Assembly: GCA_964387845.1 (NCBI GenBank) | Contig: CAYLXA010000001.1 | Span: 345,038 to 409,037 of the forward strand | DNA from: an uncultured bacterium | Lineage (GTDB): Bacteria; Omnitrophota; Omnitrophia; Omnitrophales; Abzuiibacteriaceae | Length of the DNA: 64,000 bases | Direction: 5' to 3' | Position numbers and translations under genes: made by a program | The notes under the pieces: generated by a model | What the model was told of the DNA's origin: nothing | The model's database searches: none | Seen by the model: the letters and a program-made list of their open reading frames with translations, nothing else | In this document: positions 1-64,000 of the stretch, in pieces | Layout: every line of letters begins with the position of its first letter | How positions within the stretch are numbered: the first letter of the stretch is position 1

Positions 1-120
1 GTAGGCCAGACAGGTCATCGTTACCGCGTATAACAGCCCCTGAACTTTGGCCAAATCAAGGAATTGAGATATGCCCATCCCTAATACAAGTAATAGGCTG
101 AAAATAAAAACTTTCTTCAT
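1..120 (-). CDS. partial secreted hypothetical protein (N-terminus only; gene runs off the left edge)
   Basis: Minus-strand ATG at 118-120 reads MKKVFIFSLLLVLGMGISQF..., a typical signal peptide. The frame is open to the window edge. Too short for the ORF track. Weak RBS. Confidence 0.3.
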   Translation of the reverse strand, partial: MKKVFIFSLLLVLGMGISQFLDLAKVQGLLYAVTMTCLAY

Positions 121-216
121 TGTTACCCTGTCATGATTTTTAGATTACCACGGCACAAGCCGCACAATTTATCAAATGCGCGGCGCGTCGTTACTAAAGC
201 AAGCTTCTCAAAAAAT

Positions 217-1890
217 CTACGAACGAACTTTATGATAGCGGCTTCTTAATAGCAAGAGAAAAGCAACATCTGCCGCTACCACGGCGGAAACATACCCCAC
301 ACCACCGCCGCCAAAACCATAACTATGAAGCCCGGCCGCTAAGACAAAATTCACGCCGTACCAGGCCATGATCACCGTCAAAAAGCAGACCGCGCACCAA
401 AACGCGGTCGCGAATGAATCCAGCCAGCCGGCAGTTCGCCCATGCATAACCGCCAAATACGCAAGTAACGCAATCAAAGCCCAGGTTTCCTTCGGATCCC
501 AGCCCCAAAACCGGCCCCATGAATAATTCGCCCAAACGCCGCCCAGGATTGTTCCGGCAGCGAGCAAAATAAGCCCAATTTGAAGCGAACGATAAAGAAA
601 AGTAATAAGCTCATCTAACGTTTTATTATTTTTTTTCTTAAAAGCATAGTGAAACACAACCACATGCGCGACACCCCAATTGAGCAAAAACGCACCATAG
701 CCGAGCGTAATCGTCAGCACATGAACTGTGAGCCAAAAATTGCTGCGCAAAACGGGAACCAAAGGCGAAATCGACTGGTCCAAAACCGCCGGTAAATTTT
801 CGCTGATCAAGAGCGCCAGAATGGATACGGACGCTGCGATCATCGGAATCAAATAGGACCTGTAAAAAGCAAAAAGAATGAGCGAGAAAAGCACAACACT
901 CCACGACACCCAAATGACTGACTCATACATGTTCGTCACGGGCGGACGCCCGGCGATTAAACAACGCAGCACAAAACCCAACGTATGAACCGCAAAAGCC
1001 GCGGTAAAAAATGAGAAAGCGATTTTATTGGCGCGTTTTTTATTTCTCAGTGTCAGCCAGATCAGAAGGCTGCCTAAATAAATTGCCCATGCCGTATGAA
1101 ACGGGCGAAATTTGAGATAGAAAAGCTCGTAATGAATCAACGTCCGGTCGATGATGATGTCGCGCGATTCCAGTAATTTTGTAAGCGCATTGGCGAAAAA
1201 TGAAGCAGATACGCCGGCCATTTCGATTTTTTCATCCCGCAAGCGGCCGAGGAGAAATGAAAGTGAGTTACTCGCTTCCTTCACATTCGCCGCGGGATAC
1301 ATGGTTTCCAAAATGGAAATACCGTGATCGCTCGCAAGCCCCTCAAGCGGAACCCACCCCGCCTGTGGATCATCGGGATGCGGAATAAAGCCCGGCATTT
1401 CTCCGCGCCCGATAGCCTGAAACAGACGCGCTCTGCTTCCGAGTTCAATCATTGCCTTTTCGTATTCGTTTAGTTTTTCTTTTCTGTCCTGCTTAGCCCT
1501 TACTTCACCTGTTCTTGCCGTAAAATTCAAATCGGCGAGAACAAGAGAAGGTGCGATTCTATTGTTTTCCAGATCCGCGGAGAAATCCTTTCGTAACTCG
1601 GGATTTGAAACAGGTAAAATAGCCTTCGCGCTCCAAATATCGGGGGCCGCAATCCATCGCCACACCAGTTCGGTTGGCTCCATTTTTTGAAAATGTGTTT
1701 TGCCGGTCATATAGAGGACGATTTCTTTCGCGAAACTCTCAAACGGCTTGACGCGGCCGCCCTGCTGAACCGGAATTCCACCCAAAACTTCGTGCGCATT
1801 ACCTTCGGATTGATTGGCAAAGGATTGGGGCGAGAAAAACATCGCCAAGAGAATGACTAAAGAAAGACTGACAATAAATTTACAATACAC
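217..1890 (-). CDS. ccsA: cytochrome c-type biogenesis protein CcsA/ResC (System II)
   Basis: Tryptophan-rich WWD motif WGWDPKETWALIALLAYLAVMHGR plus a polytopic C-terminal half. Signal-like KFIVSLSLVILLAMFFSPQSFA lies just after a GTG preceded by GGAAAGG. The ORF-track N-terminus (to 2001) is translation of an intergenic palindromic repeat, so I place the start near 1890. Confidence 0.8.
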   Translation of the reverse strand: MYCKFIVSLSLVILLAMFFSPQSFANQSEGNAHEVLGGIPVQQGGRVKPFESFAKEIVLYMTGKTHFQKMEPTELVWRWIAAPDIWSAKAILPVSNPELRKDFSADLENNRIAPSLVLADLNFTARTGEVRAKQDRKEKLNEYEKAMIELGSRARLFQAIGRGEMPGFIPHPDDPQAGWVPLEGLASDHGISILETMYPAANVKEASNSLSFLLGRLRDEKIEMAGVSASFFANALTKLLESRDIIIDRTLIHYELFYLKFRPFHTAWAIYLGSLLIWLTLRNKKRANKIAFSFFTAAFAVHTLGFVLRCLIAGRPPVTNMYESVIWVSWSVVLFSLILFAFYRSYLIPMIAASVSILALLISENLPAVLDQSISPLVPVLRSNFWLTVHVLTITLGYGAFLLNWGVAHVVVFHYAFKKKNNKTLDELITFLYRSLQIGLILLAAGTILGGVWANYSWGRFWGWDPKETWALIALLAYLAVMHGRTAGWLDSFATAFWCAVCFLTVIMAWYGVNFVLAAGLHSYGFGGGGVGYVSAVVAADVAFLLLLRSRYHKVRS

Positions 1891-1980
1891 CCCCTCACCC
1901 TTTCCCTCTCCCTGAGGGAGAGGGGAATTGTTTAACTCACTCCCTCTCCCGCTTGCGGGAGAGGGCTGGGGTGAGGGTTG
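1886..1980. repeat. compound palindromic repeat (ccctctccc...gggagaggg units inside an outer ccctcaccc/gggtgaggg stem)
   Basis: Two perfect inner palindromes, ccctctccctgagggagaggg and ccctctcccgcttgcgggagaggg, are enclosed by an outer inverted repeat. A related copy sits at 25715-25775. Confidence 0.7.
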
Positions 1981-2000
1981 ATTATTTAGAAATTGTCTCA

Positions 2001-3761
2001 TTAGATTTTCCTCATTTTGGGGTCACTGGTCTTAAGCGTCGAATATTGTTTTAAATAGAATAACAAAATAATTCCGACTATCATCACAATCGAACCCGCA
2101 TATTTAACCGGGATACCGGGGTCGCGCGCAACTGTAAAGACGGAAATATCCGGCTCGCCGGGCGTCACTTGATACGCAGATTGATACACTTTGAAACTAC
2201 GATGAACGAGCGGTTCATTCATCTGAATCAATTGATCGCGGCTGATTCCCTTCGCTACGTCTTTCAAAGTGACCTGGCTTTTGAAACTGGCGGGCCGGTT
2301 GGTGCCGGGATCCGTATCCATTAAAAAATCATTCAATTGAATCGTGAAGCCCAGCGGTTGCGTCTCAAGCCCATAAACAAAGTGCCAATCATGGCCGCCT
2401 AACTGAGTCCGTTCAACCTGGCCCTGCCGAAGCCATAAATTTTGAGATTCATTTCCGTCCGATAGTTCGATTTGAATGACGCGAGTTGCGCCTGTGCGCT
2501 CTGAAGCGAGAGGAATCGGAGAAAATGAACGTTCTACTTCGGCATGATGATAAAAAGCATCAACACTGAATTTAAAATCCATCCATCCGGTTTCAATTTG
2601 TTTGCCGATTTCGACAATGCCGTCCGTAAGCAAATCGCCCTTTTTAACTTGATAGCGCGGTAAACCGTCCGGATTATAAATGAACCGAAGTTCGTTCTTT
2701 GAAGCCGCTTGATCCGCTTGGCCGGCCATTTTCATCGCAATCCGCATTCCGGAAGCGCTTGGCGCCATGCCATGCACAGTCGGAAAATCGGGAAAATTCG
2801 CGAAAATGGTATGCTGTTCGTTCAATCCATCGCCTTCCAAGATCAATTCCACCGCGGGGTTCCGCCACTCCTTGGAACGGTCAATCAATTTGTTTTGATC
2901 TACAATCGCATCACGCAAAATACGGTTGAGCTTAGCGCGGATTTTAGTGCCTTGAAGCGTAAATGATTTTGGTTTGTCGGATTCCTTGATCGGAACCTGA
3001 ATGATTTTACCCGATTTGAGCATAAATTCTAAATGCGCAAATTCATCTCCCGATTTTTTCTTCGGTTTCTCGATGTCAATCGGTTGGCGCGCAAAATGAA
3101 TGACGGCGGCACCCATGGCTAGCTGATTTTTTTCGGGATTATCCAAGAAAAGCCAATCGTTGGTTTGCGCCATCGATCCGGATAGTGAAAATTGAATGGC
3201 GGGAGACCCTTTGGCGGATTCTTTGACAGATTCTCCCAAAACCGCTTTCGGGAAATCCTGCAAAACATGGATCTGAACGGAGCTTTTCGGCTTCAATTCC
3301 AATTTCCGGCGCCCGGACCACGGAAACACGCTTGGTTTATAATGCATGACAAAATGTTCTTTCAAATCGGGAGAGAAAATTTCAAGTATCGGATTCGCCA
3401 AAGTCATACGGCTTTCGGAATCGCCTTCCTGAATCGACACCTGCCCTTCAATCCCGAAACGCTGCGTGATCAAAGAACCAATGAGAATCAAGATGATTCC
3501 GAGATGGGTCAAAAGAAAACCGATGTGCTGCTTGCGCCACGGCCAACGGCTGATTGCGGATGCGGCTAAATTAATCGCCAGTAAAACCAAAACAATCGAA
3601 AACCAAGGAGTATAATAAATCAAGCGCTGGGCGGCTTCCGCACCGTGATACGACTCGATGAAGGTGCCGGCAGCCACAATAATCGCGACAGTTACAATAA
3701 GCAGAACCGCGCACCAAAGCGAAGCAAAAAATTTGAATAGGTCGGACAATAGATGATTCAT
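2001..3761 (-). CDS. ccsB: cytochrome c biogenesis protein ResB/CcsB (Ccs1, System II)
   Basis: N-terminal transmembrane helices (LWCAVLLIVTVAIIVAAG..., WFSIVLVLLAINLAASAISRWPW), a large periplasmic domain and a C-terminal transmembrane segment. It sits immediately upstream of ccsA, the classic resB-resC arrangement. Confidence 0.8.
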   Translation of the reverse strand: MNHLLSDLFKFFASLWCAVLLIVTVAIIVAAGTFIESYHGAEAAQRLIYYTPWFSIVLVLLAINLAASAISRWPWRKQHIGFLLTHLGIILILIGSLITQRFGIEGQVSIQEGDSESRMTLANPILEIFSPDLKEHFVMHYKPSVFPWSGRRKLELKPKSSVQIHVLQDFPKAVLGESVKESAKGSPAIQFSLSGSMAQTNDWLFLDNPEKNQLAMGAAVIHFARQPIDIEKPKKKSGDEFAHLEFMLKSGKIIQVPIKESDKPKSFTLQGTKIRAKLNRILRDAIVDQNKLIDRSKEWRNPAVELILEGDGLNEQHTIFANFPDFPTVHGMAPSASGMRIAMKMAGQADQAASKNELRFIYNPDGLPRYQVKKGDLLTDGIVEIGKQIETGWMDFKFSVDAFYHHAEVERSFSPIPLASERTGATRVIQIELSDGNESQNLWLRQGQVERTQLGGHDWHFVYGLETQPLGFTIQLNDFLMDTDPGTNRPASFKSQVTLKDVAKGISRDQLIQMNEPLVHRSFKVYQSAYQVTPGEPDISVFTVARDPGIPVKYAGSIVMIVGIILLFYLKQYSTLKTSDPKMRKI

Positions 3762-3861
3762 AACAGTTTAAGATAAGGGGTAATTATACATGATTGGCAT
3801 AGCACACGTCATTAGAAACCGAAATTAGTTTAAGCGGGAATTAATTAGACTGATTGAAGAA

Positions 3862-5949
3862 TCAGCCCCAAGCCAAGCTGATTTCGCAGGAAATTAAATG
3901 CGCAATGTAATCGCCAAATTCGGCGTTGGAATTGGCAAGATAGTAATAAAGTCCGTATTTTGGCTCAACAGTTACTTTTTCATTCACATTCCATTTCAAG
4001 CCCGCTTCCAAATCCAGTTTCCGATAATCAGATCCGATCGGCAAGCCTCTGGCAGTAAAATCATTAAAATTATCAGCACGGGCATATTGCACCGATTGAA
4101 TAAACGAAACATTTTCTTTCGGCATGTAGCTCGTACTCAATGTCCACGTATCCACATTCGCGTTAAAACCCGGCAGGTTACCGCTTAATGCGCCGGCGGC
4201 CGGAGTATTGGTGTTTGACATAAGCTTTGAATAGGAGCCCAGAATCATTACATTTTCAACGGGTTGCGATGTAAAATCAAAAATAAAATTATTTGAGGTT
4301 GTTTCCGTATCAACGCCTGCTAAATTTTCAATGTTCGTCCTGTAATTTGTATCGCGCCCGATAAACCGAAAAGACGGCTGAAGATATTTGGTTAATGTCA
4401 ATGCCAACCTCATCATGAATTCATTAATATAGGTGTGCTGGCTGTCAAAAAATGCAGATTTTGAAACTCCTGATGAAACAGTTTCGTAAATATCATCGTA
4501 ATCCGTCATTTTAAGAGTCCTTCGAAAATGCGAAGTAATCCGCACAAATGAAAACGGCGCTGCGTGCCCGCCTAAAGTCATCACGCCACGCTGGATGTTT
4601 GTAATCGTTTCGCGAATAAAAACTTCACTTGCACTCGCCCCCGACTGTCCGCCAACGCTATCCCGATTTTCAGACATCGGTAACCGGTCTTGTTCTAATT
4701 CCAATTCTGTATAAATAGCCGTCCGCGGAATCGCCGTAAATCTGGCCGTAATCCCTTGTCCCCACCTGAAACCGCTCATACGCGTATCGCTGACGTCAAA
4801 TCGGTTAATGCGATTATCGGGCGGATCTGTGGTCTCAACGTTATAAGTAGACTCTCCGCGGCGATTTAAAAATTCTGACTTAACCTTTGCGCCGATATTG
4901 AACCATTTTGTGACCAGGGCCATCATATTAGCAACCCAGGTGTTGGAATGAAAATGGTTGGTTGCGATATTGCCAAAACGGTTTTCAGCATTTGCAAATG
5001 AACGCGGATTACCATTTTCGTCAAACTCTCGGATATCTTCCCATTCTTTGTTATGGATTTGTGCATATCGATACCCAGCCGAAGTGTACACTTTGTCCTT
5101 TAAAAACCACTTCGCGATTCCAAATATTGAGCTGAAAGTGTGTGCTTCCGGCTTTTGCTGCTGCTTTCTAATTAATTTATTACCAGCCGTAGCATCAGAG
5201 TCAGCGCCAAAATATTTCTCGACGCGTGTGTTATCGGATTTCACAATTTCAAATTTTTGCTCGCTTTTAAGTTCATAACCTTTAACGGTATGGTCGACTT
5301 TCAAGCCAAACGTATCCGCCACTTCGCTCACATCCTGATAGGAAGGCGCTATTTTCCGCGTCACACCGCTCTGAACCACGTCTCCCCATGTTAATCTGGA
5401 TTTTGCACCATTTTTAAATTCGCGCTCATACCCAATCATTACTTTTGGAAAATCCGGTATATCCAGCTCCGCTTCAACGCCGAAATGGCCGATGTCCAGT
5501 TCTAAATCTTTAACCGCGTCGCCAACCCGGAGTGTGTAGTCGCCCCGCGTTAGATTAAACGGATGATAAACACCGCCCGTCCGGTCATAATATTTCCGGA
5601 ACTCTTGGTAATCAAATTTGATTTGTCCCACTTCTTTTTTCTTGATGATGACAACGCCTTCGTAATCATTGTCCGCGGGGATTGCCTTGCCTTCCATTTT
5701 TACCGTAATATCATTCGGAAGCCTGTAAAAAGAATAAAATTCCTCAACGCCTGCGGCGTAATTGTTGCTCTTCCAATGATGCGCTCTGAATTTATCGGCT
5801 TCCCCGTCCACAAAAATATAACGGACCGGAAGAGGTGTGATATCAAGATGATTTTCTGAATTATTTTCCGAAGCTGCGTATAGAGATTGAGTGACGGCCA
5901 AAGAGACATACGCTAAAACGAATATTAACTTCCAATATGAGCGTCTCAT
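3862..5949 (-). CDS. secreted putative outer-membrane beta-barrel (porin-like) protein
   Basis: Start refined to MRRSYWKLIFVLAYVSLAVTQSLYA (signal peptide) with RBS AGGAGG just upstream. About 696 aa. G/Y/N/T-rich with alternating hydrophobic pattern and no transmembrane helices. Co-operonic with multiheme cytochromes. Confidence 0.45.
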   Translation of the reverse strand: MRRSYWKLIFVLAYVSLAVTQSLYAASENNSENHLDITPLPVRYIFVDGEADKFRAHHWKSNNYAAGVEEFYSFYRLPNDITVKMEGKAIPADNDYEGVVIIKKKEVGQIKFDYQEFRKYYDRTGGVYHPFNLTRGDYTLRVGDAVKDLELDIGHFGVEAELDIPDFPKVMIGYEREFKNGAKSRLTWGDVVQSGVTRKIAPSYQDVSEVADTFGLKVDHTVKGYELKSEQKFEIVKSDNTRVEKYFGADSDATAGNKLIRKQQQKPEAHTFSSIFGIAKWFLKDKVYTSAGYRYAQIHNKEWEDIREFDENGNPRSFANAENRFGNIATNHFHSNTWVANMMALVTKWFNIGAKVKSEFLNRRGESTYNVETTDPPDNRINRFDVSDTRMSGFRWGQGITARFTAIPRTAIYTELELEQDRLPMSENRDSVGGQSGASASEVFIRETITNIQRGVMTLGGHAAPFSFVRITSHFRRTLKMTDYDDIYETVSSGVSKSAFFDSQHTYINEFMMRLALTLTKYLQPSFRFIGRDTNYRTNIENLAGVDTETTSNNFIFDFTSQPVENVMILGSYSKLMSNTNTPAAGALSGNLPGFNANVDTWTLSTSYMPKENVSFIQSVQYARADNFNDFTARGLPIGSDYRKLDLEAGLKWNVNEKVTVEPKYGLYYYLANSNAEFGDYIAHLISCEISLAWG

Positions 5950-5959
5950 GACGGCCTCC

Positions 5960-6742
5960 TTAATATCGAAGATGATCGTCAAAATTGGAACCATGAACCG
6001 CCGTGTGGCACTTCGCGCTGAAGCAAGTGCCTTGCGCAAGGCGCGTAGCATGATTAGAACTTCCGATGAACGGAAAATTATCTTGTGTATGACAACGTAA
6101 ACATAAATTACTGTCGCGGGCAATCAGCATTTTGTCAGTAATCGAGCCATGAACTTGATGACATGTCGTGCAGCCTTCGCGCAGCGCTTCATGCTCCCAC
6201 ACAAACGGGCCGCGTTGTTCTTTATGACATTTAAAGCATGCTTCGTTGACATCTTCCATGGTTGTGGATGACCATGGCCTGACTTCCGGTCCGTGCGGAC
6301 TATGGCAGTCCGAACAACTCATCTTTCCTTCGAGCACGGGATGGTGGTGCGGAAGATTAAATTCTACTTTTTTATCGGTATGACACGCAAAACAGACGGA
6401 CGGATCTTTTCTGGGATTAATGATTTTCTTATCTTGGCTGGATTCTTTTAACTTATCATCCATATCGACATGTAGACTTCCGGGGCCATGACAAAGCTCG
6501 CAGCCTTGTACCGCCATATCTTTTCCGGGAATGCTGATACGGGAATGGGTCGAAAGTTCAAACTCTTTGACTTCTTTTTCATGGCAAGCGGCGCAAGTAT
6601 CCATACCGACATACTCCGCGCCTTCTATGTTATGAACTTCGAGAACTTTTTGGAGGGCTTCTTCGTCGTATTTGCAAGAAGTGACACTGAGAACGAGGGA
6701 TAATACCGCAAAACTAACAAAAATGCTGGCTTTTTGATTCAT
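5960..6742 (-). CDS. multiheme c-type cytochrome lipoprotein (7 CXXCH + 1 CX4CH)
   Basis: Lipobox LSVTSC. Heme motifs CAACH, CELCH, CFACH, CSDCH, CFKCH, CTTCH, CLRCH and the atypical CFSAKCH. 260 aa. Confidence 0.85.
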   Translation of the reverse strand: MNQKASIFVSFAVLSLVLSVTSCKYDEEALQKVLEVHNIEGAEYVGMDTCAACHEKEVKEFELSTHSRISIPGKDMAVQGCELCHGPGSLHVDMDDKLKESSQDKKIINPRKDPSVCFACHTDKKVEFNLPHHHPVLEGKMSCSDCHSPHGPEVRPWSSTTMEDVNEACFKCHKEQRGPFVWEHEALREGCTTCHQVHGSITDKMLIARDSNLCLRCHTQDNFPFIGSSNHATRLAQGTCFSAKCHTAVHGSNFDDHLRY

Positions 6743-6875
6743 GCTAGCGGTTTATGATTTGTGTTTGCGTACGAATTATATTGTTTTATTAAGAAATGAC
6801 AATCGCTTTTATGGCAGTGAAATTATCGACATTTCCTGAAAAACTTTATGTGACATCTGTCACTTAAATTGACGT

Positions 6876-8366
6876 TTATGCAGGGCCGCCGGTATGGCAA
6901 TCCATGCACGATATTTCTTTCCATGATTCTTGATCGCCGTCGGGATGCTTAAATTCCAGCCCATCTACCGAACTTTCCATAGCGCCAAATGGACCTTGAG
7001 CAATAATCCCGTGGCAAATTTTGCAATCATTTGAAATGATTTTACCCTGCGGGCTTTCATGCTTGCCGTCATGGCAACGGAAACAACCTGGCGCCATCAT
7101 GTGCCCGATATTGTCCGGATACGCTTTCCAAGACACATTCATACCCGGGAAAAAGTTGGATTGATAAATTTCAACAATGGCTTGAATAGAACGGTCTAAC
7201 TTGTTTTTCTGATTCTGGAAAACTTCCGGATAATTATCCTCGTAAAATTTTTCCAACCGCGACCGAATCTGAGCAGCCGCATCATCATGAGACTCGTATT
7301 TGCCGACCAAAACCTTGACGGCTTCGCGTTTCATATAAGGGAGCTCGGCGGCAATATCGCCTTTTCCCATTGCTTTATTGACAGACCTGGAAGGCGCTTC
7401 ATATTGATGGCTGGGCCGATTGTGGCAATCGATGCAGTCCATTTTTCGGATTTCGCCTTGCGGCGGTTTGCTAGCAGAAAATTTTGACTCACTGTCTACA
7501 AAATATTCTTCGCGGCCATCCTCATAAACCACTTTGACCCATGGAATTATTTGACGTTTTTCGTCAGTTGAAACATAGTAAACTTTGTTCGCAGGGTTCA
7601 CATGCCAATGGCTTCCATGCGCCTTTTCCCCGCCGCCCACATACATCAGCATGCGGGTGTTCCAAAGTGTGTTACTTTCGTCTGACATGAAATATTGATG
7701 ATCCTTCTCAATGGCTCCAAAAAACTTCTCGGGCCAATGACAATGTTCGCATGTTTCTTGAGCGGGCCGTAAATTCTTGACCGGCGCCGGAATGGGTTTG
7801 GAATATTTCTTGAAAATAGATGAATAAATTTGATGGGCGCCGTTAATTTTAGACTTCAAATAATAATCAGGCCCTGGGCCGACATGGCATTCAACGCAGG
7901 AAACGCGGGCATGCGGCGATTTGTGATACGCGGTAAATTCCGGATGCATGACTTGATGGCAGGTTTTTCCGCAAAATGTCACGGATTCCGAAAATTGATA
8001 AGCCTTGTAAGTTCCAAACATAGAAAAAATCAAGAAAACCGTGAAAAACCCAATGCCGATTAACGCCCAGCGTTGATGGGCCGGATTATTAAAATCAATC
8101 TGCGGAAACTTGCGGACATAACCTCTTTTCCGGCGCGCCGAACGTTCCCGCCAAGCGCCAAAAAAAATTAAAAAAAGAGTGAGTATAAGGAAGGCCGGAA
8201 GCCCGACATAAGTGATGGATTGCGTGTAGGGATTAATTTCTTTTGAAAGGAATTCGAGGACAATTAAAACTAAGATAGCAGAGAAAATGACAATGGAAAG
8301 AATTGCGCCGATAATGCTGAGCCAATTTTGAAAAAGGCTTTTGTTTGAATTTGGCAATTCAGACAT
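6876..8366 (-). CDS. membrane-anchored multiheme c-type cytochrome (3 N-terminal transmembrane helices; 6 CXXCH + 1 CX3CH), ImcH-like architecture
   Basis: Three hydrophobic helices in the first ~120 aa. Then CGKTCH (CX3CH), CVECH, CEHCH, CIDCH, CFRCH, CKICH, CMDCH. 3 TM plus ~7 hemes matches my memory of inner-membrane quinol-oxidising cytochromes such as Geobacter ImcH. Confidence 0.75.
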   Translation of the reverse strand: MSELPNSNKSLFQNWLSIIGAILSIVIFSAILVLIVLEFLSKEINPYTQSITYVGLPAFLILTLFLIFFGAWRERSARRKRGYVRKFPQIDFNNPAHQRWALIGIGFFTVFLIFSMFGTYKAYQFSESVTFCGKTCHQVMHPEFTAYHKSPHARVSCVECHVGPGPDYYLKSKINGAHQIYSSIFKKYSKPIPAPVKNLRPAQETCEHCHWPEKFFGAIEKDHQYFMSDESNTLWNTRMLMYVGGGEKAHGSHWHVNPANKVYYVSTDEKRQIIPWVKVVYEDGREEYFVDSESKFSASKPPQGEIRKMDCIDCHNRPSHQYEAPSRSVNKAMGKGDIAAELPYMKREAVKVLVGKYESHDDAAAQIRSRLEKFYEDNYPEVFQNQKNKLDRSIQAIVEIYQSNFFPGMNVSWKAYPDNIGHMMAPGCFRCHDGKHESPQGKIISNDCKICHGIIAQGPFGAMESSVDGLEFKHPDGDQESWKEISCMDCHTGGPA

Positions 8367-8403
8367 TTTTTACTTTTTTCCCGTATCGATACAGTGCCGA
8401 CTG

Positions 8404-8967
8404 TTACGATTTCGGTTTTGGATGTGCAATCTTTGCTTGGCGCTCTTTGTAATCAAACGGCTTGTAGGTCGGGCTTTCCTGATTATGGCACTTCACGCAC
8501 GTACTTTCATCCGGTAACAACAAACCATTTTCAATCGATGCCTGGCGGTCTTCCATAACACTTTTCTTCATATAATCCTTACCGGGCCCGTGACAGCTTT
8601 CGCAGGAAACACCTTCCTCTACCGGAATCGCATCAGAAACTTTTGTTTCGCCAAACCAATAAGCCGTTGAGTGGCATTTTAAACACTTGCCGCTGGTTTG
8701 AGGATCGCTAATACCTAATTTGGCAGCCGCTTCTTTCGCGGCGGGTGTGCCGAGTGTTTCAAATGCTTTAGCATGCATGGATTCCTGCCAAATCCGGAAT
8801 TGCTCACCTTCTTCCGGTTTTTTGTGGCACAGGGAACATTTTTTGGCTCCGATAAATTCATGTGCAGGCGCTGCTGCAAAAACAGGTTGATGGCTGAGAA
8901 AAAATACGGAAATAACAGCTAGGAAATATTTGAGAAAAATACCGGAATGAAACGAGTGCTTTGACAT
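8404..8967 (-). CDS. tetraheme c-type cytochrome (secreted)
   Basis: Start refined to MSKHSFHSGIFLKYFLAVISVFFLSHQPVFAAAPA (signal peptide), with AGGAG 11 nt upstream. Motifs CSLCH, CLKCH, CESCH, CVKCH. Confidence 0.8.
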   Translation of the reverse strand: MSKHSFHSGIFLKYFLAVISVFFLSHQPVFAAAPAHEFIGAKKCSLCHKKPEEGEQFRIWQESMHAKAFETLGTPAAKEAAAKLGISDPQTSGKCLKCHSTAYWFGETKVSDAIPVEEGVSCESCHGPGKDYMKKSVMEDRQASIENGLLLPDESTCVKCHNQESPTYKPFDYKERQAKIAHPKPKS

Positions 8968-9294
8968 ATTTTGGTGGCTCCTGTTTAGCTTCCTACTTTG
9001 CACTCTTATATACGAAATGCCCGCTCGTGCATGTGACATTCATCACTGCCCCAGCGTAACTTTAAAACAAAAATCACACTCTAATTAGAACGCTGGGACT
9101 GGACTCATTTCCTCTAGACTCACGCTTTTCTCAATGAAAATGAGTCCTGCACGAATTTTATCAATAAATGAAGATAGAAAGCAATTGCCAATAATTCTCA
9201 CAAATTATCGTAATTTGCCGTCAATTTATGAAGAAAATAATTGACCCATATCAGCGAAGTGCTAGAGTAAACAAAAAGTTGAGGAGGTGCTCAC

Positions 9295-9621
9295 ATGCAA
9301 AGCGTGTTACTATTAATTGCTCTCGGTTTTGGCTTTAAAATATTCGCGGAAGCCAGTGAAAAGCAGAAAAAACCCATTAAACAGCTCGGCCGGTTGGTCG
9401 GTATTATCATCATGATTGTCAGCCTTTGCGGCGTTTTGTGCAGCATTTTCGCCTGCATGAAAGGCAGCCCCTGTGGTCCGGCGACGGCCGGCTATTGCCC
9501 TACTCATGGATCCGAAAAAGGAATGATGGGTTTCGGCCATTACGGGATGAAAAAGGATAAGGCGATGTGCCCCTTGTTTGGTTCAGCCGATAAGAATGCT
9601 GTTTCCGACGAGGCAAAATAA
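9295..9621 (+). CDS. small Cys-rich membrane protein, hypothetical (possible metal-binding)
   Basis: Strong RBS GAGGAGG 7 nt before ATG. One transmembrane helix followed by a Cys/His/Met-rich tail (CGVLC...CMKGSPCGP...GYCPTHG...MMGFGHYGM...MCPLFG). Confidence 0.5.
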   Translation: MQSVLLLIALGFGFKIFAEASEKQKKPIKQLGRLVGIIIMIVSLCGVLCSIFACMKGSPCGPATAGYCPTHGSEKGMMGFGHYGMKKDKAMCPLFGSADKNAVSDEAK

Positions 9622-9756
9622 CCCCTTATTTGCACTCATAACCTGGCTCAATACTGTTTATTCATTTATGTTGACATCTGCAAATGAATCAGTAGTATAT
9701 GAGCCAAGTTAGTTAATTGAACGAAGCTCTAAGGCCGGATAAAGTAATGTTTTAGC

Positions 9757-9797
9757 CCGCAAGCGCAATTAATGGCTCTGCGGGTTTTTTTTTCGCC
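9757..9797 (+). terminator. candidate intrinsic terminator after the small Cys-rich gene
   Basis: cccgcaagcgcaattaatggctctgcggg followed by a run of 9 T. The stem is short (6 bp) and the loop long. Confidence 0.35.
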
Positions 9798-9882
9798 AAA
9801 AATCGTGGCGAATCCGCCATGCAGTTTGGCGGAATTTTTGAAAGCCCCTGCTTCTTATCGAAATTGAAAGGAAAAAAAGAAA

Positions 9883-10089
9883 ATGGCACAAGGTACAGTC
9901 AAGTGGTTCAATAACGAAAAAGGTTATGGATTTATTGCTCCTTCATCTGGCGGAAAAGATGTGTTTGTTCATCATACCGCAATTCAAGGCGATGGTTACA
10001 AGACTTTGAATGAAGGCGAGCAAGTAAACTTTGAAGTCGTTAGCGGACCCAAAGGCGACCAAGCGTCTAACGTTGTCAGACAGCGTTAA
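9883..10089 (+). CDS. cold-shock protein (CspA family)
   Basis: [20 protein letters not shown]...VFVHHTAIQ...GDQASNV, a canonical cold-shock domain with RNP1/RNP2 motifs. Confidence 0.95.
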
Positions 10090-10111
10090 TTCGTCGTCAC
10101 AATCTAGTAAC

Positions 10112-10152
10112 ATAAAACCCCGTTCTCTTAATTGAGGACGGGGTTTTATTTT
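10112..10152. terminator. bidirectional Rho-independent terminator between the csp gene and the convergent Memo-AMMECR1 gene
   Basis: aaaaccccgttctcttaattgaggacggggttttatttttc. About a 10-bp GC-rich stem with T-tract on the + strand and A-tract on the other side. Confidence 0.7.
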
Positions 10153-11693
10153 TCTTCAAACGAAAAAACTGTAAAGGCAGAGAGCTTAACGGAAGGGCTT
10201 TTCCAGGTATCGGCCGGCAACCCCGCTTTTTCGGAACAAAGCAGGTTCATAAATTCTTCTTTATTTCCGTTCACATGTTCCCACACCTGCGGTAAAAAAA
10301 GACCTTTATTTCCATCTTTCTCGACAATCACGCCGCTTTGATTTGGAATGATGTCTTCGTGGCTCTTGATTTCTCGGATCGGCGAAAGTACGGAAATTTC
10401 GAACTTCACTTTCGAAAGCTCGCTCAAAGAAAGCTTCGCAAACCGGGGGTCCTGCGTTGCGGCAGCAATCGCGTAATCACGGACAGCTTGCAAAAGCGGT
10501 TTATCGGCATCCACGGTTCCGATGCAGCCGCGGAGTTCCCCGTTTTCCATCAATGTCACAAACACGGCGGACGGGACGGCAAGTTCGCCTTTTAAGGTTT
10601 TTGCGTCGATTTTTGTTTTCTCGCCGGATTTTAAATATTGCTCAACCGCCGAACGTGCTTCGGCTAAAAGTTTCTTTTGGCTCTCCGGAGAAACCGCAAA
10701 TGCTTCCTCCGTTTTCAAACTGTGAAACGTTTGCGGCGAATCTTTTGTAAACATAACAGCGCCATATCCGACTGTTTTGAGCGGCGTTCCGTATGGGCTG
10801 TCGGCGGAAGTGGCGTGATTCAAAACCGTTCCGCGCTTTGCGCCTAACTTGCGTGCCGCAGCCATCACAGCAATCGTGGCGCCTTCGCCGCACAGTGTGA
10901 CGTGAAGCTCCGGAATTTTCTTCGCCAAAATTTCTTCCGTTTTCTGCAAAAGCGCCTGCGCGTTCATGTCTTCGATGGTTTTTAGGATCAAAAGATCGGA
11001 TTCATTGGCGTTTTTTGCGTGCGGATAATGCGCCATGTCGGTCGAGCCGATTAAAATCGTACGGATGCCTTCCGATTCATTTTCTTTGATAACATCAGCA
11101 ATCACTTCTCCGATCCGTTCGGCCGTCGCCAAATCCGGATTGCCCATCACGATCGGGACAATTTTGAAATTTTGAAGGGTTTGCTGCAGAAACGGGATTT
11201 GTGTTTCGAGTGAATGTTCACCGCCATGCGCTTCCGGGTTGGCCTCCAAATCTTTTGAGCAGCTCAGAAGCTTCTGTGCCGTTTTTTCATCGACCGGAAC
11301 ATCGCCAAGCGGGCTTCTGAACGCGCCCTTCGGATACACCGCGCCGCCTTCAAGCGGATAAGAATGCGCAAGCCCGAGCAAAATAACGGTATCAATTTTT
11401 CGGCCTTCGATTTGTTTATACACATGCGCCGCAACGGGGCCGGAAAACACGAAACCGGCATGCGGTGCGAGAAACGCGACAGATTTACCTTGCGTGTCAA
11501 CTTTTCGGGCAGCATCCAGAAGAACCTTGATCATTCTCTGAAGCTCTTCCGGCTCAGCGGGATAAAACTGATCGGCAACGGCGGGTTCTCGGATCATGTT
11601 GGCATTTTCCATGGCGTAAGCACTCGGGGAAATAAAACTCAAACAAACTGCTAAAATAAAAAAGCAAACACTTTCATTTCGAAAGTGCTTCAT
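10146..11693 (-). CDS. fused Memo1-like (N-terminal) / AMMECR1 (C-terminal) protein with N-terminal signal-like segment
   Basis: N-terminal half: ADQFYPAEPEELQ...FLAPHAGFVFSGPVAAHVY (MEMO1 family). C-terminal half: LAVPSAVFVTLMENGELRGCIGT...QDPRF (AMMECR1). Likely start MKHFRNESVCFFILAVCLSFISPSAYA; the longer ORF-track start overlaps the upstream gene. Confidence 0.8.
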   Translation of the reverse strand: MKHFRNESVCFFILAVCLSFISPSAYAMENANMIREPAVADQFYPAEPEELQRMIKVLLDAARKVDTQGKSVAFLAPHAGFVFSGPVAAHVYKQIEGRKIDTVILLGLAHSYPLEGGAVYPKGAFRSPLGDVPVDEKTAQKLLSCSKDLEANPEAHGGEHSLETQIPFLQQTLQNFKIVPIVMGNPDLATAERIGEVIADVIKENESEGIRTILIGSTDMAHYPHAKNANESDLLILKTIEDMNAQALLQKTEEILAKKIPELHVTLCGEGATIAVMAAARKLGAKRGTVLNHATSADSPYGTPLKTVGYGAVMFTKDSPQTFHSLKTEEAFAVSPESQKKLLAEARSAVEQYLKSGEKTKIDAKTLKGELAVPSAVFVTLMENGELRGCIGTVDADKPLLQAVRDYAIAAATQDPRFAKLSLSELSKVKFEISVLSPIREIKSHEDIIPNQSGVIVEKDGNKGLFLPQVWEHVNGNKEEFMNLLCSEKAGLPADTWKSPSVKLSAFTVFSFEEK

Positions 11694-12222
11694 TCTTCTT
11701 ATCAGACGCTTTGCCCGGCTCTTCCGATTGCATCCAATGCTTAATCGTATCCGGCATCGGCGGCGATTCCTGCCAACTGCCGAGAAGCGCCAGGACTTGA
11801 GGTGTCGGCACATTCCCTTTCGGGCTTCTGAAAAGGCCCTTTACATACCCAACGGCCATGCATTTTCCGTCGTGAATGAATGACTGCTTGATGAAAATCC
11901 ATTTGTGGTCCCAGCAGATTACGCGGCTCACAAGCTGATAGCGCTGAAATAATTTTAAGGAACGCTTGTAACGAACGTTGACGGATGCCACAAGCGGCGC
12001 CAGATGATTTTTCCGGCAGATTTCGCCGAAACCCATGCGAAGAATAATATCGTAACGGCCCAAATCCATCACCGTCAAATAGCGGCCGTTGTTCATGTGG
12101 AAATAAATATCGAGATCGTTTGGGAAAACCCAAAGCGTTAAAACAGACGGATCGGATACTTTGAGAGGCTTTCTGAAAAATGAGGCGATTTTAACAAGCA
12201 GAATCCGGAAGAGTAGATTCAT
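11674..12222 (-). CDS. hotdog-fold acyl-CoA thioesterase-like protein
   Basis: 182 aa, with VFPNDLDIYFHMNNGRYLTVMDLGR...ASVNVRYKRSL, pattern-matching the 4HBT/thioesterase superfamily. Moderate only. Confidence 0.5.
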   Translation of the reverse strand: MNLLFRILLVKIASFFRKPLKVSDPSVLTLWVFPNDLDIYFHMNNGRYLTVMDLGRYDIILRMGFGEICRKNHLAPLVASVNVRYKRSLKLFQRYQLVSRVICWDHKWIFIKQSFIHDGKCMAVGYVKGLFRSPKGNVPTPQVLALLGSWQESPPMPDTIKHWMQSEEPGKASDKKNEALSK

Positions 12223-12232
12223 TGCACGGGCA

Positions 12233-14494
12233 TTACTTCCCCTTCATTAAATTCAGCGCGCTGCCGGCCTTAAACCAGGCGACCTGCTCCTGTGTAAAAG
12301 AATGCACGAGCGGCGCGTTTTCGGTTTCGCCGTTTGCGTGCATAATCACAAGCTCCAGCAAACTTTTGGGCGCCAAAATATCAACGCCTTCGATGCTGAT
12401 GCGGTCATCCGCTTTGATTTTGTCATAATCAGACGGGTTTTTGAACTTAAGCGGCAGGAGGCCCTGCTTTTTTAAATTCGTTTCATGAATCCGCGCAAAA
12501 CTTTTTGCAATCACGGCTGCGCAGCCCAAATACCGCGGGCTCATCGCGGCATGTTCGCGGCTTGAGCCTTCACCATAATTTTCATCGCCGACCACAACCC
12601 AACGGAGGTTATTCTTTTTATAATCGCGCGCCACTTCCGCCGGTGTCATTTTAGTACCCTTTTGAAGCTGATTCAGGGCTGTGCCTTGCGCACCGGAAAA
12701 ATCATTGTTGGCTCCGAGAAACATGTTGTCTGAAATTTTATCCAGATGGCCTCGATATTTGAGCCATGGCCCGGCTGGCGAAATATGGTCCGTCGTACAT
12801 TTCCCCTTCGCTTTGAGCAGCACCGGAAGATTTTCGAAATCGCTTTCCTTCCAGGGCTTAAACGGCTCCAATTTCTGGAGGCGCTCGCTTTGCGCATCGA
12901 TTGAAACTTGCACAAAAATTCTCTCTTTTTCGGAGAGCGGCGCCAGAAATCCCGCTTCGCCTGCGGCAAATCCGCTGGAAGGAAGTTCCGGTGCTTCGGG
13001 CGGCGTCAAAAGTATTTCCTTTCCGCCGGTTTTGATTTTGTCTTTAAGCGGATTGAAATCGAGGCGGCCTGCCAGTGCATAGGCCGTCACGATTTCGGGC
13101 GAGGCGATAAAAGCCAGAGTTTCGGGATTACTATCGTTTCTCGCAGGAAAATTACGGTTAAAGGATGTAATGATCGAATTTTTCTCGCCTTTTTTGATAT
13201 CGTCACGTTTCCACTGGCCAATGCAGGGGCCGCAGGCATTTGCAAGAACCGTTCCGCCGATTTCTTCTAAGGCCTGAAGCTGGCCGTCTCGCTTAATGGT
13301 GTTTTGAATTTGGTCGGATCCCGGCGTGATTAAAAAGTAGCACTGGGCTTTAATGCCGGCTTCACGGGCCTGTTCGGCCACCTGCGCAGCGCGGCCGATA
13401 TCTTCATAAGAAGAATTGGTACAACTGCCGATGAGCGCAGCTTTGATCATCGCCGGATAACCTTTTTCTTTCACGTCCTTCGCCATCTCGGAAACCGGGC
13501 GTGCCAAATCCGGCGTATGTGGGCCCACAACATGCGGCTCTAGCGCGGACAAATCAATTTCAATCACTTCGTCATAATAAAGTTCCGGGTTTTTATCGAT
13601 TTCAGGATCTGCAGTCAGAAATTTTTTGTGCTGCTCGGCGATATCCGCAATTTCTTTGCGTTTTGTGCTGCGCAAATAAGTTACCATTCGCGAATCAAAC
13701 GGAAAAACAGAAGTCGTTGCGCCCAGCTCTGCGCCCATATTGGCGATTGTGCCTTTTCCGGTACAGCTGATAGACTGCGCGCCGGATCCAAAGTATTCGA
13801 CGATCTTATCCGTTCCGCCTTTCGTTGTTAAAATCCCACAAAGTTTCAAAATCACGTCCTTGGCAGAAGCCCAGCCGTTCAATTTTCCCTTTAAATGAAC
13901 GCCTATCAACTTCGGGCATTTGACTTCCCAGCTGAGGCCCGACATCACATCGGCTGCATCCGCGCCGCCGACACCGATCGCCAGCATGCCAAGGCCGCCT
14001 GCATTCGGCGTGTGGGAATCCGTCCCGATCATCAACCCGCCGGGAAACGCATAGTTTTCGAGCACAACTTGATGAATAATCCCCGCGCCGGGTTTCCAAA
14101 ATCCGATCCCGTAACGCTGCGCTGCGGTTTTCAGGAATTCGTAGACTTCCTTATTGGTTTGGACTGCATTGAGCGTGTCTTCTGCGGCACCGATCCGGGC
14201 TTGGATCAAATGATCACAATGAATGGTTGTAGGAACCGCGACGGAATTGCGCTGAGCCAGCATGAATTGCAGGATTGCCATTTGCGCTGTCGCATCCTGC
14301 ATTGCCACGCGGTCCGGCCTGAGTGAAAGATAGCTTTCGCCGCGCACGAAATCCTGGGATTTGAGATCTGTCACGTGCGTTGCCAGGATTTTTTCGGTAA
14401 GCGTGAGCGGCCGGGCTAATTTTTTTCTGAGAAAATCAACTTTACCTTCGGCAGTTGCCAAAAGGCTCTTAATCATAAAAAGCGCATCGCTCAT
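12233..14494 (-). CDS. acnA: aconitate hydratase (aconitase A)
   Basis: 753 aa. Fe-S ligand region IGSCTNSSYEDI, ANACGPCIGQW, SFNRNFPARNDSNPET and the swivel domain. Full-length aconitase-family match. Confidence 0.95.
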   Translation of the reverse strand: MSDALFMIKSLLATAEGKVDFLRKKLARPLTLTEKILATHVTDLKSQDFVRGESYLSLRPDRVAMQDATAQMAILQFMLAQRNSVAVPTTIHCDHLIQARIGAAEDTLNAVQTNKEVYEFLKTAAQRYGIGFWKPGAGIIHQVVLENYAFPGGLMIGTDSHTPNAGGLGMLAIGVGGADAADVMSGLSWEVKCPKLIGVHLKGKLNGWASAKDVILKLCGILTTKGGTDKIVEYFGSGAQSISCTGKGTIANMGAELGATTSVFPFDSRMVTYLRSTKRKEIADIAEQHKKFLTADPEIDKNPELYYDEVIEIDLSALEPHVVGPHTPDLARPVSEMAKDVKEKGYPAMIKAALIGSCTNSSYEDIGRAAQVAEQAREAGIKAQCYFLITPGSDQIQNTIKRDGQLQALEEIGGTVLANACGPCIGQWKRDDIKKGEKNSIITSFNRNFPARNDSNPETLAFIASPEIVTAYALAGRLDFNPLKDKIKTGGKEILLTPPEAPELPSSGFAAGEAGFLAPLSEKERIFVQVSIDAQSERLQKLEPFKPWKESDFENLPVLLKAKGKCTTDHISPAGPWLKYRGHLDKISDNMFLGANNDFSGAQGTALNQLQKGTKMTPAEVARDYKKNNLRWVVVGDENYGEGSSREHAAMSPRYLGCAAVIAKSFARIHETNLKKQGLLPLKFKNPSDYDKIKADDRISIEGVDILAPKSLLELVIMHANGETENAPLVHSFTQEQVAWFKAGSALNLMKGK

Positions 14495-14512
14495 AAATGG
14501 TCCTTTAGAAAT

Positions 14513-14548
14513 AGAAAACCGCAGAGAGGAATATCTCTGCGGTTTCTA
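14513..14548 (-). terminator. Rho-independent terminator for gene 14567..14914
   Basis: Perfect 11-12 bp stem aaaccgcagaga/tctctgcggttt. On the minus strand it is followed by a U-rich tract (uuuucuauuucu). Confidence 0.6.
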
Positions 14549-14566
14549 TTTTACAACAAAATCTGC

Positions 14567-14914
14567 TTATTTACAGCAGTCTAATACGATGCCGCCTTCC
14601 GGAAGCGGAATATCGACTGTTGTCAGCGGGAAAGTCACCAAATGAAGTGCGCCGCCAACCGTGTCTGCGATACCGTTCCAAAGCCCGCGTCCAACCCCTT
14701 CAATGAAGTTGCCGCCGCTTTTTGCAGCTTCGTAGGGCTCGGTGAAGATTTCGCTCCATCCAAGCACCACATTGGATAACCCATAAGTGAACTTATGGAA
14801 CGCTTTCTTGCCGTATGAAGAATCGGCTTTGTTCCATGCGCTCATATCAGCAGCAAATGCTGATGAGCTTAGGATTAATAAGCAAAGAACAAAAACTGCT
14901 ATTTTTTTCATCAT
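14567..14914 (-). CDS. small secreted protein resembling the exosortase-system-associated TIGR04073 family
   Basis: Start refined to MMKKIAVFVLCLLILSSSAFA with RBS AAGGAGGAAG. Motifs YGLSNVVLGWSEIFTEP and GVGRGLWNGIADTVGGALHLVTFP resemble the G-x-x-N...GW-x-EI-P / R-G-x-x-x-G...TFP pattern recalled for that family. Confidence 0.5.
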   Translation of the reverse strand: MMKKIAVFVLCLLILSSSAFAADMSAWNKADSSYGKKAFHKFTYGLSNVVLGWSEIFTEPYEAAKSGGNFIEGVGRGLWNGIADTVGGALHLVTFPLTTVDIPLPEGGIVLDCCK

Positions 14915-14993
14915 GTTAACTTCCTCCTTGTGGTGGGGTTGCCACCAATTTTGTGTCTTTATATATCGGAAGGGGGTCAAACGAACTCAAGCA

Positions 14994-15215
14994 CTAAAAA
15001 CTGAGGGCAAGTTTCTTAAAGAATTCAATACCTGCAGGATAGACGTAAAGTATTATAATAAAACAAGTTGGGATTAATATAAGCCAATTGATTAGGAGGC
15101 GGGTTTGAGGATTTTTGACCCGGATAGGCAAAATAGTGGATAAGGTAAGAGCCAGAGCAGCGATCAGAGCCAAAACCCACGGATTAGATAAAATTTCATT
15201 CATTTGACACCTCAA
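14994..15215 (-). CDS. small hypothetical membrane protein
   Basis: 73-aa ORF with two hydrophobic helices. It overlaps the dinB stop by ~20 nt. No homology recognised. Confidence 0.25.
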   Translation of the reverse strand: MRCQMNEILSNPWVLALIAALALTLSTILPIRVKNPQTRLLINWLILIPTCFIIILYVYPAGIEFFKKLALSF

Positions 15216-16299
15216 AAAGTTCGGCCTGAACCGCCTCAGCCGGCATCTCCCCCAATTCCCGAAGCCCGCTTAAACCCAACCCCAACAGTCTAACCGGTTT
15301 TTTGCCTGCCAGGGTCTTTTTTTGAAGAAGTTCGGCCGCTATTTGATAAATCTCGCGCCAGTTTTTGGGCTCATGCTGAAGGGTAAACGACCTGGTAATC
15401 AGCTCAAAATCATGATATTTCACCTTCAAAACCACCGTCCGGCCCATCCTGCCCTCTTGTTTGAGCTCGCTGAAAATATATTCCGCGTATTCTTCAAGCT
15501 TTGAACGAAGCGGCGCAAGTGCGGTGATATTTTTCTCGAACGTCTCTTCCGTGCTGAATTGCTTTGATTCCGTATAAGGCTCGACTTCCCGCTCATCGAT
15601 TCCCTGCGCCGTTTGATAAAGCCAGCGGCCGGTTTTCCCGAATTTATTGATTAAGAACGAGATATCGGCACCGGCAAGCTCTCCGCAGGTTTTGATTCCC
15701 AGGCCCAAAAGCCGTGCTTCTGTTTTGGGGCCAACACCCGGAATCTTTCGGACCGGTAAATCTTCAAGAAAGCTCGTAATCTGATCGGGCCGAATCACAG
15801 TCAGTCCGTCCGGTTTTTTAAAATCAGAGGCGACTTTCGCCAAAAATAAATTAGGCGCTACACCGGCAGACGCTGTCAGCTTGGTTACGGCAAAAATATT
15901 CTGCTTGATTAGTGACGCGATCACTTTCGGATCCTGGATATTTAATTTATGCTTCGTAACATCCAAATACGCTTCGTCAAGAGACATGGCTTCCATGAGA
16001 TCAGTGTGCTGATGCAGAATTGACATGACTTGATCGGATGCTTTCCGATATTTTTCGAAATGAGGCCTGACAAATATCGCTTGCGGGCAAAGCCGGCGCG
16101 CTTGAGCTGCCGGCATCGCGGAGTGAATCCCGAATTTGCGCGCTTCATAAGAAGCCGTACTGACCACGCCGCGGCCGAAAGGATCGCCGCCCACCACAAC
16201 CGGTTTTCCGCGTAATTTTGGATTATCGCGTTGCTCGACAGACGCGAAAAACGCGTCCATATCAATGTGAATAATTTTTCTAGGCCAGATGGTCTTCAA
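15196..16299 (-). CDS. dinB: DNA polymerase IV (Y-family translesion polymerase)
   Basis: IIHIDMDAFFASVEQRDNP...PVVVGG...SYEARKFGI...SLDEAYLDVT; conserved through the thumb and little-finger domains. Confidence 0.95.
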   Translation of the reverse strand: MKTIWPRKIIHIDMDAFFASVEQRDNPKLRGKPVVVGGDPFGRGVVSTASYEARKFGIHSAMPAAQARRLCPQAIFVRPHFEKYRKASDQVMSILHQHTDLMEAMSLDEAYLDVTKHKLNIQDPKVIASLIKQNIFAVTKLTASAGVAPNLFLAKVASDFKKPDGLTVIRPDQITSFLEDLPVRKIPGVGPKTEARLLGLGIKTCGELAGADISFLINKFGKTGRWLYQTAQGIDEREVEPYTESKQFSTEETFEKNITALAPLRSKLEEYAEYIFSELKQEGRMGRTVVLKVKYHDFELITRSFTLQHEPKNWREIYQIAAELLQKKTLAGKKPVRLLGLGLSGLRELGEMPAEAVQAELFEVSNE

Positions 16300-16315
16300 A
16301 GGAAGGTAATGCTAA

Positions 16316-16516
16316 TTAATCGTTTCTTAATTCGCCGCTTGCTACTTTTTGATTATGACGGTCAACCGCTTCATTGTAACCGTCAACCGACTGTTTGGCT
16401 TGATTGGCAATTTCGGGATGGTCTTCAAGATACTTTTCGGAAGCTTTCGCTATCCAAACAACCAAAATAATGACAATTAAAATCGAGATACCGACGCATA
16501 TCCAAAATTGTTTCAT
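16316..16516 (-). CDS. small single-pass membrane protein, hypothetical
   Basis: 66 aa. Transmembrane segment ICVGISILIVIILVVWIA followed by a charged tail. RBS GGAGAG 6 nt upstream. Confidence 0.4.
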   Translation of the reverse strand: MKQFWICVGISILIVIILVVWIAKASEKYLEDHPEIANQAKQSVDGYNEAVDRHNQKVASGELRND

Positions 16517-16589
16517 AACGATCTCTCCGAAAGTAAAAGAATAATAGCATACTCATGGTTTTCCTGCAAAATCTAAGTTATAATTCGCC

Positions 16590-17597
16590 ATGCTTGTTCT
16601 AAAAACTCTTAAGCTAGACTCTCCCGCGATCCAATCTCCCATGGCGGGCTGCACAGACCTTGCGTTTCGCCTGATCGGACGCCAGCATGGGATGGAGCTT
16701 GCCTTCTGTGAAATGCTTTCATCGGAAGCGCTGATCCGAGACACCAAAGAGACTTACGAATTAATGAAGCGCCTGCCGGAAGATAAGCCGCTCGGAGCGC
16801 AGATCGTAGGTGATAAACCGGCCTCGATGGCAGAGGCGGCGGCAAAACTCGAATCACTCGGGTTTGACATCATCGACATGAACCTCGGCTGCCCCGTTCC
16901 CAAAATCACATCCAAAGGCGGCGGCTCGGCGCTTCTCGTTAAGCCGGACCTTGCGAAAAAAATTTTTGATGCTGTCGTGAGAGCCGTTAAAAATGTACCG
17001 GTCAGTGTCAAAGTCAGAGCTGGATATGAAGACGCCTCCGGAAAAGAAGCTGTCCTGATTGCCAAACTCGCGGAAGATGCCGGAATTTCGGCGGTAAGCG
17101 TTCATGGCCGCACGCGCGCACAGCGTTACGTCGGCCCTGCAGACTGGAGCACGATCACCAAAGTCAAGGAAGCCGTGAAAATCCCCGTGATCGGAAACGG
17201 TGATATATTTTCGTGGCACAATGCGGTCAAAATGAGGCAAGAAACAAACTGCGACGCCGTCATGGTCAGCCGCGGCGGGCTTGGAAATCCCTGGATTTAC
17301 AAACAAATCAAAGCGGCATTGTCGGGCGAGCCGGTCCCGAATGACCCGACCTTCGAAGAATTAAAAGAAACGCTCCTCAAACATATGGAGCTTGAAGTGG
17401 AGCACTACGGAGAACATTTCGGGCTTCTGCAAATGCGCAAAGTCGCGTGCTGGTTTTTCGATGAAATGCACGGGGTGTCGGAATTCCGGAAGCAGATTAA
17501 TGTGTGTTCTGATTTGAATTTGATGCGGGAATTAATCGCAAAATTCGATCCACGAATTTCCGCACATGCCGCTCAACCCAGGTCAGCTCTTCATTAA
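16590..17597 (+). CDS. tRNA-dihydrouridine synthase (DusB-like)
   Basis: SPMAGCTDLAFR, DIIDMNLGCPVPKITSKGGGSALL, VSVKVRAG, AVSVHGRTRAQRY and GNGDI are all Dus TIM-barrel motifs. Confidence 0.9.
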   Translation: MLVLKTLKLDSPAIQSPMAGCTDLAFRLIGRQHGMELAFCEMLSSEALIRDTKETYELMKRLPEDKPLGAQIVGDKPASMAEAAAKLESLGFDIIDMNLGCPVPKITSKGGGSALLVKPDLAKKIFDAVVRAVKNVPVSVKVRAGYEDASGKEAVLIAKLAEDAGISAVSVHGRTRAQRYVGPADWSTITKVKEAVKIPVIGNGDIFSWHNAVKMRQETNCDAVMVSRGGLGNPWIYKQIKAALSGEPVPNDPTFEELKETLLKHMELEVEHYGEHFGLLQMRKVACWFFDEMHGVSEFRKQINVCSDLNLMRELIAKFDPRISAHAAQPRSALH

Positions 17598-18810
17598 TCG
17601 ATAAATAAGGCAAAATCAGAAGAATCGAAAGCGAAAACAGCGCTGAAATCAAAATCAGCGGTTTCAGTCCGATGATAGTAAACAGAAACCCGCCCAAAAC
17701 GTCGGAACCCATCAAACCTAAGTTTAGAAATGACGACAAAAACGCAAACACCGTTCCGCCGGCGTATAAGGGTGATACTTTTGCGGCCAAATTGAGAACT
17801 GCCAAGTACATAACCGCCTGAATTGCCGCAAGTAAAAATGTAGAAATAATGGTAATCTGCCGGGCAGCGCTCGGATTGCCGACGACAAACGGCGTGAAAT
17901 AAATATAATAAAATAAAGTCACCGCAACGCCGAGAAAAATCGCAAGTACCAGCAGTTTCCGAATGGGATATTCGGAAAATTTCCGGCCGAAAATAATAGC
18001 ACCGATCAGGCTTGAAAAACCTGCCACCGCCTGAACCAGCCCCAAAAATTCGCCGTCGAATTTCAAAACATCCACTGAATAATAAAAGAAAGGTGACCCG
18101 AATGACGGTGAAAAGTTCCACAAAAAGAAAAAGGCCGCCAGCAGCCACAAATCTCTTTTCCGGAAAAGTTCTTTCAGGTGTGAATAATCCATTTTCTCAA
18201 GCCGGTCTGCTTTTTCTTCTTTGATTAAGAAAAAGGCCAGGACTGCGGTGATCAGCGGAAAAATGGCGGTGATTTGAAAGATCGATTGATATGAAATGGT
18301 ACCGCGCCGGGCTTGCTCCGAAATATAGCCGCCGAAAAGTGCGGTGAAAATGATTGCCGTGTAAACCGCCGACCACTGGATAGATTGAAACTTCCCCGTC
18401 AAATTAAACGGCTTGCCGCTTTCTACCATCAATCCGTCCGTCACGACATCCTGAAATGCGTAAGCCATGTACGAAAACGTGATGAAAGCCAATAAAATCA
18501 GCGCGCTGTATTGTTTGAGGGAAGCGAGAAAAATCCAAATGCAGCAAGCGACCAAAGAGGCTGCAATCAAGTAAGACTTCCGGCGGTAGCCGAAAATCGG
18601 ATACGAATCCGAAAAATAGCCCCAAAGCGGTTTGATCACCCAAGCCAGGACGATGACAGCTTGAAAATACGACATGCCGGCCGGCGTAATATTCAGGACC
18701 TCTTTTAATAAAAATTTAATGGCTAAATTCGGGAGCGCCGCCAATCCGTTCGTTGAAAAAAAGTAGACGGCGGAAAAGAGAATGCAAAACTTCAGGTAGG
18801 TTTTCTTATC
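17497..18810 (-). CDS. MFS-type transporter, folate-biopterin transporter (BT1) family-like
   Basis: Start refined to MDKKTYLKF. 12 predicted transmembrane segments. GYFSDSYPIFGYRRK loop motif typical of BT1/MFS. The 3' end overlaps the convergent dus gene by ~100 nt. Confidence 0.65.
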   Translation of the reverse strand, partial: DKKTYLKFCILFSAVYFFSTNGLAALPNLAIKFLLKEVLNITPAGMSYFQAVIVLAWVIKPLWGYFSDSYPIFGYRRKSYLIAASLVACCIWIFLASLKQYSALILLAFITFSYMAYAFQDVVTDGLMVESGKPFNLTGKFQSIQWSAVYTAIIFTALFGGYISEQARRGTISYQSIFQITAIFPLITAVLAFFLIKEEKADRLEKMDYSHLKELFRKRDLWLLAAFFFLWNFSPSFGSPFFYYSVDVLKFDGEFLGLVQAVAGFSSLIGAIIFGRKFSEYPIRKLLVLAIFLGVAVTLFYYIYFTPFVVGNPSAARQITIISTFLLAAIQAVMYLAVLNLAAKVSPLYAGGTVFAFLSSFLNLGLMGSDVLGGFLFTIIGLKPLILISALFSLSILLILPYLSINEELTWVERHVRKFVDRILRLIPASNSNQNTH

Positions 18811-18817
18811 CATCAAT

Positions 18818-20989
18818 CTAGCGGCGGGCGCCCTCAAGTGCCCGCACTGCGGGAAGGTACATTTTTTCGATGTATTCGATCAGCATCCGCTCCATCGAAA
18901 AATCCTGCATCATCGTCTTCATAGAATCTTTCATCATCTTGACCCAGCCGGGCGAATAAGAAAGCTTCTTCGGCCGTTCAAAGTAAAGCGGCAGGACCGT
19001 ATTCTCAAGCAACTGGAACAGTTCTTTGCGATCCTTCTCGCCGCTTGCTTCATCGCCTGAGCCGAAAATCCAGCCGTTTTCACCATGCCGGACCCCTTCG
19101 GCAACCCAGCCGTCCGAAATTGAAATATTCAGAATTCCATTGGCGCCTGCTTTCATACCGCTTGTGCCGCTGGCTTCCAACGGGCGAATCGGGTTGTTGA
19201 GCCAAACATCAACACCTGATACCAGCCGCCTGGCAAGTGCAATATCATAACCCTCCACAAACATAATTTGAGCCTTAAACTTGCGCTGCTGAGCCCGCTT
19301 CCGAAGACGGCTTGATATTTCATAGATATGCTTGATCTGATCGCGGCCTTGATAATTGTTGGGGTGCGGTTTCCCGGCAAAAATAATATGCACCGGCTGT
19401 CCATATTTTTTGTATGCGTTTTCCAAAAATGAAAAAAGGCGTTCTTCATCGTCGAGAAAAAATGTGATGCGTTTATACCCCGCGAAGCGGCGCGCAAAAC
19501 CGATCACAAATGCATTTGGATCAAGAAGCGCATGAATTACGTCCGCGACTTCCTCGGGACTTTTGTTGGCACGCAGCAAATGATAGGCTAGTCTTTCGCG
19601 AAGCTCCACGATCATGCGCTCTTTCCGGTATAAATGGACTTTCCACAACACTTCATCGTCGATGGAATTGATTTTTGCCGGCCCGCCTGCCTTATCGACA
19701 ATTCCTTGAATCTCGGGAGATGTCCAATATGGAATATGAACGCCGTTTGTGATCGAATCAATCGGCGGCGTAAAAGATTTTCCGTCTTGATTGCCCCAGG
19801 CGTAATGCCACATCTTTCGGCATACCTCTCCGTGCAGCTTGCTGACACCATTTCTAAAAACACCGGAAAATAAAAGAGATAGTTTGGTCATGTCGAATTC
19901 GTCTTTTTCGTTCCGCGCACAATTAAAAATAACTTCCTGTTCATCGGGTGATAAAAATTTAGCCAAGTAAGGCCCAAGCTGGCGGCGGACGAGCGCTTCA
20001 TTGAAACGTTCATTACCTTCCGGAACCGGCGTATGGGTTGTGAAACCGATGATTTTTGCGGCGCGCTCGCGCGCTTCTTGAAATGGCAAATGATCGTTTG
20101 CCATGATCTGCCGGATTACTTCGAAAGCGGCAAACGCAACGTGGCCTTCGTTTAAATGATAAACCGCAGGCTGATATCCGGCTGCTTCGAGTGCCCGGAC
20201 ACCGCCGATCCCGAGCACGAGCTCCTGCTCAATGCGGCGTTTGCGCTCATCATCGTATTGCTTTTCAGATGCATAAAGGCGCCTCGATAAATGCCTGTCG
20301 TGAACCGGATTTTGGCTGACGTTTGTATCGAGCAGCAAAAGCTCGACGCGGCCGACGCGCACTTTCCACACTTTGGCGTAAACAATCCGGTCATCGACTG
20401 TGATATCGATAAGCAAATCCTCTGTCGTGCCTTTTCGTTTAACTGCTTCAAGCGGCAAATATTCCCTCACGTGTGCACGCGGCGGAACAATGGAATCATA
20501 AGCCACCTGCATTTCGCCTTCATCCGTCACCTTTTGCTCGTAATATCCCTGAAGATAAAAAAGCCCGACAGCAACGAGCTTAATGCCCAAGTCACTTGCG
20601 CCGCGGACATGGTCACCCGAAAGGATTCCGAGGCCGCCGGAATAAATTTTGAGCGTATCAAAACCGTACTCCATTGAAAAATAGGCCACGGTTTTATCTT
20701 TTAATTCGGGATAACGTTCGGAAACAATTGTTTTGGATGGATTGATATATTTTTGATACTCGTCTTTGACTTTCTCGAAAGTTCTTTGGTAGGACTTGTC
20801 GATCACAAGTTCGGCAAAACGTTTTTCATAATGAATCGGATTTTCGGCGCGAAGTGCTAAAAAACGGTAGGGATTTTTATTGGCAAGCGACCAAATGTGC
20901 GGGCTGAAGCCGTGGAAAAGCTGTTTGGCGTCCGGACTCCACTCATTCCAAAGATTAGAAGCAATTTCTTTTAGAAAGCGGTCCATCAA
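18818..20989 (-). CDS. glgP: alpha-glucan (glycogen/maltodextrin) phosphorylase, GT35
   Basis: 723 aa. GFTTHTPVPEGNERF, NGVSKLHGEV, ...GTSGMKAGANG (PLP lysine region); full-length match to the alpha-glucan phosphorylase family. Confidence 0.9.
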   Translation of the reverse strand: MMDRFLKEIASNLWNEWSPDAKQLFHGFSPHIWSLANKNPYRFLALRAENPIHYEKRFAELVIDKSYQRTFEKVKDEYQKYINPSKTIVSERYPELKDKTVAYFSMEYGFDTLKIYSGGLGILSGDHVRGASDLGIKLVAVGLFYLQGYYEQKVTDEGEMQVAYDSIVPPRAHVREYLPLEAVKRKGTTEDLLIDITVDDRIVYAKVWKVRVGRVELLLLDTNVSQNPVHDRHLSRRLYASEKQYDDERKRRIEQELVLGIGGVRALEAAGYQPAVYHLNEGHVAFAAFEVIRQIMANDHLPFQEARERAAKIIGFTTHTPVPEGNERFNEALVRRQLGPYLAKFLSPDEQEVIFNCARNEKDEFDMTKLSLLFSGVFRNGVSKLHGEVCRKMWHYAWGNQDGKSFTPPIDSITNGVHIPYWTSPEIQGIVDKAGGPAKINSIDDEVLWKVHLYRKERMIVELRERLAYHLLRANKSPEEVADVIHALLDPNAFVIGFARRFAGYKRITFFLDDEERLFSFLENAYKKYGQPVHIIFAGKPHPNNYQGRDQIKHIYEISSRLRKRAQQRKFKAQIMFVEGYDIALARRLVSGVDVWLNNPIRPLEASGTSGMKAGANGILNISISDGWVAEGVRHGENGWIFGSGDEASGEKDRKELFQLLENTVLPLYFERPKKLSYSPGWVKMMKDSMKTMMQDFSMERMLIEYIEKMYLPAVRALEGARR

Positions 20990-21010
20990 AACTCGAAGGT
21001 TAGAATGAAA

Positions 21011-22108
21011 TCAGATTCTGACTTTTGTTTGAATCTTTTCGATAATGGCCTGCGCCATTTCTTTGGTGCCGACTGCCGTCGGGTCATCACGATTTTGTTT
21101 CAAATCATAGGTAACGCTCTTTCCTTCACGAATGACAGCTGCTACCGCATTTTCAAGTTTTTTTGCGGCTTCTTCTTCACCGAGATGCTGCAGCATCAAA
21201 ACGCCTGACAGAATAACAGCGGTTGGGTTTACTTTGTTCAAGCCCGCATATTTCGGCGCAGAACCATGCGTCGCTTCAAAAATCGCCGCGCCGCCGATTC
21301 CAATGTTAGCGCCCGGCGCAATCCCGAGCCCGCCGATAAGCCCCGCGCAAACGTCCGAAATAATATCACCATAGAGATTCGGGAGCACGATTACATCATA
21401 CAGCTCGGGTTTTTGAACGAGCTGCATGCACATATTGTCCACAATCCGGTCTTCAAATTCGATATTGGGATATTTTTTTGCCACTTCGCGCGAAACTTCA
21501 AGCCACAAACCGTCCGAATACTTCATGATGTTAGCTTTATGGACAGACGTCACTTTTTTGCGCTTATACTTCACGGCATAATCAAAAGCAAATTTGACGA
21601 TACGCTCCGTTCCGGAAACAGAGATGGGCTTAATGCTCACGCCTGAATCCGGGCGAATCGGCTGCTTGGAAAGAGACGAGCAAAGATCGAGAACCTGCTT
21701 TGCTTCCGGCGTTCCCTTCTGGAACTCGATGCCGGCGTATAAATCTTCAGTATTTTCACGGACAATTACCAAATCGATGTTTTTATATTTGGAACGGACG
21801 CCTTCATAAGATTTACAGGGACGAAGGCAAGCAAACAGGTCAAACTTTTTGCGGAGTGCTACATTGACGGAACGAAAACCTTTTCCGACCGGGGTTGTAA
21901 TGGGCGCTTTGATGGCAACTTTGTTCTTTTCGATGGATTTGAGAAGTTCATCGGGAAGCGGCGTTCCCACCTTCTCCATAATATCGACGCCGGCTTCTTG
22001 GATATCCCAATTGATTTTGACGCCCGTCGCATCAATGCAGCGCTTAGCAGCTTCGGCAAGCTCAGGGCCCGTTCCATCACCGCGGATGAGTGTAATATCG
22101 TAAGCCAT
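21011..22108 (-). CDS. icd: isocitrate dehydrogenase (isocitrate/isopropylmalate dehydrogenase family)
   Basis: Start refined to [67 protein letters not shown]. Assigned icd rather than leuB from the acnA/aceBA context. Confidence 0.85.
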
Positions 22109-22199
22109 TTTTAATTTCCCTTCTCTTGCATGAATTGCTATGATGAGCGCTTCGGAAAGTGAAATCGTAACAAATCTATGCGGGTATTTCAACAGATTA

Positions 22200-22345
22200 T
22201 CCGCCTACGCAGAAAATACTTTTGTCAGCCTGCGTAGGACGGATCCTACGAAGCTCCGCTGCTATAGACGGAGCGTAGTAGGATTACCATTGCTTCGGCG
22301 GATTCCGCCGACAAGTAAGGTATCACGGGCCTTAAGCCCGCGAGG
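22200..22345 (+). promoter_or_regulatory. highly structured leader with several hairpins sharing CCTACG arms, upstream of the IMPase gene
   Basis: Hairpins cctacgcag(N17)ctgcgtagg (22204-22238); cctacgaagctccg/cggagcgtagtagg (22245-22282, 12 of 14 pairs); cggcggattccgccg (22296-22310); cgggccttaagcccg (22327-22341). These sit in the divergent icd/IMPase intergenic region. Confidence 0.3.
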
Positions 22346-22351
22346 CTTCAT

Positions 22352-23167
22352 ATGAATAAAATAAAGACGACGTTAGAAAAAGCATTGCTCGCAGGCGGCG
22401 TTTTGGTTGAGAAAGCTTTTTATCAGCCAAAGAAAATCGAGTACAAAAGCCGCGCGAATTTAGTCACCGAAACGGATAAAGCAGCCGAACGAAAAATTTT
22501 GGACGTGATTTTGAATATATTTCCAAATCATACGATCCTCGCCGAAGAAACCGAGAGTAGAAATCCGAAGTTTACATCGAATACTTTTATCAATCCGAAT
22601 CCAAAATCCGCAAAATGGATCATTGATCCGATTGACGGAACGACCAACTTTGCGCACGGTCTTGCCCTGGTTAGTGTCAGTATTGGTTTTGAAGAAAACG
22701 GCGTTTTAAAATTAGGCGGCGTTTGGAATCCAATTTTGAAAGAAATGTTCTTCGCCGAAAAAGGAAAAGGCGCTTACTTAAATGGTAAACGGATCAGCGT
22801 ATCAAAAACGCCCAAATTAGAATCGTCGCTGCTCGTCACCGGTTTTCCGTACGACAAATCCCGCTATACGCACAACACAATCATGAATGTGATGAAAGAA
22901 TTTTTACTAGCATCGCACGGCATCCGCCGGCTCGGCTCAGCCGCAATTGACCTATGTTATGTTGCCTGCGGGCGCTTCGACGGTTATTGGGAATCCAAGC
23001 TTCAGCCCTGGGATCAGGCGGCAGGTGCATTAATCGCAGAAGAAGCCGGGGCGAAACTTTCTAACTTTAAAGGAAAGCGTTACAGCATTTACGAGCAAGA
23101 AACGCTCGCGACAAACGGCAAAATTCATTCGGAGATGTTGAAGGTATTGAAGAAGTTGTGGAAATAA
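22352..23167 (+). CDS. inositol monophosphatase family protein (SuhB-like)
   Basis: ILAEETE, WIIDPIDGTTNFAHGL, LVTGFPYDK and WDQAAGALIAEEAGA are IMPase signature motifs. Confidence 0.9.
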   Translation: MNKIKTTLEKALLAGGVLVEKAFYQPKKIEYKSRANLVTETDKAAERKILDVILNIFPNHTILAEETESRNPKFTSNTFINPNPKSAKWIIDPIDGTTNFAHGLALVSVSIGFEENGVLKLGGVWNPILKEMFFAEKGKGAYLNGKRISVSKTPKLESSLLVTGFPYDKSRYTHNTIMNVMKEFLLASHGIRRLGSAAIDLCYVACGRFDGYWESKLQPWDQAAGALIAEEAGAKLSNFKGKRYSIYEQETLATNGKIHSEMLKVLKKLWK

Positions 23168-23168
23168 C

Positions 23169-23253
23169 TTAGTGCTAAGGGGTAAGTGATAAGTGGTAAG
23201 TAGAAAAACGATTTTACTTATCGCTTAGCACTTACCACTTATCACTCGTTAGT
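23169..23253. repeat. hairpin repeat family 1 (GTGATAAGTGGTAAGT arms), copy 1
   Basis: agtgctaaggggtaagtgataagtggtaagt...acttatcgcttagcacttaccacttatcactcg forms a long imperfect inverted repeat between convergent genes. Related copies at 30852-30925 and 35006-35082. Confidence 0.75.
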
Positions 23254-23257
23254 CGAA

Positions 23258-23923
23258 TTAAACGTTCGCTGCTAAATCAGACCACGGATATTCGCCGGTC
23301 CAATGATAACCGGGATTATCCACGTGATTTGGTACCAAGCATCCGTAGATGTTGCCCAAACCATACACCATGCGGCTCCACCAGAACCACACGCCTTTTC
23401 CGATACCTTTGACCACATTGCCTTCTTTGCTTCCCTTGACAATCTGGCCCGGAACTTCCACGATGCCCGTAAGGCCGTTGGCGAAACCATGTATCAATTT
23501 TCTGCCGTAAGGCTTCACGCCTTCTTTTAGATTCGGCTTGAAAATACTGTACGCGGTTCCCCATTCCCACGAACGTTCGGCGTCAAACGGAATACCAACG
23601 CCCTGGTTGGATGCGGGGCTGGCAGCCCAGAATCCAAATAGCTCGGTGAATCCTGAAACTTCGCGGCCGGCAAAATGGCCAAAACCTTTGAAAAATCCAA
23701 GAATAGTGCCGACTGCTTTTGAAGCTGGTTTATTCTTGATCACACTCAAGCCTGTGTCATATCCTTTGTAAATCTGCACCGGTACTTCAACAATACCTGT
23801 GACGATATCAATGACACCGCGGACAGCTCGCTGACCCATTCCTTCGACAATTGGGCCTGCGCTAGCAATTCCGCACGGCAATACTAGTGAAAGTGCAAAA
23901 ACAAGCGCAATAACTCTACGCAT
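23258..23923 (-). CDS. secreted protein with two tandem TIGR04073-like modules
   Basis: Signal peptide MRRVIALVFALSLVLPCGIASAG. Repeated RAVRGVIDIVTGIVEVPVQI / HGFANGLTGIVEVPGQI and GTILGFFKGFGHFAGREVSGFTELF / GIGKGVWFWWSRMVYGLGNIY motifs. Paralogous to 14567..14914. Confidence 0.5.
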   Translation of the reverse strand: MRRVIALVFALSLVLPCGIASAGPIVEGMGQRAVRGVIDIVTGIVEVPVQIYKGYDTGLSVIKNKPASKAVGTILGFFKGFGHFAGREVSGFTELFGFWAASPASNQGVGIPFDAERSWEWGTAYSIFKPNLKEGVKPYGRKLIHGFANGLTGIVEVPGQIVKGSKEGNVVKGIGKGVWFWWSRMVYGLGNIYGCLVPNHVDNPGYHWTGEYPWSDLAANV

Positions 23924-24112
23924 GTTTCCTCCTCTTGGTTGGTTAATGAGTTAAATATAATCAGACCGTTTAATATTTTAAGATAAAGCCGGCCTACCTT
24001 AAATGACGGCTTTACGGCGCAAAACTTGAAAGAAAGGATTTTATGCTTTGATGACAACACTTAATTCTTTACTTAATAAAAAGGCGGATTTTATCGTTAT
24101 AGTAAGCTGACT

Positions 24113-25714
24113 ATGACATCTCTAAATAACCTAAAATCAGACGGAATCGAAATTAAAGGCGCTCTTACGCCTGCCTTCTCCGAAATCCTAACGCCTGAAG
24201 CCGTCAAATTTGTTGCGAGCCTTGAAAAAAAATTTGGGGCCCGTCGGCTTGAATTATTAGAAAAGCGCAAGGTCAGGCAAGCAGAAATCAACGCCGGCAA
24301 AATGCCGGACTTTCTAAGCGAAACCAAATCCGTCCGCGACAGCGACTGGAAAGTTGCACCGATCCCGAAAGACCTCCTCGAACGCAAAGTCGAAATCACA
24401 GGGCCCGTGGAACGCAAAATGATGATTAATGCGCTTAATTCCGGCGCCAATGTGTTCATGGCCGATTTCGAAGATTCCAACTCACCGACTTGGCAGAACA
24501 ACATCGAGGGGCATATAAATTTGCGCGACGCCGTCAATCGTACGATATCATTCAAAAACCCTGACGGAAAAGAATACCAACTGAACGATAAAATCGCGAC
24601 TTTGCTGGTTCGGCCGCGCGGCTGGCATTTAAACGAGAAACACATGACTGTGAGCGGCAAAGAAATCTCCGCTTCCTTGTTTGATTTTGGGTTTTTCTTT
24701 TTCCATAACGCGAAAACTTTGATCCAAAAAGGAACAGGCCCCTATTTTTATTTACCCAAAATGGAAAGCCACTTGGAAGCGCGTTTGTGGAATGATGTGT
24801 TTAATTTCGCACAGGATGAAATCAAAATCCCGCGCAGCTCAATTCGCGCGACGGTTTTGATTGAAACCATCTTAGCTTCGTTCGAAATGGATGAAATTTT
24901 GTACGAACTGAAAGATCACTCCGCAGGCCTCAATTGCGGACGCTGGGATTATATTTTCAGCTTCATCAAGAAATTCCGAGAGAAACCGGATTTCCTGCTT
25001 CCCGACCGTGCGCAAGTGACAATGGATAAGGCTTTCCTGAAGGCCTATGTCGAACTTTTGATCAAAACATGCCACCGCCGCGGCATTCACGCGATGGGCG
25101 GCATGGCGGCACAGATTCCTATTAAATCTGACCCCATTGCCAATGAAGCGGCGCTCGAAAAGGTCCGTCAGGACAAGCTTCGCGAAGTAAAAGCTGGCCA
25201 CGACGGCACTTGGGTTGCGCATCCGGGACTTATTCCGATCGCCATGGATGCCTTCAATCAAAATATGAAAGGTGCTAATCAATTAAATGTCGCACGTTCC
25301 GAAGTTCAAATTACGGCAAAAGATTTGCTCACCGTTCCAAAAGGCGATATCACCGAAGCCGGCCTCCGCAAAAATGTGAATGTCGGAATTCTCTACATCG
25401 AATCGTGGCTGCGCGGCTTGGGATGTGTACCACTTTATTACTTGATGGAAGACGCTGCAACTGCGGAAATCTCGCGCACGCAAGTGTGGCAATGGATCCG
25501 GCATCACGCGAAAATGACAAACGGTGTTCAAGTGACAGCTGAGTTGGTACAGAAAATCGTGAAGGAAGAACTTGCCGATATGGAAAAATCGGTTGGTGTT
25601 GAGAAATTTAAATCCGGAAAATTTAAACTTGCTTCAGAAATTTTCTACGAAATGAGTACTCGAAAAGAATGTCCTGACTTTTTAACGATCGAAGCTTATA
25701 AACATTTAGATTAA
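24113..25714 (+). CDS. aceB: malate synthase A
   Basis: The N-terminus and GPVERKMMINALNSGANVFMADFEDSNSPTW region are collinear with E. coli AceB; 533 aa. Confidence 0.95.
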   Translation: MTSLNNLKSDGIEIKGALTPAFSEILTPEAVKFVASLEKKFGARRLELLEKRKVRQAEINAGKMPDFLSETKSVRDSDWKVAPIPKDLLERKVEITGPVERKMMINALNSGANVFMADFEDSNSPTWQNNIEGHINLRDAVNRTISFKNPDGKEYQLNDKIATLLVRPRGWHLNEKHMTVSGKEISASLFDFGFFFFHNAKTLIQKGTGPYFYLPKMESHLEARLWNDVFNFAQDEIKIPRSSIRATVLIETILASFEMDEILYELKDHSAGLNCGRWDYIFSFIKKFREKPDFLLPDRAQVTMDKAFLKAYVELLIKTCHRRGIHAMGGMAAQIPIKSDPIANEAALEKVRQDKLREVKAGHDGTWVAHPGLIPIAMDAFNQNMKGANQLNVARSEVQITAKDLLTVPKGDITEAGLRKNVNVGILYIESWLRGLGCVPLYYLMEDAATAEISRTQVWQWIRHHAKMTNGVQVTAELVQKIVKEELADMEKSVGVEKFKSGKFKLASEIFYEMSTRKECPDFLTIEAYKHLD

Positions 25715-25775
25715 CTTCCCTCACCCCTCCCTCTCCCTCAGGGAGAGGGATAAAGGGAGAGGGGAATTAAGGGAG
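25715..25775. repeat. ccctctccc/gggagaggg palindromic repeat, copy 2 (aceB-aceA intergenic)
   Basis: ccctcacccctccctctccctcagggagagggataaagggagaggggaatt shares the perfect ccctctccctcagggagaggg palindrome and gggagaggggaatt with the copy at 1886-1980. Confidence 0.7.
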
Positions 25776-25780
25776 ACGCC

Positions 25781-27088
25781 ATGCAAAATATACCGCACAT
25801 AATGGAAAAAGATAAATTCATTCAATGGCTCCATGCCGAATGGAAGAACGAGTCCCGCTGGAAAGGCATTGTCAGACCTTACAGCGCTGAAGACGTTTGG
25901 AAATTAAAAGGGAGTGTTTACCGGATTCATTCACTCGCGAAGGCAGGCGCCAAACGGCTTTGGTCGCTTTTCAGCGAAGAAAAATATGTGAACACGCTGA
26001 GCGCCATCACCGGCAACCAGGCCATTCAGCAAGTGAAGGCCGGCCTCAAGGCGATTTACGTCAGCGGATGGCAAGTCGCGGCAGACGGCAATAATTCCCT
26101 GCGCATGTACCCCGATCAAAGCCTTTATCCTTCGGACAGCGTTCCTTATTTATTAAAACGCATCAACCATTCATTGATACGAGCTGACCAAATCCACCAC
26201 TTAAAGGGCGACAATTCTATTTATTGGATGGCGCCTCTTGTGGCCGATGCCGAAGCCGGATTCGGCGGTCCCTTAAATGCCTTTGAAGTGATGAAGATGA
26301 TGATTGAAGAAGGCGCTGCGGGCGTTCACTTTGAAGATCAGCTTGCGTCCGTTAAGAAGTGCGGCCATTTGGGCGGAAAAGTGCTGGTGCCGACGCGTGA
26401 ATTTATTACCAAATTGATTGCCGCCCGGCTCGCAGCAGATACTTCCGGTGTCGCCACGATTTTAGTCGCAAGGACCGACGCACACAGCGCTTCCCTTTTG
26501 ACGAGCGACATTGATCCTAACGACACACCCTTCATCGATAAAAAGAAGGAGCGCACGCATGAAGGCTTTTATCATGTGAAAGCCGGGCTTGAACAAGCCA
26601 TCGCGCGCGCGCTGGCCTATGCGCCTTATGCAGATTTGCTGTGGTTTGAAACTTCAACACCGGATTTAAAAGAGGCGAAGGAATTTGCGGAAGCGATTCA
26701 TAAAAAATTCCCTGGAAAATATTTGGCTTACAACTGTTCGCCCTCATTTAATTGGCGCGCCAAACTCGATGAAAAAACAATCGCCAAATTCCAGAGCGCA
26801 CTCGGCGATATGGGTTACAAATTCCAGTTTGTAACTCTGTCAGCATTCCACGCGCTCAACTACAGCATGTTCAGCCTCGCAAAAGGCTATAAAGAATCGG
26901 GGATGGCGGCTTATTCGAAATTGCAAGAAGCGGAATTCGATGCGGAAAAACTGGGCTACGAAGCTATCAAGCACCAAGAATTTGTGGGAACAGGCTATTT
27001 TGACGCAGTTACTGATGTTGCTTCACAAGGCACCGGCTCGACGCAAGCGATGAAAGGCTCCACCGAAGCCGAGCAGTTTCATAAGTAG
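25781..27088 (+). CDS. aceA: isocitrate lyase
   Basis: ICL signature [14 protein letters not shown]. 435 aa, directly downstream of aceB. Confidence 0.95.
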
Positions 27089-27092
27089 AGCG

Positions 27093-28597
27093 CTACTTCC
27101 TCAAAAACTCACACAACAGACGCACGCCGTAGCCGGTGGCGCCGCGGAAGTTGTAAGGACGCGCGGAATCAACCCATGCGGTTCCCGCGATATCGAGATG
27201 CGCCCATGATTTACAATCCACAAATGCTTCGAGGAATTTCGCGGCTGTGATGGTTCCGCCGTAGCCGGAGCCGGCATTTAGAATGTCTGAATGGTGTCCC
27301 TTGATAATGTCGAAATACTCTTCCCACATCGGAAGCTGCCACAAGCGCTCGCCGACCGACTCGCCTGTTTTAATGAGCTGATCAATCAACTTTTGATCAT
27401 TGCCCATCACGCCGGCACATTTGTCGGCAAGCGCCACAACGCAGGCGCCCGTCAAGGTCGCAAGGTCAATCATGGCTTTCGGTTTGTAATTTTCGCAGGC
27501 GTAAATCAATGCATCCGCCAGAATCAAACGGCCTTCAGCGTCGGTGTTGATGATTTCAACCGATTTTCCGTTGTTGTAAGTGATGATATCGCCCGGACGC
27601 GACGCGGTTCCGCTCGGCATATTTTCAACCAAGGGCGTGATGCCGACTACATGCACATGCGGCTTCAATTTGGCAAGCGCAAGCATGGTTCCCGCAACAG
27701 TTGCAGCACCCGACATATCGTATTTCATTTTTTCCATGTCTTTCGACGGCTTAATTGAAATGCCGCCCGAATCAAAACACACGCCTTTGCCGACTAAGCA
27801 AACAGTTCCTTTATTTTTATAGGATGCACCGTATTCGATAATCATAAATCGAGGCGCCTCTGAGGAACCTTGGCAAACCGCGATCACACCGGCCATTTTG
27901 CGGCGCTTGATTTCGGCCTCTTCCATCACTTTAACTTTAAGTCCTGCTTTTCGCGCAGCCTCACTGGCCTTGGCGGCAAATGCTTTTGGCGAGATCACAT
28001 TCGCGGGTTCGTTAATCAAATTACGCGTAAAATTGACGGATTCGGCAATCACCTGCGCACGCTTCAAACCTTCTTCAACAGTTTTCGCGCTTTTCTTTTG
28101 TTCATAAATGATTGTGACTTCTTCAACGGAAAGCTTGGGATCGTCTTTCTTCTTCTGCAGATATTTATCAAACTTATAATCGGCGAGTAAAAATGTCTCC
28201 GGAATTAATTCGGAAACTTGGTTAAGGCTCAATTTTCCGGAAACAAACTGATCAGCAATAATCACAACCGATTTTGCCTTTTGGCTTTTTGCTAAACCCA
28301 ACAAACTACCGATCGCGCGGCGCAATGTTTCAATTTTAAGCGACTCTTTCTTCCCTAACCCGACAAACAAAACGTCGCTCGCGGCTTTGTAGGCATTAGT
28401 TCCGTAGGAAGGCAAGGTTTCGCAGCATTTACCCTCAAAACGCTTCTTCTGGATCGCGCGGCTCAGCGCTTCATAAGCTACCGGGTCAATGTCTTTTAAA
28501 GATTTAGGGGGTTGTTTGGCGCCTTCAAAAAGGGCTACGATTAATAGATCGGAGGGTTTTCTTTTGTCGGTTAAATGGCTGGCTGCGATTTTCATGA
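27093..28597 (-). CDS. pepA: leucyl aminopeptidase (M17)
   Basis: NTDAEGRLILADAL signature. Start refined to MKIAASHL, with AGGAGAAAGG RBS. Confidence 0.9.
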
Positions 28598-28655
28598 CGT
28601 TCCTTTCTCCTAAAACAAGATGAAATAATAGGTAAAATAACGACTGCGCATTATA

Positions 28656-28745
28656 CAAGCTACAGGCCACAAGCTACAAGCTTAAAAGCCTGAAGCTTGC
28701 AGCCTGTGGCTTGAGACTTGAGGCTTGAAGCCTGCAGCCTGAAGC
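28656..28745. repeat. long imperfect hairpin built from AAGCTT/AAGCCT-like hexamer units
   Basis: caagctacaggccacaagctacaagctt | aagcttgcagcctgtggcttgagacttgaggcttgaagcctgcagcctgaagc; the left arm is close to the reverse complement of the right arm. Confidence 0.6.
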
Positions 28746-28750
28746 AATGC

Positions 28751-28779
28751 TTGCACTTAAAGAGGCTTTCACGTATAAT
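28751..28779 (+). promoter_or_regulatory. sigma70-type promoter for rpmB
   Basis: TTGCAC (28751-28756), exact 17-nt spacer, perfect TATAAT (28774-28779), about 34 nt upstream of the rpmB ATG. Confidence 0.6.
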
Positions 28780-28812
28780 GCACGCTCTTTGACGAAAGGA
28801 ATAGGATTTATC

Positions 28813-29070
28813 ATGCAAAAGTGCGCAGTTTGTGAAAAAGGCCCCATCAGCGGCAACTCCATTGCCCGCCGTGGTATGGCCAAGAAAAAAGGCGGGGTCG
28901 GTAAGAAAATTACAGGGATTAAACGCCGCCGGTTTTTACCGAATCTTCAGCGTGTTAAGGCCATTATTGGCAACGGGACAGTTCGCCGAATTTGGGTTTG
29001 TTCGGCTTGCCTTCAGGCCGGAAGAGTTAAAAAAGCGGTTTCCCGGAAATCACTCCAAACCGTAGCTTAA
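28813..29070 (+). CDS. rpmB: 50S ribosomal protein L28
   Basis: MQKCAVCEKGPISGNSIARRG...RRFLPNLQRVK...RIWVCSACL is the L28 pattern. Start set at MQKC, not the upstream in-frame ATG. Confidence 0.8.
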   Translation: MQKCAVCEKGPISGNSIARRGMAKKKGGVGKKITGIKRRRFLPNLQRVKAIIGNGTVRRIWVCSACLQAGRVKKAVSRKSLQTVA

Positions 29071-29172
29071 ATTCAAATCTCAAATTTCAAAATTCAAAAT
29101 AATTCAAATTACTAAATTCCAAATTGAAACATTTGAATTTAGAATTTGTTTTGATATTTGAAATTTGAATTT
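29071..29172. repeat. hairpin repeat family 2 (CAAATT/TCAAAT units), copy 1
   Basis: attcaaatctcaaatttcaaaattcaaaat...attttgatatttgaaatttgaatttaaaattg. Its first 22 nt are identical to the copy at 46306. Confidence 0.75.
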
Positions 29173-30844
29173 AAAATTGTCTCAAATCTTTCACTTCCAG
29201 AACGACTGACTCGATTCCATCCCATTCTTTTAATTTCGGGGAATATACAATTTCATAAGCCCCGCTCTCAGGGATCTGCTTAGGTTGAGGGTCTTTCTGT
29301 GTCCAATTGGCTTCAAACGTCGCACCATCAGCGCTCACCCACCAACGCAACGTTTGCGGGCTTGCCTGCGTAATTTTGGTTTTGGTCTGAACATTCCGAG
29401 TTAAAAATGACGGCCGCGGATTTCCGGCGCCGAAAGGCTCAAATAATTCGATTTCGCGCAAAACCGTCGGCGTTAAATCCGAAAATAAAATTTCGAGATC
29501 ATACCGAATTGATTTAGTGAAAATCACCGGCGGAATTTGCGCTGCATACTCATTGATCTTTTGCCTGAAATTCCGCAACTCACCCTCTAATATCGAAAAA
29601 CCGGCTGCCAGCTCATGGCCTCCGAACTCTTCCACGTGATCTTTGCTGAACTCAAGCGCTTCGAATAAATGAAATCCGCGCACGGAGCGGCCCGATGCCT
29701 TCCCTTTTCCATTTTCAAGCGCGATCACCAGGCTCGGGCGGTTGAAACGTTCGACCAAACGCTGCGCCACAATTCCAATCACGCCCTGATGCCAGCCTTC
29801 GGACCAAATGACAATGACTTTATCGCGGTTAAAATTAATTTCCTTCTCAACTTTTGCTATCGCCTGCCTTAAAACTTCGCGTTCTTCCTGCTGGCGTGCT
29901 TTATTTTCAGTATCCAATAATTTTGCAAGCTCATCGGCTCTTTGTTCGTCCTGAGAAATCAAAAGCTCGAGCGCTTTATCGCCCGAACTCATGCGCCCGC
30001 TGGCATTAATTCTGGGCCCAAGCATAAATCCGAGATGCGCGGAATTGATCTTGCGGGATTTGATCTTTGCCACATTGCAAAGCTTTGATAATCCGACAGA
30101 ATTTCTTTTGGATATCAATTCCATGCCGAATTTAACGATCAAACGGTTTTCATCCACAAGCGGCGCCACATCGCAAATCGATGAAAGCGCGGCCAAATCC
30201 AGAAGCGAAAGCGCAAAGCGGCCCACAAGCGCCTGCGACAATTTAAACGCAAGCCCCGCTGCGGAAAGCTCCTTAAATGGATACTGGCAGCCTTCCTGAA
30301 GTGGATTAATGATTGCGAAAGCTTCGGGCAAATTCCCGCCGTGAATCTGGTGGTGATCAATCACAATCGAATCGATGCCGGCGTTTTTTGCGGTTTTGAC
30401 TTCGTCAATCGCGGTGATGCCGCAATCTACCGTGATGATGAGCTTGGTGCCGTTTTGTGTCGCGGCTTGAACAGCATCTTCGCTGACCCCGTAGCCGTCT
30501 TTCTTGCGGTGCGGAATGAACGTATAAAATTTAGCACCGAGCTTCTTCAGGGTCAGCGCCATAATCGCAGCGCCCGTCACGCCGTCTACGTCATAATCGC
30601 CGTGAACCATGATGAGCTCTTTGCGCTCGGCAGCCTGCAGAATGCGTTTCGAAGCTTCTTTAACACCCTTCATTAAAAAAGGGTCATAAAATTGATCGAG
30701 TGCGGGAAATAAAAATTTGGAGGAGGCGGCTTCCGTATGAATCGATCGGAGCGCGAGTAATTTCGTAACAAGCGGTGAATACGACAGGGTTTCGGACGGT
30801 AAAGCAGAGCCGGAAACTTCTTTTTGCTGCCAAATGGTATGCAT
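29171..30844 (-). CDS. recJ: single-stranded-DNA-specific exonuclease RecJ
   Basis: DHH motifs (HGDYDVDGVTG, DHHQ) and the DHHA1 C-terminal domain; 557 aa. Confidence 0.9.
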   Translation of the reverse strand: MHTIWQQKEVSGSALPSETLSYSPLVTKLLALRSIHTEAASSKFLFPALDQFYDPFLMKGVKEASKRILQAAERKELIMVHGDYDVDGVTGAAIMALTLKKLGAKFYTFIPHRKKDGYGVSEDAVQAATQNGTKLIITVDCGITAIDEVKTAKNAGIDSIVIDHHQIHGGNLPEAFAIINPLQEGCQYPFKELSAAGLAFKLSQALVGRFALSLLDLAALSSICDVAPLVDENRLIVKFGMELISKRNSVGLSKLCNVAKIKSRKINSAHLGFMLGPRINASGRMSSGDKALELLISQDEQRADELAKLLDTENKARQQEEREVLRQAIAKVEKEINFNRDKVIVIWSEGWHQGVIGIVAQRLVERFNRPSLVIALENGKGKASGRSVRGFHLFEALEFSKDHVEEFGGHELAAGFSILEGELRNFRQKINEYAAQIPPVIFTKSIRYDLEILFSDLTPTVLREIELFEPFGAGNPRPSFLTRNVQTKTKITQASPQTLRWWVSADGATFEANWTQKDPQPKQIPESGAYEIVYSPKLKEWDGIESVVLEVKDLRQF

Positions 30845-30851
30845 TTTTTCA

Positions 30852-30925
30852 GCGCTAAGTGATAAGTGGTAAGTGTTAAGTAAATCGAATGACTTAACAC
30901 TTATGACTTACCACTTATCACTAAC
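30852..30925. repeat. hairpin repeat family 1, copy 2
   Basis: gcgctaagtgataagtggtaagtgttaagt...acttaacacttatgacttaccacttatcact. It shares the cattttttcag prefix with copy 3. Confidence 0.75.
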
Positions 30926-33191
30926 TTTTAGAGGATGAATCCACCACGAGCGGCCCGGCAACAAACACGGTCGAGTAAACACCGATTGCAAAACCGACTA
31001 ATAAAATAAACGAAAAATCATTCAGCGCGGGCCCGCCGAACAAGAAAATAGAGCTCACGACCAATAAAGTCGTCACGGTTGTGAGCAAACTTCGCGCAAA
31101 CGTTTGATTGATGCTGAGATTAAACACTTCGGCAATCGACAGTTTGCGCATCGATTTTAAATTTTCGCGCGCACGGTCATAAATAACGATCGTATCATTG
31201 ACCGAAAAACCGATGATGGTCAAAATCGCGGCGATCGTCTGCAGAGAAATTTCGCGGCCGCTCAACAAATAAATTCCGAGTGCAATTGTGGCGTCGTGAA
31301 AAACCATTAAAGTCGCGAAAATACCGAACCTAAAATTAAACCGGTACCAAATATAAACCAGAATCAAAAGCAGTGAAAGCGCGATGGCTTTGACGCCTTT
31401 TGTAAACAATTCCTTGCCGGCTGCAGGTCCCAAAACGTCAGACCTTCTGACCTCAAAATTTCCGGCACCGACCGATTGAGTCAGGGCATCAAAAATCGGT
31501 TTTGAATCTTCGTTTTTAGACCGAATGATGATCATATTGTCCGCAGGATCGCCGTAACGCTGAAGCTGGGCCGTCGTGACGCCTGATTGCTCAAGTGCGC
31601 TGCGGATTTTTGAAAGATCAGGAGCCGAATTCAACTTAATTTCCTGTAAAGATCCGCCCGTAAAATCAATGCCCAGGTTCTGCTCTTCGCGAGTAATAAT
31701 CACAAACAAGCTGACACCGATTAAAACCGCAGATAAAATGTAGCCGATGAACCGTTTTCCGATCCAATCAAAAGTCGGCTGCTTAATAAGCTCTATCATA
31801 TGAAGATTGAGATTGCTTTTGCCGCGCGTTAAAACGTCAAAAATGACGCGCGTCAAAAAGAGCGCCGTAAAAAGACTCGCCACAAGGCCGAGTATGAGCG
31901 TCACCGAGAAACCCCGGATTGGGCCCGAGCCGAACCATAAAAGAATCGCGGCAGCCAAAATTGTGGTCGCGTTGGAATCAAAAATTGCGGAAAACGCTTT
32001 GTGATAGCCCGCGGAAATCACGGAACGAACGGCTTTTCCGAGCTTCATTTCTTCGCGCATGCGTTCATTGATGAGCACATTCGCGTCGACAGCCATGCCG
32101 ATCGTTAAAATGATACCGGCAATACCTGGCAGCGTGAGCGACACATTGAACGCCGCAAGCAGCCCGATCAAAATAAATAAATTGGTCAGCACTGCGAAAC
32201 TGGCGATAAAACCGGAGACGCGGTAATAAATGAGCATAAATAAAATGACGAGAATTGCACCGCCGATCGATGCTTTAATGCCTTTTTCAATTGAATCTCG
32301 GCCGAGCGTGGGGCCGATTGTGCGCTGTTCAATCACCTTCACCGGAGCAGGCAAGGCGCCGGCCCTGAGAACCAGCGCAAGGTCGCTGGCCTGAGCGTTG
32401 GTGAAATTGCCGGAAATCTGGCCTTTACCGCCCGGAATCCGGTCGCGGATAACAGGCGCCGAGCGTACTTTACCGTCCAAAACAATCGCAAGCCGGCGGC
32501 CGATATTGCGGAATGTAACATCATCAAAAATTTTAGCACCTTCCCCGTCGAGCTGAAACTCCACGACCGGCTGGCCGTATTGATCAAAACCGACGGACGC
32601 GCTTTCCAAATGTTCGCCGGTCAAAACCGGTGCTTCTTCCAATAGAACCGATTCACTCGGACGCTGGTCTTCTTCCAGCTCCGCCAACTCGTAACCTGAA
32701 GGCATTGCAGCAGGAATTGATTCGGCGACTTTTTCAACTTCGGCTTTTGCGGAATCGGCAGGATTTTCTTGAGGTTTCTCATCCGCTTTTTCGGGATTTG
32801 CAGCCGCAATGGCTTGCCTTAAGAGTGCATCATCATCGCTGACAAGTTTGAATTCCAAATGCGCCGTTTGCGAAACAATGTCGCGTGCACGCAATTCATC
32901 GGTAAGGCCAGGCAGCTGGACCACAATTTCTTCGCGGCCCTGCCTCGTGATACTGGGTTCGCGGACGCCGAATTGATCAACGCGGTTCCGGATAATTTCA
33001 ACGGCACGGTCAATGGCGCCTTCGTGCTGTTTTTCCGGCAGCTTCTCCGTATCAACGCGCAGTAATAAGTGGATACCGCCTTTTAAATCAAGGCCGAGAT
33101 GGATTTTTTCTTGAGGTGGGTAAGCTGCCCACAAACATCCGCCGATCACGGCGAGTATCAGAATGACTTTCCATTTAAAATTTTTATCCAT
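30921..33191 (-). CDS. secDF: protein translocase subunit SecDF (fused)
   Basis: SecD N-terminal TM plus a large periplasmic domain, then the SecF module from FDWIGKRFIGYILSAVLIG; 756 aa. Confidence 0.9.
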   Translation of the reverse strand: MDKNFKWKVILILAVIGGCLWAAYPPQEKIHLGLDLKGGIHLLLRVDTEKLPEKQHEGAIDRAVEIIRNRVDQFGVREPSITRQGREEIVVQLPGLTDELRARDIVSQTAHLEFKLVSDDDALLRQAIAAANPEKADEKPQENPADSAKAEVEKVAESIPAAMPSGYELAELEEDQRPSESVLLEEAPVLTGEHLESASVGFDQYGQPVVEFQLDGEGAKIFDDVTFRNIGRRLAIVLDGKVRSAPVIRDRIPGGKGQISGNFTNAQASDLALVLRAGALPAPVKVIEQRTIGPTLGRDSIEKGIKASIGGAILVILFMLIYYRVSGFIASFAVLTNLFILIGLLAAFNVSLTLPGIAGIILTIGMAVDANVLINERMREEMKLGKAVRSVISAGYHKAFSAIFDSNATTILAAAILLWFGSGPIRGFSVTLILGLVASLFTALFLTRVIFDVLTRGKSNLNLHMIELIKQPTFDWIGKRFIGYILSAVLIGVSLFVIITREEQNLGIDFTGGSLQEIKLNSAPDLSKIRSALEQSGVTTAQLQRYGDPADNMIIIRSKNEDSKPIFDALTQSVGAGNFEVRRSDVLGPAAGKELFTKGVKAIALSLLLILVYIWYRFNFRFGIFATLMVFHDATIALGIYLLSGREISLQTIAAILTIIGFSVNDTIVIYDRARENLKSMRKLSIAEVFNLSINQTFARSLLTTVTTLLVVSSIFLFGGPALNDFSFILLVGFAIGVYSTVFVAGPLVVDSSSKS

Positions 33192-33194
33192 GAT

Positions 33195-33467
33195 TTACTT
33201 CCTCATATCGCTGACATGGGTGCGCAAAATTTCAAGCTTTGATTCACCTTCTCCGACTTTTATGACAACATAGTCATCTTGAAGCGTATGGATAGTTCCG
33301 ATGATACCGCCGGCCGTGACGACTTTGTCGCCCTTTTTCAGGCCCTTGATCATGTTCTGGTGCTCTTTTTGCTTCTTTTGCTGCGGGCGTATTAATAGGA
33401 AGTAAAAAATAACAAAAATAAAAATCATCGGCGCGAAGGCCATGATCGGATTTGCCTGCTGCTCCAT
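33195..33467 (-). CDS. yajC: preprotein translocase subunit YajC
   Basis: FIFVIFYFLLIRPQQKKQKEHQNMIKGLKKGDKVVTAGGIIGTI is a canonical YajC sequence. Confidence 0.9.
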   Translation of the reverse strand: MEQQANPIMAFAPMIFIFVIFYFLLIRPQQKKQKEHQNMIKGLKKGDKVVTAGGIIGTIHTLQDDYVVIKVGEGESKLEILRTHVSDMRK

Positions 33468-33479
33468 TTTAAAGTCCTT

Positions 33480-34999
<1,520 letters not shown>

Positions 35000-35005
35000 T
35001 TTTTC

Positions 35006-35082
35006 AGTTGTAAGTCGTAAGTGGCAAGTGTTAAGTTGATTGATTAACTTAGCACTTACAACTTACCACTTATCACTCGTTA
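35006..35082. repeat. hairpin repeat family 1, copy 3
   Basis: agttgtaagtcgtaagtggcaagtgttaagt...cttagcacttacaacttaccacttatcactcgttaatc. The right arm is near-identical to copy 1. Confidence 0.75.
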
Positions 35083-35083
35083 A

Positions 35084-36154
35084 TCAAATAATCAGCATCG
35101 CATCGCCATAGGAATAAAACCGGTAACGATTTTGAATGGCTGTTTGATACGCCTGTTTTAAATTTTCAACACCGCAAAATGCCGACACGAGCATGAGCAG
35201 CGTTGTCTTCGGTAAATGAAAGTTTGTGATCATCGCATCCACGATTTTAAATTCATACGGCGGATAAATAAACAAGTTTGTATCGCCCCGCTTTGGCTCC
35301 ACTTCGCACGGAATTGAATTTTTGGCGGCCGATTCGAGCGTCCGGACAACCGTTGTACCGCAGGCAATGACACGCCGGCCGGCAGTTTTGGCGAAATTAA
35401 TGAGCTCCGCGGTTTCATCCGGAATTTCAAAATATTCCGAATGCATTTGATGCTGCTCGATTTGGTCGTGAGCAACCGGCTGAAATGTTCCGTAGCCGAC
35501 ATGCAGTGTCACATAAGCAATTTGAATTCCTTTCGCTTCGATTTTTTTCAAAAGCGCTTCATCAAAATGAAGGCCGGCTGTCGGGCTTGCAACCGCACCC
35601 GGCTTACGCGCAAAAACCGTTTGATAAAGATCGCGGTCAATTTCGGAATCGGGCCTATCGATATAAGGCGGCAGCGGCACGCAGCCGATTTTATCGAGCT
35701 TTGTCTTTAAATCTCCTGTACCCTGAAATTCGAGATGGCGAATTCCGGTTGTGCCGTCAGCCGAATCTAAGACTTTTGCTTTTAGTTCAATTCCATCTGC
35801 AGAAAAATTCAAAACATGAGTTTCTTTCACGCGGCCCGAAGGTTTGAGCAGCGCTTCCCATCGATTGTTGCCTTGGTCTTTCAGCAAAAGCACTTCGACC
35901 GATCCGCCGGATTCTTTTTTGGCAAAAAGCCGTGCCGGCAGAACTTTGGTGTCGTTTAGAATCAAAAGATCGCCAGGAATCAAATAATCGAGAAGATTTG
36001 AAAAATGGCGATGCTCGATTTTGCCGCCTTCGCGGCCCAAAACCAAAAGCCGGGCTGCGGAACGTTCCGGATTGGCTTCTTGCGCAATCAACTCCTGCGG
36101 TAAAGCGTAATCGAAATCGCTTAATTTCAGCGGATAGCGTTTAGCGGATAGCAT
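35084..36154 (-). CDS. queA: S-adenosylmethionine:tRNA ribosyltransferase-isomerase
   Basis: VASPTAGLHF, LPPYI and QueA-length collinearity. Classic queA-tgt-yajC-secDF operon order. Confidence 0.95.
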   Translation of the reverse strand: MLSAKRYPLKLSDFDYALPQELIAQEANPERSAARLLVLGREGGKIEHRHFSNLLDYLIPGDLLILNDTKVLPARLFAKKESGGSVEVLLLKDQGNNRWEALLKPSGRVKETHVLNFSADGIELKAKVLDSADGTTGIRHLEFQGTGDLKTKLDKIGCVPLPPYIDRPDSEIDRDLYQTVFARKPGAVASPTAGLHFDEALLKKIEAKGIQIAYVTLHVGYGTFQPVAHDQIEQHQMHSEYFEIPDETAELINFAKTAGRRVIACGTTVVRTLESAAKNSIPCEVEPKRGDTNLFIYPPYEFKIVDAMITNFHLPKTTLLMLVSAFCGVENLKQAYQTAIQNRYRFYSYGDAMLII

Positions 36155-36314
36155 ATAGGAAAGAAAGGTGTTTCATAAATAAAACATTTTTTGGTCGATT
36201 TTTTTGATTTTTTTCTATACGCTGTACGCTATCCGCTACTCATAACGCGCCCGCCCCACAGGGGCTGGCGCTTAACTTTGATAAATAACCGTCTTGAAAT
36301 CCTAGAGTAGTTAA

Positions 36315-36388
<74 letters not shown>

Positions 36389-36544
36389 TAGCTACATTAT
36401 ATTGCTATTTGATTATTAATAAAAGCTATGCGCCAGTCCTGACTACATCAGAAAAGATTTTCAAAGTCAGGGCGGGCGACAACTTACATGGCACTTGCAC
36501 CGATGCGCAAGTGCCTGTAGTGCGAGGGTCAATGATACCCTCGC

Positions 36545-37798
36545 CTACAGGTCTAACAACTCAGACAACTTATCAATTCCCTTCTCAGCCATCGAGACAA
36601 GGCCTTCCGATTTATACATTTTCTTATAAGAACTGCCGGGATAATAAAATTCGGTGATTTCTTTGTAGGTTTTGCCGAAATCCGACATGTTTTTGGCCCC
36701 CCACTGGCAAAACCCGACACCGTGCCCCCATCCGAAACCTTCGATACGAATCTCGCCGCCTTGAAGCGACAGCTTGGCTTTTGTGCTGCGAATCACTTCC
36801 GGCCCGACGAACACACGAAAATCATTCGCCATTAACTTCAAAACGCCTTTTTCATGGTCAATCACGGCAAATTTGGCGCGCCCGGAGTCATCATAATCTC
36901 TAAATTCGATATTCGAAATCGGGCTCATGGTGTAACCGCGCGCCGCAATCTTGGATTCGATTTCCTTTAATGAAACTGAATTTTGCCAATGATAATGCTT
37001 GGTTCCGACACAATAAGGGCACGGCGTTCCTTCAAGCACTTGATTACGTTCAATCCGCCACACATTTTCCGCGCGCGTTGTGTGTCCGCCGCAGCAAGAA
37101 TGAAAAAAAGCCGGGAATATGTTTCCCTTAAAAGTGAGCACTTCCCCGCGCGTCGCATCCACCGCCATACTTGTGTTTACTTTTTCCGTGCTTTTTCCTT
37201 TATAAACCTGGCTCATGACATCCGACTCCAAAAAATAAAGATCTTTTTGTTTATCAAGCGACCGGAAAAGCGCGTAGGTCCTTGAAATAACGGCATGCGC
37301 TTTCAAAACTTCCTGTGACCACTCAGGATTCGCTTCCCAGGGCAAAACGCCCTTGATGTAATTTTCGATATCAATTTCATTGATAACCATTAGTTTTCCG
37401 CTTTGATCCCGCACGATGTGCAAATGGTCGCGGTATTCGCGGTTTTTATTGATTTTGAAATAGCCATGATCGGTGGAGATGCGGATATGCGATCCGGCGT
37501 AAAACCTGGAACCGACTTCAATGCCGCCTGCAGCTGGTTTCACCAAAACATCGGGCATCGAGTTGCCGCGCCCAATCATTAAAAAAGACGGCATTTTGGA
37601 AATTGTGTACGGAAAAGGCGTCGACAAGCTGAAACTATTTTGATCGCGCAAAATCGCGACTTTGACATAAAAAGGCTCCGGAATTGTTACGGGAAACAGG
37701 ATAGAGGAACGCAAAAGCGGGGTTTCCTGCGGAATCGTAGCGCCAAACTGTAAAACAATTAAGAAAACGGCCAGAGCTCCCTTTGCCAGTTTTTTCAT
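36545..37798 (-). CDS. SpoIID/LytB-domain protein (amidase enhancer-like)
   Basis: Signal peptide, then HAVISRTYALF...QVYKG...AVDATRGEVLTFKGNIFPAFFHSCCGGHT, characteristic of the SpoIID/LytB domain. Confidence 0.75.
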   Translation of the reverse strand: MKKLAKGALAVFLIVLQFGATIPQETPLLRSSILFPVTIPEPFYVKVAILRDQNSFSLSTPFPYTISKMPSFLMIGRGNSMPDVLVKPAAGGIEVGSRFYAGSHIRISTDHGYFKINKNREYRDHLHIVRDQSGKLMVINEIDIENYIKGVLPWEANPEWSQEVLKAHAVISRTYALFRSLDKQKDLYFLESDVMSQVYKGKSTEKVNTSMAVDATRGEVLTFKGNIFPAFFHSCCGGHTTRAENVWRIERNQVLEGTPCPYCVGTKHYHWQNSVSLKEIESKIAARGYTMSPISNIEFRDYDDSGRAKFAVIDHEKGVLKLMANDFRVFVGPEVIRSTKAKLSLQGGEIRIEGFGWGHGVGFCQWGAKNMSDFGKTYKEITEFYYPGSSYKKMYKSEGLVSMAEKGIDKLSELLDL

Positions 37799-37845
37799 AC
37801 TGACAACTTATCCGCTAAAAAGATAAATTTCAAGGCAAAAGATGT

Positions 37846-38400
37846 TTAAACTTTGGCTATGAGGACAGCGTGATGATTTTCGAGGACGTCTTTCGTTTCT
37901 TGAAGGCCAAGCTGGTGGATGGGGTAAGAACAAAGCCCGATGCACGGAAATTGATGAATGATAGACTGGCCCTTTCGTTCATATTCGCGGAGCTCGGGCC
38001 ATAAATGCGGCTTGAAACCGCTGCCGTCCCCTGCGGCTCGGACAATTTTAAATCCTTTTTGAAGCGCTTCGGCAACTTTCTTTTGATACTTTTCCAAAAC
38101 TAAATCACCATCAAAGGTTTCGCCGTCGCCATACCAGGCAATGTGGGGCACAATTTCGAAACCGCCTGCGAGTGAATGTTCATGAAAATTCCGGAGCTGG
38201 CCTGAAATAATTTCGCGCGCATGCTTGACTGTCATGTAATCGGGAACAACCCAAAAGCAAAAATTTCCCTTATCGATGCCGGCCTGCCAATACGGCAGCA
38301 ATACTTTGATAAGGTCTTCTTGGGTTTTGTAAAATTGGTAGAAATGTTTGCCAGGCGCTACATCATGCAGCAAATCAAAGTCGTCAGTGAACGGGACCAT
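37846..38400 (-). CDS. hypothetical cytoplasmic protein
   Basis: 184-aa ORF with no signal peptide. Faint resemblance to MEDS-type sensory domains (HFYQFY...GNFCFWVV), but not assertable. Confidence 0.45.
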   Translation of the reverse strand: MVPFTDDFDLLHDVAPGKHFYQFYKTQEDLIKVLLPYWQAGIDKGNFCFWVVPDYMTVKHAREIISGQLRNFHEHSLAGGFEIVPHIAWYGDGETFDGDLVLEKYQKKVAEALQKGFKIVRAAGDGSGFKPHLWPELREYERKGQSIIHQFPCIGLCSYPIHQLGLQETKDVLENHHAVLIAKV

Positions 38401-38552
38401 TTTATTTTGGCGGTTGAGAGTTTTTATCTATATTTAAATAGTAGCACTCCTAGCATCAAATACTAGGACGCGCAATAAATTATCGTAAGTTATTTATTTA
38501 CAATAGCTTACGCATACTTAAAGAACCACCACAGATACAATACAAAAACAAA

Positions 38553-38590
38553 ATGCCCGAGCTTATGAGATATAAACTCGGGCATTTGTC
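38553..38590 (-). terminator. Rho-independent terminator for the peptidoglycan-binding lipoprotein gene
   Basis: atgcccgag(N)ctcgggcat 9-bp stem. On the minus strand it is followed by uuuuguuuuugu. Confidence 0.6.
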
Positions 38591-38614
38591 AAAGACTGGC
38601 GTAGAGTTCGAAGC

Positions 38615-39070
38615 TTACTTAATCACTGATGAGCCGCTGGGAAGATAAGCCTTCAACTTATCCCAGGTTTTCTTGCCGACAACACCATCCGCATGGAGTC
38701 CGTTGTCCTGCTGAAAGCGGCGGACAGCTTCGCGGCTTGTAGAACCGATTTCACCGTCAATCGCCCCGTCATAATAACCGGCCGCTTTTAAAGCTTGCTG
38801 AATGTCGGCTGCCGGAAGTTCAAATCCGGAAGGTGTCCGGTACATAATCGATCCGCCGCGAGAAGCAGAAACAGGCTTTGAACCAAAAAAGGACGGCCGC
38901 TGCTGATTTTGAGCGTCCAACCGTGCGACTTCACCGGACAAAGTCGTCACTTGAGCTTGTAAAGCGTTGACATCCCGATTGTATTTTTTCTTGGAAACGC
39001 AGCCGGTCGTGGCAATCATGGCAACAAAGCCGACAACGAGGACGATTCGAGCGGAACGATCGAACTTCAT
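38615..39070 (-). CDS. lipoprotein with C-terminal peptidoglycan-binding (PG_binding_1-like) domain
   Basis: Lipobox MIATTGC. Coiled-coil segment, then LKAAGYYDGAIDGEIGSTSREAVRRFQQDNGLHADGVVGKKTW. Confidence 0.7.
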   Translation of the reverse strand: MKFDRSARIVLVVGFVAMIATTGCVSKKKYNRDVNALQAQVTTLSGEVARLDAQNQQRPSFFGSKPVSASRGGSIMYRTPSGFELPAADIQQALKAAGYYDGAIDGEIGSTSREAVRRFQQDNGLHADGVVGKKTWDKLKAYLPSGSSVIK

Positions 39071-39174
39071 GATGAATTCTCCTTGCAGAAAGTTGAGGGT
39101 TGAGTTTTAAAAAATTTAAGAATAATGAAACCAAACGTATGATACATCAGCACTTATCAAAGTCAACGACAATC

Positions 39175-39978
39175 TCACTCAGGCCGTATGGCAAACAGCA
39201 TGAATTCCGTGTGCGATACCATGCGTTGCTCCGGCCTCGTCTTCCCCGGCCGTGCCAAAATTCCGCGCACCAAAACTTCCTGCGCTTCGATCATGATAAA
39301 GCCCGCGCGCTCCAAAGCACCGGCCATCGTTTCGATCTGATTGTAAGTGGGATTGAGACTCGCAAGCCGTCCGCCCGGACGAAGTGCTTGCTTCGCATTC
39401 TCTGCTTCATGCCACGGCTCCGGAACATCCAAAACGATTGCATCCACGCCTTCATCTTCGAAAGGTTCGTGCCCGGTGCGCGTTTTGAAAGTTACGTAAT
39501 CCGCAAGTTTTGCTTTTTTCAAATTAGCACCTGCCAATTTCATAAAATCTTCACGTACATCATAACTATAAATATGTCCGTTCGGCGCCACTTGTGATGA
39601 GAGTGCGAGCGTCAGCGCGCCGGAGCCGACGCCGACTTCGATCACTCGGCTTCCGGTTCGGATTCCGCAATGCATCATCAGCACCGCGGCGTCTTTCGGA
39701 TAAATAATTCCGCTTTCGCGCCGTGCTTTCATGATAAAATCCTCGATCGTCGGATCGAGCAGCAAAGCTTTAACGTTGGACGGTTCAAATTCGATCCAGC
39801 TACCGTAGGATTTTCCGATCAAATCCTTCAGCTTGATCGGACGGCCGCAGTGAATGCTATGGGTTTTTTCGGGATCAACCGTCACATAGTAAGTTTTATC
39901 ATCATCGAACCAAATGAGGAGCGGGTCGCCGGCTTCGATTAATCTTTTAGGAGATATGGCAGTTTCCTGAGTTGTCAT
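39175..39978 (-). CDS. tRNA (adenine-N1)-methyltransferase TrmI/Gcd14-like
   Basis: IYPKDAAVLMMHCGI...VIEVGVGSGALTLAL...LDVPEPW; SAM-methyltransferase fold with TrmI-like N-terminal beta domain. Confidence 0.8.
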   Translation of the reverse strand: MTTQETAISPKRLIEAGDPLLIWFDDDKTYYVTVDPEKTHSIHCGRPIKLKDLIGKSYGSWIEFEPSNVKALLLDPTIEDFIMKARRESGIIYPKDAAVLMMHCGIRTGSRVIEVGVGSGALTLALSSQVAPNGHIYSYDVREDFMKLAGANLKKAKLADYVTFKTRTGHEPFEDEGVDAIVLDVPEPWHEAENAKQALRPGGRLASLNPTYNQIETMAGALERAGFIMIEAQEVLVRGILARPGKTRPEQRMVSHTEFMLFAIRPE

Positions 39979-40020
39979 AGGGCACCTATCTTACTCAGGA
40001 AACCGATTGAATCAACCAGA

Positions 40021-42039
40021 ATGATCTACGACGATTTTCAGAAAAAAGCGATTGAAACGATTGATCAAAGACGCTCTTTGATCGTTTCCGCACCCACCGG
40101 CGCCGGCAAAACCGTGATAGCCGAATACGCGATCGAACAAGCGCTCGCTCATAATGAAGGCGCCATCTACACAGCACCGATTAAGGCCCTCAGCAATCAA
40201 AAATACCGCGACTTCAAAGCCAAATATGGTGACAAAATCGGCATTTTAACGGGCGACGTGTCGATCAATCCCGACGCGCCGATCTTGATCATGACCACTG
40301 AGATTTACCGCAACACTTTATTTGAAACTTCACTTTCACCGACTTCAGATCGCGCGCACGGAATAGGCGAAGGCAAGGTGAAGCCCGACCGGCTTCAAAA
40401 TACGAAATGGGTGATTTTTGATGAGGTTCATTATTTAGATGACTGGGAGCGCGGAACGGTTTGGGAAGAAGCCATCATGTTCTCGCCGCCGCATTTGGAG
40501 CTTTTGTGTTTGAGCGCCACCGTTCCCAATATTGATGAAATCACGAGTTGGATCAAAACGGTTTTAAACCGCCCGATTGAAATCATTATCGAAACTCACC
40601 GCCCCGTTCCCTTGATTCATTTGTTCCAATGCCAGGGACAAATTTTAAACAGCCAGAAGAAATTACGCGAGCAAGGCTACATGAACCGCGACGATTGGTC
40701 GCAATTCGGCGGGCGTCACGCATTCAGGCGGCGCCAGCGCGGCCACCACAACCGCAATTTCAATCACCTTCGCGCAATGCCCAACCGGATTGATAAATTG
40801 ATCGCGCATTTGAAATCAGAAAACCGGCTTCCCTGCATTTTCTTCGCGTTTGGCCGAAGGCGCACTGAAGAACTGGCGCACGAAGTGCATGTGGATTTTC
40901 TAAATGAAGAAGAACGCGGAAGAGCAGCAAAACTTTACGACGATCTCTGCATCAAATTTGGAATCGGCGATGAACAATCCGCGATGGACATGCGCGGCCT
41001 CATTGAACGCGGTATCGGATTTCACCACGCCGGCATGCTGCCCACATTAAAGGAAGTGATCGAGCAGCTTTTTACGAGCAAGCTCCTTAAAATGATTTTC
41101 ACAACCGAGACTTTCGCGCTCGGTATCAACATGCCCGCCCGCGCGGTGGTGTTTGATGAGCTCCGCAAATTCTACGGCACACATTTCGCCAATTTACGTA
41201 CGCGCGACTTCTATCAAATGGCGGGCCGCGCAGGCCGTCGAGGCATGGACAAGGAAGGTTTTGTTTATTCACGCGTCAACCCGCATCAAGTCCAGTTTCA
41301 GGAAATCGTCCGGATCATCAACGGAAAACCGGAACCCATCAACAGCCAATTCAACGCCACTTACGCGACGGTTCTCAATTTATACGCCGAACACGGCCGC
41401 GCGCTTCTTGAAATTTATCCGCGAACACTCCATCACTACCAGGCGTCCAAGAAAGGCCGCCAAAAAGCGGCGGAACTTTTGGAGCGGAAAATATTATTGC
41501 TCGGCGAAATGGATTATTTAAATGAAAAGGGATTGACCTTGAAAGGCGACTTCGCCTCCTGCCTTTACGGTTACGAACTTTTGCTCTCTGAAATGCACGA
41601 TCAAGGTTTGTTGGACGCGCAGGACCCGGCAGGGCTCGCAATTGTGCTTTCAGCGCTCGTATTTGAGCCTCGGAAAAATATTCAGCTCGATGATATGCCC
41701 AAAAAATACCGGAATTTAAATCACCATGTTGAAAGTTTCTTGCGCCGAATTCACCGGATTGAAATGAAACACCGTGTCATGCCTCTCACGAAGCAGCCTT
41801 ACTTTCATTTCGCACCGATTGTGGAAAAATGGATCCAGAAGGAAAGTTTTGACGACATTATGCGCGCAAGTCCATTGGATGAAGGTGAAGTGATTCGCTA
41901 CTTCCGGATGGTGATTCAGCTTTTGCGTGAAGTCTGGAACGCGCCGCACGCCTCAGACCGGCTCATCGCCACCGCCAAATCCGCCTTTAATCTCATCAAC
42001 CGCGACATTGTAGACGCTGAGCGGCAGTTAAGGTTATAA
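40021..42039 (+). CDS. Ski2-type DEAD/DEAH-box helicase (HelY-like)
   Basis: Walker A SAPTGAGKT, DEVH box (FDEVHYL), SAT motif, and helicase C motifs FHHAGM, QMAGRAGRRG. Confidence 0.8.
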   Translation: MIYDDFQKKAIETIDQRRSLIVSAPTGAGKTVIAEYAIEQALAHNEGAIYTAPIKALSNQKYRDFKAKYGDKIGILTGDVSINPDAPILIMTTEIYRNTLFETSLSPTSDRAHGIGEGKVKPDRLQNTKWVIFDEVHYLDDWERGTVWEEAIMFSPPHLELLCLSATVPNIDEITSWIKTVLNRPIEIIIETHRPVPLIHLFQCQGQILNSQKKLREQGYMNRDDWSQFGGRHAFRRRQRGHHNRNFNHLRAMPNRIDKLIAHLKSENRLPCIFFAFGRRRTEELAHEVHVDFLNEEERGRAAKLYDDLCIKFGIGDEQSAMDMRGLIERGIGFHHAGMLPTLKEVIEQLFTSKLLKMIFTTETFALGINMPARAVVFDELRKFYGTHFANLRTRDFYQMAGRAGRRGMDKEGFVYSRVNPHQVQFQEIVRIINGKPEPINSQFNATYATVLNLYAEHGRALLEIYPRTLHHYQASKKGRQKAAELLERKILLLGEMDYLNEKGLTLKGDFASCLYGYELLLSEMHDQGLLDAQDPAGLAIVLSALVFEPRKNIQLDDMPKKYRNLNHHVESFLRRIHRIEMKHRVMPLTKQPYFHFAPIVEKWIQKESFDDIMRASPLDEGEVIRYFRMVIQLLREVWNAPHASDRLIATAKSAFNLINRDIVDAERQLRL

Positions 42040-42041
42040 TC

Positions 42042-42078
42042 TTGAAGTCACAAACTGTGACCTCAAGATTATAAATTC
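42042..42078 (+). terminator. near-perfect hairpin immediately after the helicase stop
   Basis: tcttgaagtcacaaactgtgacctcaagatt, a 12-bp stem with one mismatch; weak T-tract. A second palindrome cggttaacacagttaaccg lies at 42097-42117. Confidence 0.45.
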
Positions 42079-42154
42079 TTAGCCCCTCCACGTACTGGAT
42101 ATTGTCCGGTTAACACAGTTAACCGAATGACCTGCTATCTAGTTTATAAATGTA

Positions 42155-43690
42155 TTAGCGACGTCCTTTATTTCGATTTCTTTTTTTGTCTTTCGTAACT
42201 TTTTCGGGTTTTGAGAGCAATTCAAAATATGGCGAAACAAAAAATAACAAAAAACTTGCAATAATTGTAAATATAAGCTCAGAAAATTTGTCCTTCAGAA
42301 GTCTTCCAAATTCATCAAATGTGAACCATCCCAAATGATTGAGTATCATAAAAATTGTAACCGTAGACAATGCACATCTTAAAAGAAAAGTGAGATATGT
42401 ATTTATAGATCTAAGACTTATTAAAGAAATCGTGAATATGCAAAATCCAATTGTAAGGAACAATATGATTAGGCTCTTTTCTGGAGTGCTTCCCCAGGCA
42501 GTGAGGCAAAACGCTATCATCACGATAGATAAAATAAGAGATTGAAGGCCAATTTCAAAATCAAAATAATATTTTTTAGCTAAAAAATAAATGCAATAAA
42601 TAAAAGAAATGGTTGATAAGATTAAGAAATATAAATTATTTGCATCGAGAATGCTAATATGCGGCTGAGCTGACCAAATTTTCAAAGAAAATTTAATAGT
42701 TAACAATAATGATAAGCTAAAAATTGAGCCAAGAAATGCATAATAGTGCAACTGCTCTAATTTTCTACTTTTGGTTCGTAAAAAGAAATTTTTATACCCC
42801 GTTAAATTACCCCATAAACATGCCAAAAGAAACGGAAGAAAAAAATCGGAATAGAATTTCTTTGATGGAACCAAGAAATCTTTGAATATTGGAATTGAAT
42901 AAACATGAATAAGCAAGAGTGTTAAAAGTGGAAAATTGCTCAACTCATAAATTTTATTTTTCAACTCTGTGTCTTTCACCAAAATATAGAGAATTCCTAA
43001 AATAAACCAATTGATGGTTAATATGCTTGAAAGCATTAGTATAATCATGTCTCCGTACAGTCCAAATCCTCCACAAGCAGAAAAAGCATAAAGAATGGGT
43101 AACAAATAATTGAATATCTTTGTTCCGCTTTCATAGATACTTAATGTGGTTATTTTAAGTCTGATCGTTTTACCTGCATAAAAATTGTCAATCAATTGAT
43201 AAAATCTGCGGAGCAAATATGACGGCAGAAGTAATGGCAATATATAGATAATGCCTTTCACAAATTCCTTATAAATATGCGTTGCAGGCATTTTATCGAT
43301 TTCGGGAAAGTATATTTCATTTGTTAAAACTGTCCAAATCAGAATCCCTACATATACAAACATTTGCGCGAAAGTTTCTATGGATTCGTAGAAATTATTT
43401 CGAAGAAACTGTTCTGAAACCAATTTATATTTTTTTAAGAACACATTCAGTAAACTGCCAACGAGAAAACACAAAGATCGATCAAGAGGAGGGATTACAA
43501 AAAGGAAAACAAAAGAAAGTGTTGCCCACCATTTAATATCTAAACCTATAAAATATACATCTCTAAAGTTATATCTAAAAAAGATAAAAATCTTATTGAA
43601 ATCCAGATATTTTGACGCAAATACATAAAAAACTATAATGGTCAGAACTATTAAATATTTTCTAATCTTGAAGATAACGTTTAGTATCAT
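42155..43690 (-). CDS. large polytopic membrane protein in a low-GC islet (Wzy/O-antigen-polymerase-like topology)
   Basis: 511 aa with at least 12 hydrophobic helices and essentially no soluble domain. Gene GC roughly 28% versus ~50% for the window. Confidence 0.55.
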   Translation of the reverse strand: MILNVIFKIRKYLIVLTIIVFYVFASKYLDFNKIFIFFRYNFRDVYFIGLDIKWWATLSFVFLFVIPPLDRSLCFLVGSLLNVFLKKYKLVSEQFLRNNFYESIETFAQMFVYVGILIWTVLTNEIYFPEIDKMPATHIYKEFVKGIIYILPLLLPSYLLRRFYQLIDNFYAGKTIRLKITTLSIYESGTKIFNYLLPILYAFSACGGFGLYGDMIILMLSSILTINWFILGILYILVKDTELKNKIYELSNFPLLTLLLIHVYSIPIFKDFLVPSKKFYSDFFLPFLLACLWGNLTGYKNFFLRTKSRKLEQLHYYAFLGSIFSLSLLLTIKFSLKIWSAQPHISILDANNLYFLILSTISFIYCIYFLAKKYYFDFEIGLQSLILSIVMIAFCLTAWGSTPEKSLIILFLTIGFCIFTISLISLRSINTYLTFLLRCALSTVTIFMILNHLGWFTFDEFGRLLKDKFSELIFTIIASFLLFFVSPYFELLSKPEKVTKDKKRNRNKGRR

Positions 43691-43706
43691 AAAAGTTTAT
43701 AATCAT

Positions 43707-44750
43707 CTAGCTCTTGTCAGTTTCATTAGATTTAGCGCGCGCGATCATTCGCTTGACCTCGGAATTCTGGTTAATTGACATTAATTTTATATCCGGATGA
43801 TCTTGAGCGAATACTCTGAAAATTTCATCCGCAAAAGCTTGGCCGATGGTTGGGACATCGGCAAAATCAAAAATCACGGTCTGAAATAACTCTACCCGCG
43901 CAAGCACTCTTTTGGCCTGAGACCTTGAAATCAGTTTGTCATTCCCATATTGAGCAAGTCTTACAGGAACCACTGTCTTCGTAAAACCATAGTCATCTCC
44001 GGAAGAAAATTTATCGAATACTTTTTTGAGAGTCCGCGAACTATGATTGCTTATTTTCATCCACACAGATGTTCCGCTTCTAAATTCTTTCTCCAAAATC
44101 CAATCTTCGGGACTGCCGAATGTGTGATTAAAATAAACTCCGCCGGATAGAATATCGAAAGAATCAAACATCCTGGATGTAAAGAAAATCCCTTCTCCCG
44201 TATGCCGTTTCGGATCTGTGGTCAGTTTGCCTTTGGAAAGTTCAAGAATTGCATGCCGTTCATCCAGCAATCCTAATTCTGTTTGGATTTTCTTAAAAAT
44301 TCCGATTCCATTATCCAACAAAGCCATTTCTGTAAATGAAGCTGTCTTTTTAATATGAGCAATGACTTCCGAGCCGCCGGAATGGTCAATCACGTTGTTG
44401 AACATTTCGGTAAACCCGTAATGCCAAATATCACGTATATTTTCCGGAATTTCGCTGAATACAGTCGAAAAATCCTTTGTCCATACAATGTCTTCCGTCA
44501 ATTCTTTTGAGACCAAATATTTTTTACGCCATTCCACAATGGGAGCCAATTTGTAAGAACTGTTCCTGGTCTGCCCAATCTGTATCAAGACATGCTCTTG
44601 TAGAAGTTTGTGGAAATGCTTATGAACCGCCTGACGCGTAATCTTAAAATGCTCTGCTGTTCGTTTGGCTATGTCAGACGGATATTTCTCAACGTTTTCT
44701 AGAATAAACCGCCTAACATCTTCTCCTCGAGCCCGAATTCTCATTTGCAA
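43707..44750 (-). CDS. HTH + GHKL-ATPase (anti-sigma/serine-kinase-like) + STAS-like (DUF4325-type) regulatory protein
   Basis: N-terminal winged-HTH-like region (ITRQAVHKHFHKLL). HATPase_c N-box EMFNNVIDHS, G1 box LDNGIGI, G2 box GEGIF. C-terminal VIFDFADVPTIGQAFADEIFRVF resembles the STAS-like DUF4325 domain. Confidence 0.65.
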   Translation of the reverse strand: MQMRIRARGEDVRRFILENVEKYPSDIAKRTAEHFKITRQAVHKHFHKLLQEHVLIQIGQTRNSSYKLAPIVEWRKKYLVSKELTEDIVWTKDFSTVFSEIPENIRDIWHYGFTEMFNNVIDHSGGSEVIAHIKKTASFTEMALLDNGIGIFKKIQTELGLLDERHAILELSKGKLTTDPKRHTGEGIFFTSRMFDSFDILSGGVYFNHTFGSPEDWILEKEFRSGTSVWMKISNHSSRTLKKVFDKFSSGDDYGFTKTVVPVRLAQYGNDKLISRSQAKRVLARVELFQTVIFDFADVPTIGQAFADEIFRVFAQDHPDIKLMSINQNSEVKRMIARAKSNETDKS

Positions 44751-44765
44751 CCTTTCCTATAATCT

Positions 44766-44817
44766 TTGTCAACCTTTGGCAGTCATATTGTCAACCATAA
44801 TACATAGATTGTCAACC
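44766..44817 (-). promoter_or_regulatory. three direct repeats of GGTTGACAA (minus-strand reading) at 21-22 bp spacing upstream of the HTH-GHKL-STAS gene
   Basis: ttgtcaacc at 44766-44774, 44788-44796, 44809-44817. Helical-turn phasing. Each contains a TTGACA -35 hexamer on the gene's strand. Confidence 0.45.
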
Positions 44818-44853
44818 AGGTATTAAAATTATATGGTAAAAATAGATAAGATT

Positions 44854-45498
44854 TTAGGCTATTAAAGAAGCGAGGAGACTGATTTTATCTATCAGAAAAT
44901 CAGGTTTTGAGGATCTAATTTCTTCTAATTTTCCGAAGCCGTAGGTGACGGCGCAAATCGGGATTTTGGCGTTTCGGGCGGTTTCGATGTCGATAGAGCT
45001 GTCGCCGATCAAGACCGCACGCTCGGCCGGAATTTTTAAATCAGCCAGAACTTTAAAGACGCCTTCCGGAGAAGGTTTTTTGGTCCGGACCGTATCGCCG
45101 CCGATTAAGATTGAGAAATATTTCTCAATACCCAAGCCTTTTAAGATCGTCCGCGAAAATCCTTCGGGCTTGTTCGTAATCACGGCCTGTTTTTTATTTT
45201 TGAAATGTTCGAGTGTATCCAAAATGCCCGGATAAAGCTTGGTGTGATCGAGCAGGTGTTCTGAGTAACGTTTCTTGAGGATTTTGAGCGCTTGATCGAA
45301 CTTATCTTCGTGTTCCTTCCCCAACAAGCCCAGTACCAAATTCTGGACGCCCTTGCCCACGCATTCGGCAATTTCAGCGCGCGATTTTTCCTTCAGGCCG
45401 AGCGTCTTGAGCATGAAGTTGCCGCCATTCGCGATGTCTTCTGAAGAATCGATGAGCGTTCCGTCCAAATCCCAAATAATTAAATCAACGGATTTCAT
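44854..45498 (-). CDS. HAD-superfamily phosphatase (phosphoglycolate phosphatase-like)
   Basis: Motif I DLDGTL, GKGV, and a KPSPEG...GDSxID motif III/IV arrangement. Confidence 0.8.
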   Translation of the reverse strand: MKSVDLIIWDLDGTLIDSSEDIANGGNFMLKTLGLKEKSRAEIAECVGKGVQNLVLGLLGKEHEDKFDQALKILKKRYSEHLLDHTKLYPGILDTLEHFKNKKQAVITNKPEGFSRTILKGLGIEKYFSILIGGDTVRTKKPSPEGVFKVLADLKIPAERAVLIGDSSIDIETARNAKIPICAVTYGFGKLEEIRSSKPDFLIDKISLLASLIA

Positions 45499-45758
45499 TT
45501 GCCGGGCTTCACGCGGTAATAAAAAACGAGGAATGTATTCACGGAGAAAAAAAGAATGTTGGAAATTCCAAACAGTTTGAACCCAAAATCAGGTGATGTG
45601 AGTGCTTTGGGCGTCATCAAAACGGTACAGAGCCATACGCCGCCGATCCAAATGAGATTCACATCATCGGAACGTTTGCGCTGGATTAAATGCCAAATCA
45701 TCGGAATATTGAAAAACGGCATTAAAAACGCCGCCCACGTGCCGATTGTGTCAAACAT
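45495..45758 (-). CDS. small 3-TM membrane protein, hypothetical
   Basis: 87 aa, three hydrophobic segments. Translationally coupled to the HAD gene (4-nt overlap). Confidence 0.4.
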   Translation of the reverse strand: MFDTIGTWAAFLMPFFNIPMIWHLIQRKRSDDVNLIWIGGVWLCTVLMTPKALTSPDFGFKLFGISNILFFSVNTFLVFYYRVKPGK

Positions 45759-46305
45759 GCTTGAGTAACTCCTTTAATTTTTCCATCGGAAGCCCGACGA
45801 CATTGGTGTAAGAACCTTTGATGTCCTTGATTAATTTGTCACCGTGCTCCTGAATTGCGTAAGCGCCGGCTTTATCCAACGGATTTACTTTCGATAAATA
45901 GTGTTTTACTGCATCATCCGGAATCTTTTTCATAACAACCGTGCTTTTGACGCACGCTTTTTTCCATTTCCGGGTCTTCAAATTAAAAAGTGCCAGTCCC
46001 GTATACACAAAATGGCGCGTACCGACGAGACTTCTGAGCATCCTGAATGCCGCTTCCTTATTTTTCGGCTTTCCGAGCAATTTTCCTTTGTGATAAACCA
46101 GCGTGTCTGCACCCAAAACAATGCCTGATTTTGAATGAATTTTCGCATGCCTTGCCTTTCCAATCGCGTTCATCACAACTGTTTTCCGCACGCCGCCCGG
46201 AAAAGTCCGTTCTTTGAATTTTGAGGGAACGATTTTGAAAGGAATTTTTGCCTGTTTTAACAATTCCCGGCGTCGTTCGGATTTGGATGCGAGATGTATT
46301 TTCAT
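45751..46305 (-). CDS. maf: Maf-like nucleoside triphosphate pyrophosphatase
   Basis: Start refined to MKIHLASKSERRRELL. VLGADTLV...GKP, FVYTGLALF and DKAGAYAIQE are Maf family motifs. Confidence 0.85.
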   Translation of the reverse strand: MKIHLASKSERRRELLKQAKIPFKIVPSKFKERTFPGGVRKTVVMNAIGKARHAKIHSKSGIVLGADTLVYHKGKLLGKPKNKEAAFRMLRSLVGTRHFVYTGLALFNLKTRKWKKACVKSTVVMKKIPDDAVKHYLSKVNPLDKAGAYAIQEHGDKLIKDIKGSYTNVVGLPMEKLKELLKHV

Positions 46306-46435
46306 AAATTCAAATCTCAAATTTCAAATATCAAAACAAATTCCAAGTTCAAATGTTCAAATTAAACCGTTTGGGATTTAGAATTTTAATATTCGAATTT
46401 GTTTTGAATTTTGATATTTGAATTTTGAATTTTAG
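46306..46435. repeat. hairpin repeat family 2, copy 2
   Basis: aaattcaaatctcaaatttcaaatatcaaaac...gaatttgttttgaattttgatatttgaattttgaattttagg. Its first 22 nt are identical to 29072-29093. Confidence 0.75.
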
Positions 46436-47148
46436 GTTGTTAATTTTCTTAACCGGTTTTCCATTTTCCGGAGCGGAATGATGTCGCCTTTTTTATCCGC
46501 CACCGGAACACCGGCTTTGTAGATTTGAATCGCTTCTTGGGTTTTCCCCAGCGCCTCGAGCGCTTCGCCGTATCCGGAGTAAGACGGCGAATGTTCGGGG
46601 CCGACCTCCACCGCTTTTTTAAATGTATCAGCCGCTTCTTGGTAGCGTTTGGCCTGCATGAAAGCTGTCCCAAGCGTGAAATAACCCAAGACGTCTTTCG
46701 GATCAAACTCGATGACTTTTTTATATTGTTCGATTTTTCTCAAAATGGCTTCAGCTTGCGTCTTTTCATCCTCAAGACTGAGCTTTTGGATATCCGAATC
46801 CGACATTTTCTTGGCCTTGAGCTCGGCTTTCCACGATAAGCGGCGGGCTTCGGCTTGCTCGACTTCCGCTTCCTGAATCATTTTTTTGAGCATGTAAAAC
46901 ATGGAAAGATTCGAATGTGCCATGATGTGATCGGGATTGATTTTCACGAGGCGCTTCATGAGGCCGATGGCATCATCCAGCCGGTCTAACTTTCCGTAAA
47001 TCACGCCCAACGCTTCTAAAGCGTCTTGATCGTTTGGATTTTTGGCAAGAACTTCTTCGAGGACTTTTGCGGATTCATCGAACTTATTTTCTTTAAATAA
47101 GTGAAGGGCTTTGTGAAATTTAGAAAGCCCTTCAGGCAGATCGGTCAT
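46432..47148 (-). CDS. TPR-repeat protein
   Basis: Several 34-aa TPR-like units (ALEALGVIYGKLDRLDDAIGLMKRLVKINPDH, YFTLGTAFMQAKRYQEAADTFKKAVEVGPEH...). Confidence 0.7.
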   Translation of the reverse strand: MTDLPEGLSKFHKALHLFKENKFDESAKVLEEVLAKNPNDQDALEALGVIYGKLDRLDDAIGLMKRLVKINPDHIMAHSNLSMFYMLKKMIQEAEVEQAEARRLSWKAELKAKKMSDSDIQKLSLEDEKTQAEAILRKIEQYKKVIEFDPKDVLGYFTLGTAFMQAKRYQEAADTFKKAVEVGPEHSPSYSGYGEALEALGKTQEAIQIYKAGVPVADKKGDIIPLRKMENRLRKLTT

Positions 47149-47241
47149 GGCTTACCTTGAACGTTCCATGTGTTTATTCATGAGAGACATGACCGCCCTG
47201 ATTTTCATCACAGACATACAAAAATCAGGGCTACATAAACC

Positions 47242-47553
47242 TTACATCGATTCTTCGTCTAAATGAAGAATCTTTTTGCCTTCGGCGCTGATCATGGACG
47301 GGTTCCACTGCGGTTCCCAAACCACATCAACCATCACATCCGTCACGCCCTGGATCGTCATCAAGCGGCCCTTGATCATGGCCGGAATTTGCTGGGCGGA
47401 AGGACATCCTTGCGTGGTCAGCGTCATTTTCACTTTGATCACAGTGTCTTGAATATCAATGTTGTAAATCAGGCCCAGGTCATAAACGTTTACGGGAATT
47501 TCCGGATCGTAAACTTGCTGAATGGCGTTTACAACGGTATCGCGTTCAATCAT
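47242..47553 (-). CDS. DUF59 / SufT-like Fe-S cluster assembly protein
   Basis: VYDPEIPVNVYDLGLIY...TLTTQGCP, the MIP18/DUF59 pattern. Confidence 0.75.
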   Translation of the reverse strand: MIERDTVVNAIQQVYDPEIPVNVYDLGLIYNIDIQDTVIKVKMTLTTQGCPSAQQIPAMIKGRLMTIQGVTDVMVDVVWEPQWNPSMISAEGKKILHLDEESM

Positions 47554-47555
47554 AT

Positions 47556-48194
47556 TTACTCCTCCGCCACCGTCACTTTGGTCATGGCAATTTTGGTGAG
47601 CGGCTTATCCTGCGCGTCGCGTTTGGCGTTCACAATCTGATTCACAACGTCCATGCCGTTCGTCACCTGCCCAAAAACCGAATGATGATCATCGAGCCAC
47701 GGTGTCGGCACCACCGTGATGAAAAACTGGCTGCCGTTGGTGTCGGGGCCGGAATTCGCCATCGACAAAACGCCCGGCTTGTCGTGGCGGAGCTTCTTTG
47801 AGAATTCATCTTCAAATTGATAACCCGGCCCGCCGCGCCCTGTGCCGGTGGGATCGCCTGTCTGAACCATGAAATTGGGAATCACGCGATGAAAAATAAT
47901 GCCGTCATAAAATCCTTTTTTGGTAAGTTCCACAAAATTATCGACTGTGGTGGGCACTTCTTTGTGAAAAAGATCCGCTTCAATAACACCCAGGGTAGTT
48001 TCGATTTTAACTTTCACAACATCTCCTTTTTGTTCTTTCGCCGCTTCTTCAGCAGCCTGTTTTTGTAATTGGCTTACTTCGTTTAATTTGATAATGGTGT
48101 CCGCAAGCGATGTCTGCGGCGGTTCGGATTGCGGAGCTGTGTGCGTACACCCGGCAATTAAAACGCTCAATAGTAAGAGGGTCAACTGTTTCAT
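47556..48194 (-). CDS. cyclophilin-type peptidyl-prolyl cis-trans isomerase, lipoprotein
   Basis: Lipobox [20 protein letters not shown]...[11 protein letters not shown]...[17 protein letters not shown]. Confidence 0.9.
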
Positions 48195-48275
48195 AGTCCG
48201 GCTATTATATAGAAATGCCGGTTGAAAATCAAAACCAGCTTTGTATAATACGGACTTTACAAATTAAGGAGATTT

Positions 48276-48884
48276 ATGGCAACCCTCGTATTGGTTAGGC
48301 ACGGCGAAAGCCAATGGAACTTGGAAAACAAATTTACCGGCTGGGTCGATGTGGAACTCACCGACAAAGGCCGCGAAGAAGCAAAGAAAGCCGGCGAAAA
48401 ACTAAAAGGTTTCAAATTTGATAAGGCTTACACATCAACTTTGAAACGCGCGCAAAATACACTTGCCGCAATTTTAAAAGTCACAGGCCAGGAAAATATT
48501 CCCATCGAAAAAGACAAAGCGCTTAACGAAAGAATGTACGGCGATTTGCAGGGTTTGAACAAAGCCGAAACCGCAAAGAAATACGGCGACGAGCAAGTTC
48601 ATATTTGGCGCCGAAGTTACGACATCGCGCCGCCAAACGGCGAAAGCTTGAAAGATACGGCTGCGCGCACGCTTCCTTATTTTCAGCAAAAAATCATGGC
48701 TGATGTGAAAGCCGGCAAAAACATCATCGTCGCCGCGCACGGCAACAGTTTGCGCTCAATCGTCATGGATTTGGACAAACTCACGAAGGAACAGGTTCTG
48801 GAACTTAATCTCGGAACCGGCATTCCGATCGTTTATGAGTTTGACAAAAGTTTGAAAATTCTCTCCAAAAAAGAACTTTCTTAA
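48276..48884 (+). CDS. gpmA: 2,3-bisphosphoglycerate-dependent phosphoglycerate mutase (short form)
   Basis: LVRHGESQWNLENKFTGW, a histidine phosphatase core with RHG and a catalytic His later. Confidence 0.9.
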   Translation: MATLVLVRHGESQWNLENKFTGWVDVELTDKGREEAKKAGEKLKGFKFDKAYTSTLKRAQNTLAAILKVTGQENIPIEKDKALNERMYGDLQGLNKAETAKKYGDEQVHIWRRSYDIAPPNGESLKDTAARTLPYFQQKIMADVKAGKNIIVAAHGNSLRSIVMDLDKLTKEQVLELNLGTGIPIVYEFDKSLKILSKKELS

Positions 48885-50986
48885 TTTTTCAACGACGGTA
48901 GTTCGAGCCTTAAAACCGGCCTTAACGTGAATGCTCTGTGGTTTCCCGGTTTAATTTCGGCCACATTTGCTTTCAGCGGCAAAATGGTTTCCGATTTTCC
49001 CTTTTTCCGGAAATAATAACCAAGCCTTCCTCTGATCGGCCCGATTTCTCTCAGGACCATTAAAATATTTTGATCAAGCATAACCATAATTGCATTTTGA
49101 TCGATTTGGTTCACTGTCAGAGAGTACGAATCCTGAGAATGATCAAAGTAGCTCAAAACCGATTTTTTACTGATGTCTCCGTTTTCAATGATGTAAACAT
49201 AAAACCTGTTTTCGTTTATTCCCGTTAGGATGAAATTACCGGAATCTTGGTAAGCCAAAACAAGCCCCGCAGCCTCTGTATTTTCAAATTTGACCGTAAA
49301 ACCGACAGGCTCATAAGATTTTTTCCCTAAAAAAATCGGAATTTCAACGGGAGGCGCAGTTTTATCGTTAAAATCATTAAAAATTTCAGAAAATTCCTCG
49401 AAAATCATATTGTCACCCATTGAAAATTCATCCGGGGAAAGATGTAAGTCATTGATAGTATTAAAATTAGAATTCCATTCAGCCAACCACGGTTTCTCAT
49501 CCTGTGCAATGAAAACATAAAGCGCTTTTTTTTCTTCCCCGACGCACACATGACGCTGCAAAAGATAGTTCGGGATTAAATCAGAAAAGGAACGTTCGAA
49601 CGAACCGGCATAGCAGTATTGCGGGTTTTGTTTCATAAAATCCGCGATTTGAAAAGTCAGAGTCGAAACAATGTTGTTATAATTTTTTCGAGGCTCTAAT
49701 GTGCGCTGAAGATTTGAATAATTAAAAGGAACAGGCCATAAAATGACAAATGCAAACGCCGCCATGGGCAGAAATTGAGGAAAATATTTCCCGGCACTCA
49801 TACGATTCTGAAGCCAGCGGATCGACAAAGCGGAAAGAATTAATAAAAAATAACTGGAAAGATAGAAATAATAAGTCGCTGACTTCACATAATCGGTTCC
49901 GCGAAGCGACATGCGCCCCGCCGCAATTCCGAAAAGCATGAAGCCCAGATAAACAATTGAAATGATGCTTACAAAATGGCCGGCGGATTCTTTTTTATCT
50001 CGATAGCACAAAAACAAATAGAAAAATGAACCTAAAAGGAAAAAAAGAAAAATAAATCCGAATGTGGCGATTAACTCATTCGGTAACGCGGTAAAATCCC
50101 AAACCGCCTTTTTGAAATTATTAATGAACCGAATATCAAAGAAAACCGGAATTAAAAATGCAGCTGCCGTCAGGCCGCTGAAAGTAATGATGTTTGAAAA
50201 AACAGACCGCAAACTCAAAAAATCCGGATTGTCGACAGGGCCTAGCAACGACGGCGGCATCGCAATAACAAACTCGGCGAGACCGAGAATAAAATATAAC
50301 GCTGCCGGAAAAATAAAAATTAGCCGTTTTTCTTTTTGGCTTAAAAATTCCGCATGCGATTTCGGGAAAATAATCATTAGAAAAATTCCGCAAATGGCCC
50401 ATGCATAGAAAAATGACTCGTGAAACAAATTCGCCAAAGAAAAAAACAAAACAGCCCGTAACAGGCGGGATTTCCGGTGCACTGCTTCGCTCATCCGGAT
50501 CATCCAATAAAGCCCTAAAACAAAAAAAATCAGGCCCAGAAGATACGGGTTGATGTGACGCCAATAAACCATTTCGAAACCCGGATACTGAAATAAAAAT
50601 GCCAGAGCACATAAACCGCCGATGAGTGCACCGCACAAGTGCGCGGTCAAAAGATACAATACGAACACGCTCGCTGCATGCAGCAGGACACTCAAAATTC
50701 CCGCAACCAGCATGCTGTGCCCATAGAAAATATCTAAAACCGCATGATATAAATAAAAACCCGGACGAAAAAGAAAATAATCGCCCGGGCGGTTAAAACT
50801 GGAGTGTGTGTAAGTCAGCGTATGCCAGAAAAAATCCCAATCGGATTTAACAAGCGCGCGTTCCGCAATCAAGTTGATATGGTCGTCGCGGGGAATATCG
50901 ATAAGGCCGTTCCGGTAAATCAAAAACGAGCAGGTGGTAATGAAAATAAAAATCAGGATGTTCTTGGCAAGCAGCCGGGTCATCAT
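48881..50986 (-). CDS. large polytopic membrane protein with C-terminal soluble domain (GT-C/ArnT-like fold?), hypothetical
   Basis: 701 aa. About 12 transmembrane helices in the first ~430 aa, then a beta-rich ~270-aa domain. 4-nt overlap with the addA stop. Confidence 0.5.
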   Translation of the reverse strand: MMTRLLAKNILIFIFITTCSFLIYRNGLIDIPRDDHINLIAERALVKSDWDFFWHTLTYTHSSFNRPGDYFLFRPGFYLYHAVLDIFYGHSMLVAGILSVLLHAASVFVLYLLTAHLCGALIGGLCALAFLFQYPGFEMVYWRHINPYLLGLIFFVLGLYWMIRMSEAVHRKSRLLRAVLFFSLANLFHESFFYAWAICGIFLMIIFPKSHAEFLSQKEKRLIFIFPAALYFILGLAEFVIAMPPSLLGPVDNPDFLSLRSVFSNIITFSGLTAAAFLIPVFFDIRFINNFKKAVWDFTALPNELIATFGFIFLFFLLGSFFYLFLCYRDKKESAGHFVSIISIVYLGFMLFGIAAGRMSLRGTDYVKSATYYFYLSSYFLLILSALSIRWLQNRMSAGKYFPQFLPMAAFAFVILWPVPFNYSNLQRTLEPRKNYNNIVSTLTFQIADFMKQNPQYCYAGSFERSFSDLIPNYLLQRHVCVGEEKKALYVFIAQDEKPWLAEWNSNFNTINDLHLSPDEFSMGDNMIFEEFSEIFNDFNDKTAPPVEIPIFLGKKSYEPVGFTVKFENTEAAGLVLAYQDSGNFILTGINENRFYVYIIENGDISKKSVLSYFDHSQDSYSLTVNQIDQNAIMVMLDQNILMVLREIGPIRGRLGYYFRKKGKSETILPLKANVAEIKPGNHRAFTLRPVLRLELPSLKN

Positions 50987-53900
50987 GAAGCCCGAATCAA
51001 TTTCCTGAATTCAATGATTTGCTTTTGCAAGGTTTCGAATTTGTTTTGCAGTGTTTCGTAATCGGAATCGGTAGCCACGATATCATAAGTTTCGTCCATT
51101 TTGACAAAATATAAAACAGCTTTGGATGGCATGACGCCCAAAATTTCGCGGCATGCGAGCATGTAAAGCTCCATTTGATCCCGGTAACTTTCTCCCTTTT
51201 CTTGAAGGTTCGCTTCATTAATTTCGGATGTTTTGTAATCCACAATAACGTATTCCCCATTCGCCGTTTCATAGATCAAATCCAGCGTTCCCTGGACAAT
51301 CCCGTGGCGAAGCCGGAGAACAAACGGAAGCTCTGCAAACGTGCGTTTGGCTTTTTGAATATCGGAAAACAATTTCGACTTGAGAAATATCTGAACCAGT
51401 TTTCGAGCATCATTTTTGACGGAATCGTCAAAGTCGGCGCCGTAAAATGCCAGCCATTCATCCAGCGGAACCGCGGTTTCGGATTTCCAATTGATTAAAT
51501 GCTCAAAAATTTGGTGAACCAGCGTTCCAAAATCAGCCGCAGAGATTGTTTCTCCGGCTTCATCTAACAATTCTTCCTCCGATTTTAATTCCGCCGGCAC
51601 AGATTTAGCGCCCAACTCATATACATCCCGGAATTCGCTATGCTCTGCATCCCGGCCGAAAGTAACGTAAGCCGATACCGGCAAGTCAATGCGTTCAAAA
51701 AATTCTGCCGGATAAGCTTTCAGCTGATTTAAGATTAAGCCGGCTTCCGGCGGCACTTTTCTCATAGGAACCGGTTCTGAATTTTTGACATTGCTGCGTA
51801 TTTTTTCGGAATGAATCAGCGAAGATCTCCGGCGCTGATATTTTGAAGAGCGGACTTCGGAACTGATCATTCGGATATTTAACTTTTGATTATGAATAAT
51901 CACGCGAAGCCAATCAAACCAATTAATAGAATCGGGCTTGATAGCATTCGATAATTTTGCGGTTCCGGCAAAAATCAGGCGTTCTTTTGCACGCGTCATC
52001 GCCACATAAAGAAGCCGTTTGGATTCGCGGGCTTGGCGCTCCGCAACCTTGTCTTCGATTTCAAGATAGGTTCTTGAATCTTCAAAATCACCCGAGAACG
52101 GATTGAGGGCGCGCAAACCCAAACCAAGCTCCGGATCATACAAAAACTGGCTTTCGCCGTGGCTTTGCTTTCGCGCAAGATCCGGCACAATGACACAGCG
52201 GAATTCAAGCCCTTTTGCTTTGTGAACGGTCATCAGCCGGACCACGTTTCCTTCTTCGGCCTCAACTTGCGCTTCCGACTCGCGGACTTCATGACGCACA
52301 AGGCCTTTGACATACCGAATGAAATCACCGAGATGAACGGTTTCCCGTTCCTCGAGTTCGCGCGCAAGATCAACCAGTTTCCTCAAATTTGCGAAGTGCC
52401 GCTTCCCTTGCGGAAGGCCGAGTGCGTAAAGATCGTAACGGGTCTGGTTAAAAATCATTTCCAGAAGTTCCGAAATCCGGAGCTTACCTTTCAAAACCGA
52501 AAGCTCGCCGAAAACAGATTCAAACCGTTCAAGCTTGGCGCGCTCATCGACTGGGATTTTCTGAATTTCTTTCCATGTTTTAAATCCTTCAAAAAGCGGC
52601 GTGTGCTTATCCGGGGTTTTGGCTTTCTGCGACAGCCGGAAAAGCATATCGTCCGAAACGCGAAACATGGGCGAGCGCAAAACCGCAGCAAATTCGATTT
52701 CGCGCAGCGGGTTTTCTAAAATGGTTAAAAAATTCATCGTATCGCGTACTTCGGCTTGATGATAAAATCCGCGCCCTCCGATGATGTAATGCGGAATGCC
52801 GAAGCGAAGCAGCTCCTGCTCATAAAGCCGCATGCTTTCGCCGGCCCGGAATAAAACCGCAAAATCGCCGTACCGATAACCTTCTTGGTCAACCAATTCC
52901 CGGATTCGATGGGCAATAGCACGCGCCTCCTCAGAACGCGTCTCCGAGACGGTTTCATTGTCTTCTTTATCAATCGCAATCAAATCGACTGCGGATTCAA
53001 GCGCGCTTTCAAAATTCCGGCCGGCAGCAAGCGGTTCATAAGGCAATTCACTTTGTCTCCACAACTCCTCGAAAAACGGATTGATAAACTGTAAAAGCTC
53101 CGGCCGCGAACGGAAATTATCCAGGAGAGTAATCGAAATTCCGGTTTTTTCGGCTTCGAATTCTTTTTGCTTCTTGCGGAAAAGATCCGGAAGCGCACCG
53201 CGGAATCCGTAAATAGATTGTTTGATATCACCGACCAAGAATAAATTTTTCGGATTTTTCAGGAGTTCGATAATTTGAACTTGGACGGAGTTGGTATCCT
53301 GAAATTCATCGACCATGATAAATTTAAATTGTTTTTGATACCGTTTCCGGACCGCTGCGGAGGACTCAGAGCCGCTTGTGAGCAGCCGCAAAACATAGGT
53401 TTCAAGGTCTGAAAAATCAAACAAAGCGCGCTCGTGCTTTGCTGCAGCATAACGCCGGCTGAAATCAAGCAAGAGCGACTCGAATGTTTGCCGGTCAGGA
53501 ATAACGAGCTCCTCGATCCGGCTTGCAACGAGCCGCGCAATTGCTTCTTTCACTGCTTTAGTCTCGTCCTTGCCTTCGCGGGCCCTCAAATCAAACCAAC
53601 CGTCAATTCCCTGCAACAAATCAATTTGTTCCCAACCAGATACGGCCGAAGACTTGAGGCATGCCAGCGCTTTTTCCGCATTTTCTTTTTTCTTTTCAAA
53701 ACCGAGCAAGGACGATAGTTTGTCGATAAGATCCTGCTCAAGCATTTTTGAATCATCCGGCTGCGCAGATTTGAAGGCATTTTCACAAAAAATACCGAAA
53801 GTTCGGATTTCGTCATAAACATCTTTGATTCGTTTTCCGATCATCTCTTCGCCGTAGACGGACAAAAGAGAAAACACGCTGCTGTCGCGGAAACGTTCTT

Positions 53901-54306
53901 CGATCAATTGTTCGAAGACCTCTTCTTTCAGAAGATCGGCCTCCTCCTCTTCGCAAACCCGGAAATCAGGATCAATACCGGCTTCCATCGGATGCTCTTT
54001 CAGAAGACGCGAGCAGAAAGCATGAATCGTTCCGATATAGGCATTTTCGATTTCATGGCGGGCTTCGTGCAGACCGCGCGACCTTAATTCATCCACAATT
54101 CGTCTTTTCATTTCGTTGGCGGCTTTTTCGGTAAACGTGATGGCCAAAATTTCGGAAGGGGCTGCCAATTTTCTCTCAATGATCGATAAAAACCGCTCAA
54201 CCAAAACTCTGGTTTTGCCCGTTCCGGCGCCGGCCAGGACAGCTACATTTTGATCAAGGTTTGAAATCGCGTCGATTTGGTTTTTGGTTAGCTTTTCTGC
54301 ACTCAT
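50983..54306 (-). CDS. addA: ATP-dependent helicase/nuclease subunit A (AddA; UvrD-like helicase + PD-(D/E)xK nuclease)
   Basis: Walker A AGAGTGKT, UvrD motifs, and a C-terminal nuclease motif VIVDYKT; 1107 aa. Confidence 0.85.
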   Translation of the reverse strand: MSAEKLTKNQIDAISNLDQNVAVLAGAGTGKTRVLVERFLSIIERKLAAPSEILAITFTEKAANEMKRRIVDELRSRGLHEARHEIENAYIGTIHAFCSRLLKEHPMEAGIDPDFRVCEEEEADLLKEEVFEQLIEERFRDSSVFSLLSVYGEEMIGKRIKDVYDEIRTFGIFCENAFKSAQPDDSKMLEQDLIDKLSSLLGFEKKKENAEKALACLKSSAVSGWEQIDLLQGIDGWFDLRAREGKDETKAVKEAIARLVASRIEELVIPDRQTFESLLLDFSRRYAAAKHERALFDFSDLETYVLRLLTSGSESSAAVRKRYQKQFKFIMVDEFQDTNSVQVQIIELLKNPKNLFLVGDIKQSIYGFRGALPDLFRKKQKEFEAEKTGISITLLDNFRSRPELLQFINPFFEELWRQSELPYEPLAAGRNFESALESAVDLIAIDKEDNETVSETRSEEARAIAHRIRELVDQEGYRYGDFAVLFRAGESMRLYEQELLRFGIPHYIIGGRGFYHQAEVRDTMNFLTILENPLREIEFAAVLRSPMFRVSDDMLFRLSQKAKTPDKHTPLFEGFKTWKEIQKIPVDERAKLERFESVFGELSVLKGKLRISELLEMIFNQTRYDLYALGLPQGKRHFANLRKLVDLARELEERETVHLGDFIRYVKGLVRHEVRESEAQVEAEEGNVVRLMTVHKAKGLEFRCVIVPDLARKQSHGESQFLYDPELGLGLRALNPFSGDFEDSRTYLEIEDKVAERQARESKRLLYVAMTRAKERLIFAGTAKLSNAIKPDSINWFDWLRVIIHNQKLNIRMISSEVRSSKYQRRRSSLIHSEKIRSNVKNSEPVPMRKVPPEAGLILNQLKAYPAEFFERIDLPVSAYVTFGRDAEHSEFRDVYELGAKSVPAELKSEEELLDEAGETISAADFGTLVHQIFEHLINWKSETAVPLDEWLAFYGADFDDSVKNDARKLVQIFLKSKLFSDIQKAKRTFAELPFVLRLRHGIVQGTLDLIYETANGEYVIVDYKTSEINEANLQEKGESYRDQMELYMLACREILGVMPSKAVLYFVKMDETYDIVATDSDYETLQNKFETLQKQIIEFRKLIRAS

Positions 54307-57300
54307 GCCGTCACTTGTTCTTTGGAAAGCTTCCTATCTTCTTCTTTGATTTCACGGTAAATGTAATCGAGCCGCCATTTTTCGATCCGGCAAAGGCTGG
54401 AATAAGCACAAAAATGAACACAGTCGCGCGGTTTTACGGGAATTTCGGCCTGCTGAATTCCTTTTACATAACGTGCGATAAAACGCGATAATTCTTCAAA
54501 AAGCGCGTTCCAATCTTTCGTGTTCAATTTATTTTTCTTGCCGGTTTCGATGCCCGCTTTCTCAAGGTTATCTTTATGATGAAAGCCGGTTGATTTTCCC
54601 GTGTTGAGCGTATAGAGATGAGCGCCGAGCGGCTCCAGTTTCAGGTTCTGCTCCATCGCCAGAAGATAAAGCACAAGCTGCAGCTGTGTTTTTTGGTCGA
54701 GGCTTTTCTTGCTGAAAGGCTTTCCGGTCTTGTAATCAATTACGAGGCCGAATTTTCCGGATTGGTCGGCATCAATCCGGTCAATTTTGCCTCGGAATTT
54801 AATTTCACCGTCCTCGGTCTTCAGAGAAAGTGCGGGTTCTTTTTCATCTTTGCCGAATTCATACTCAAAATATTGAGGAACCAGGCCCGGAAGCGGCGTG
54901 ATTTTTTCAACGAGCTCTTGTTCTAAAATTCTCGACAAAGTCTGCCGAAGCTCGAGTTTCTTTAACTCAATCCGGTACCAGCGGTCACCCAGCAGCGGAT
55001 TTTTTTGGCAAATGTCATTAAATACTTTCTCGCAAAAGGATTTCGCCCGGCCGATCTCGATATTTTGAATTCCTTGCTCTTTCGCCCAAATGTGAAATTG
55101 CTCCAGCGTTTCGTGCAATATCGTTCCGACAACCCGGGGATCGATTTTTTCATCGATACTTTCGAGACGGAGTATTTGGTCGGCAAAAAAACGGTAGGCG
55201 CATTCGGCGTAAATTTCAAGCCGGCTCGGCGTGTAGAGCCCGTTTGCGGGTTGAAAAGCTTCTTTGATTTTGGAATCATGAATTTTGCCTTCGATTGGAG
55301 TTGAGAGATTTTGCATTAGAAACCGAAACCAATCGAATTCGAGGAAAGTGTTGTAAAGAGCACTGACGACTCTTGCGCTTTTCCGGCCGTGCGGCTGCCA
55401 GAATTGATCCACTATTTGCGCGGCCGCTTCTTCCGTGCGCATAGATCCGTCAAGTGAAACTAAAACATCCCTTGCCGCTTGCTTTTGGCTCGGAATTTCA
55501 TCTTCGAAAAGCAATTTGATCTCATCCACATAAAATGACGGCAAAGCTTCTTTCCCCTCCAAATTAAACCGCGGATAACTCAAGATAAGGCGCTCGCTTG
55601 CCCGCGTCACTGCCAAATAAAAAAAGAGCCGTTCAACAGATTGGCGCGGCAGGCGTTCCTGGAGAGTTTCTTTATCCCGATTGGCAGCACGGCGCTCGGC
55701 ATCCGAGAGAATCGGATCTTCTTTAACCTGAAGCGGAAATTGTTTTTCCAAAAGGCCCGGCACGAAAACGACTTTGTATTCTTTTTGCCTGGCAAGCGAA
55801 ACGTTATAAACCTGAACTTTGTTTTTGTCCCGGTGGTGAAATGAAAATAAATCGACTTCAATCAGGTAAATTAGGATTTGTGCAAAATCCTGAAAACCAA
55901 ATTCGGCATCCCGATATTTCCGCCGCATTTCGGCGAGCAAAAGCCCGACCCGCTTGAACGCTGCATGATCGCGCTGATTTTGCTCGCTCAAATCAAACGG
56001 CAAATGATCCATGCCGAAGCGATGCATCGCATTTCGAACCGCCTGCGCAAATTGACCGGCTGTTTTGACCGTTGAAAGCGAATCATGAATTTGAGATAGC
56101 GCTTTTAACTCTTCTGATGGAAATTTCTCAAGCCATTTCTCTCTTCCTTGGACCCAGCCTTCGCGGAGCGATTCGATTTCCATTTTATAAACCAAATCAC
56201 GGTTTGCGCGCACATAGGCAGACTTCAGGAAATTAAGAAGGTCTTCGCGTTTCCAGTCATCCATGATTAAACGAAGCAGGCTCACAAGCGTTCCGGCAAG
56301 CAAATGATGCTTCAGCTTCTCGCGCTCATGAATTTCAACCGGTATTTCATATTTTGAAAAGACGCTCCGGATAGCGCTCAAATACGGCCCGACTTGCCTG
56401 AAAATAAGCGCGATGTCGCTGTAATTCATGCCGGTTTCAAAAACAATCCGCTTGATTTCCCGCGCAATCATTTCCAGTTCACCCATGAGGCCGGTCGCTT
56501 CCAAAATTTGGATTCTCCGGCCCGGCTTTATTTTTTTGATAGCGGAGCCGGAAAAAAGATTCCGTTCAAGATGAGATAATATTGGATTGCTTGCACGATG
56601 ATTATTCGGCCCGGCTGAAACCGTTTCAAAACCTATCTGGGAAAGCGAGGCTTTTGTTTTCAGCACCGTATCAAAAAGAATGCTCCGCGGGCTCGATTCA
56701 TCCAGCGTTAAAGTGACCGTCACCCGCTCTGCATGCGACGCGAGAAACCGGATGAAAGCCAGCTGAAGATTCGAGAAATCAAAGAATCCGTCAATCCAGA
56801 CATGGCGGAGGCGCGGCATTCTCCACCGTCCGTGCCTGAGGCCTTCCTCCAAAAGAAAAAGCGCATCGTGCCGGTCCTTCAGGTTTTCTGCCGCAAGGCG
56901 GGATTCGTAAGCCTGATAAAGTTTTGCAAGCTCTTCATATTTTGATTCTGCGTAGCCAAATTCGCGGGCCAGCAATACAGCCAATTCGTCGAAGCGCTTG
57001 GTGCCGATCAATGATTCTTTGAGTTCCGCGAAAAACTTCGAGACCAAATCAACGAAACCATTCGTATGGGCCGCTTCTTTGAAATATTGAAATTGAGTAT
57101 TTTTGATTAAATCCTTTAAAATCATCCGGCGCGTAACATCGGAAGCGAAATTAATTCCGCCCAGCTTGAGATACCGGTTTAGAATTTCATCAAACGTTGT
57201 GACATGCTTTCCGAAAAAGCCCTTCACTTCACCGCGAAAAAGCAGGTCAATTGTTCGCGCGCGGTGTTCAACGGTCGGAAGAATCAAGACAAGATCTTCG

Positions 57301-57404
57301 CTGAAAGCATCCTTAGAATGTTGTATGGCTTGGCTTAATTCGGATAGGCAGCGGTATGTTTTTCCCGCTCCGGCTGGCCCGGTCAAAAGAGTAAGAGATT
57401 TCAT
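54303..57404 (-). CDS. addB: ATP-dependent helicase/deoxyribonuclease subunit B (AddB)
   Basis: Walker A LTGPAGAGKT and a C-terminal RecB-type nuclease with Fe-S cysteines CVHFCAYSSLC. 1033 aa, overlapping addA by 4 nt. Confidence 0.85.
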   Translation of the reverse strand: MKSLTLLTGPAGAGKTYRCLSELSQAIQHSKDAFSEDLVLILPTVEHRARTIDLLFRGEVKGFFGKHVTTFDEILNRYLKLGGINFASDVTRRMILKDLIKNTQFQYFKEAAHTNGFVDLVSKFFAELKESLIGTKRFDELAVLLAREFGYAESKYEELAKLYQAYESRLAAENLKDRHDALFLLEEGLRHGRWRMPRLRHVWIDGFFDFSNLQLAFIRFLASHAERVTVTLTLDESSPRSILFDTVLKTKASLSQIGFETVSAGPNNHRASNPILSHLERNLFSGSAIKKIKPGRRIQILEATGLMGELEMIAREIKRIVFETGMNYSDIALIFRQVGPYLSAIRSVFSKYEIPVEIHEREKLKHHLLAGTLVSLLRLIMDDWKREDLLNFLKSAYVRANRDLVYKMEIESLREGWVQGREKWLEKFPSEELKALSQIHDSLSTVKTAGQFAQAVRNAMHRFGMDHLPFDLSEQNQRDHAAFKRVGLLLAEMRRKYRDAEFGFQDFAQILIYLIEVDLFSFHHRDKNKVQVYNVSLARQKEYKVVFVPGLLEKQFPLQVKEDPILSDAERRAANRDKETLQERLPRQSVERLFFYLAVTRASERLILSYPRFNLEGKEALPSFYVDEIKLLFEDEIPSQKQAARDVLVSLDGSMRTEEAAAQIVDQFWQPHGRKSARVVSALYNTFLEFDWFRFLMQNLSTPIEGKIHDSKIKEAFQPANGLYTPSRLEIYAECAYRFFADQILRLESIDEKIDPRVVGTILHETLEQFHIWAKEQGIQNIEIGRAKSFCEKVFNDICQKNPLLGDRWYRIELKKLELRQTLSRILEQELVEKITPLPGLVPQYFEYEFGKDEKEPALSLKTEDGEIKFRGKIDRIDADQSGKFGLVIDYKTGKPFSKKSLDQKTQLQLVLYLLAMEQNLKLEPLGAHLYTLNTGKSTGFHHKDNLEKAGIETGKKNKLNTKDWNALFEELSRFIARYVKGIQQAEIPVKPRDCVHFCAYSSLCRIEKWRLDYIYREIKEEDRKLSKEQVTA

Positions 57405-57440
57405 TCAACACCTGGATAGAAACAGGATAAAACTCCGTTC

Positions 57441-57947
57441 CTACTTTTTATACGTTGCAAACGAACTTTCAGTTTCCCAGACCGTCACGGAATGAACCGG
57501 AAATTTCTGGGACACTGCATAATCATAAATCAATTTGGCGAGGGCTTCGGCGGTCGGATTGATCGGCATTGTGTAAAAAACTTCCTTTTTTGCCTTTAAA
57601 TCGGGAATGATGGGGTCATCTTGATGTAAAAGCAGTTTATGATCTAAAACATCATTGATCCACGCTTTCATGACCCGGCCGATATCATGAAAGTCATAAA
57701 CCATGCCGCGCTTATCCAATGATTCGGAATGAAGCTCCACTTGAGCACGCGCGTTGTGACCATGCAGATTCCGGCATTTACCTTCGTAGTGAATTAGCCG
57801 GTGGCCGTAGCAGAAGTGAATTTCTTTTGTGACTGTGTACATAAGACAATAGGTTAAATAAGCGCCTTTGCCGTATTTTACCTTAAATCCATCTGAGTGG
57901 AATAGATGAGTTTTAAGTGTTGAATAGAACCGCATATTTTTTATCAT
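57441..57947 (-). CDS. queD: 6-carboxy-5,6,7,8-tetrahydropterin synthase (QueD/PTPS family)
   Basis: TKEIHFCYGHRL and CRNLHGHNA match the CxxxHGH zinc-site pattern. The true start may be the internal MYTV (57842); the N-terminal extension is unusual. Confidence 0.75.
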   Translation of the reverse strand: MIKNMRFYSTLKTHLFHSDGFKVKYGKGAYLTYCLMYTVTKEIHFCYGHRLIHYEGKCRNLHGHNARAQVELHSESLDKRGMVYDFHDIGRVMKAWINDVLDHKLLLHQDDPIIPDLKAKKEVFYTMPINPTAEALAKLIYDYAVSQKFPVHSVTVWETESSFATYKK

Positions 57948-58001
57948 AAGTCATTTATTTATAATGGGTTATGAATATTTTAACTAAAATTATGTCAAAA
58001 T

Positions 58002-58030
58002 TTGACAAACCCCATTCACCCAGCTAAACT
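58002..58030 (+). promoter_or_regulatory. sigma70-like promoter for the riboswitch leader
   Basis: TTGACA (58002-58007), 17-nt spacer, TAAACT (58025-58030). Confidence 0.45.
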
Positions 58031-58057
58031 TTTGTTGTAATTCAAAACAGTTCTTTT

Positions 58058-58145
58058 TAGGAAACGATAAAGGTAAACCAATCGAAAGATTGGGGCGCAA
58101 AGCATGAGGTCCTTAATGGATGGCTCGGCTACCGAAATTCTGAAA
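58058..58145 (+). promoter_or_regulatory. c-di-GMP-I (GEMM) riboswitch aptamer
   Basis: AGGTAAACCAATCGAAAGATTGGGGCGCAAAGC closely matches the conserved P1 core of the Vibrio Vc2 aptamer as I recall it (GGCAAACCAUUCGAAAGAGUGGGACGCAAAGC), including a GNRA loop. The 3' closing GGCTACCGAAAT matches GGUUACCGAUGG. Confidence 0.75.
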
Positions 58146-58174
58146 GTGCAACTGAAAAAATCAAGTTGTGTTTT

Positions 58175-58206
58175 CGCGACCCAATTTTTTGGGTCGTTTT
58201 TTTTTG
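58175..58206 (+). terminator. intrinsic terminator (riboswitch expression platform), ending 8 nt before the pilX-like ATG
   Basis: cgcgacccaattttttgggtcg stem-loop followed by TTTTTTTTT. Confidence 0.75.
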
Positions 58207-58213
58207 AGCAAAA

Positions 58214-59506
58214 ATGGTGAGACAAATGAAGAAAAAAATCATGAGGAAGAAGGCAAGGTTAAACCAGAAAGGCGTAGCGCTGATCTGGGTTTATCTGCTT
58301 TCTGCCTTTTTAACCACCATGATTTATAGTTTTTATAGTTTGAATATTTGGCAAACCAGAACCGATGTGGTGGACTCATCGGCTGAAATTCAAGCCTTTT
58401 ACTTGGCGGAAGCAGCGGTCGATGACATGTACAAATATATTAATGATCAAACAGAGGACGGCGCCGCAATTAGCACCACGATAAATCGCGGGCCTTATAA
58501 CCTGGGAACTAGCGGAACCTATTCGTCAACTTATGATCCAACGAACAGCATTGTTAATGCAATCGGAACTGTTTCTATCGGAAGCGGGACAATTACCAAG
58601 AAACTCTTCACAAAAATTGTTATCGGTACCCCTTATGATATTCCACCGGGAGTTCAAGCCGGCATTACTGCAGGTTCTGCAGTAGAGTTGGCCGGACTCT
58701 TGGTGGTTGACGGTCGCAATCACGATGCTGCCGGTGAAGCCATTGAAGACGGAATCCCGGGCGTTGTTTATTATGAAAATTCGGATGGCCTTACTTACGA
58801 TGATTATGTCGGCGTCGGCGGGCCCTCCACGTTGCCCAACGAACCCGGTAACCCTATTGATCCGACATCAATATCGCCAACGCCCTCGAATGCAAATTTG
58901 ACATCGCCGGAAGCCGTCTTCGGACTTTCAAACGGTGATTTGGATGCTTATAAACATTCCACCGCACCCACTTCGCCGGTGGACGGAGTTTTTTATTATG
59001 AAGCACCGCTCGGGAGTGGCGGAACCATCGATATTGACTTGGGCAGTTCGGAAACTCCGGGTTCAGGCGTACTTGTTCTTGACAACCTTCAAAACCCAAC
59101 TGCAACCGTTAATTTGACAGGTACTTTTAATGGATTGGTTATTGTTCGGGACGGCAATTACAATCTGGCTGCTGACACTTTGGTGGCTGGTGCGCTCGTG
59201 AATGTTTCAGCAAGCGCTTCCACAGTTGTTTTGTCCGGCCCTGCTTACGATCCGGATGGGAAAAATGGTGTAGCACGAATTTTGTACTGTGTCCAATGCA
59301 TCGAAGCAACAGAATTGCCCGAAGGGCTTAATAATTCTACCGTTGCGGGGATTGGTTCTTGGGTTAATTTCAGAAATGCAACAACATCCAATCCTCTTGT
59401 TTACATACCAGCATCAACACCAGGCGGAACCACCGGAACCGTCGCTGGTGGCGGCACTCTCGGAGGCGGCGGAGCCATGGGTGCATCCGGGCTTAGCGGA
59501 AAATAA
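58214..59506 (+). CDS. PilX-N-domain protein (type IV pilus minor pilin / tip-associated, adhesin-like)
   Basis: N-terminus QKGVALIWVYLLSAFLTTMIYSF resembles the PilX_N pattern (RG-x-ALI-hydrophobic). The rest is G/T/S/N/P-rich with no transmembrane helices; 430 aa. Confidence 0.55.
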   Translation: MVRQMKKKIMRKKARLNQKGVALIWVYLLSAFLTTMIYSFYSLNIWQTRTDVVDSSAEIQAFYLAEAAVDDMYKYINDQTEDGAAISTTINRGPYNLGTSGTYSSTYDPTNSIVNAIGTVSIGSGTITKKLFTKIVIGTPYDIPPGVQAGITAGSAVELAGLLVVDGRNHDAAGEAIEDGIPGVVYYENSDGLTYDDYVGVGGPSTLPNEPGNPIDPTSISPTPSNANLTSPEAVFGLSNGDLDAYKHSTAPTSPVDGVFYYEAPLGSGGTIDIDLGSSETPGSGVLVLDNLQNPTATVNLTGTFNGLVIVRDGNYNLAADTLVAGALVNVSASASTVVLSGPAYDPDGKNGVARILYCVQCIEATELPEGLNNSTVAGIGSWVNFRNATTSNPLVYIPASTPGGTTGTVAGGGTLGGGGAMGASGLSGK

Positions 59507-59784
59507 TTATCTTAACCGTCACAACCTAAATTTCCTTCTAAGAGCATGATCGTTCTGCCTGTTCTATTGTCAGCGATTTATTTCGATACCATCAATCATA
59601 TCTAACGGCTTTCTTGCCAAAATTAGACCTCGCTATTTCTTAATCTACGCAATTCTAATAATCATAACATTGCTTTAATAAAGGACTTACATTGGCTTCA
59701 CAATTTGCAAAGCGTAAAGCACGTAGTTACACTTTATATATAAGATAAAAAGCCGTATTTTAAGAACAGGTCGTTGGCGAGGAT

Positions 59785-60255
59785 TTGGCAGTGAAACAGC
59801 AAGGTTACCGAATCATGAAAAACTTGAAGAACGGCGAAAGCGGAACAACATTGATGGAAGTCCTTTTTGCACTTTCGATATTCTCTATTATCCTGATCGC
59901 GGTTGCCAGTGCATTCAATTTCGGTGCAGCCATGAACGCATCTGCCAAAAACAAAATTCTGGTTGCCACCGACGCCAAAAAAATCATGGAGCAAGTCCGC
60001 ATGGTTGCTGATTCTGTTAGTTTGGACGCAGTAACCGACGCAGACTATTGGAAAAATGTCAGCCAAACCGGCTGGCTCCAAACCGAAGTTTTTTCTTCAT
60101 CATCGCTGCCGTCCATTAATATGAATGTCACATTTCCGGAAGGAACTTCAGGTGATCCTTTATATGTTCTCGTAACGATTACTTGGGCGGAGAAAAACGG
60201 GACCAAAACCTATACGCTCCACAATAAAATCACCAAAAGGGTTCTTTTGTCATGA
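59785..60255 (+). CDS. type IV pilin-like / pseudopilin (prepilin N-terminal methylation motif)
   Basis: G-TTLMEVLFALSIFSIILIAV: Glu at +5 and a hydrophobic helix, the class III signal peptide. The start is likely the internal ATG at 59815 or the GTG at 59791. Confidence 0.7.
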   Translation: MAVKQQGYRIMKNLKNGESGTTLMEVLFALSIFSIILIAVASAFNFGAAMNASAKNKILVATDAKKIMEQVRMVADSVSLDAVTDADYWKNVSQTGWLQTEVFSSSSLPSINMNVTFPEGTSGDPLYVLVTITWAEKNGTKTYTLHNKITKRVLLS

Positions 60256-60821
60256 CAACGATACGCCGCTCTTTGATGCTCAATGAGCGTGGCTTTACAA
60301 TTTTCGAAACCTTCACCAGCATTGCTTTATTGATGTTTTTGACTGTTGTCATTTTTGGCGCTATCAAGTTATCAAGGCTCATTTTTGATCAGAGCCTCAT
60401 CAATGTTGATGTGCACGGAAATTTAAAAAGAACCGTCGCCGTTATGACACGCGACTTAGAAGAGGCTAAGCAAGGAATCCCCGGCAGCATGGGATCCTGC
60501 AACATAGATAACCCTTCCAATGTGTGCGTGCAATCAGCTGCTCTGTCTTTTAAAGTCCCAGAGTCAACCGATGTAGGTGGCACCACTTATTACAAAACAA
60601 TTAAGTATACATTCAGTTCCGTTAATAAAACAATCTCCCGCCAAGAAATCAATTATTCCGGAACGGCAGGAACAACGATTGTCATAGGCCGAAATATTAC
60701 CGGCGCAACTTTTTATGCTGAGTCTCTTCTCAATATGATTAAAATTAGCTTGGTCGGCTCAAAAAATAGCTCAACACCAACGACTGTCACAACCCAAGTT
60801 TTCCTTAGAAATAAATCGTAA
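60252..60821 (+). CDS. type IV pilin-like / pseudopilin
   Basis: ERG-FTIFETFTSIALLMFLTVVIF is the classic GFTxxE prepilin motif. 4-nt overlap with the upstream pilin gene. Confidence 0.7.
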   Translation: MTTIRRSLMLNERGFTIFETFTSIALLMFLTVVIFGAIKLSRLIFDQSLINVDVHGNLKRTVAVMTRDLEEAKQGIPGSMGSCNIDNPSNVCVQSAALSFKVPESTDVGGTTYYKTIKYTFSSVNKTISRQEINYSGTAGTTIVIGRNITGATFYAESLLNMIKISLVGSKNSSTPTTVTTQVFLRNKS

Positions 60822-60826
60822 AGCCC

Positions 60827-61789
60827 ATGAGTTCTTACCGATGGATAGTTCTTTTAGCTCTCGTGGCAACCCTTTGCCTTGAACTGCCCATCTCGGCTGA
60901 AATCAGCGATACAAAACAAGGAAAATTGATTTACACCCTGAAAAACCAGGAAGCCCCGCTTGCGGAACGTAAAACAGCTGTTCAAGAATTAGCAGCCAAT
61001 CCAACCGATGAAAGCCGGCTTATTTTTATTGAAATTCTGGAAGACCAAAATCAATCCCGAATTATTCACCAGCATATCGCTTCGGCGATCATTGCTCAAA
61101 ACGACGCCGATTTCTTTAACATACTCAAGAAAAAGCTGGTCGAAAAGAAAACGGGTTCTTATTTGCGTGAGGTCAGCCTTTCCATTCTCTGGCGCCACAA
61201 TTCAGAATCGATTTTACCGATGATTCTCGCCTTGGTGCAGGATCCATTCGAAACTTTATCTTTCCGCTCAATCGTCATCCGCTATCTAATACCCGTTGCC
61301 GGAAAACCGGAAGTTAAGGAAGTTTTGTCTAATATGATTAAAGACTCAAATGAATTACTCGCAATTAAAAAATTGGCCTCCAATGTTTTAGCCAAGAGCG
61401 GTGACCGAAATGCTTTTTTGAATATTTATCAAGATATCGCGTTTGACCGTACGCGCACCGTCAAAGAAAGAGAGGAAGCTTTGAGGAAATTCGAAGCGGA
61501 GGGGCCGGCTATTTTGGAAGAACGTTTATTCAAAATTCTTGACGATAAAAATGAAACAACCGAAATGAAAAGAATCGCATTTGAAAAGCTTTCTACCGAT
61601 CAGAACCGGGCGCGGACTATTCTGCCTCAATTAAAACGGCTGGAAAGAATGGGCCCGCTCGTAGGTATTGATGACGCGCTTCGTGAAGATCTGCGCCGTT
61701 GGATAGAAAAAACAGAAGAAGAAATCAGGGTAAGTTCCGGCCAAGAAGGCCAAGAACCTCCGGATCCGATGACAGGCCAGCCGCTATAG
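60827..61789 (+). CDS. secreted HEAT/PBS-lyase-like repeat protein
   Basis: Signal peptide MSSYRWIVLLALVATLCLELPISA. Repeated ~30-aa alpha-helical units (ERKTAVQELAANP..., IASAIIAQND..., KKLASNVLAKSGD...). Confidence 0.5.
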   Translation: MSSYRWIVLLALVATLCLELPISAEISDTKQGKLIYTLKNQEAPLAERKTAVQELAANPTDESRLIFIEILEDQNQSRIIHQHIASAIIAQNDADFFNILKKKLVEKKTGSYLREVSLSILWRHNSESILPMILALVQDPFETLSFRSIVIRYLIPVAGKPEVKEVLSNMIKDSNELLAIKKLASNVLAKSGDRNAFLNIYQDIAFDRTRTVKEREEALRKFEAEGPAILEERLFKILDDKNETTEMKRIAFEKLSTDQNRARTILPQLKRLERMGPLVGIDDALREDLRRWIEKTEEEIRVSSGQEGQEPPDPMTGQPL

Positions 61790-61790
61790 A

Positions 61791-63476
61791 TTAAAGATAA
61801 ATTGACTCGCTGGCTTCCTGCCACCAGGTTTTCGGCTCAATCTCAACGCCAATCGGCCCATAAGGAGGCGGATTGGTCTTCAAAGACACATCGTAAGCCC
61901 AATTGCGGGCCGGGGCCGTATAATTGTTTCCGCCGTATGACCATTGCCCGGTTGCGACTTGGCTGTCCCACAAATTAATGAATGCGCCGCTGATATTGGC
62001 ATTGCGGCCGCTCCAATTCTCGAGAAATCTGGGATAATTCTCAAGCCCTCCGCTATACACTGAACCGCTCGTTTGGACAATGCCGCTGATAAACCCCGCA
62101 TTTACCGTCGTGTCGGTCGCATTGCGGTTGCTGAAGCTGGTATTGGCATCACTCCAATTATTGGATAAAATATTCATAGCATCGGAAATTAACCCAACCG
62201 ATTTTTTATTGACCGTATTAAAATCACCCTGTACATACAACGGATTGTTGGTCACAACCGCCAAACCTCCGGCATATCCAGAAGGGCCGATTTCGGAACC
62301 ATTGACGAGCCGAATCCCGTGAGAGGAAGCGGTGCTTTGCCCGGTTGCCGGAACGGCATCTGTCCTGGTTGCGTAAATCAATCCGTTAGACGGGAAATAG
62401 CCGGAAGCATTTAACTTTTGAATGTCAATCTGTGTGACAATCACATTATGCGAAGCATTTTCTCGGTAATTGCGAAACTGCATCTGCGACACAGTTCCTG
62501 CCGGAAGCGAGCCCGTAATGTTTGTACCGCTTGAATTGTAAACCTGGCCGTCGATCACCCGCAAGCCGGCATGCGTATCATAAAACCCGCCGGGCTGGAT
62601 TGACGGAATTGTAACAGGCTGCACATATTGAACGCCGTGCGGTGCGCTCTGCACCGTTCCGCTCCAAGTGGAGGTTGCCAGATTGGCCCAGTTGGCGTTT
62701 GTGCTATCGAGTCTGGGACTTGTGGTCATCACCGGAAAATTGGTGGTACTTCCCTGTTTAATTCTTACGGTTCCGGCAGGCATGACACTGGGATCATCCT
62801 TACGCGCACGCGAAAAATCATGGGTAGCATGGATAGAATTAACATCCAGCGTTAACGTCCTCCCAGATTCGGCGCCGAGATGGATGTTGCCGTTGGCGTG
62901 CATATCTCCGGTCATCGTCATATTGGCGCCAGGCTGGACTTCTAAATCCGAATTGTAAAAAACGGAATACGAAAAAATACTCGTTTGTTTGAGTGAAGCA
63001 ATTTGATGCACGGTTGAGCTTGCCTGAATCGGGAAAAGCGACGCCAGAGCACTATTGTCCGGATGGCTGGATCTGACAATTACCTCAAAATCCTGGACAA
63101 CCTTTTGAAAGCCGCTTTCTGAAAGCAAATAGGTCGGGCATTGGCTTAAAGTAGTTGAAGGATTTGTCGGCGGTGCACAAACTACCCGGTAAAACCCGGA
63201 CGTAACGCCGTCAGCGTAAGTAAATTGATACTCCTGGTTGGGCGCAATGCTGTTTAAATCAAAATTGGCAATCCGGTCCGCCAAATGAAAAAGCGCACGC
63301 TCCATCACGCCCTGGCTGGTGTGATAAGAAGCGACTTTCATTTGATTATAACGCTGCATCCGGACTTCCTGAATCTGCTGAATGAGGGAAACCGCGGCAA
63401 AACTTTCCAGAACGGCCCCCAACAAAACGACTGATATTAATACGAACCCGCCCTTTTCATTTTGGACCTGTCTCAT
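61791..63476 (-). CDS. large PilX-N-like N-terminus, S/T/N/G-rich putative pilus-associated adhesin
   Basis: Start refined to MRQVQNEKGGFVLISVVLLGAVL. About 560 aa, low-complexity extracellular-type composition. Confidence 0.45.
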   Translation of the reverse strand: MRQVQNEKGGFVLISVVLLGAVLESFAAVSLIQQIQEVRMQRYNQMKVASYHTSQGVMERALFHLADRIANFDLNSIAPNQEYQFTYADGVTSGFYRVVCAPPTNPSTTLSQCPTYLLSESGFQKVVQDFEVIVRSSHPDNSALASLFPIQASSTVHQIASLKQTSIFSYSVFYNSDLEVQPGANMTMTGDMHANGNIHLGAESGRTLTLDVNSIHATHDFSRARKDDPSVMPAGTVRIKQGSTTNFPVMTTSPRLDSTNANWANLATSTWSGTVQSAPHGVQYVQPVTIPSIQPGGFYDTHAGLRVIDGQVYNSSGTNITGSLPAGTVSQMQFRNYRENASHNVIVTQIDIQKLNASGYFPSNGLIYATRTDAVPATGQSTASSHGIRLVNGSEIGPSGYAGGLAVVTNNPLYVQGDFNTVNKKSVGLISDAMNILSNNWSDANTSFSNRNATDTTVNAGFISGIVQTSGSVYSGGLENYPRFLENWSGRNANISGAFINLWDSQVATGQWSYGGNNYTAPARNWAYDVSLKTNPPPYGPIGVEIEPKTWWQEASESIYL

Positions 63477-63495
63477 GACGAAGCCCTCCTTTTGG

Positions 63496-64000
63496 TCAAT
63501 TCCTGACCTGCACAATATTCGATAATGTCAAAGAATGAGTCCTGTTTTCAGTAGTCGTCGTTTTTTGTGCGGTTAAGCCAATCTCAATTTCATCTGCATT
63601 CAAATTAACATTCATCGTGTTGTCCCGAAATAAAACGGTTTGAATATGATTCCCCACAATCCGGCCCGCTTCGCTTGGTGTCGAGACAATCAGTTGAGAA
63701 ATTCCATTCGCCGTAGAAACTGAATACGTATAAGTACGGCGGCAGATGTTATTAACGCACAAATTGGTTCCGGGGGTACTATTGCATTGATTGTCGCAAT
63801 CAATACTGTTTGAGCATGTCTGCGGCGCGGTTCCGCTTGTCACATCGGCAAATGCCGAGCAAGCTGCACCCGATAAAAAGAGCGGTAAATCCAGCGTGAT
63901 TTGATTATTGTTTGGCGATGCCGGGATGGTGATGGTTGACCGGCGTGCTTTTCTGAGCGCAACCGTCACAGACTGGAGCGCGCGCCTTGCATTTCTTTGA
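63496..64000 (-). CDS. partial secreted Cys-rich protein (N-terminus beyond window edge), part of the pilin-like cluster
   Basis: The ORF-track M at 63969 is a GTG, and the frame stays open to position 64000. Cys-rich segment CSNSIDCDNQCNSTPGTNLCVNNIC. Confidence 0.35.
   Translation of the reverse strand, partial: QRNARRALQSVTVALRKARRSTITIPASPNNNQITLDLPLFLSGAACSAFADVTSGTAPQTCSNSIDCDNQCNSTPGTNLCVNNICRRTYTYSVSTANGISQLIVSTPSEAGRIVGNHIQTVLFRDNTMNVNLNADEIEIGLTAQKTTTTENRTHSLTLSNIVQVRN

Follow-up and report, generated by a model that had tools for sequence, protein, structure and literature searches.

The window analysed here, a 64-kb stretch of DNA (64,000 nucleotides) from an uncultured bacterium of the phylum Omnitrophota, carries two AT-rich imperfect palindromes, referred to below as family 2, that fit tightly between the coding sequences of neighbouring genes (Table 1). 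Copy 1 occupies the gap between the convergent stop codons of rpmB (29068-29070) and recJ (29171-29173), both of which are included in its terminal TAAA/TTTA, and copy 2 is the exact interval from the stop codon of a TPR gene (46432-46434, minus strand) to the start codon of maf (46303-46305, minus strand). Two non-random hairpins in these places and in this gene context had been recognized by an initial annotation of the sequence, and folding, which it had suggested as a check, agrees with it. Each copy forms a single long stem-loop whichever strand is folded, with energies on the two strands of -29.5/-34.6 kcal/mol for copy 1 and -37.0/-37.5 kcal/mol for copy 2, and with z-scores of -5.45 to -6.18; none of 200 dinucleotide shuffles was as stable for either copy. 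Their GC content is 17-22%, compared with 46% for the window, and among the 42-50 pairs of the stems there are 6-8 G-C and only 0-4 G-U pairs. Stability shows no consistent bias to the transcribed strand which, together with the near absence of G-U pairs, suggests a symmetry that resides at the level of DNA rather than RNA. The palindrome termini, TAAATTCAAAT...ATTTGAATTTA, constitute terminal inverted repeats of the whole element, as is trivially so for any palindrome. No family of Rfam 15 was found at or above its gathering threshold for the hairpins; matches resembling miRNA precursors, obtained in E-value mode, were set aside as generic (18-28 bits against cut-offs of 80-110).

Table 1. 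Positions of the two family-2 hairpins, their arms and the other heptamer-array hairpins of the window
Feature	Position	Strand	Description	Basis
Family-2 copy 1	29068..29178	.	111-nt imperfect palindrome, AT-rich	
Copy 1 left arm	29069..29102	+	TCAAATC TCAAATT TCAAAAT TCAAAAT	TRF period 7, period-7 scan
Exact 27-mer GAATTTGTTTTGATATTTGAAATTTGA in copy 1	29142..29168	+	reverse complement of copy 2 46317-46343	
Copy 1 right arm	29150..29178	+	complementary heptamers, TTTGANN units	TRF, period-7 scan, folding
Family-2 copy 2	46305..46434	.	130-nt imperfect palindrome, AT-rich	
Copy 2 left arm	46306..46337	+	TCAAATC TCAAATT TCAAATA TCAAAAC	TRF, period-7 scan
Copy 2 right arm	46402..46433	+	complementary heptamer array	TRF, period-7 scan
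TAAGTGN hairpin (family 1)	23171..23246	.	between convergent inositol monophosphatase gene and 221-aa gene	
ACAAGCT / AGCCTGN hairpin	28654..28745	.	divergent pepA-rpmB promoter region	
TAAGTGN hairpin	30851..30922	.	secDF stop to recJ start	
TAAGTNN hairpin	35006..35077	.	queA stop to DUF6941 gene start	
AGCGNNT hairpin	36129..36238	.	queA 5' end to tRNA-Arg (36315-36388)	

The unit repeated in tandem, though imperfectly, in the arms of family 2 is 7 nt long (TCAAANN / NNTTTGA) and not, as originally described, a hexamer. TRF assigned them a period of 7, with 6.7-9.5 units per arm, and a period-7 scan recovered all four arms. When the window was scanned by period, ten arrays were found at period 7, none at 6 or at 8-12, one at 5 and three at 4, 7 being the sole period enriched. 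Each of the ten period-7 arrays is paired with a complementary one, and together they make up the arms of five hairpins, all between genes. At least five window hairpins consist of period-7 arrays, in which four types of unit occur; the pepA-rpmB and queA/tRNA-Arg hairpins bring the class to seven. The two family-2 copies are part of a larger class of hairpins, built from heptamer arrays and occupying gene junctions in this Omnitrophota genome, in which 64 kb contain four or more unit types and only two or three copies of each family. The earlier perception that family 2, with its two members, shares the architecture of family 1 while differing in its units holds, with period-7 arrays in both. 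The class is found at convergent, tandem and divergent junctions between ordinary housekeeping genes; two of the seven hairpins sit in divergent promoter regions rather than at 3' ends, and one arm of the pepA-rpmB hairpin extends into a TATAAT box.

Comparison with related genomes showed that close relatives have gained or lost elements of the class, or exchanged one for another, at their gene junctions. Copy 1 is missing from the recJ/rpmB junction of four relatives (L122, L124, L126 and L201/L202; RecJ 62-91% identical). The spacer measures -4, +4 and +1 nt where RecJ identity is 83%, 75% and 62%, and the 91%-identical relative has an unrelated GC-rich stretch of 58 nt in place of the 100-nt hairpin of the window. 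With four relatives lacking such a hairpin beside rpmB, and with the class lying at housekeeping-gene junctions, the link to highly expressed genes that had been envisaged in the initial annotation is not sustained. L122, which lacks the element, has gagacaaGCTTAAgcggc at this point, and the occupied site in the window reads gagacaaTTTTAA[...]TTAAgctacgg; TTAA may have been duplicated, although the neighbouring bases are not those of L122 and no clean target-site duplication can be defined. At the TPR/maf junction an orthologous hairpin is present in L198 and an unrelated GTCATTGCGAGG hairpin in L197, and the genes are separated by 3 nt in L199 and by 21 nt in L200, with no hairpin. The same variety is seen elsewhere: the secDF/recJ junction carries a CGTGAAG/CGAGATA hairpin in L122, an AGCGNNT hairpin in L202 and nothing in L126; the queA/DUF6941 junction has a hairpin of ACAGANN units in L122 and overlapping genes, with no spacer, in L202; the pepA-rpmB region has one arm in L122 and neither in L202; and a canonical GC-rich bidirectional terminator takes the place of the family-1 hairpin at the inositol-phosphatase junction of L201. 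Conversely, single families occur at non-homologous junctions, AGCGNNT at queA/tRNA-Arg in the window and secDF/recJ in L202, and GTCATTGCGAGG at TPR/maf in L197 and between the ICL and malate synthase genes in L201. Gene order over both family-2 junctions is the same as in relatives.

The arrays also change internally, and they do so in a coordinated manner. Array length changes in 7-nt steps: copies 1 and 2 differ by a 7-nt indel, and the rpmB/pepA hairpin of the window carries 7 extra units relative to L122. Moreover, the units of an array, and both arms of a hairpin, change in concert. In the L198 ortholog of copy 2 all four units in both arms have been altered together, the comparison with the window showing four compensatory A-U to G-C pair changes that are exactly 7 columns apart, one per unit. 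Homogenisation of units fits this pattern better than four independently selected double substitutions, and the designed look that the initial annotation ascribed to these hairpins is better read as unit slippage combined with arm-to-arm homogenisation.

Are the two copies related to one another? Both open with TAAATTCAAATCTCAAATTTCAAA, 24 identical nucleotides in direct orientation (29068-29091 and 46305-46328), so that the identical start previously taken as a sign of kinship is real; it is not, however, sufficient. The 21-mer ATTCAAATCTCAAATTTCAAA has five matches in the window at three or fewer mismatches against 0.06 expected, all inside the four arms of the two hairpins, but the exact 21-mer is also present in 69 metagenome contigs of 26-67% GC that are otherwise unlike the copies, and hence its sharing alone proves no kinship. 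Arrays of four TCAAANN units occur at 120 or more loci in genomes of many phyla, and heptanucleotide repeats are described as abundant in prokaryotes and ascribed to polymerase slippage, as summarised in PMC4679880 and PMC4692102. It is conceivable, then, that the copies are unrelated products of local, slippage-driven expansion of similar A/T-rich heptamers that have converged through low complexity. Indeed, the best of 189 unrelated TCAAANN loci, a Roizmanbacteria hairpin, reaches a local alignment score of 95 (the next, 80), and together with the recurring 21-mer this means that part of the similarity could be convergent. We nevertheless regard wholesale convergence as rather improbable. 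The copy-to-copy score of 126 lies above all 189 background loci, and the inverted alignment (copy 1 minus against copy 2 plus) gives 92% identity over 110 columns, including an exact 27-mer, compared with 89% for the direct orientation and 83% self-complementarity; the loop-proximal, non-palindromic part can be aligned in one orientation only. The 27-mer includes non-periodic unit variants and was not found in 201 other loci (1.4 Mb), which had been gathered for carrying TCAAANN arrays, and other families are plainly present at several non-homologous junctions in these genomes. Given the full-length alignment and the absence of the 27-mer from these TCAAANN-rich loci, copies 1 and 2 are probably related. 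Of two outcomes that the initial annotation had held against a family, one was encountered, with no third copy in the sequence searched and two in the 64-kb window; the other was not, the similarity reaching beyond simple AT-rich repeat.

A second question is whether such hairpins are retained for what they do in RNA. They may be selected bidirectional or intercistronic terminators, or 3'-end stabilisers or RNase III sites, that insulate neighbouring genes while the sequence drifts and the stem is kept. This explanation would account for hairpins that span exactly from a stop codon to the next start, or from one convergent stop to the other, and likewise for the compensatory changes between copy 2 and L198, the presence of some long hairpin of differing sequence at TPR/maf, secDF/recJ and queA/DUF6941 in several relatives, and the family-1 hairpin standing where L201 has its terminator; roles in termination and mRNA stability have been proposed for REP elements (PMC3733652). 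We consider it unlikely. A terminator scan flagged neither family-2 hairpin: a short stem holds fewer than three G-C pairs, and a proper U-tract is missing. In several relatives the genes on either side of these junctions overlap or are 0-4 nt apart, so that no hairpin is required there. The two promoter-region hairpins are not at 3' ends, the near absence of G-U pairs and the lack of strand bias suggest symmetry of DNA rather than RNA, and the shared unit position of the four compensatory changes favours unit homogenisation. That the arrays serve instead as platforms for a protein that binds 7-nt repeats, the hairpin being secondary, appears very unlikely to us. On RNA the binder might be, among others, a single-strand protein of the cold-shock or S1 type, and on DNA a nucleoid protein or a regulator. 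Work on Beggiatoaceae has proposed that a regulator binds heptamer arrays close to start codons (PMC4679880), the activity of promoters in Nostoc responded to TTCAAAA/TTTTGAA arrays when assayed with reporters (bioRxiv 10.1101/2022.06.06.494920), and the array reaching into the TATAAT box would suit such a role. Yet the units of different hairpins in the same genome are wholly different (TCAAANN, TAAGTGN, AGCGNNT, ACAAGCT), which makes a single binding protein unlikely, relatives lack arrays at the same genes, and since every window array is paired with a complementary one, it is rather the duplex or hairpin that seems to matter. An artefact of metagenome assembly, in which contigs were mis-joined or low-complexity sequence collapsed, is hardly credible. 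A Logan short-read contig does terminate within copy 2, as would be expected, though it is no proof, if repeated low-complexity sequence were hard to assemble; this independent assembly, however, matches the 29 nt of the maf-side hairpin arm exactly, the gene order at the junctions is conserved in relatives, and analogous hairpins are found in the independent assemblies of L198, L122 and L202.

On balance, we think it probable, though far from assured, that the two loci are paralogous, oppositely oriented copies of a non-coding palindromic repeat of ~110-130 nt that is prone to gain and loss, to slippage in 7-nt steps and to arm-to-arm correction. New copies would arise when an existing hairpin inserts into another junction, by transposition through a putative hairpin-recognising enzyme or by illegitimate recombination. 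Thereafter, the arrays may be altered by replication slippage of 7-nt units, with the Watson-Crick complementarity of the arms being upheld by template switching between them (quasipalindrome correction), by selection for pairing, or by both. Wedged as they are between stop and start codons, the elements would be co-transcribed and fold into long A-U stem-loops. At the 3' ends of mRNAs these probably form a barrier or a site of processing, and they probably mask the ribosome-binding region downstream. Any such effect on RNA would, in our view, be incidental to an element that is largely selfish or neutral, and would not explain why it exists. The total of only two family-2 copies in the sequence searched counts against this account, and a Pfam scan of ~45 window ORFs found no transposase or RAYT gene. 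That certain junctions are repeatedly occupied, though by differing hairpins, and that a hairpin of family 1 stands in for a canonical terminator, may also reflect selection for a structural function.

It is tempting to speculate further that heptamer palindromes are the products of a putative dedicated process operating in many phyla, and that cells use them as interchangeable insulators or terminators. In this scenario a recombinase or transposase specific for hairpins, or else a repair pathway, would place hairpins at stop/start junctions, swap them there and make the 7-nt units of the two arms uniform. We hold this to be a distinctly doubtful proposition. TCAAANN units and identical 21-mers do recur in Acidobacteriota, Bacteroidota, Verrucomicrobiota, CPR and others; on the side of such a process stand this recurrence across phyla, the precise stop/start fit and the replacement of a canonical terminator at one junction.

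The preferred reading, that of a slippage-prone palindromic repeat, does not call for a new kind of system: the hairpins are a local example of a known, albeit poorly understood, type of bacterial repeat. A parallel is offered by palindromic microsatellite elements of fungal and algal mitochondria, which are likewise palindromic simple-sequence arrays that are optional between close species, and whose mobility has been inferred from that optional presence (PMC7218506, PMC4524435); being organellar, with units of (A)n/(T)n or others that are not heptamers, they provide an analogy only, with no evolutionary connection. Bacterial MITEs such as Correia/NEMIS and RUP (PMC3184786) resemble the window hairpins in being non-coding, 100-150 nt long, intergenic, co-transcribed and present or absent among relatives, with terminal inverted repeats and folding into long hairpins; in our case, by contrast, simple-sequence units make up a palindrome over the full length of the element, there is no unambiguous target-site duplication, and no IS element was seen in the 64-kb window. 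REP/REPIN sequences, families of short extragenic palindromes mobilised by RAYT transposases (PMC3733652, PMC3116915), similarly lie just downstream of genes, can supply a stop codon from their termini and vary between strains, and REPIN doublets form hairpins of ~100 nt, similar in size to family 2. However, a REP palindrome is a unique sequence of 20-40 nt whereas family-2 arms are tandem heptamers. REP/REPIN number tens to hundreds in a whole genome, the 64-kb window has two or three copies of each hairpin family, and no gene for RAYT, the IS200/IS605-type tyrosine transposase of these elements, was seen in the window. The REP tag GTAG or CGTC is absent at both ends of copy 2; a GTAG 5' of copy 1 was discounted, since it is part of the rpmB reading frame and has no counterpart at copy 2.

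Heptanucleotide repeats are the most abundant class of long simple sequence repeats (LSSRs) in many prokaryotes (Mrazek et al. 2007, as cited in PMC4679880 and PMC4692102), and the window arrays share with them a 7-nt unit repeated in tandem at least 3-4 times, over-representation of period 7 and length variation by multiples of the unit. As with LSSRs, cyanobacterial STRRs and the TAACTGA repeats of Beggiatoaceae (PMC4679880), the arrays are intergenic, often abut start or stop codons and have a sporadic, lineage-specific distribution; indeed, the TTCAAAA unit of Nostoc PCC 7120 (bioRxiv 10.1101/2022.06.06.494920) is the family-2 unit. Those arrays, however, are mostly direct and near-perfect, whereas the window units are imperfect with variants mirrored in the other arm. 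A complementary arm lies near only 1 of 37 TCAAANN arrays sampled from cyanobacteria and 18 of 95 from other phyla, compared with 10 of 10 period-7 arrays in the window.

The closest known case is that of the inverted heptamer repeats of Xanthomonas. Its GGGAATC heptamers (Rehm et al. 2015) form intergenic arrays, often as convergent opposite-strand pairs with stem-loop or cruciform potential, of which there are 75 cases in X. axonopodis pv. citri, and they are found between the same gene pairs across related species with highly variable length and sequence (PMC4692102). The window hairpins, too, are intergenic 7-nt arrays in complementary convergent pairs that are capable of forming stem-loops. 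Differences are nonetheless apparent: Xanthomonas units are G-rich with G-quadruplex potential, whereas family 2 is A/T-rich (17-22% GC) and has none; one unit dominates in Xanthomonas, whereas the Omnitrophota genome has several unit families; and, in a different phylum, whole hairpin families occur at different junctions in close relatives.

The two AT-rich hairpins that the initial annotation had placed at the recJ/rpmB and TPR gene/maf junctions are indeed present there as long imperfect palindromes (copies 1 and 2; see the table), and the identical start it had noted in both runs to 24 nt (TAAATTCAAATCTCAAATTTCAAA, at 29068-29091 and 46305-46328). Folded as RNA, either strand of both copies forms one stem-loop, with energies of -29.5 and -34.6 kcal/mol for the two strands of copy 1 and -37.0 and -37.5 kcal/mol for those of copy 2; z-scores lie between -5.45 and -6.18, and 200 dinucleotide shuffles yielded no fold as good. 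The GC content of the hairpins is 17-22% against a window average of about 46%, and the 21-mer ATTCAAATCTCAAATTTCAAA finds five matches in the window at up to three mismatches (0.06 expected), each lying inside one of the four arms. The TAA stop codons at both junctions fall within the TAAA/TTTA termini of the palindromes. Among homologues of RecJ and Maf with a named source (45-58% identical), nearly all bear the name Candidatus Omnitrophica/Omnitrophota. A contig of the maf region from an independent short-read assembly (L001, Logan SRR15237813) terminates 29 nt into copy 2 (contig positions 1-29), which is consistent with, but no proof of, heptamer hairpins breaking such assemblies.

Hairpins and other loci of the window, with three hairpins and a terminator of related genomes (positions prefixed by locus)
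Feature	Position	Strand	Units or termini	Location
Family-2 hairpin, copy 1	29068-29178		TCAAANN	the 100 nt separating the stop codons of convergent rpmB and recJ
Family-2 hairpin, copy 2	46305-46434		TCAAANN	TPR gene stop to maf start, both genes on the minus strand
Family-1 hairpin	23171-23246		TAAGTGN	inositol monophosphatase/221-aa gene, convergent
Family-1 hairpin	30851-30922		TAAGTGN	secDF/recJ
Family-1 hairpin	35006-35077		TAAGTGN/TAAGTNN	queA/DUF6941
Further hairpin of the class	28654-28745		ACAAGCT/AGCCTGN	pepA-rpmB divergent promoter region
Further hairpin of the class	36129-36238		AGCGNNT	between queA and tRNA-Arg, divergent promoter region
AGCGNNT hairpin	L202 5170-5275		AGCGNNT	secDF/recJ
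Non-heptamer hairpin	L197 9885-10003		GTCATTGCGAGG	TPR/maf
Non-heptamer hairpin	L201 5390-5490		GTCATTGCGAGG	isocitrate lyase (ICL)/malate synthase
Bidirectional terminator	L201 7955-8035			inositol monophosphatase/221-aa gene
GC-rich hairpin, -60 kcal/mol	1886-1982		CCCTCTCCC...GGGAGAGGG	
GC-rich hairpin, -37 kcal/mol	25712-25782		CCCTCTCCC...GGGAGAGGG	malate synthase/isocitrate lyase
Cytochrome gene region	217-9039			left end of the window
Two-gene island	42155-44750	minus		between HAD and DEAD/DSHCT helicase genes
701-aa ORF	48881-50986			between AddA-like helicase-nuclease and histidine phosphatase genes
Riboswitch aptamer	58063-58137	plus		upstream of ORF run 58214-63515

The hexamer units proposed for these hairpins have to be given up: Tandem Repeats Finder returns a period of 7 in all four family-2 arms, and a scan for periodicity across the entire window, used instead of a fold-based hairpin catalogue (unbranched, at least 26 pairs) that proved too permissive, found ten arrays of period 7 and none of period 6 or of periods 8-12. 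All ten arrays are paired arms of five intergenic hairpins. By the same scan, family 2 has the architecture of the other hairpin family first described (family 1) with another unit type, as had been suggested. At the pepA-rpmB region (28654-28760) one hairpin arm, with AGCTTGT units in the pepA sense, leads straight into a TATAAT box; the related locus L122 has the same arm and box, seven units of the opposite arm being missing, and L202, from a relative with a 91% identical RecJ, has unrelated sequence. The longest 'rpmB' ORF there, 107 aa from 28747, has a Pfam L28 match that begins at residue 24 and is probably over-extended, with ATG 28813 or GTG 28832 the likelier start.

The shared start is not evidence for a family by itself. 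The 21-mer ATTCAAATCTCAAATTTCAAA is present without mismatch in 69 JGI metagenome contigs (GC 26-67%), none of which resembles the window copies past the heptamer array, and these matches in unrelated contigs rule it out as a family marker. A scan for TCAAANN x4 with one genome per species found at least 120 loci, the matches listed belonging to Cyanobacteria, Bacteroidota, Patescibacteria, Acidobacteriota, Verrucomicrobiota, Planctomycetota, Chloroflexota and others. Words of this kind thus originate many times, and 20-mers common to heptamer elements of this kind should not be taken as homology. The minus strand of copy 1 aligns with the plus strand of copy 2 at 92% identity over 110 columns, including an exact 27-mer, and this head-to-tail alignment takes in the loop-proximal, non-palindromic part; identity in direct orientation is 89%, and the self-complementarity of each copy 83%. 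Low complexity inflates every similarity measure, and the control is purely empirical: the two copies score 126 in local alignment, against 95 and then 80 for the best matches among 189 of these loci that served as background. The 27-mer includes non-periodic unit variants and has no occurrence in 1.4 Mb of loci picked for TCAAANN arrays. Taken together, a score above background and the shared 27-mer uphold a real two-member family, whose copies are probably, if not provably, paralogues by common descent. No third copy was found in the 64-kb window, which is part of a 409-kb NCBI contig.

Comparison with related genomes, based on metagenome assemblies, covers both junctions. Where the window has its 100-nt hairpin between recJ and rpmB, the genes overlap by 4 nt in L122 (RecJ 83% identical), are spaced by 4 nt in L124 (75%) and by 1 nt in L126 (62%), and are separated by an unrelated 58-nt GC-rich stretch in L201/L202. 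Since these spacers lack the family-2 hairpin, copy 1 is a recent gain in the lineage of the window, one that also altered the last residue of RecJ, which ends in ...QF in the window and ...QA in L122. The suggested tie to highly expressed or ribosomal protein genes is not borne out, the relatives having no such hairpin next to rpmB. The TPR/maf junction of L198 (Maf 83% identical) holds a collinear hairpin of TCGAAAN units, L197 (81%) has an unrelated hairpin with GTCATTGCGAGG termini, and L199 (75%) and L200 (61%) have spacers of 3 and 21 nt. A three-way alignment reveals four compensatory changes from A-U to G-C pairs between copy 2 and the L198 hairpin, exactly seven columns apart and one per unit in both arms.

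Hairpin families also change place between junctions. The AGCGNNT hairpin lies at queA/tRNA-Arg in the window and, with nearly identical arms, at secDF/recJ in L202, and L197 carries the GTCATTGCGAGG hairpin at TPR/maf, whose place in L201 is the ICL/malate synthase junction. The secDF/recJ junction carries the TAAGTGN hairpin in the window, a CGTGAAG/CGAGATA hairpin in L122 and none in L126; queA/DUF6941 carries a TAAGTNN hairpin in the window and an ACAGANN hairpin in L122, and the genes overlap in L202. A 7-nt indel separates copies 1 and 2 of family 2, and one arm of the rpmB/pepA hairpin has seven units more in the window than in L122. Period-7 arrays are far fewer per kb in the relatives than in the window. 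The class is one of palindromic elements made of 7-nt units whose array length shifts by whole units. The elements are gained, lost and exchanged at junctions over the divergence of genomes with 80-90% identical proteins, and their units and arms evolve in concert.

Two hairpin families of other composition occur alongside. The form GTCATTGCGAGG...CGAAGCAATCT...AGATTGCTTCG...CCTCGCAATGAC is a non-heptamer family of two related Omnitrophota genomes (L197, L201). The two GC-rich hairpins of the window are 86% complementary to each other and make up a third family; where one of them fills the malate synthase/isocitrate lyase junction, L122 has an 11-nt spacer and L201 a different hairpin.

The main rival explanation, that the hairpins are terminators, insulators or processing sites, we consider unlikely, even though they fit exactly from stop to start, some hairpin recurs at the same junctions in relatives, and the convergent site that in L201 bears a GC-rich, bidirectional terminator of textbook type (A-run, GGGGGCG stem, T-run) holds a family-1 hairpin and no such terminator in the window. 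The hairpins lack canonical features of intrinsic terminators, the scan for which flagged neither family-2 copy and found no enrichment of terminator or promoter patterns, and a search of Rfam matched no known RNA family. Two class members, moreover, lie in divergent promoter regions, and several relatives have no spacer at all at the same junctions. All of this argues against an essential role. Whatever the origin of the hairpins, the A-U helix of 45-50 bp predicted from the TPR stop to the maf start would probably influence how stable the 3' end is and how accessible the maf initiation region. Strand-specific selection on RNA left no consistent signal in G-U pairs, which number 0-4 of 42-50, or in energy asymmetry; the near absence of G-U pairs and the lack of strand bias in stability fit a DNA-level process. 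CRISPR, retron, tRNA-derived and coding origins were rejected for these AT-rich palindromes outside conserved ORFs, there being no spacers, reverse transcriptase gene or tRNA similarity. The window ORFs scanned include no transposase, RAYT or defence genes.

Heptanucleotides have been known since 2007 as over-represented long simple repeats in many bacteria (Mrazek 2007, as summarised in PMC4679880 and PMC4692102). The closest precedent is the GGGAATC heptamer repeat of Xanthomonas, which often forms convergent pairs capable of a stem-loop and sits at the same gene pairs in related species with extensive variation (PMC4692102). Beggiatoaceae have TAACTGA arrays (PMC4679880), and in Nostoc PCC 7120 arrays of TTCAAAA/TTTTGAA, the family-2 unit, lie near start codons and affect reporter expression (bioRxiv 10.1101/2022.06.06.494920). 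A complementary arm is nearby for 1 of 37 cyanobacterial TCAAANN arrays and 18 of 95 from other phyla among the matches listed, against all ten of the window's period-7 arrays. REP/REPIN elements and MITEs are functional analogues. The GTAG/CGTC tag that defines the former (PMC3733652) is absent from the window hairpins, no RAYT was found in the window, nor a parent IS for a MITE, and a possible TTAA target duplication at recJ/rpmB has differing flanks. On this comparison the hairpins are best classed as intergenic heptanucleotide repeats in inverted-pair form in Omnitrophota, rather than as REP or MITE. The repeat type is already known and unexplained; the turnover and concerted evolution seen here are informative about it.

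Mutation by template switching from one arm of a quasipalindrome to the other is a known process, and could hold the arms complementary with or without selection for pairing. Dispersal would proceed by copying of an existing hairpin into a new junction, through transposition by a putative enzyme or illegitimate recombination, which would account for one family at non-homologous sites. Units may turn over by replication slippage, to which the excess of heptanucleotide repeats has been ascribed (Mrazek 2007, as summarised in PMC4679880 and PMC4692102). Fast hairpin turnover, families at non-homologous junctions and concerted units limit the models to slippage, arm-to-arm correction and dispersal. 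Close relatives permit direct comparison of empty, filled and differently filled junctions, a compact case from an uncultured phylum. In practice, the elements supply stop codons, alter C-termini (RecJ) and inflate ORF calls (the 107-aa 'rpmB').

Elsewhere in the window, a low-GC (31-39%) island encodes a 511-aa ORF without Pfam or PADLOC match and a 347-aa DUF4325 (STAS-like) protein; the flanking genes abut in L198, L197 has a 1910-aa glycosyltransferase gene there, and the site has the look of a variable hot spot for insertions. The 701-aa ORF, also without Pfam or PADLOC match, has as its counterpart in L197 and L198 three sugar-modification genes (GFO_IDH, epimerase, DegT). A c-di-GMP-I-GGC riboswitch aptamer (62.9 bits, exceeding the gathering score) precedes ORFs without Pfam match, and the left end carries genes for cytochrome c biogenesis (ResB, CcsA-like) and multihaem cytochromes (NapC/NirT-type, c554-type).

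Follow-up and report, generated by a model that had tools for sequence, protein, structure and literature searches.

The segment 42040-44853 of the DNA analysed here (a stretch of 64 kb, referred to as the window) is best explained as two foreign genes residing in an insertion hot spot and not as a dedicated system. We estimate the probability at roughly 65% that it combines a solo, self-repressing regulator cassette with a separate membrane gene. The 2.8-kb low-GC islet as such (42040-44853, unstranded) is indeed of foreign origin and occupies a chromosomal insertion hot spot. It reaches from the stop codon of a Ski2-like DEAD/DSHCT helicase to the stop codon of a HAD_2 hydrolase (both flanks assigned by Pfam), in agreement with the helicase and the HAD phosphatase named in the initial annotation. 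The boundaries given there are indeed the positions at which the backbone homology to a close relative stops and resumes: in a blastn comparison with the closest relative, L084, it ends at 42039 and restarts at about 44933. The two genes of the islet are the long ORFs with the lowest GC content in the window. The membrane gene has a GC content of 29.7% (GC3 of 28.9%) and the regulator gene one of 40.8%, whereas the value is 45.9% for the window and averages 46.7% +/- 4.1% for its 31 long ORFs. The sharp drop in base composition that had been noticed previously is thus confirmed by the computed values. Moreover, the junction is filled differently in relatives. L084, whose helicase is 95% identical, carries different cargo at the same junction, a 5.9-kb insert encoding a 1912-aa multi-pass GT2 glycosyltransferase. 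In L086, there is a gap of ~420 nt between the helicase and HAD genes, and in L085 the site is empty, with 9 nt separating the helicase and HAD stop codons. The GC discontinuity and the finding that relatives have the site empty or filled with other DNA support the horizontal acquisition that had been suggested. At the edge of the insert, a repeat search uncovered an inverted repeat with 19-nt arms that are 95% complementary (42034-42074, unstranded); it overlaps the helicase stop codon and is possibly a bidirectional terminator. With respect to transposon- or att-type direct or inverted repeats flanking the insert, the repeat search yielded only short matches at chance level. No tRNA was found at the insertion site, and Rfam gave only far sub-threshold matches in the islet.

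The regulator gene is located on the minus strand at 43707-44744 and encodes a protein of 345 aa, which consists of a winged HTH (wHTH), a SpoIIAB/RsbW-type GHKL ATPase and a STAS-like DUF4325 domain. The ORF list gives the gene as 43707-44750 on the minus strand, starting from a TTG. However, translation most likely begins at the ATG at 44744, which has a GGAAAGG Shine-Dalgarno sequence; the resulting 345 aa correspond to the database entry P0001. The wHTH domain (about aa 1-68; 44541-44744, minus strand) with the recognition helix ITRQAVHKHF was delimited by the secondary structure of an AF2 model (helix-helix-helix-strand-strand) and by fold matches to wHTH domains of the MarR/ArsR/PadR type; in Pfam, only weak matches to HTH_20 and HTH_11 were obtained. 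The GHKL ATPase or serine-kinase-like domain (about aa 84-235; 44040-44495, minus strand) shows a Bergerat fold with invariant ATP-binding motifs, which are E113 and N117 in the N box, D144, G146 and G148 in the G1 box, and K171-G-K173, G183 and G185 in the lid/G2 region. The Pfam model HATPase_c_2 scores 19.3 bits with the window protein, below the cut-off of 27.4, and many of its homologues have precomputed matches to PF13581 or PF02518. The STAS-like domain (about aa 256-343; 43716-43979, minus strand) was recognised by Pfam as DUF4325 (PF14213; residues 278-332, E = 1.3e-13, 50.9 bits against a cut-off of 23), by the AF2 model (strands 256-260, 289-293 and 320-324; helices 274-280, 302-315 and 328-343) and by STAS fold matches (7b0u and SLC26). 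PF14213 is present in all 120 regulator homologues listed. N-terminal to the STAS-like domain lies the motif SRSQAKR, which is, like KGK, a basic motif that is invariant in the family. Furthermore, phrog_3364 aligns to residues 34-238 (E = 4.8e-9). A search of PDB chains with the family profile gave no significant sequence match. Thus, the DUF4325 match, the AF2 model, the fold matches and the invariant N, G1 and G2 motifs agree with the architecture of HTH, anti-sigma-type GHKL kinase and STAS-like domain that had been proposed initially.

The best fold matches of the regulator are SpoIIAB, RsbW and SiaB, with UsfX also among the top matches. Together with the STAS-like C-terminal domain, these matches would suit a classical partner-switching anti-sigma factor that is fused to its antagonist and whose sigma factor is encoded elsewhere. 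We consider this extremely unlikely, given that the protein has its own DNA-binding domain as well as a cognate-looking repeat array, and that its distribution, patchy and shaped by horizontal transfer, is at odds with a core sigma-factor circuit. Neither a sigma factor nor a PP2C phosphatase occurs among the 25 listed recurrent families of the 146 immediate neighbours, and neither is encoded in the islet of the window, which comprises two genes only. Moreover, according to the AF2 model, STAS helix 2, on which SpoIIAA Ser58 and CapS Ser54 sit (positions from the literature), corresponds to residues 302-315 (QAFADEIFRVFAQD), with the invariant G301 just before it. In this model register (pLDDT 81), the helix contains no Ser or Thr in the window protein or in the family consensus. 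The position was assigned from the secondary-structure register alone, since an hhalign comparison between the regulator family and B. subtilis SpoIIAA was not significant (probability of 3.5%).

The regulator family comprises at least 8000 clusters, of which the best 120 are 66-82% identical and carry source names from several phyla. In the databases, the homologues are named 'DUF4325 domain-containing' or 'STAS-like domain-containing protein', and DUF4325 is named in only three papers of the searched literature. The regulator was found in 80 genome loci from many phyla. In the GenBank phage and PLSDB plasmid collections, tblastn detected no homologues. In 70 of 72 loci, the GC content of the regulator gene is below that of its flanks (mean -10.7 points, p = 2e-13). 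The homology to the FCPU426 locus (L001, 76% identical) spans only 44816-43728, that is, the repeats and the gene, without synteny. Because the homology is limited in this way, the regulator can be regarded, at the level of sequence, as a self-contained cassette of about 1.1 kb (44818-43707) that travels on its own. The promoter-plus-gene cassette contains no recombinase that would account for its spread. A conserved terminator was not found at its 3' end (4 of 79 loci vs 8 of 240 control segments). ORF clustering of the 80 loci revealed no flanking family that is common to more than five of them, and among the 146 immediate neighbours each Pfam or PADLOC family is represented at most three times, most of the identifiable neighbours looking like housekeeping genes. 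Judged by its neighbourhoods, the regulator is almost always solo, and the family is horizontally spread.

The cassette begins with a putative operator/promoter array on the minus strand (44745-44818), which is composed of three exact GGTTGACAA repeats and a degenerate one. The copies of GTTGACAA start at 44816, 44795 and 44773, and the in-phase degenerate copy GGTTGCAA abuts the ATG of the regulator, the spacings being 21, 22 and 22 nt. Neither exact GTTGACAA sites nor phased arrays occur elsewhere in the window. The same array is present in most homologous loci. In 48 of 77 loci, the 200 nt upstream contain at least three coding-strand copies, and successive spacings are 21 or 22 nt in 104 of 115 cases. 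Control regions contain 0-1 copies, except for two loci with two copies on the opposite strand. Thus, three or four direct GTTGACAA(T) repeats, phased at 21-22 bp, span the promoter and the ribosome-binding site of the regulator. The second copy is followed by T in 31 of 36 cases, the first in 22 and the third in 16 of 36; the bias after copy 2 fits a role of this copy as -10 element. Furthermore, core and recognition helix of the HTH vary together, variant cores accompanying variant helices, although this covariation is confounded by shared ancestry. The repeats could also be tandem promoter elements only. A literature search with the repeat motif returned primers and oligonucleotides only.

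Taking domains and array together, the regulator is most likely an ATP-dependent autorepressor. Its wHTH would bind the three or four direct repeats, which lie two helical turns apart and would both form and cover the regulator's own promoter and ribosome-binding site. The -35 element would be TTGACA of one repeat and the -10 element GACAAT of the next, 17-18 bp downstream. By occupying repeats that form its own promoter, the regulator would repress itself cooperatively. Binding or hydrolysis of ATP, or phosphotransfer, by the GHKL domain would then, together with the STAS-like domain, switch DNA binding upon a signal, and the protein would be a single-chain counterpart of CapK/CapS, in which kinase and repressor form a pair.

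The second gene of the islet (42155-43690, minus strand) encodes a near-orphan polytopic membrane protein of 511 aa. About 12-14 of its segments are hydrophobic, and a soluble domain is absent, which agrees with the many-helix protein described before, even if 'giant' was an overstatement for this length. The ORF is not a product of chance because shuffling these 1536 nt 300 times produced no ORF of more than 145 codons. Among 1.84 billion representatives, there is a sole relative, P0122 (34% identity, E = 4.6e-68), with which the protein shares conserved loop motifs. The membrane gene is real and under constraint. A profile of the two sequences retrieved nothing new from a 5.8-billion-protein database, PDB sequences or viral contigs, and NCBIfam gave no match for the window protein. 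The gene for P0122 is located on an AT-rich contig, 15 nt behind an HTH gene that encodes a 65-aa XRE/HTH_3 protein. Both known members of the membrane family are thus found behind an HTH gene, which could hint, with n = 2, at obligatory repression of a toxic product.

Very low GC content, extreme divergence and polytopic topology, all of which the membrane gene displays, are typical of Wzy-type genes. It might therefore encode an envelope-polysaccharide enzyme (a Wzy-like polymerase, a ligase or a flippase) in a variable surface locus, next to which the regulator would be an unrelated neighbour, and the GT2 glycosyltransferase that L084 carries at this junction would be in keeping with such a locus. 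Nevertheless, a role of this kind is very unlikely. Neither family member (P0121, P0122) has a Pfam match even at E <= 10, no PDB sequence matches the profile, and polysaccharide genes are absent from the rest of the islet and do not form a cluster around it, its flanks being the helicase and HAD genes; the Wzy-like polymerase considered in the initial annotation is therefore not supported. Lys and Arg are abundant in the two longest loops, which are therefore probably cytoplasmic, whereas the catalytic loop of Wzy-type enzymes is large and periplasmic. The single-sequence AF2 model is unusable (pLDDT 44, pTM 0.24), and fold matches would be meaningless for this reason. The membrane protein shows no similarity to the giant GT2 protein of L084, and the idea that it derives from this protein or is related to it was rejected.

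The regulator and the membrane gene are co-oriented and separated by 16 nt, and neither a promoter nor a terminator was detected between them. This arrangement suggests that the membrane gene is probably co-transcribed by read-through from the regulator promoter and that the regulator would control it at this locus. It also invites the reading as a regulator/effector module, in which a one-component CapKS-like controller represses a potentially toxic membrane effector of the abortive-infection or exclusion type until stress occurs, the cassette capturing varied cargo. We regard this as rather unlikely, although the close spacing, the position of the islet in a hot spot with variable cargo and the other membrane-family member behind its HTH repressor-like gene are in line with it. 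The same applies to the 23 homologues on predicted viral contigs, many of which lie near a contig edge, and to the fact that CapK/CapS precede many different immune operons (PMC13373217). However, the orientation of the downstream gene in the 80 genome loci is divided about evenly between the same and the opposite strand, and the co-oriented ones are unrelated (for instance, UPF0182, a P-type ATPase and a DFP flavoprotein). Three additional contexts from the closest homologues have yet other downstream genes, including an MFS transporter and DoxX. Defence-type neighbours are sporadic, with single PADLOC matches among the 146, and PADLOC-DB v2 contains no family that matches either window protein at E <= 1 and none that matches P0122. 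Moreover, the membrane gene has no operator copy in front of it, and the two genes differ by 11 points in GC content (29.7% vs 40.8%), which points to a separate origin of the membrane gene. Finally, no copy of the membrane family was found in the 80 genome loci, in the viral collection or in the three additional contexts. In the loci covered, homologues of the two genes thus never co-occur elsewhere, and the conserved sensor/effector module suggested previously is not supported. The linkage of regulator and membrane gene is local and not a property of either family. By contrast, the remark that no characterised system shows this pairing is still true, although CapK/CapS, a close functional analogue of the regulator, came out in 2026 (PMC13373217).

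Two foreign genes of separate origin thus remain the preferred explanation of the islet. What is new is the description of the regulator as a cassette of about 1.1 kb with three or four phased repeats, the core of which varies together with the recognition helix. It belongs to a very large, almost unstudied family, which unites in one chain the three domain types that are used by CapK/CapS. The phased repeats represent a simple, conserved and easily testable cis element. If the regulator is indeed an ATP-gated autorepressor, it would extend the logic of partner switching to a one-component, horizontally mobile format and could provide a compact inducible switch. A more far-reaching idea, which we consider distinctly doubtful, is that the wHTH-GHKL-STAS-like family represents a mobile, single-chain 'CapK-plus-CapS' stress sensor. 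Its operator would be built from TTGACA, the sigma-70 -35 consensus, repeated every two helical turns, and the regulator could also bind in trans to strong promoters of similar build, for instance on invading DNA. Genes landing behind the regulator, such as the orphan membrane gene, would then come under a portable inducible controller, and the family would constitute a new class of one-component ATP-gated regulators or defence-related elements in many bacterial phyla. For annotation, the lesson is that the gene next to a low-GC single-gene islet of this kind should not be taken for its partner. The membrane protein, whose family has just two known members, is a candidate for structure prediction when more relatives become available.

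The XRE-HTH and membrane gene pair of P0122 resembles the window in that the membrane gene directly follows an HTH gene. However, the 65-aa XRE/HTH_3 protein has neither an ATPase nor a STAS domain, and the HTH in the window is of another class; with n = 2, the two cases do not make a rule. The C-terminal domain of the window regulator is a clear member of DUF4325 (PF14213), which is, like phrog_3364, an uncharacterised family. Other DUF4325 proteins are short and single-domain, and are, for instance, coupled to PIN/VapC genes (PMC5499597). In SpoIIAB/SpoIIAA, RsbW/RsbV and SiaB/SiaC, the modules are separate, whereas the window regulator fuses these domains and adds a DNA-binding domain. In contrast to SpoIIAB/SpoIIAA and RsbW/RsbV, it has no sigma factor or PP2C partner; in contrast to SpoIIAA, it is predicted to lack the canonical phospho-serine; and unlike the genes of the SpoIIAB/RsbW modules, its gene is horizontally mobile and solo.

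By domain content, the closest characterised analogue of the regulator is CapK/CapS, of which VapKSC is a toxin-antitoxin variant (Chambers et al., EMBO J 2026, PMC13373217). CapK is an HTH-STAS-GHKL protein and CapS a separate STAS-wHTH protein that binds and represses its own promoter (PMC13373217). The GHKL and STAS domains of CapK jointly act as sensor, single-stranded DNA activates the kinase, and the pair turns on immune operons after DNA damage (PMC13373217). All 443 capK genes precede capS, and 348 of them precede an immune operon (PMC13373217). CapK and CapS are thus encoded by two adjacent genes, whereas the window regulator is one polypeptide of the order wHTH-GHKL-STAS-like; a CapS-like STAS-wHTH gene is neither adjacent to it in the window nor recurrent in the 80 loci. 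CapK/CapS lie upstream of immune operons, but the family of the window regulator occurs solo among unrelated neighbours. The CapS operator consists of TTAA palindromes and the putative operator in the window of direct repeats phased at 21-22 bp. Moreover, CapS has an acceptor serine on helix 2, where the model of the window regulator family places no conserved Ser/Thr. Nevertheless, CapK/CapS and the window regulator both combine an HTH, an anti-sigma-type GHKL kinase and a STAS domain for the control of transcription, and both reside on accessory DNA.

Two co-oriented genes on the reverse strand make up the islet: an ORF for a 511-aa membrane protein (42155..43690) and the regulator ORF, which is listed as 43707..44750 and whose true start is most likely the ATG at 44744, with a GGAAAGG Shine-Dalgarno sequence ahead and a product of 345 aa (P0001). 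The initial annotation had described a low-GC two-gene islet, and this is borne out by the windowed profile, in which the GC content is 0.45-0.52 in the flanks and drops to about 0.40 in the regulator and 0.29-0.32 in the membrane gene. Moreover, the values per gene (29.7%, with a GC3 of 28.9%, and 40.8%, respectively) are the two lowest for the window's 31 long ORFs (mean 46.7 +/- 4.1%). The longest ORF among 300 shuffles of the membrane-gene DNA had 145 codons, as against 511 in the real gene. According to Pfam, the islet is flanked by genes for a Ski2-like DEAD/DSHCT helicase and for a HAD_2 hydrolase, the latter followed by Maf.

The stretch downstream of the helicase was inspected in loci encoding relatives of this enzyme. 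In L085 (helicase 67% identical), the site is empty and 9 nt separate the helicase stop from that of the convergent HAD gene; in L086 (66%), the gap between both genes is about 420 nt. The closest relative, L084 (95%), lacks both window genes; its junction is filled by one multi-pass ORF of 1912 aa that includes a GT2 glycosyltransferase domain (L084:6112-11850 (-); about 12-14 hydrophobic segments, GT2 at residues ~244-510). This ORF is unrelated to either window gene, and thus the junction accepts varied, partly envelope-related cargo. At the nucleotide level, the window matches L084 up to 42039, the helicase stop, and again from about 44933 within the HAD gene; this delimits the variable segment to exactly 42040-44853, in agreement with the boundaries drawn initially. 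The horizontal acquisition proposed at that stage also holds, since the empty site in L085, the other cargo in L084 and the GC drop mark the islet as an insertion in a hot spot.

There is no tRNA gene at the insertion site, the nearest being tRNA-Arg(CCG) at 36315-36388, and no flanking repeats pointing to a transposon or att site were found around the islet. The 115-nt spacer between the stop codons of the helicase and membrane genes contains two hairpins, namely an inverted repeat with 19-nt arms that are 95% complementary (42034-42074), which overlaps the helicase stop codon, and CGGTTAAC-aca-GTTAACCG (42107-42127). Neither is followed by a T-run, and they may serve as terminators or as recombination sites bordering the insert. 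In the backbone, an 87-aa ORF lacking a Pfam match lies between HAD and Maf (45495-45758 (-)); it is syntenic in L084, L085 and L086 with 63-87% identity and is thus a real small gene. Upstream of the helicase, SpoIID, MEDS-domain and PG_binding_1 proteins are encoded (36545-39070 (-)), as annotated on the identical Logan contig L081. Two milder GC dips (0.39-0.40 in 1-kb windows) are located at about 49000-50000, within a 701-aa ORF (48881..50986 (-)), and at about 57500-58500.

The architecture assigned to the regulator from sequence inspection, an HTH, a GHKL ATPase with N, G1 and G2 boxes and a STAS-like DUF4325 domain, was correct, as Pfam, invariant motifs, a structural model and fold matches reveal. 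Pfam detects DUF4325 ('STAS-like' domain) at 1.3e-13 and HATPase_c_2 under threshold. In alignments of 30 and 40 homologues, the GHKL core is invariant, comprising the N box GFTEMFNNvIDHS (E113, N117), G1 with DxGxGIF (D144, G146, G148) and the lid/G2 segment KGKLTTDP..HtGEGIFFtSR. An AlphaFold2 model from the 40-sequence alignment (mean pLDDT 81, pTM 0.71) begins with a helix-helix-helix-wing at the N-terminus, continues with an alpha/beta domain in the centre, whose lid (residues 173-183) is disordered, and ends in a beta-alpha-beta-alpha-beta-alpha domain. The N-terminus matches the folds of MarR/ArsR/PadR-type winged helices, for which the Pfam wHTH matches are weak, and the C-terminus those of STAS domains of the stressosome and SLC26 transporters. 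The motif SRSQAKR (residues 273-279, window ~43908-43928), invariant in 30/30 diverse homologues, immediately precedes the DUF4325 segment and forms the beginning of helix 1 in the STAS-like domain. This motif and the likewise invariant KGK in the lid of the GHKL domain may together form a ligand-binding site or an alternative phospho-acceptor.

Upstream of the regulator ATG, three exact GGTTGACAA repeats are present, whose GTTGACAA copies start at 44816, 44795 and 44773 (-), and a fourth, degenerate in-phase copy, GGTTGCAA, adjoins the start codon (spacings of 21, 22 and 22 nt). No other exact GTTGACAA site or phased array occurs on either strand of the 64-kb window. The arrangement recurs in the family: with one mismatch allowed, the 200 nt upstream of the gene contain at least two coding-strand copies in 55/77 loci and at least three in 48/77, and successive copies are spaced by 21 or 22 nt in 104 of 115 cases. 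In three control regions, the count was 0-1, except for two loci in which the opposite strand of the same region had 2 copies. The unit has the consensus a/t-A-g-GTTGACAA-t, and in many loci the final copy, which is often degenerate, extends over the Shine-Dalgarno sequence and the start codon. With such phasing, TTGACA in one copy and GACAAT in the following copy stand like -35 and -10 elements, the former 17-18 bp upstream. The T directly after the repeat, found in 31/36 second copies, 22/36 first copies and 16/36 third copies, agrees with this arrangement, and a consensus promoter scan of the window likewise chose TTGACA-17-GACAAT. Furthermore, variant recognition helices go with variant cores while the phased layout is unchanged. 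Most loci combine SRQAV(H/N)KHL with GTTGACAA, L064 and L080 combine SRTAANRYL with GTTACAG/GTGACAG, L065 has SRSAISKHL and AGTTGTAAAT, the Nitrospira group SRQAVFKN(I/L) and AAAGTTTAC, and the regulator loci L168 and L169 SRQATSAWL and CTTTACGTT. Such covariation, seen here among related and hence not independent sequences, would be expected if the repeats were the regulator's own operator. The regulator probably controls itself via this putative operator array, a conserved operator-like/promoter element that appears to be newly described here. In L031, the array has grown to five to six CTTGACAAT repeats with a period of about 22 nt, about 130 nt upstream of the start, so the copy number differs among hosts.

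The regulator family is large, with at least 8000 scored candidates in the protein database; the best 120 share 66-82% identity and bear source names such as FCPU426, Burkholderiales and Acidobacteriota. The 80 genome loci that were compared belong to Gamma-, Beta-, Alpha- and Deltaproteobacteria, Planctomycetota, Nitrospirota, Acidobacteriota, Elusimicrobia, Dehalococcoidia, Ignavibacteria, Bdellovibrionales, Peribacteria and others. The family was not found in plasmid or phage record collections and is present on 23 IMG/VR contigs, in many cases close to the contig edge. In 70/72 loci, the gene has a lower GC content than its flanks (mean -10.7 points, Wilcoxon p = 2e-13), and a low-GC islet is thus a trait of the family. 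Two cassettes with 58% identity to the query and three GGTTGACA repeats each lie on separate contigs of the Planctomycetaceae MAG CAYXEY01 (L014, L018), which indicates that genomes can carry more than one copy.

An inspection of these neighbourhoods for a recurrent partner, as suggested initially, revealed none. All-against-all clustering yielded no conserved neighbour: the widest real cluster of flanking ORFs covers 5/80 loci (L003, L053, L065, L069, L071) and consists of related ORFs upstream of the regulator with a weak DDE_Tnp_IS1 match, a hint at how the cassette moves. Pfam and PADLOC families recur at most three times among 146 immediate neighbours, and the one seen three times stems from a single syntenic Methylophilaceae group. 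The identified neighbours (DFP, KdpA, PDH-E1, FBA aldolase, TsaD, CitMHS, CLC transporters, AcrB, UPF0182) are mostly housekeeping genes, and the downstream gene lies about as often on the same as on the opposite strand. Even close homologues differ, with DUF1016 and an FAD-binding enzyme beside P0003 (82%), DoxX beside P0004 (80%) and an MFS transporter beside P0009 (72%). The only recurring transporter type, CitMHS with TrkA_C domains, is a convergent downstream neighbour in L055 (7038-9026 (-)) and L077 (5044-6858 (-)), whose hosts (Planctomycetota, Bdellovibrionales) are unrelated; this is probably a coincidence.

The membrane protein has no Pfam match even at E <= 10, no NCBIfam or PADLOC match and a chance-level PHROG match (E = 0.08). 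A word-indexed search returned the protein itself alone, and the single relative that exhaustive phmmer detected among 1.84 billion representatives is P0122 (495 aa; full-length match with 34% identity and E = 4.6e-68). Both share the predicted loop motifs YFPxIDKMP, YxLIDxxxAGK and KNFFLRTxSRKLxxLHYYxFLGSI, and the family is thus real and under constraint. A profile of the two members detected nothing further in the protein database, PDB sequences or viral contigs, and a single-sequence model was unusable (pLDDT 44). The earlier suggestion of a Wzy-like polymerase found no support beyond a general resemblance; the two longest loops are Lys/Arg-rich and hence probably cytoplasmic.

A two-gene sensor/effector system, as envisaged initially, is not supported, because the two families did not co-occur in any of the regulator loci, extra contexts or viral contigs checked. 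That the regulator genuinely controls the membrane gene as its cargo is therefore unlikely, even though both lie on the same strand with a 16-nt gap, in which no promoter or terminator was detected, and an HTH gene precedes both known members of the membrane family (n = 2). For P0122, this is a 65-aa XRE-type HTH gene 15 nt ahead on a 1.8-kb AT-rich contig (30-36% GC). Against such a relationship, the two genes differ by 11 GC points, no operator copy precedes the membrane gene in the window, and the conserved cassette stops at the regulator stop codon: the 76% identical FCPU426 locus L001 shares homology confined to 44816-43728 and no synteny. Given the short gap, the shared strand and the lack of a detected promoter or terminator in between, transcription from the putatively autoregulated promoter probably extends into the membrane gene. 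Most likely, the two genes are adjacent by chance or through a recent capture; a near-orphan gene unrelated to the regulator landed beside the cassette in the hot spot. The pairing is probably without meaning, and it is the regulator family and its cis element that merit experimental follow-up. The regulator is a stand-alone, very widespread cassette with a conserved phased operator-like/promoter array and a variant of the GHKL-kinase/STAS regulators.

In the literature searched, mentions of DUF4325 are scarce and no characterisation was found. Among characterised systems, CapK/CapS comes closest. CapK (HTH-STAS-GHKL) is activated by ssDNA and adds a phosphate group to a conserved serine of STAS helix 2 in CapS (STAS-wHTH), a dimeric repressor whose targets are TTAA palindromes within its own promoter and within that of a downstream immune operon (PMC13373217). 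VapKSC is a toxin-antitoxin variant with the same logic (PMC13373217). The window regulator shares these three domain types and probably controls its own promoter. However, it is encoded by one gene instead of two, with a different domain order, it has no adjacent STAS-wHTH gene and no association with immune operons, and its putative sites are direct repeats rather than palindromes. Moreover, helix 2 of its modelled STAS domain (residues 302-315, QAFADEIFRVFAQD, after the invariant G301) contains no Ser/Thr. With these differences, and with neither a sigma factor nor a PP2C partner, it is not a classical partner-switching module. By analogy, the regulator would function like CapK/CapS and the partner-switching systems, but it belongs to neither.

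Follow-up and report, generated by a model that had tools for sequence, protein, structure and literature searches.

Plasmid iterons are direct repeats situated about 22 bp apart, and parC of plasmid R1 is an autoregulated promoter that is embedded in repeats. Direct repeats also occur at the −35 region in the sites of lambda CII (TTGC-N6-TTGC) and in PhoB boxes, where two half-sites with a period of 10-11 bp replace the −35 element and bring about activation. CapK and CapS are regulators of anti-phage operons (Chambers et al., EMBO J 2026, PMC13373217). The domains of CapK run in the order HTH-STAS-GHKL, and its gene invariably precedes that of a separate STAS-wHTH repressor, CapS, which represses its own promoter as well as that of the adjacent immune operon, and additional dimers can be added along the DNA (PMC13373217). 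The sites of CapS are palindromes of TTAA half-sites, and the CapK/CapS pair usually resides upstream of the immune operon (PMC13373217).

The locus described here lies in a 64-kb window (the whole stretch of DNA that was analysed) and appears to be a repeat operator within the promoter of a regulator gene that belongs to a large, uncharacterised and horizontally mobile family of one-gene regulators. The regulator gene occupies 43707-44744 on the minus strand. Its 345-aa product contains a winged HTH at approximately residues 1-75 (coding region 44520-44744, minus strand, as placed by alignments and model secondary structure), a GHKL ATPase domain resembling SpoIIAB and RsbW at approximately 85-235, and a STAS-like DUF4325 domain at approximately 270-340. 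In Pfam, DUF4325, described there as STAS-like, is matched at 1.3e-13 and HATPase_c_2 is matched weakly. The AlphaFold model (mean pLDDT 75) displays an N-terminal winged HTH of three helices followed by two alpha/beta domains, one central and one C-terminal; the best fold matches of the central domain are SpoIIAB and RsbW, with a target-normalised TM-score of about 0.77 (1til, 1l0o, 6m36). The N, G1 and G2 ATP-binding boxes that are a feature of the Bergerat fold are present, and their residues N117, H121, D144, G146, G148 and G183 are invariant in 109 homologues with 40-54% identity to the window protein. The predicted recognition helix of the winged HTH, ITRQAVHKHF, comprises residues 34-43 of the 345-aa protein.

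The position of the SpoIIAA phospho-serine, in a by-eye register at the helix start after the FDF strand, is probably occupied in the regulator by a conserved G301-Q302. This register was set from the alignment and the model secondary structure, and on this reading a classical phospho-switch is not evident. A single-sequence PDB search with the regulator found no significant relative, and a family profile matched only generic GHKL and MarR/ArsR winged HTH chains. Among NCBIfam models, only an SdpR-like HTH was matched, weakly and far below its cut-off (E = 0.002), and PADLOC has no match for the regulator or for the gene downstream of it. The family comprises more than 8,000 clusters at 90% identity (E <= 1e-5), and 2,773 at 50% identity (E <= 1e-3). 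The literature on DUF4325 consists of passing mentions only.

Ahead of the regulator gene are three exact copies of the 9-mer GGTTGACAA on the minus strand, at 44817-44809, 44796-44788 and 44774-44766. Read on the plus strand, the 9-mer is TTGTCAACC, with starts at 44766, 44788 and 44809, and the start-to-start distances are 21 and 22 bp. The window contains no other exact copy, and its copies with one mismatch outside the array number 13, versus 14.2 from shuffles. GGTTGACAA is also the only 9-mer in the window with three occurrences inside 60 bp; no 9-mer triple within 60 bp appeared across 100 block shuffles, and a rough analytic estimate is about 0.001. A literature search with the motif string returned only sequence strings in papers that were unrelated, as judged by title. 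The three identical 9-mers reported in the original prediction are thus exact and lie where it had placed them, with chance excluded by the shuffles. Their identity and their 21-22-bp spacing stand, but the array has four units and is not the triple repeat that had been described.

The repeated unit is at least 10 nt long, reading GGTTGACAAT, GGTTGACAAT and GGTTGACAAA in units 1, 2 and 3, and the whole array consists of four head-to-tail units with the consensus TAAGGTTGACAAT, spaced 21, 22 and 22 bp and spanning 44817-44743. On the coding (minus) strand the sequence is cct-GGTTGACAAT-ctatgtattat-GGTTGACAAT-atgactgccaaa-GGTTGACAAA-gattataggaaa-GGTTGCAAAT-G. Unit 1, the distal one (GGTTGACAAT, 44808-44817, minus strand), holds TTGACA, the predicted −35 hexamer (44815-44810), and agrees in position and sequence with the first unit of the consensus drawn from 69 aligned orthologous loci. 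Unit 2 (GGTTGACAAT, 44787-44796, minus strand), 21 bp after unit 1, contributes GACAAT (44792-44787) as the predicted −10 hexamer and is the best conserved unit among the orthologues. Unit 3 (GGTTGACAAA, 44765-44774, minus strand) follows after 22 bp and, for a transcription start near 44780, would occupy about +6 to +15; the final A of the proximal unit is frequent in the orthologues too. The degenerate unit 4 (GGTTGCAAAT, 44743-44752, minus strand), a further 22 bp on, shares bases with both the last part of the Shine-Dalgarno sequence and the ATG (44744-44742). A spacing of 21-22 bp corresponds to two helical turns, and all units are therefore presented on one face of the DNA.

No further arrays were found within the window. 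A weak phased pair on the minus strand at 16347-16388 (GGTTGACGGT and GGTTGACCGT, 21 bp apart, each matching at 8 of 10 positions) was judged coincidental; read in frame, it resembles the end of a short ORF (…SVDGYNEAVDRHN…).

The array coincides with the predicted promoter of the gene. In a promoter scan, units 1 and 2 supply TTGACA and GACAAT, respectively, which are separated by 17 bp and match the sigma-70 consensus at 10 of 12 positions, with GACAAT accounting for 4 of 6 against the −10 consensus. This result, a match to the consensus, agrees with the original suggestion that promoter and operator are superimposed. The arrangement follows from the period of the array, since with a repeat every 21-22 bp the −35 hexamer in each unit is separated by 17-18 bp from the −10-like hexamer in the unit that follows. 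If transcription starts near 44780, the unit centres would lie near −32, −11, +11 and +33. An alternative promoter-like match on the minus strand (44797-44826), which is likewise a consensus match only, pairs TTAATA (44826-44821) with TATTAT (44802-44797) across 18 bp and agrees at 9 of 12 positions; there, unit 1 would be located inside the spacer, unit 2 at the transcription start and the later units downstream.

Translation most likely begins at the ATG at 44744, yielding 345 aa, rather than at the TTG at 44750, which would yield the 347 aa originally assumed for the regulator. The ATG is preferred because the database protein P0001 has 345 aa and is 100% identical over its full length, and because the Shine-Dalgarno-like AGGAAAGG (44751-44758, minus strand), as read from the sequence, is positioned 6 nt upstream of it. 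On the other side of the array, an upstream HAD gene stops 36 bp before unit 1. No terminator-like site was found between this gene and the array, and read-through transcription from the HAD gene is therefore possible. An Rfam scan of 44500-45100 returned one chance-level match only (19.6 bits versus a gathering score of 127).

The array is conserved with the gene across a wide range of bacteria. A protein-similarity scan, restricted to one genome per species, provided 80 orthologous loci at 59-76% identity from Gamma- and Betaproteobacteria, Actinomycetota, Planctomycetota, Nitrospirota, Verrucomicrobiia, Acidobacteriota, Methylomirabilota, FCPU426 and others. The motif is present between −200 and +5 of the gene in all 80, and at least three units, counted with up to two mismatches to GGTTGACAAT, are present in 73; a search for the 9-mer upstream of homologous regulators had been put forward as a check on the original prediction, and it bears the prediction out. 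Neighbouring units are separated by 21 bp in 81 instances and by 22 bp in 91, and the remaining spacings are mostly 43-44 bp, as though one unit were missing. The commonest order of spacings is 21, 22 (then 22), matching that in the window. Motif density is about 16.7 per kb upstream of the gene versus 0.74 per kb elsewhere in the same loci.

Alignment of 69 of the loci on their first unit gives the consensus aagGTTGACAAT-N8-taaggTTGACAATa.ta-N5-taagGTTGaCAAt, in which unit positions carry 1.2-1.9 bits of information and the spacers approximately 0-0.2 bits. Informative units that are joined by free spacers point to selection on the units rather than on the region as a block. Also, the register of the array relative to the start codon is fixed across the orthologues, and the last unit often includes the start codon itself, as GGTTGACAATG, GGTTTACAATG or GGTTGCAAATG. 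The presence of a perfect −35 hexamer in the unit means that some of this conservation could reflect promoter rather than operator function.

Similar comparisons can be extended to more distant members of the family. Scans of viral and prophage-like contigs provided 62 loci at 36-64% identity, with 40 non-redundant upstream regions. In these 40 regions, near-identical 9-mer pairs peak at separations of 21 bp (14 loci) and 22 bp (16 loci), compared with approximately 0.7-1 in shuffles and at most 4 loci at any other spacing. The phasing is thus retained, while the sequence of the unit differs by clade and tracks the predicted recognition helix; units within one locus agree with each other, and they are confined to the upstream array within the 4-7 kb examined per locus. 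The helix RQA(V/I)N.H is accompanied by the unit TTGACAAT, ISLNTVYRYI and close variants (five loci) by (T/A)A(T/A)AGTTAA, and IN(R/Q)NTVH(R/S)YI by TAAA(A/G)CGAATAA. With MTRMGAHKHV the unit is GTTTACAAAAA (GGTTTACAAAAA in one of two loci), with FSRAHISAQV it is AGTAGCAAGT, and with VSRSTAAGYI it is ACA(A/G)TGCA. A unit that changes with the recognition helix indicates the gene's own product as the binding protein, although loci that share a helix type are close relatives, so that part of the co-variation could be due to shared ancestry. In addition, several of the unit types are unlike a −35 element, which argues that the repeats are not merely promoter hexamers.

Within prophage-like contigs, distant members (L255-L277 and L284-L345, from IMG/VR) adjoin integrase, CI-like repressor and other regulator genes. 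A site near integrase or repressor genes is typical of the accessory or immunity genes of temperate phages. One distant prophage homologue (L273, L274) has no match in E. coli genomes or GenBank phages.

Taken together, these comparisons make it likely that the array is the operator of the downstream gene, contained inside that gene's own promoter, and that the protein represses this promoter. We infer the identity of the binding protein from the co-location of gene and array and from the co-variation of unit and helix; the autoregulatory layout that had been proposed for the repeats is, in the same way, supported by orthologue conservation together with this co-variation. The N-terminal winged HTH would bind one unit per protomer, and adjacent protomers would probably bind cooperatively, along one face of the DNA. 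If units 1 and 2 do provide the promoter, full occupancy would cover everything from the −35 and −10 elements through the transcription start to the ribosome-binding site and the ATG, resulting in negative autoregulation, and the layout of the units implies repression under either of the two promoters. The TTGACAA core of the unit is a 7-bp palindrome, and some orthologue units are GGTTGTCAAT; binding may be by a monomer per unit or by another arrangement. On a speculative view drawn from analogy with SpoIIAB-SpoIIAA and CapK-CapS, some signal would act through the GHKL ATPase and the STAS-like domain to adjust the binding of DNA or the oligomerisation of the protein.

Gene and array travel without a fixed partner. 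An all-against-all BLAST of ORFs from 81 loci revealed no conserved neighbour gene, the largest real neighbour family being present at 7 of the 81, and the orientation of neighbours and the gaps to them are variable among loci. A Pfam scan of 145 flanking ORFs found housekeeping families with no enrichment. Even the two closest relatives (80-82% identity) have differing contexts while retaining the four-unit array. Many phyla have the gene and its array as a solitary pair, in chromosomal surroundings that are unrelated from one locus to another and on contigs of up to 4.25 Mb, and a tblastn search for relatives found none in 72,556 plasmid or 50,697 phage records. The lack of a conserved neighbour and the variety of contexts mark gene and array as a self-contained unit that has spread horizontally.

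In a Woeseiaceae MAG (L079, 3800-5230), the regulator and its array are located between two copies of an attC-like element of about 100 bp (…CCTAACG…GCATTGTTAGG); by these flanking elements, the regulator gene there is an integron cassette, which represents one visible route of transfer. An attC-like sequence is also present in the upstream flank of another locus (L053), and a GTTAGRB core (B = C, G or T) is found upstream of the array in 8 of 79 loci. For the window itself, an integron cassette was considered and rejected, as the 36-bp stretch between the HAD gene and unit 1 contains no attC-like element. A reading of the repeats as a transposon end, with repeated sites like those of Tn7 or Mu, was set aside as well, there being no conserved neighbour and no other exact unit in the window.

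Downstream of the regulator, a 511-aa polytopic membrane ORF (42155-43690, minus strand) starts 17 bp past the regulator stop on the same strand. It has no Pfam, NCBIfam or PADLOC match. GC content is 0.29-0.32 in the membrane ORF and about 0.40 in the regulator, compared with 0.45-0.50 in the surroundings, and the two genes together form a low-GC patch, which is probably foreign DNA. The membrane ORF may be co-transcribed with the regulator in the window genome; it is not a conserved neighbour elsewhere.

Arrays of this kind also occur apart from the gene. A reverse scan of metagenomes and viral contigs was conducted with the pattern GGTTGACAAT-N11-12-GGTTGACAA. In metagenomes, 73 of 124 arrays have the gene directly downstream, where 121 of the arrays had at least 150 bp of downstream DNA and three were too short to judge. 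About 47 of the metagenome matches have no family member in the DNA examined, and these non-gene matches include plain tandem repeats and coding repeats. One metagenome contig (L153, 677-943) has an intact array of two units and, after it, a 65-aa ORF that is what an internal deletion has left of the regulator, its N-terminal 19 aa being joined directly to the C-terminal portion of DUF4325.

Viral contigs contain 54 matches (45 distinct) to the same pattern, versus 5 and 1 for two control patterns, with no family gene or HTH homologue within the 5-15 kb examined per contig. Many of these viral arrays have three phased units and a common TAAGG flank, which is not fully included in the search pattern. 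In one phage contig (L218, 3740-3792), the units taaGGTTGACAAT…taaGGTTGACAAA…GGTTGACAAA, spaced 22 and 22 bp, reside between the head-scaffold and major-head genes, and in a second contig (L220) an array is likewise located between scaffold and major-head genes; three further phage contigs (L109, L132 and L160) belong to the same set, and none of the five has a family gene in the contig DNA examined. TAAGG-flanked arrays also precede an ORF of 52-57 aa in three contigs (L202, 5590-5620; L205, 928-958; L223, 5631-5683). This ORF (MDCPGC…) looks like an NrdR-type zinc ribbon, and its ATG is inside the last unit in L202 and L205 and 15 nt downstream in L223. The arrays of L223 and L218 have common spacer sequence, as if the array had moved within a phage group. 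In two contigs (L254, 5588-5618, and L097), a two-unit TAAGG-flanked array is situated 62 bp upstream of a gene for a winged-HTH-like protein of about 92 aa. This protein is unrelated in sequence to the family HTH, and its gene may be another autoregulated gene that uses the same type of unit. Two other matches (L207, 3389-3418, and L214, 5374-5403) are in-frame coding repeats in a large ORF rather than regulatory arrays, with the pattern taaG-GTT-GAC-AAT encoding a repeated (D)KVDN.

The chromosomal protein might, on a tentative and rather unlikely view, act in trans on these look-alike arrays (for example, that of L218 or those of L202, L205 and L223), either as an orphan immunity repressor or as an infection sensor. 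In the first case, a solitary chromosomal gene would silence essential genes of incoming phages. In the second, phage DNA would, as it replicates, draw the repressor away from its own operator by titration, coupling the detection of infection to the GHKL/STAS module.

Look-alike phage arrays that lack the family gene raise the possibility that the units are read by something else and are not purely autoregulatory. The units might be read mainly by another phage or host factor of the same specificity, with the regulator gene being only one of several targets, as the excess of viral matches over controls and the TAAGG flank common to many of them would suggest. We nevertheless regard this as unlikely: the regulator gene is the sole constant companion of the array across phyla, the unit sequence follows the regulator's own recognition helix, and in some prophage-like contigs (L264/L295) a family member is accompanied by this same type of unit. 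Moreover, with 5-15 kb covered per viral contig, a homologue may lie elsewhere in those same phages.

A slightly more doubtful alternative is that the array serves solely as a portable tandem promoter, with the −35 of one unit and the GACAAT of the next driving strong expression of a horizontally transferred gene or a phage gene in any host without a cognate repressor. The period of the array produces a TTGACA-GACAAT spacer of exactly 17-18 bp, and a gene that is found in so many unrelated contexts needs a promoter of its own. Look-alike arrays also precede highly expressed phage genes, such as that for the major head protein, and two of the phage look-alikes run into a consensus TATAAT or TATACT. 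However, the conserved TAAGG flank and the T at unit position 10 have no sigma-70 role, and the units do not stop at the predicted transcription start but reach as far as the ribosome-binding site and the ATG. Units of distant homologues, such as AGTAGCAAGT, TATAGTTAAA and TAAAGCGAATAAC, are phased yet not −35-like. An operator that is built into the promoter and read by the gene's own product remains the preferred explanation for the array.

It is very improbable that the array represents the iterons or centromere-like site of a mobile replicon, with the gene as its initiator or adaptor; an iteron array had been named as one option in the original prediction. Three to five direct repeats about 22 bp apart are the classic iteron layout, and parC of plasmid R1 is likewise an autoregulated promoter within repeats, but the protein here is wHTH-GHKL-STAS-like rather than Rep-, ParB- or ParR-like, and searches of the regulator against Pfam, NCBIfam, fold and PDB profiles found no Rep family. 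The empty tblastn searches of plasmid and phage records also oppose it, as do the location of the loci in large chromosomal contigs among housekeeping genes and the locking of the array register to the start codon. Chance or a recent local duplication without function, for which only the short length of the unit speaks, can be dismissed as exceedingly improbable given the absence of such triples from the 100 shuffles and the conservation of the array across phyla while its spacers vary.

If the operator reading is correct, the family gains a precise candidate DNA target, consisting of the 13-nt unit TAAGGTTGACAAT, a 21/22-bp phasing and an apparent correspondence between helix and site, and this makes binding assays, specificity swaps and regulon searches feasible. 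The locus would also be an unusually clear example of a gene that carries its own promoter and operator across phyla, and the occurrence of the same arrays in phage genomes provides a possible link to phage-host conflict.

Comparison with the described systems places the regulator near several of them. Like iterons and the parC/ParR system of R1, the array consists of identical direct repeats in one orientation, about two turns apart, over the promoter of the adjacent gene. Iterons are typically direct repeats of 17-22 bp about 22 bp apart, and the spacings of 21, 22 and 22 bp in the array agree with this. However, there is no replicon, Rep/Par protein or plasmid relative here, and the position of the array is tied to the start codon of a gene in the chromosome. 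The coincidence of direct repeats with the −35 region is a feature shared with lambda CII and PhoB sites, although the array has a period of 21-22 bp and three to five units, and it continues from the −35 region through the transcription start to the ATG, which, unlike in CII and PhoB, suggests repression. With SpoIIAB-SpoIIAA and RsbW-RsbV, the regulator has in common the central fold, the ATP-binding boxes and a C-terminal domain from a Pfam family that is described as STAS-like; it differs in having no sigma factor, in the fusion of these domains to a DNA-binding domain, and apparently in having G301-Q302 instead of serine at the by-eye phospho-serine position of SpoIIAA.

Among characterised systems, the regulator is closest to CapK/CapS. 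Both comprise HTH, SpoIIAB-like GHKL and STAS domains, and both have a DNA-binding component that represses its own promoter, an activity that in the regulator is predicted. In contrast to CapK/CapS, the regulator is one polypeptide of wHTH-GHKL-STAS-like order with no conserved partner gene in 81 loci, it lacks a conserved downstream operon (its neighbours are housekeeping genes, and in the window neither the regulator nor the gene downstream of it has a PADLOC match), and its sites are direct repeats of TAAGGTTGACAAT at 21-22 bp rather than TTAA palindromes. No chain matched in the PDB searches with the protein and the family profile was named CapK or CapS, which the PDB copy used may lack. 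The regulator thus departs from CapK/CapS in every membership feature that was compared and is not itself a CapK/CapS system. It may, however, work along related lines, in which case it would be a one-polypeptide counterpart of the kinase-repressor logic of CapK/CapS.

Follow-up and report, generated by a model that had tools for sequence, protein, structure and literature searches.

The window, a 64,000-nt stretch of contig CAYLXA010000001.1 from an uncultured Omnitrophota bacterium, carries near its end a plus-strand set of four genes behind a promoter, an aptamer, and a terminator, facing a convergent set on the minus strand; coordinates below are on the plus strand unless stated otherwise. 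Gene 1 (58226–59506) encodes a product whose predicted structure is that of a PilX/ComZ/GspK-type minor (tip) pilin. It had no Pfam or NCBIfam match, scanning genome contigs with it turned up no relative, and it belongs to an uncharacterised family of about 176 proteins. An AlphaFold model (pLDDT 87.4, confident) showed a pilin fold with an ice-binding-protein-like β-solenoid inserted before the last strand and matched the ComZ, GspK, and PilX minor pilins; an earlier AF2 run with 5 sequences (pLDDT 46.7) was set aside. The N-terminus of the product (G/VALIW) lacks Glu5, a residue of core pilins that is absent from the GspK/PilX type. The preliminary description had placed the start of this gene at ATG 58214, which exists in frame, but the true start is probably ATG 58226, because the latter is preceded by GGUGAG (58216–58221; probable ribosome-binding site and start codon, 58216–58228) and lines up with where the ENA-called orthologue P0004 and the protein (P0005) from L007, a distant orthologous locus, begin.

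Gene 2 (59815–60255) encodes a GspI/PilV/HpsB-type minor pseudopilin with the prepilin motif NGESG/TTLMEV; its matches to NCBIfam gspI (E = 3.9e-6), PilV (4.4e-5), and HpsB (3.3e-4) and to Pfam N_methyl (3.9e-4) were all below the curated cut-offs. Gene 3 (60252–60821) is pseudopilin-like, with the prepilin motif NERG/FTIFE and only a weak ComGE match (E = 0.016). Neither protein matched a solved structure in PDB sequence searches. The fold of gene 1 and the G/TTLME and G/FTIFE motifs of genes 2 and 3 bear out the type IV pilin-like cluster that had been described downstream, and prepilin-type N-termini and the pilin fold were found among the products of these three genes. The last gene of the set, gene 4 (60827–61789), encodes a secreted HEAT-repeat protein (Pfam HEAT_2, E = 1.8e-4, below cut-off) and is syntenic in L002–L004. 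The gap between genes 1 and 2 gave neither a promoter call nor a terminator in the promoter/terminator scan; a four-lineage alignment, however, revealed a conserved promoter-like block in it at 59705–59733 (TTGCAA-N17-TACACT; TTGAAT-N17-TAGACT in L007). In L002, the convergent operon is preceded by a similar motif, and the block may be an internal promoter for genes 2–4. The convergent second minor-pilin set (61791–63969, minus strand) comprises an HpsA-like PilX-type protein (61791–63515; NCBIfam EPS_HpsA, E = 5e-28, partial match) and, upstream of that, a pilin-like gene, and it runs past the end of the window. In L002, where this set is complete, the N-termini are G/FTLVE, G/FSLLE, and GG/FVLIS. 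No riboswitch for the convergent set was detected by Rfam in the window, and a second riboswitch ahead of this operon was rejected because the Rfam scan of L002 gave no further match.

An Rfam gathering-threshold scan of the entire window returned a single, significant riboswitch match, at 58063–58137 (+; 62.9 bits, E = 1.7e-12), and cmscan aligned it over the full length of the model (positions 1–80 of 80). The preliminary description had placed a GEMM-I-type aptamer within 58058–58145 and named RF01051 among the models to check it with. The position and the clan proved correct, but the top-scoring model was RF03167 (c-di-GMP-I-GGC), not RF01051. The gathering scores of the two models are 59 bits (RF03167) and 35 bits (RF01051). 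A lower-scoring match from the same clan, very probably RF01051, also exceeded its own gathering threshold in the window and is hidden by clan competition. The motifs quoted in the preliminary description (AAACC, CGAAAG, GGG.CGCAAAGC, and GGCUACCGAAA) are present.

The structure alignment and covariation showed a three-way junction of two hairpins closed by P1 (C58065–G58134 and G58066–C58133). The first hairpin consists of P1a (G58073–C58098 and U58074·G58097) and P1b (58078–58083 with 58088–58093), capped by a GAAA tetraloop (58084–58087) that is replaced by GAGA, GUAA, or GCGA in relatives; the second is P2 (58101–58112 with 58118–58130). In the alignment of eight sequences, 94.3% of cells were paired and 8 pairs showed double changes, including covariation at six of six P1b pairs; none of 500 shuffles did as well, and sliding the partners reduced pairing to 25 to 38%. 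In Vc2, c-di-GMP is contacted by G20, A47, and C92, and the interhelical C–G pair is universal (PMC4744006). The corresponding contact nucleotides in the window, G58072, A58099, and C58132, fall in columns that are invariant across the eight sequences, as do C58096 (C44) and G58123 (G83), which are predicted to form the interhelical pair. The presence of these canonical contacts in the window and in all the orthologues suggests that the element is a standard sensor whose ligand would be c-di-GMP.

All seven orthologous loci contain an aptamer that passes the RF03167 threshold (61–73 bits; lowest 61.1), and every orthologue of gene 1, even one whose protein is just 30% identical, is preceded by the aptamer, terminator, and promoter. 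No DNA in the locus is better conserved than the leader: its identity is 94.2% to L002 and 87.9% to L006, compared with 67 to 68% for the gene 1 coding sequence and 54 to 72% for the spacers. Riboswitch-pattern scans added one Myxococcota MAG and five metagenome contigs, a pattern-constrained sample too small for covariation in the 3' half of P2. Aptamers in other lineages lie upstream of unrelated genes, namely, those for a CAP-domain protein (L012) and unannotated secreted proteins (L009), and give no support for a general association between the aptamer and pilins.

The proposed promoter at 58002–58030 was recovered by the promoter scan as a σ70-type promoter (−35 TTGACA, 58002–58007; 17-nt spacer; −10 TAAACT, 58025–58030) with 10 of 12 consensus matches. 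It is conserved in all the orthologues, both hexamers being kept in L002, L006, and the distant L007 (TTGACA-N17-TAGACT), and transcription is predicted to start near 58037. Within the 5' leader (58037–58062), the segment 58048–58062 (CAGUUCUUUUUAGGA) is able to pair with 58138–58154 and thereby extend P1. This duplex (ΔG −9.2 kcal/mol) appeared in aptamer-forced folds and was transiently dominant (p = 0.95–0.99) at transcript ends 58155–58167; L006 shows a one-sided G·U to A–U change in it, and L007 has an analogous extension of 7 + 5 bp with a different sequence. Between the aptamer and the terminator lies a 34-nt intermediate hairpin (58142–58175; folding ΔG −8.3 kcal/mol) of 12 to 14 bp with three consecutive wobble pairs. 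Its stems are identical in the window, L002, and L006, and its loops differ; in the alignment, it is absent from L007.

A strong terminator had been described at 58175–58206, and the terminator scan placed it at 58176–58205. The sequence GCGACCCAA-UUUU-UUGGGUCGU (58176–58197) folds into a stem of nine pairs (58176–58184 with 58189–58197; ΔG −14.2 to −14.8 kcal/mol by terminator scan and folding) with a UUUU loop, and a U-tract (U8–9) extends to 58205, so that a GC-rich hairpin with a U-tract stands between the aptamer and the start codon. The terminator is kept in L002, L006, and L007, with a compensatory A–U to G–C change in L007. Its 5' arm and loop (58176–58190) could also form the 3' strand of an antiterminator with 58084–58098 (ΔG −18.4 kcal/mol). 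In four of four lineages, no upstream segment paired better with the arm and loop than this same stretch of the aptamer core (ΔG −16.4 to −18.5 kcal/mol), and only 0 to 9 of 1000 shuffled arms did as well. At the decision point, the antiterminator ensemble was 0.4 to 6.3 kcal/mol more stable than the apo aptamer, and its equilibrium occupancy was 0.95 to 0.99 at 58188–58194 in the window and 0.93 to 0.97 in L007. Entry into the antiterminator faced an estimated barrier of 4.4 kcal/mol, and conversion of the antiterminator to the terminator one of 10.3 kcal/mol. The computed pairing is incompatible with the terminator and with the ligand-bound aptamer alike, and these energy and barrier calculations show that the competition between antiterminator and terminator is balanced.

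The complementarity between the 5' arm and loop and the aptamer core in four lineages, together with the balanced energetics, points to a canonical class I (GEMM-I) c-di-GMP riboswitch that acts at the level of transcription termination and is turned OFF by c-di-GMP, a reading that we consider likely. According to this model, RNA polymerase would start near 58037 from the σ70-type promoter, and the nascent RNA would fold the aptamer (58063–58137). Without ligand, the three-way junction would stay loose, and the emerging 58176–58190 would invade the core at 58084–58098, which spans the GAAA loop, the P1b 3' arm, and the junction strand GGCGC, forming a 14-pair antiterminator that allows read-through into gene 1 and possibly onward through genes 2–4. 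Bound c-di-GMP would lock the junction and P1a/P1b and hide the toehold for invasion, the terminator hairpin would form, and transcription would stop. The gating of a pilin-like operon by a riboswitch, as proposed in the preliminary description, is supported; given the conserved promoter-like block ahead of gene 2, it is certain for gene 1 alone.

The direction of control in this model comes from nearest-neighbour thermodynamics, in which tertiary structure, Mg2+, ligand energy, and polymerase kinetics are not taken into account. Several observations sit uneasily with the OFF model. The antiterminator partner is about 80 nt upstream and within a stable local hairpin, P1b, whereas in most riboswitches characterised so far the switching strand is the 3' strand of P1. 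The complementarity is partly forced: ligand binding keeps the core GGGRCGC conserved, and any GC-rich terminator arm with CCC would match it to some extent. Comparison of the antiterminators of the window and L007 revealed no clean compensatory change, with a purine–purine mismatch retained and one extra mismatch. Lastly, the intermediate hairpin, although conserved in three lineages, plays no part in the mechanism.

That hairpin is central to an alternative with the same aptamer and terminator and the opposite polarity, in which c-di-GMP would induce the tip pilin. Here, c-di-GMP would stabilise P1 and its extension (58048–58062 with 58138–58154), stripping the intermediate hairpin of its 5' arm; the freed 3' arm (58163–58175) and the start of the terminator 5' arm would then form a small hairpin (GUUGUG/CGCGAC, 58165–58180) that delays the terminator and permits read-through, so that high c-di-GMP induces, as for pilA1 in Clostridioides difficile. 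The transient dominance of the extended P1 fits such a relay, the small hairpin is real in that the terminator scan flagged it, and the perfect conservation of the intermediate hairpin stems in three lineages suggests a function. Type IV pili and adhesion are also commonly induced by c-di-GMP. Class I switches work in either direction, Bc2 being an ON switch and Vc1 and Vc2 acting in opposite directions (PMC6366702). However, the small hairpin is weak (ΔG −4.8 kcal/mol versus −14.2 to −14.8 kcal/mol for the terminator), its probability never exceeded 0.11 in the co-transcriptional scan, and it covers only five of the nine nucleotides of the terminator 5' arm. The extended P1 is, moreover, thermodynamically compatible with the terminator, and L007, which has no intermediate hairpin and hence no relay, keeps the aptamer, the terminator, and the antiterminator complementarity of the core. 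We therefore rank the ON relay second, behind the OFF switch, as a possible but rather unlikely mechanism.

A different question is whether the aptamer, given its best Rfam model, truly belongs to the orphan c-di-GMP-I-GGC variant and has a ligand other than c-di-GMP. The window (62.9 bits versus the gathering score of 59) and every orthologue pass RF03167, and they share with the model the P1 consensus ACGA...CCGAA and a short P2. These common features account for the higher score, because RF03167 models this P1, whereas RF01051 has no pairing in the P1 region. The name 'GGC' is one that we take to denote positions 20, 47, and 92. The GGC consensus departs from the parent at two columns, and at both the window and all the relatives have A, the canonical c-di-GMP-I state, in place of the variant's G: the A47 column (RF03167 position 37; G of CGC-G-AA) is A58099 in the window, and the A91 column (RF03167 position 74; G of U-G-CCG) is A58131. 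The window and orthologues accordingly read CGC-A-AAGC and GCU-A-CCG where the GGC consensus has G, and they fit the RF01051 consensus AAaGGCAAA...GACGCAAAgCc...GcUgCCgaa. Judged by its pocket sequence, the window aptamer is not a member of the GGC variant, and a ligand other than c-di-GMP on this ground is highly improbable. Rfam clan competition thus assigns a canonical c-di-GMP-I aptamer to the orphan GGC model, and does likewise for all the relatives, including that of the Myxococcota MAG; automated annotation would mislabel such aptamers, and those who mine 'GGC' matches for the ligand of the variant would be misled.

Equally improbable is the sensing of 3'3'-cGAMP, or of both dinucleotides, as in GEMM-Ib riboswitches. 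The fold would be the same, and some natural GEMM-I RNAs are bispecific, but recognition of cGAMP is tied to A at position 20, and wild-type Vc2, with G20, discriminates against cGAMP (PMC6140456). Position 20 is G in the window (G58072) and in all eight aligned relatives, unlike the A20 of GEMM-Ib, and cGAMP specificity was rejected on the basis of this G20. There is next to no chance that the open frame on the minus strand at 58016–58225, with its TTG start, encodes a 69-aa antisense protein and that the resemblance to a riboswitch is a coincidence. In L002 and L006, a stop codon is brought into frame by a 1-nt indel within the P2 loop; the frame in L007 is different and shorter; the substitutions compensate each other in RNA helices; and the Rfam match has E = 1.7e-12. 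This ORF, already called almost certainly spurious in the preliminary description, was rejected as coding.

Compared with Vc2 of Vibrio cholerae (RF01051), the window element folds likewise into a three-way junction in which P1 closes two hairpins, and it shares the G20/A47/C92 contacts and interhelical C–G, a GNRA tetraloop on the first hairpin, and a location in the 5' UTR of a cell-surface or motility gene. It differs in its short P2 (10–11 bp with a 5–7 nt loop), which lacks the 11-nt tetraloop receptor (CUAAg...uAuG of the RF01051 consensus). GEMM RNAs without the receptor exist, and the receptor is not needed for membership of GEMM-I. The platform also differs, being an intrinsic terminator in the window, whereas the V. 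cholerae class I switches are not termination-based (PMC6366702). In its probable way of working, the element is closest to the class I riboswitches of C. difficile, such as Cd1 (Cdi-1-3), in which an intrinsic terminator likewise follows a class I aptamer and termination is set off by c-di-GMP (PMC6366702). By contrast with these switches, the target here is not a flagellar or protease gene but a pilus-tip minor pilin, the antiterminator is proposed to draw on the aptamer core (junction and P1b 3' arm) and not on a strand next to P1, and the OFF direction is computed only. The class II riboswitch Cdi-2-4, upstream of pilA1 in C. difficile, resembles it in combining a c-di-GMP riboswitch and a terminator to gate type IV pilus genes, and it allows partial read-through into the downstream pilus genes (PMC6366702). 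The window element is instead of class I, precedes a tip minor pilin rather than a major pilin, and is predicted to be an OFF rather than an ON switch.

The closest relatives of the gene 1 product are ComZ of Thermus thermophilus (PDB 6QVI), GspK (PDB 3CI0), and the cyanobacterial PilX/HpsA proteins. As in these proteins, a large β-solenoid interrupts the pilin fold of the gene 1 product before the last strand, and Glu5 is missing (PMC6561018; bioRxiv 10.64898/2026.02.12.705559). The gene is likewise found beside GspI/PilV-like and further pseudopilin genes, with an HpsA-like paralogue in the locus. Sequence identity is only 11 to 12%, and we do not attribute the DNA-binding or EPS functions of these proteins to gene 1. 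To our knowledge, riboswitch control of a ComZ/GspK/PilX/HpsA-type gene has not been reported for those systems.

These results indicate that the element is a real class I c-di-GMP riboswitch of an ordinary kind, coupled to a transcription terminator. That c-di-GMP riboswitches precede motility, adhesion, and pilus genes is well established, and for this reason the element does not change the field. It does tie a tip-type minor pilin (ComZ/GspK/PilX-like, with an ice-binding-type β-solenoid) directly to c-di-GMP and provides a regulatory context for the family of about 176 proteins. A bolder idea, which we regard as a long shot, is that the riboswitch serves as a second-messenger selector of the minor-pilin priming complex that caps type IV filaments. 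The ComZ/GspK-like set behind the riboswitch and the convergent HpsA-like ('EPS-type') set without one would then be alternative PilX-type tip modules; with c-di-GMP high, the ComZ-like tip would be silenced, and priming of assembly would fall to the HpsA-like tip, associated with polysaccharide or adhesion. If this were true, pilus function, not abundance, would be switched at the tip subunit, with the added oddity of an antiterminator made from the ligand-binding core itself and not from a P1 strand. With one riboswitch-controlled and one uncontrolled tip module, the locus offers a testable case of tip choice by a second messenger.

An Rfam scan at the gathering threshold returned two matches in the entire 64-kb window, namely, a tRNA and a riboswitch aptamer on the plus strand (58063-58137; 62.9 bits, E = 1.7e-12, whole model covered), and a permissive Rfam scan of 57900-58300 gave only noise beyond the aptamer. 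The tRNA (36315-36388, plus strand, 72.2 bits) shows CCG in the anticodon loop by eye, would be a tRNA-Arg, and is unrelated to the riboswitch. Elsewhere in the window, a Ski2/HelY-like DEAD-box helicase with a DSHCT domain (40021-42039, plus strand) adjoins a GCD14/TrmI-type tRNA methyltransferase (39175-39978, minus strand), a pair that might be of use in placing the organism taxonomically. The preliminary description had proposed a GEMM-I riboswitch with a promoter and a terminator ahead of a pilin-like cluster; this finding is correct and well supported, and sequence reading, Rfam, and a promoter/terminator scan recovered the aptamer, promoter, and terminator at the same positions. The match to the c-di-GMP-I clan was significant, but the top model was RF03167 (c-di-GMP-I-GGC; gathering score 59) and not the parent, RF01051. 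A second, lower-scoring match of the same clan also exceeded its own threshold.

The protein encoded by the first downstream gene (gene 1) is rare, with four relatives among 5.8 billion clusters, and the gene order is unchanged on the relatives' contigs, with minus-strand AddA-AddB-QueD separated by a gap from the gene cluster that follows. At 168 aa, the QueD/PTPS ORF of the window (57441-57947, minus strand, starting at 57947) is probably overextended; its orthologues have 133 to 139 aa, a length that fits initiation at MYTVTK near 57842. In the 5' region of queD, two orthologous loci, L002 and L006, share with the window a conserved block (around 57870-57905) that matched no Rfam family. 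At every orthologous locus with DNA, the aptamer lies in the same place, with RF03167 as the best model and A at both diagnostic columns; in the distant lineage (L007/L008), it scored 73 bits, although the protein shares only about 30% identity with that of the window. Pattern searches of genome and metagenome collections contributed further loci from one Myxococcota MAG and from a small number of metagenome contigs. In an alignment of eight distinct aptamers on the Rfam structure, 94.3% of the cells were paired, compared with 25 to 38% when the partners were slid, two-sided changes occurred in 8 pairs, and all six P1b pairs covaried; none of 500 shuffles reached the observed values, and the 3' half of P2 was fixed by the search pattern, so that this helix could not vary. 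The promoter-leader-terminator segment was 94.2% and 87.9% identical to those of L002 and L006, respectively, compared with 67 to 68% for the gene 1 coding sequence and 54 to 72% for the flanking spacers. A 69-aa antisense ORF (58016-58225, minus strand), already suspected to be spurious, is not a gene; in L002 and L006, an indel of 1 nt within the loop of P2 disrupts its frame. A called 38-aa gene in L006 (4076-4192, plus strand), which overlaps the 3' half of the aptamer and the terminator, is spurious as well. In the Myxococcota MAG (L009, 423-515 of JAKLJY010000001.1; 67% GC genome) and in L011, the related aptamer lacks a terminator, and the 3' strand of P1 leads directly into a Shine-Dalgarno sequence followed by a start codon (CCGAAGGAGAUGGACAUG); this subtype of aptamer is thus also coupled to a translational platform, there in front of a secreted protein that has no annotation.

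The promoter (58002-58030, plus strand; TTGACA-17 nt-TAAACT) agrees with 10 of 12 consensus positions in the promoter/terminator scan, and its hexamers are kept even in L007. The same scan gave the terminator, a GC-rich hairpin of nine pairs (58176-58197, plus strand) followed by a U-tract; this terminator shares no nucleotides with the 3' strand of P1 and is also kept in L007, with an A-U to G-C compensatory change. Between aptamer and terminator, the window, L002, and L006 carry a 34-nt intermediate hairpin (58142-58175, plus strand) with identical stems and different loops (GAAAAAAUC, GAAAAUUUC, and GAAAGAUAC), which might serve as a pause site or a spacer or might insulate folding; in L007, it is entirely absent and a 21-nt linker takes its place. 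Its 5' arm could form an alternative pairing with the 5' leader (58048-58062).

When each leader was searched for the best partner of the terminator 5' arm and loop, the same aptamer segment, comprising the GNRA loop, the P1b 3' arm, and the GGGRCGC junction strand, was found in all four lineages (58084-58098 with 58176-58190 in the window). This antiterminator duplex (dG -16.4 to -18.5 kcal/mol) was as strong as the terminator hairpin (-14.8 to -17.4 kcal/mol), and only 0 to 9 of 1000 shuffled arms paired equally well. When folds were constrained to contain either the aptamer or the antiterminator, the ensemble with the antiterminator was 0.4 to 6.3 kcal/mol more stable once only the 5' arm and loop had been made. 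In an equilibrium scan along the growing transcript, P1b of the window was fully formed until 58182, the antiterminator dominated at 58188-58194 (p = 0.95-0.99), and the terminator dominated from 58197; L007 behaved in the same way. Direct-path estimates put the barrier at 4.4 kcal/mol for entering the antiterminator from the apo hairpins and at 10.3 kcal/mol for passing from there to the terminator. The antiterminator would be built from strands of the ligand pocket itself, so that ligand binding and antitermination would be mutually exclusive and c-di-GMP would promote termination. The nearest-neighbor energetics thus favor an OFF switch as the probable function. The opposite polarity, in which an extended P1 frees the 3' arm of the intermediate hairpin to form a small hairpin with the start of the terminator 5' arm, appears unlikely: both polarities exist among class I switches (PMC6366702), and in the aptamer-forced fold an extended P1 (58048-58062 with 58138-58154) competes with the intermediate hairpin, but the possible 6-bp hairpin (58165-58180), flagged by the promoter/terminator scan as well, is weak (dG -4.8 kcal/mol, p never above 0.11), covers the terminator arm only in part, and, like the entire relay, is missing from L007. 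We therefore rank an ON switch second, as a doubtful alternative to OFF.

Neither Pfam nor NCBIfam matched gene 1; in a profile search, about 176 remote relatives emerged, a few with weak PilX_N matches. The preliminary description had started this gene at ATG 58214; ATG 58226, after GGUGAG, is likelier. An AlphaFold model built on a 55-sequence alignment was confident (pLDDT 87.4), and a model from 5 sequences was poor. The confident model has an N-terminal helix of 66 residues and a four-stranded sheet, with a large insert rich in beta structure before the last strand returns. Foldseek ranked the competence pilin ComZ first (6QVI, E = 4.7e-7) and ice-binding proteins next. ComZ is itself a pilin that carries an inserted beta-solenoid and is argued to be at the pilus tip (PMC6561018), and the same architecture occurs in cyanobacterial PilX proteins, including HpsA (bioRxiv 10.64898/2026.02.12.705559). 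Like those of GspK and PilX, the mature N-terminus of the gene 1 product lacks Glu5.

The ComZ-like model of gene 1 and the prepilin motifs in gene 2 (G|TTLME) and gene 3 (G|FTIFE) bear out the proposed pilin-like cluster; gene 2 also gave sub-threshold GspI/PilV/HpsB matches, and gene 4 encodes a HEAT-repeat protein. A second, convergent minor-pilin set on the minus strand (61791-63969 and past the window end; L002 9517-12389) encodes a PilX-type protein that resembles HpsA (NCBIfam EPS_HpsA, E = 5e-28, partial match) together with two prepilins of canonical type (G|FTLVE and G|FSLLE), so that the locus holds two alternative tip modules; Rfam found no riboswitch at this set. The promoter/terminator scan found no terminator after gene 1, and the 300-nt gap before gene 2 contains a promoter-like block (59705-59733, plus strand; TTGCAA-N17-TACACT) conserved through L007 (TTGAAT-N17-TAGACT, about 2560-2600). 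This block is similar to the riboswitch promoter and also to the sequence ahead of the convergent operon (TTGCAA-N18-TACGCT; L002 about 12435-12470, minus strand), which suggests that a separate promoter may serve genes 2-4 and that the pilin sets may be driven by promoters of one type. The predicted riboswitch would gate gene 1 in any case and might extend its control to genes 2-4.

In its proposed mechanism, the element is closest to the class I OFF switches of C. difficile that act through a terminator, where the seven functional class I switches are likewise OFF (PMC6366702), and the theme is like that of the class II pilA1 switch, in which c-di-GMP acts on type IV pili via a 5' UTR terminator. 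Specific to the window element are a tip-type minor pilin as target, apparently an antiterminator made of the aptamer core, an adjoining riboswitch-free second tip module, and the Rfam assignment to a variant model.

This assignment was compared with the printed alignments, in which the GGC consensus has CGC-G-AAgC and GcU-G-Ccg, as opposed to CGC-A-AAGC and GCU-A-CCG in the window. The window is parent-like at the diagnostic positions of the RF01051 consensus (AAaGGCAAA...GACGCAAAgCc...GcUgCCgaa, printed for two other loci). The GGC name presumably denotes positions 20/47/92, and GGC variant membership was rejected because the defining nucleotides are absent. In Vc2 numbering, the window pocket has G20 (G58072), A47 (A58099), and C92 (C58132), with the interhelical pair C44/G83 at C58096/G58123; in Vc2, G20, A47, and C92 contact the ligand, and the interhelical pair is universal among GEMM RNAs (PMC4744006). 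Recognition of cGAMP is conferred by A at position 20 (PMC6140456), which is G here, and membership in that subclass was rejected. By fold, pocket nucleotides, and covariation, the element is a predicted member of the c-di-GMP-I class. The GGC model probably outscores the parent because it models P1 (ACGA...CCGAA consensus, matched here) and because its P2 is short; in RF01051, the P1 region is unpaired, and P2 is expected to be longer and to contain a tetraloop receptor. RF03167, an orphan variant model, was the best model, above its gathering score, for the aptamers of the window (58063-58137), L002 (5849-5924), L006 (4022-4097), L007 (1087-1163), L009 (423-497), L011 (1192-1266), and L013 (91-169), and all seven have the canonical A at both columns that are G in the variant consensus. 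Clan competition favoring RF03167 is accordingly a risk of systematic mis-annotation when 'GGC' matches are mined.
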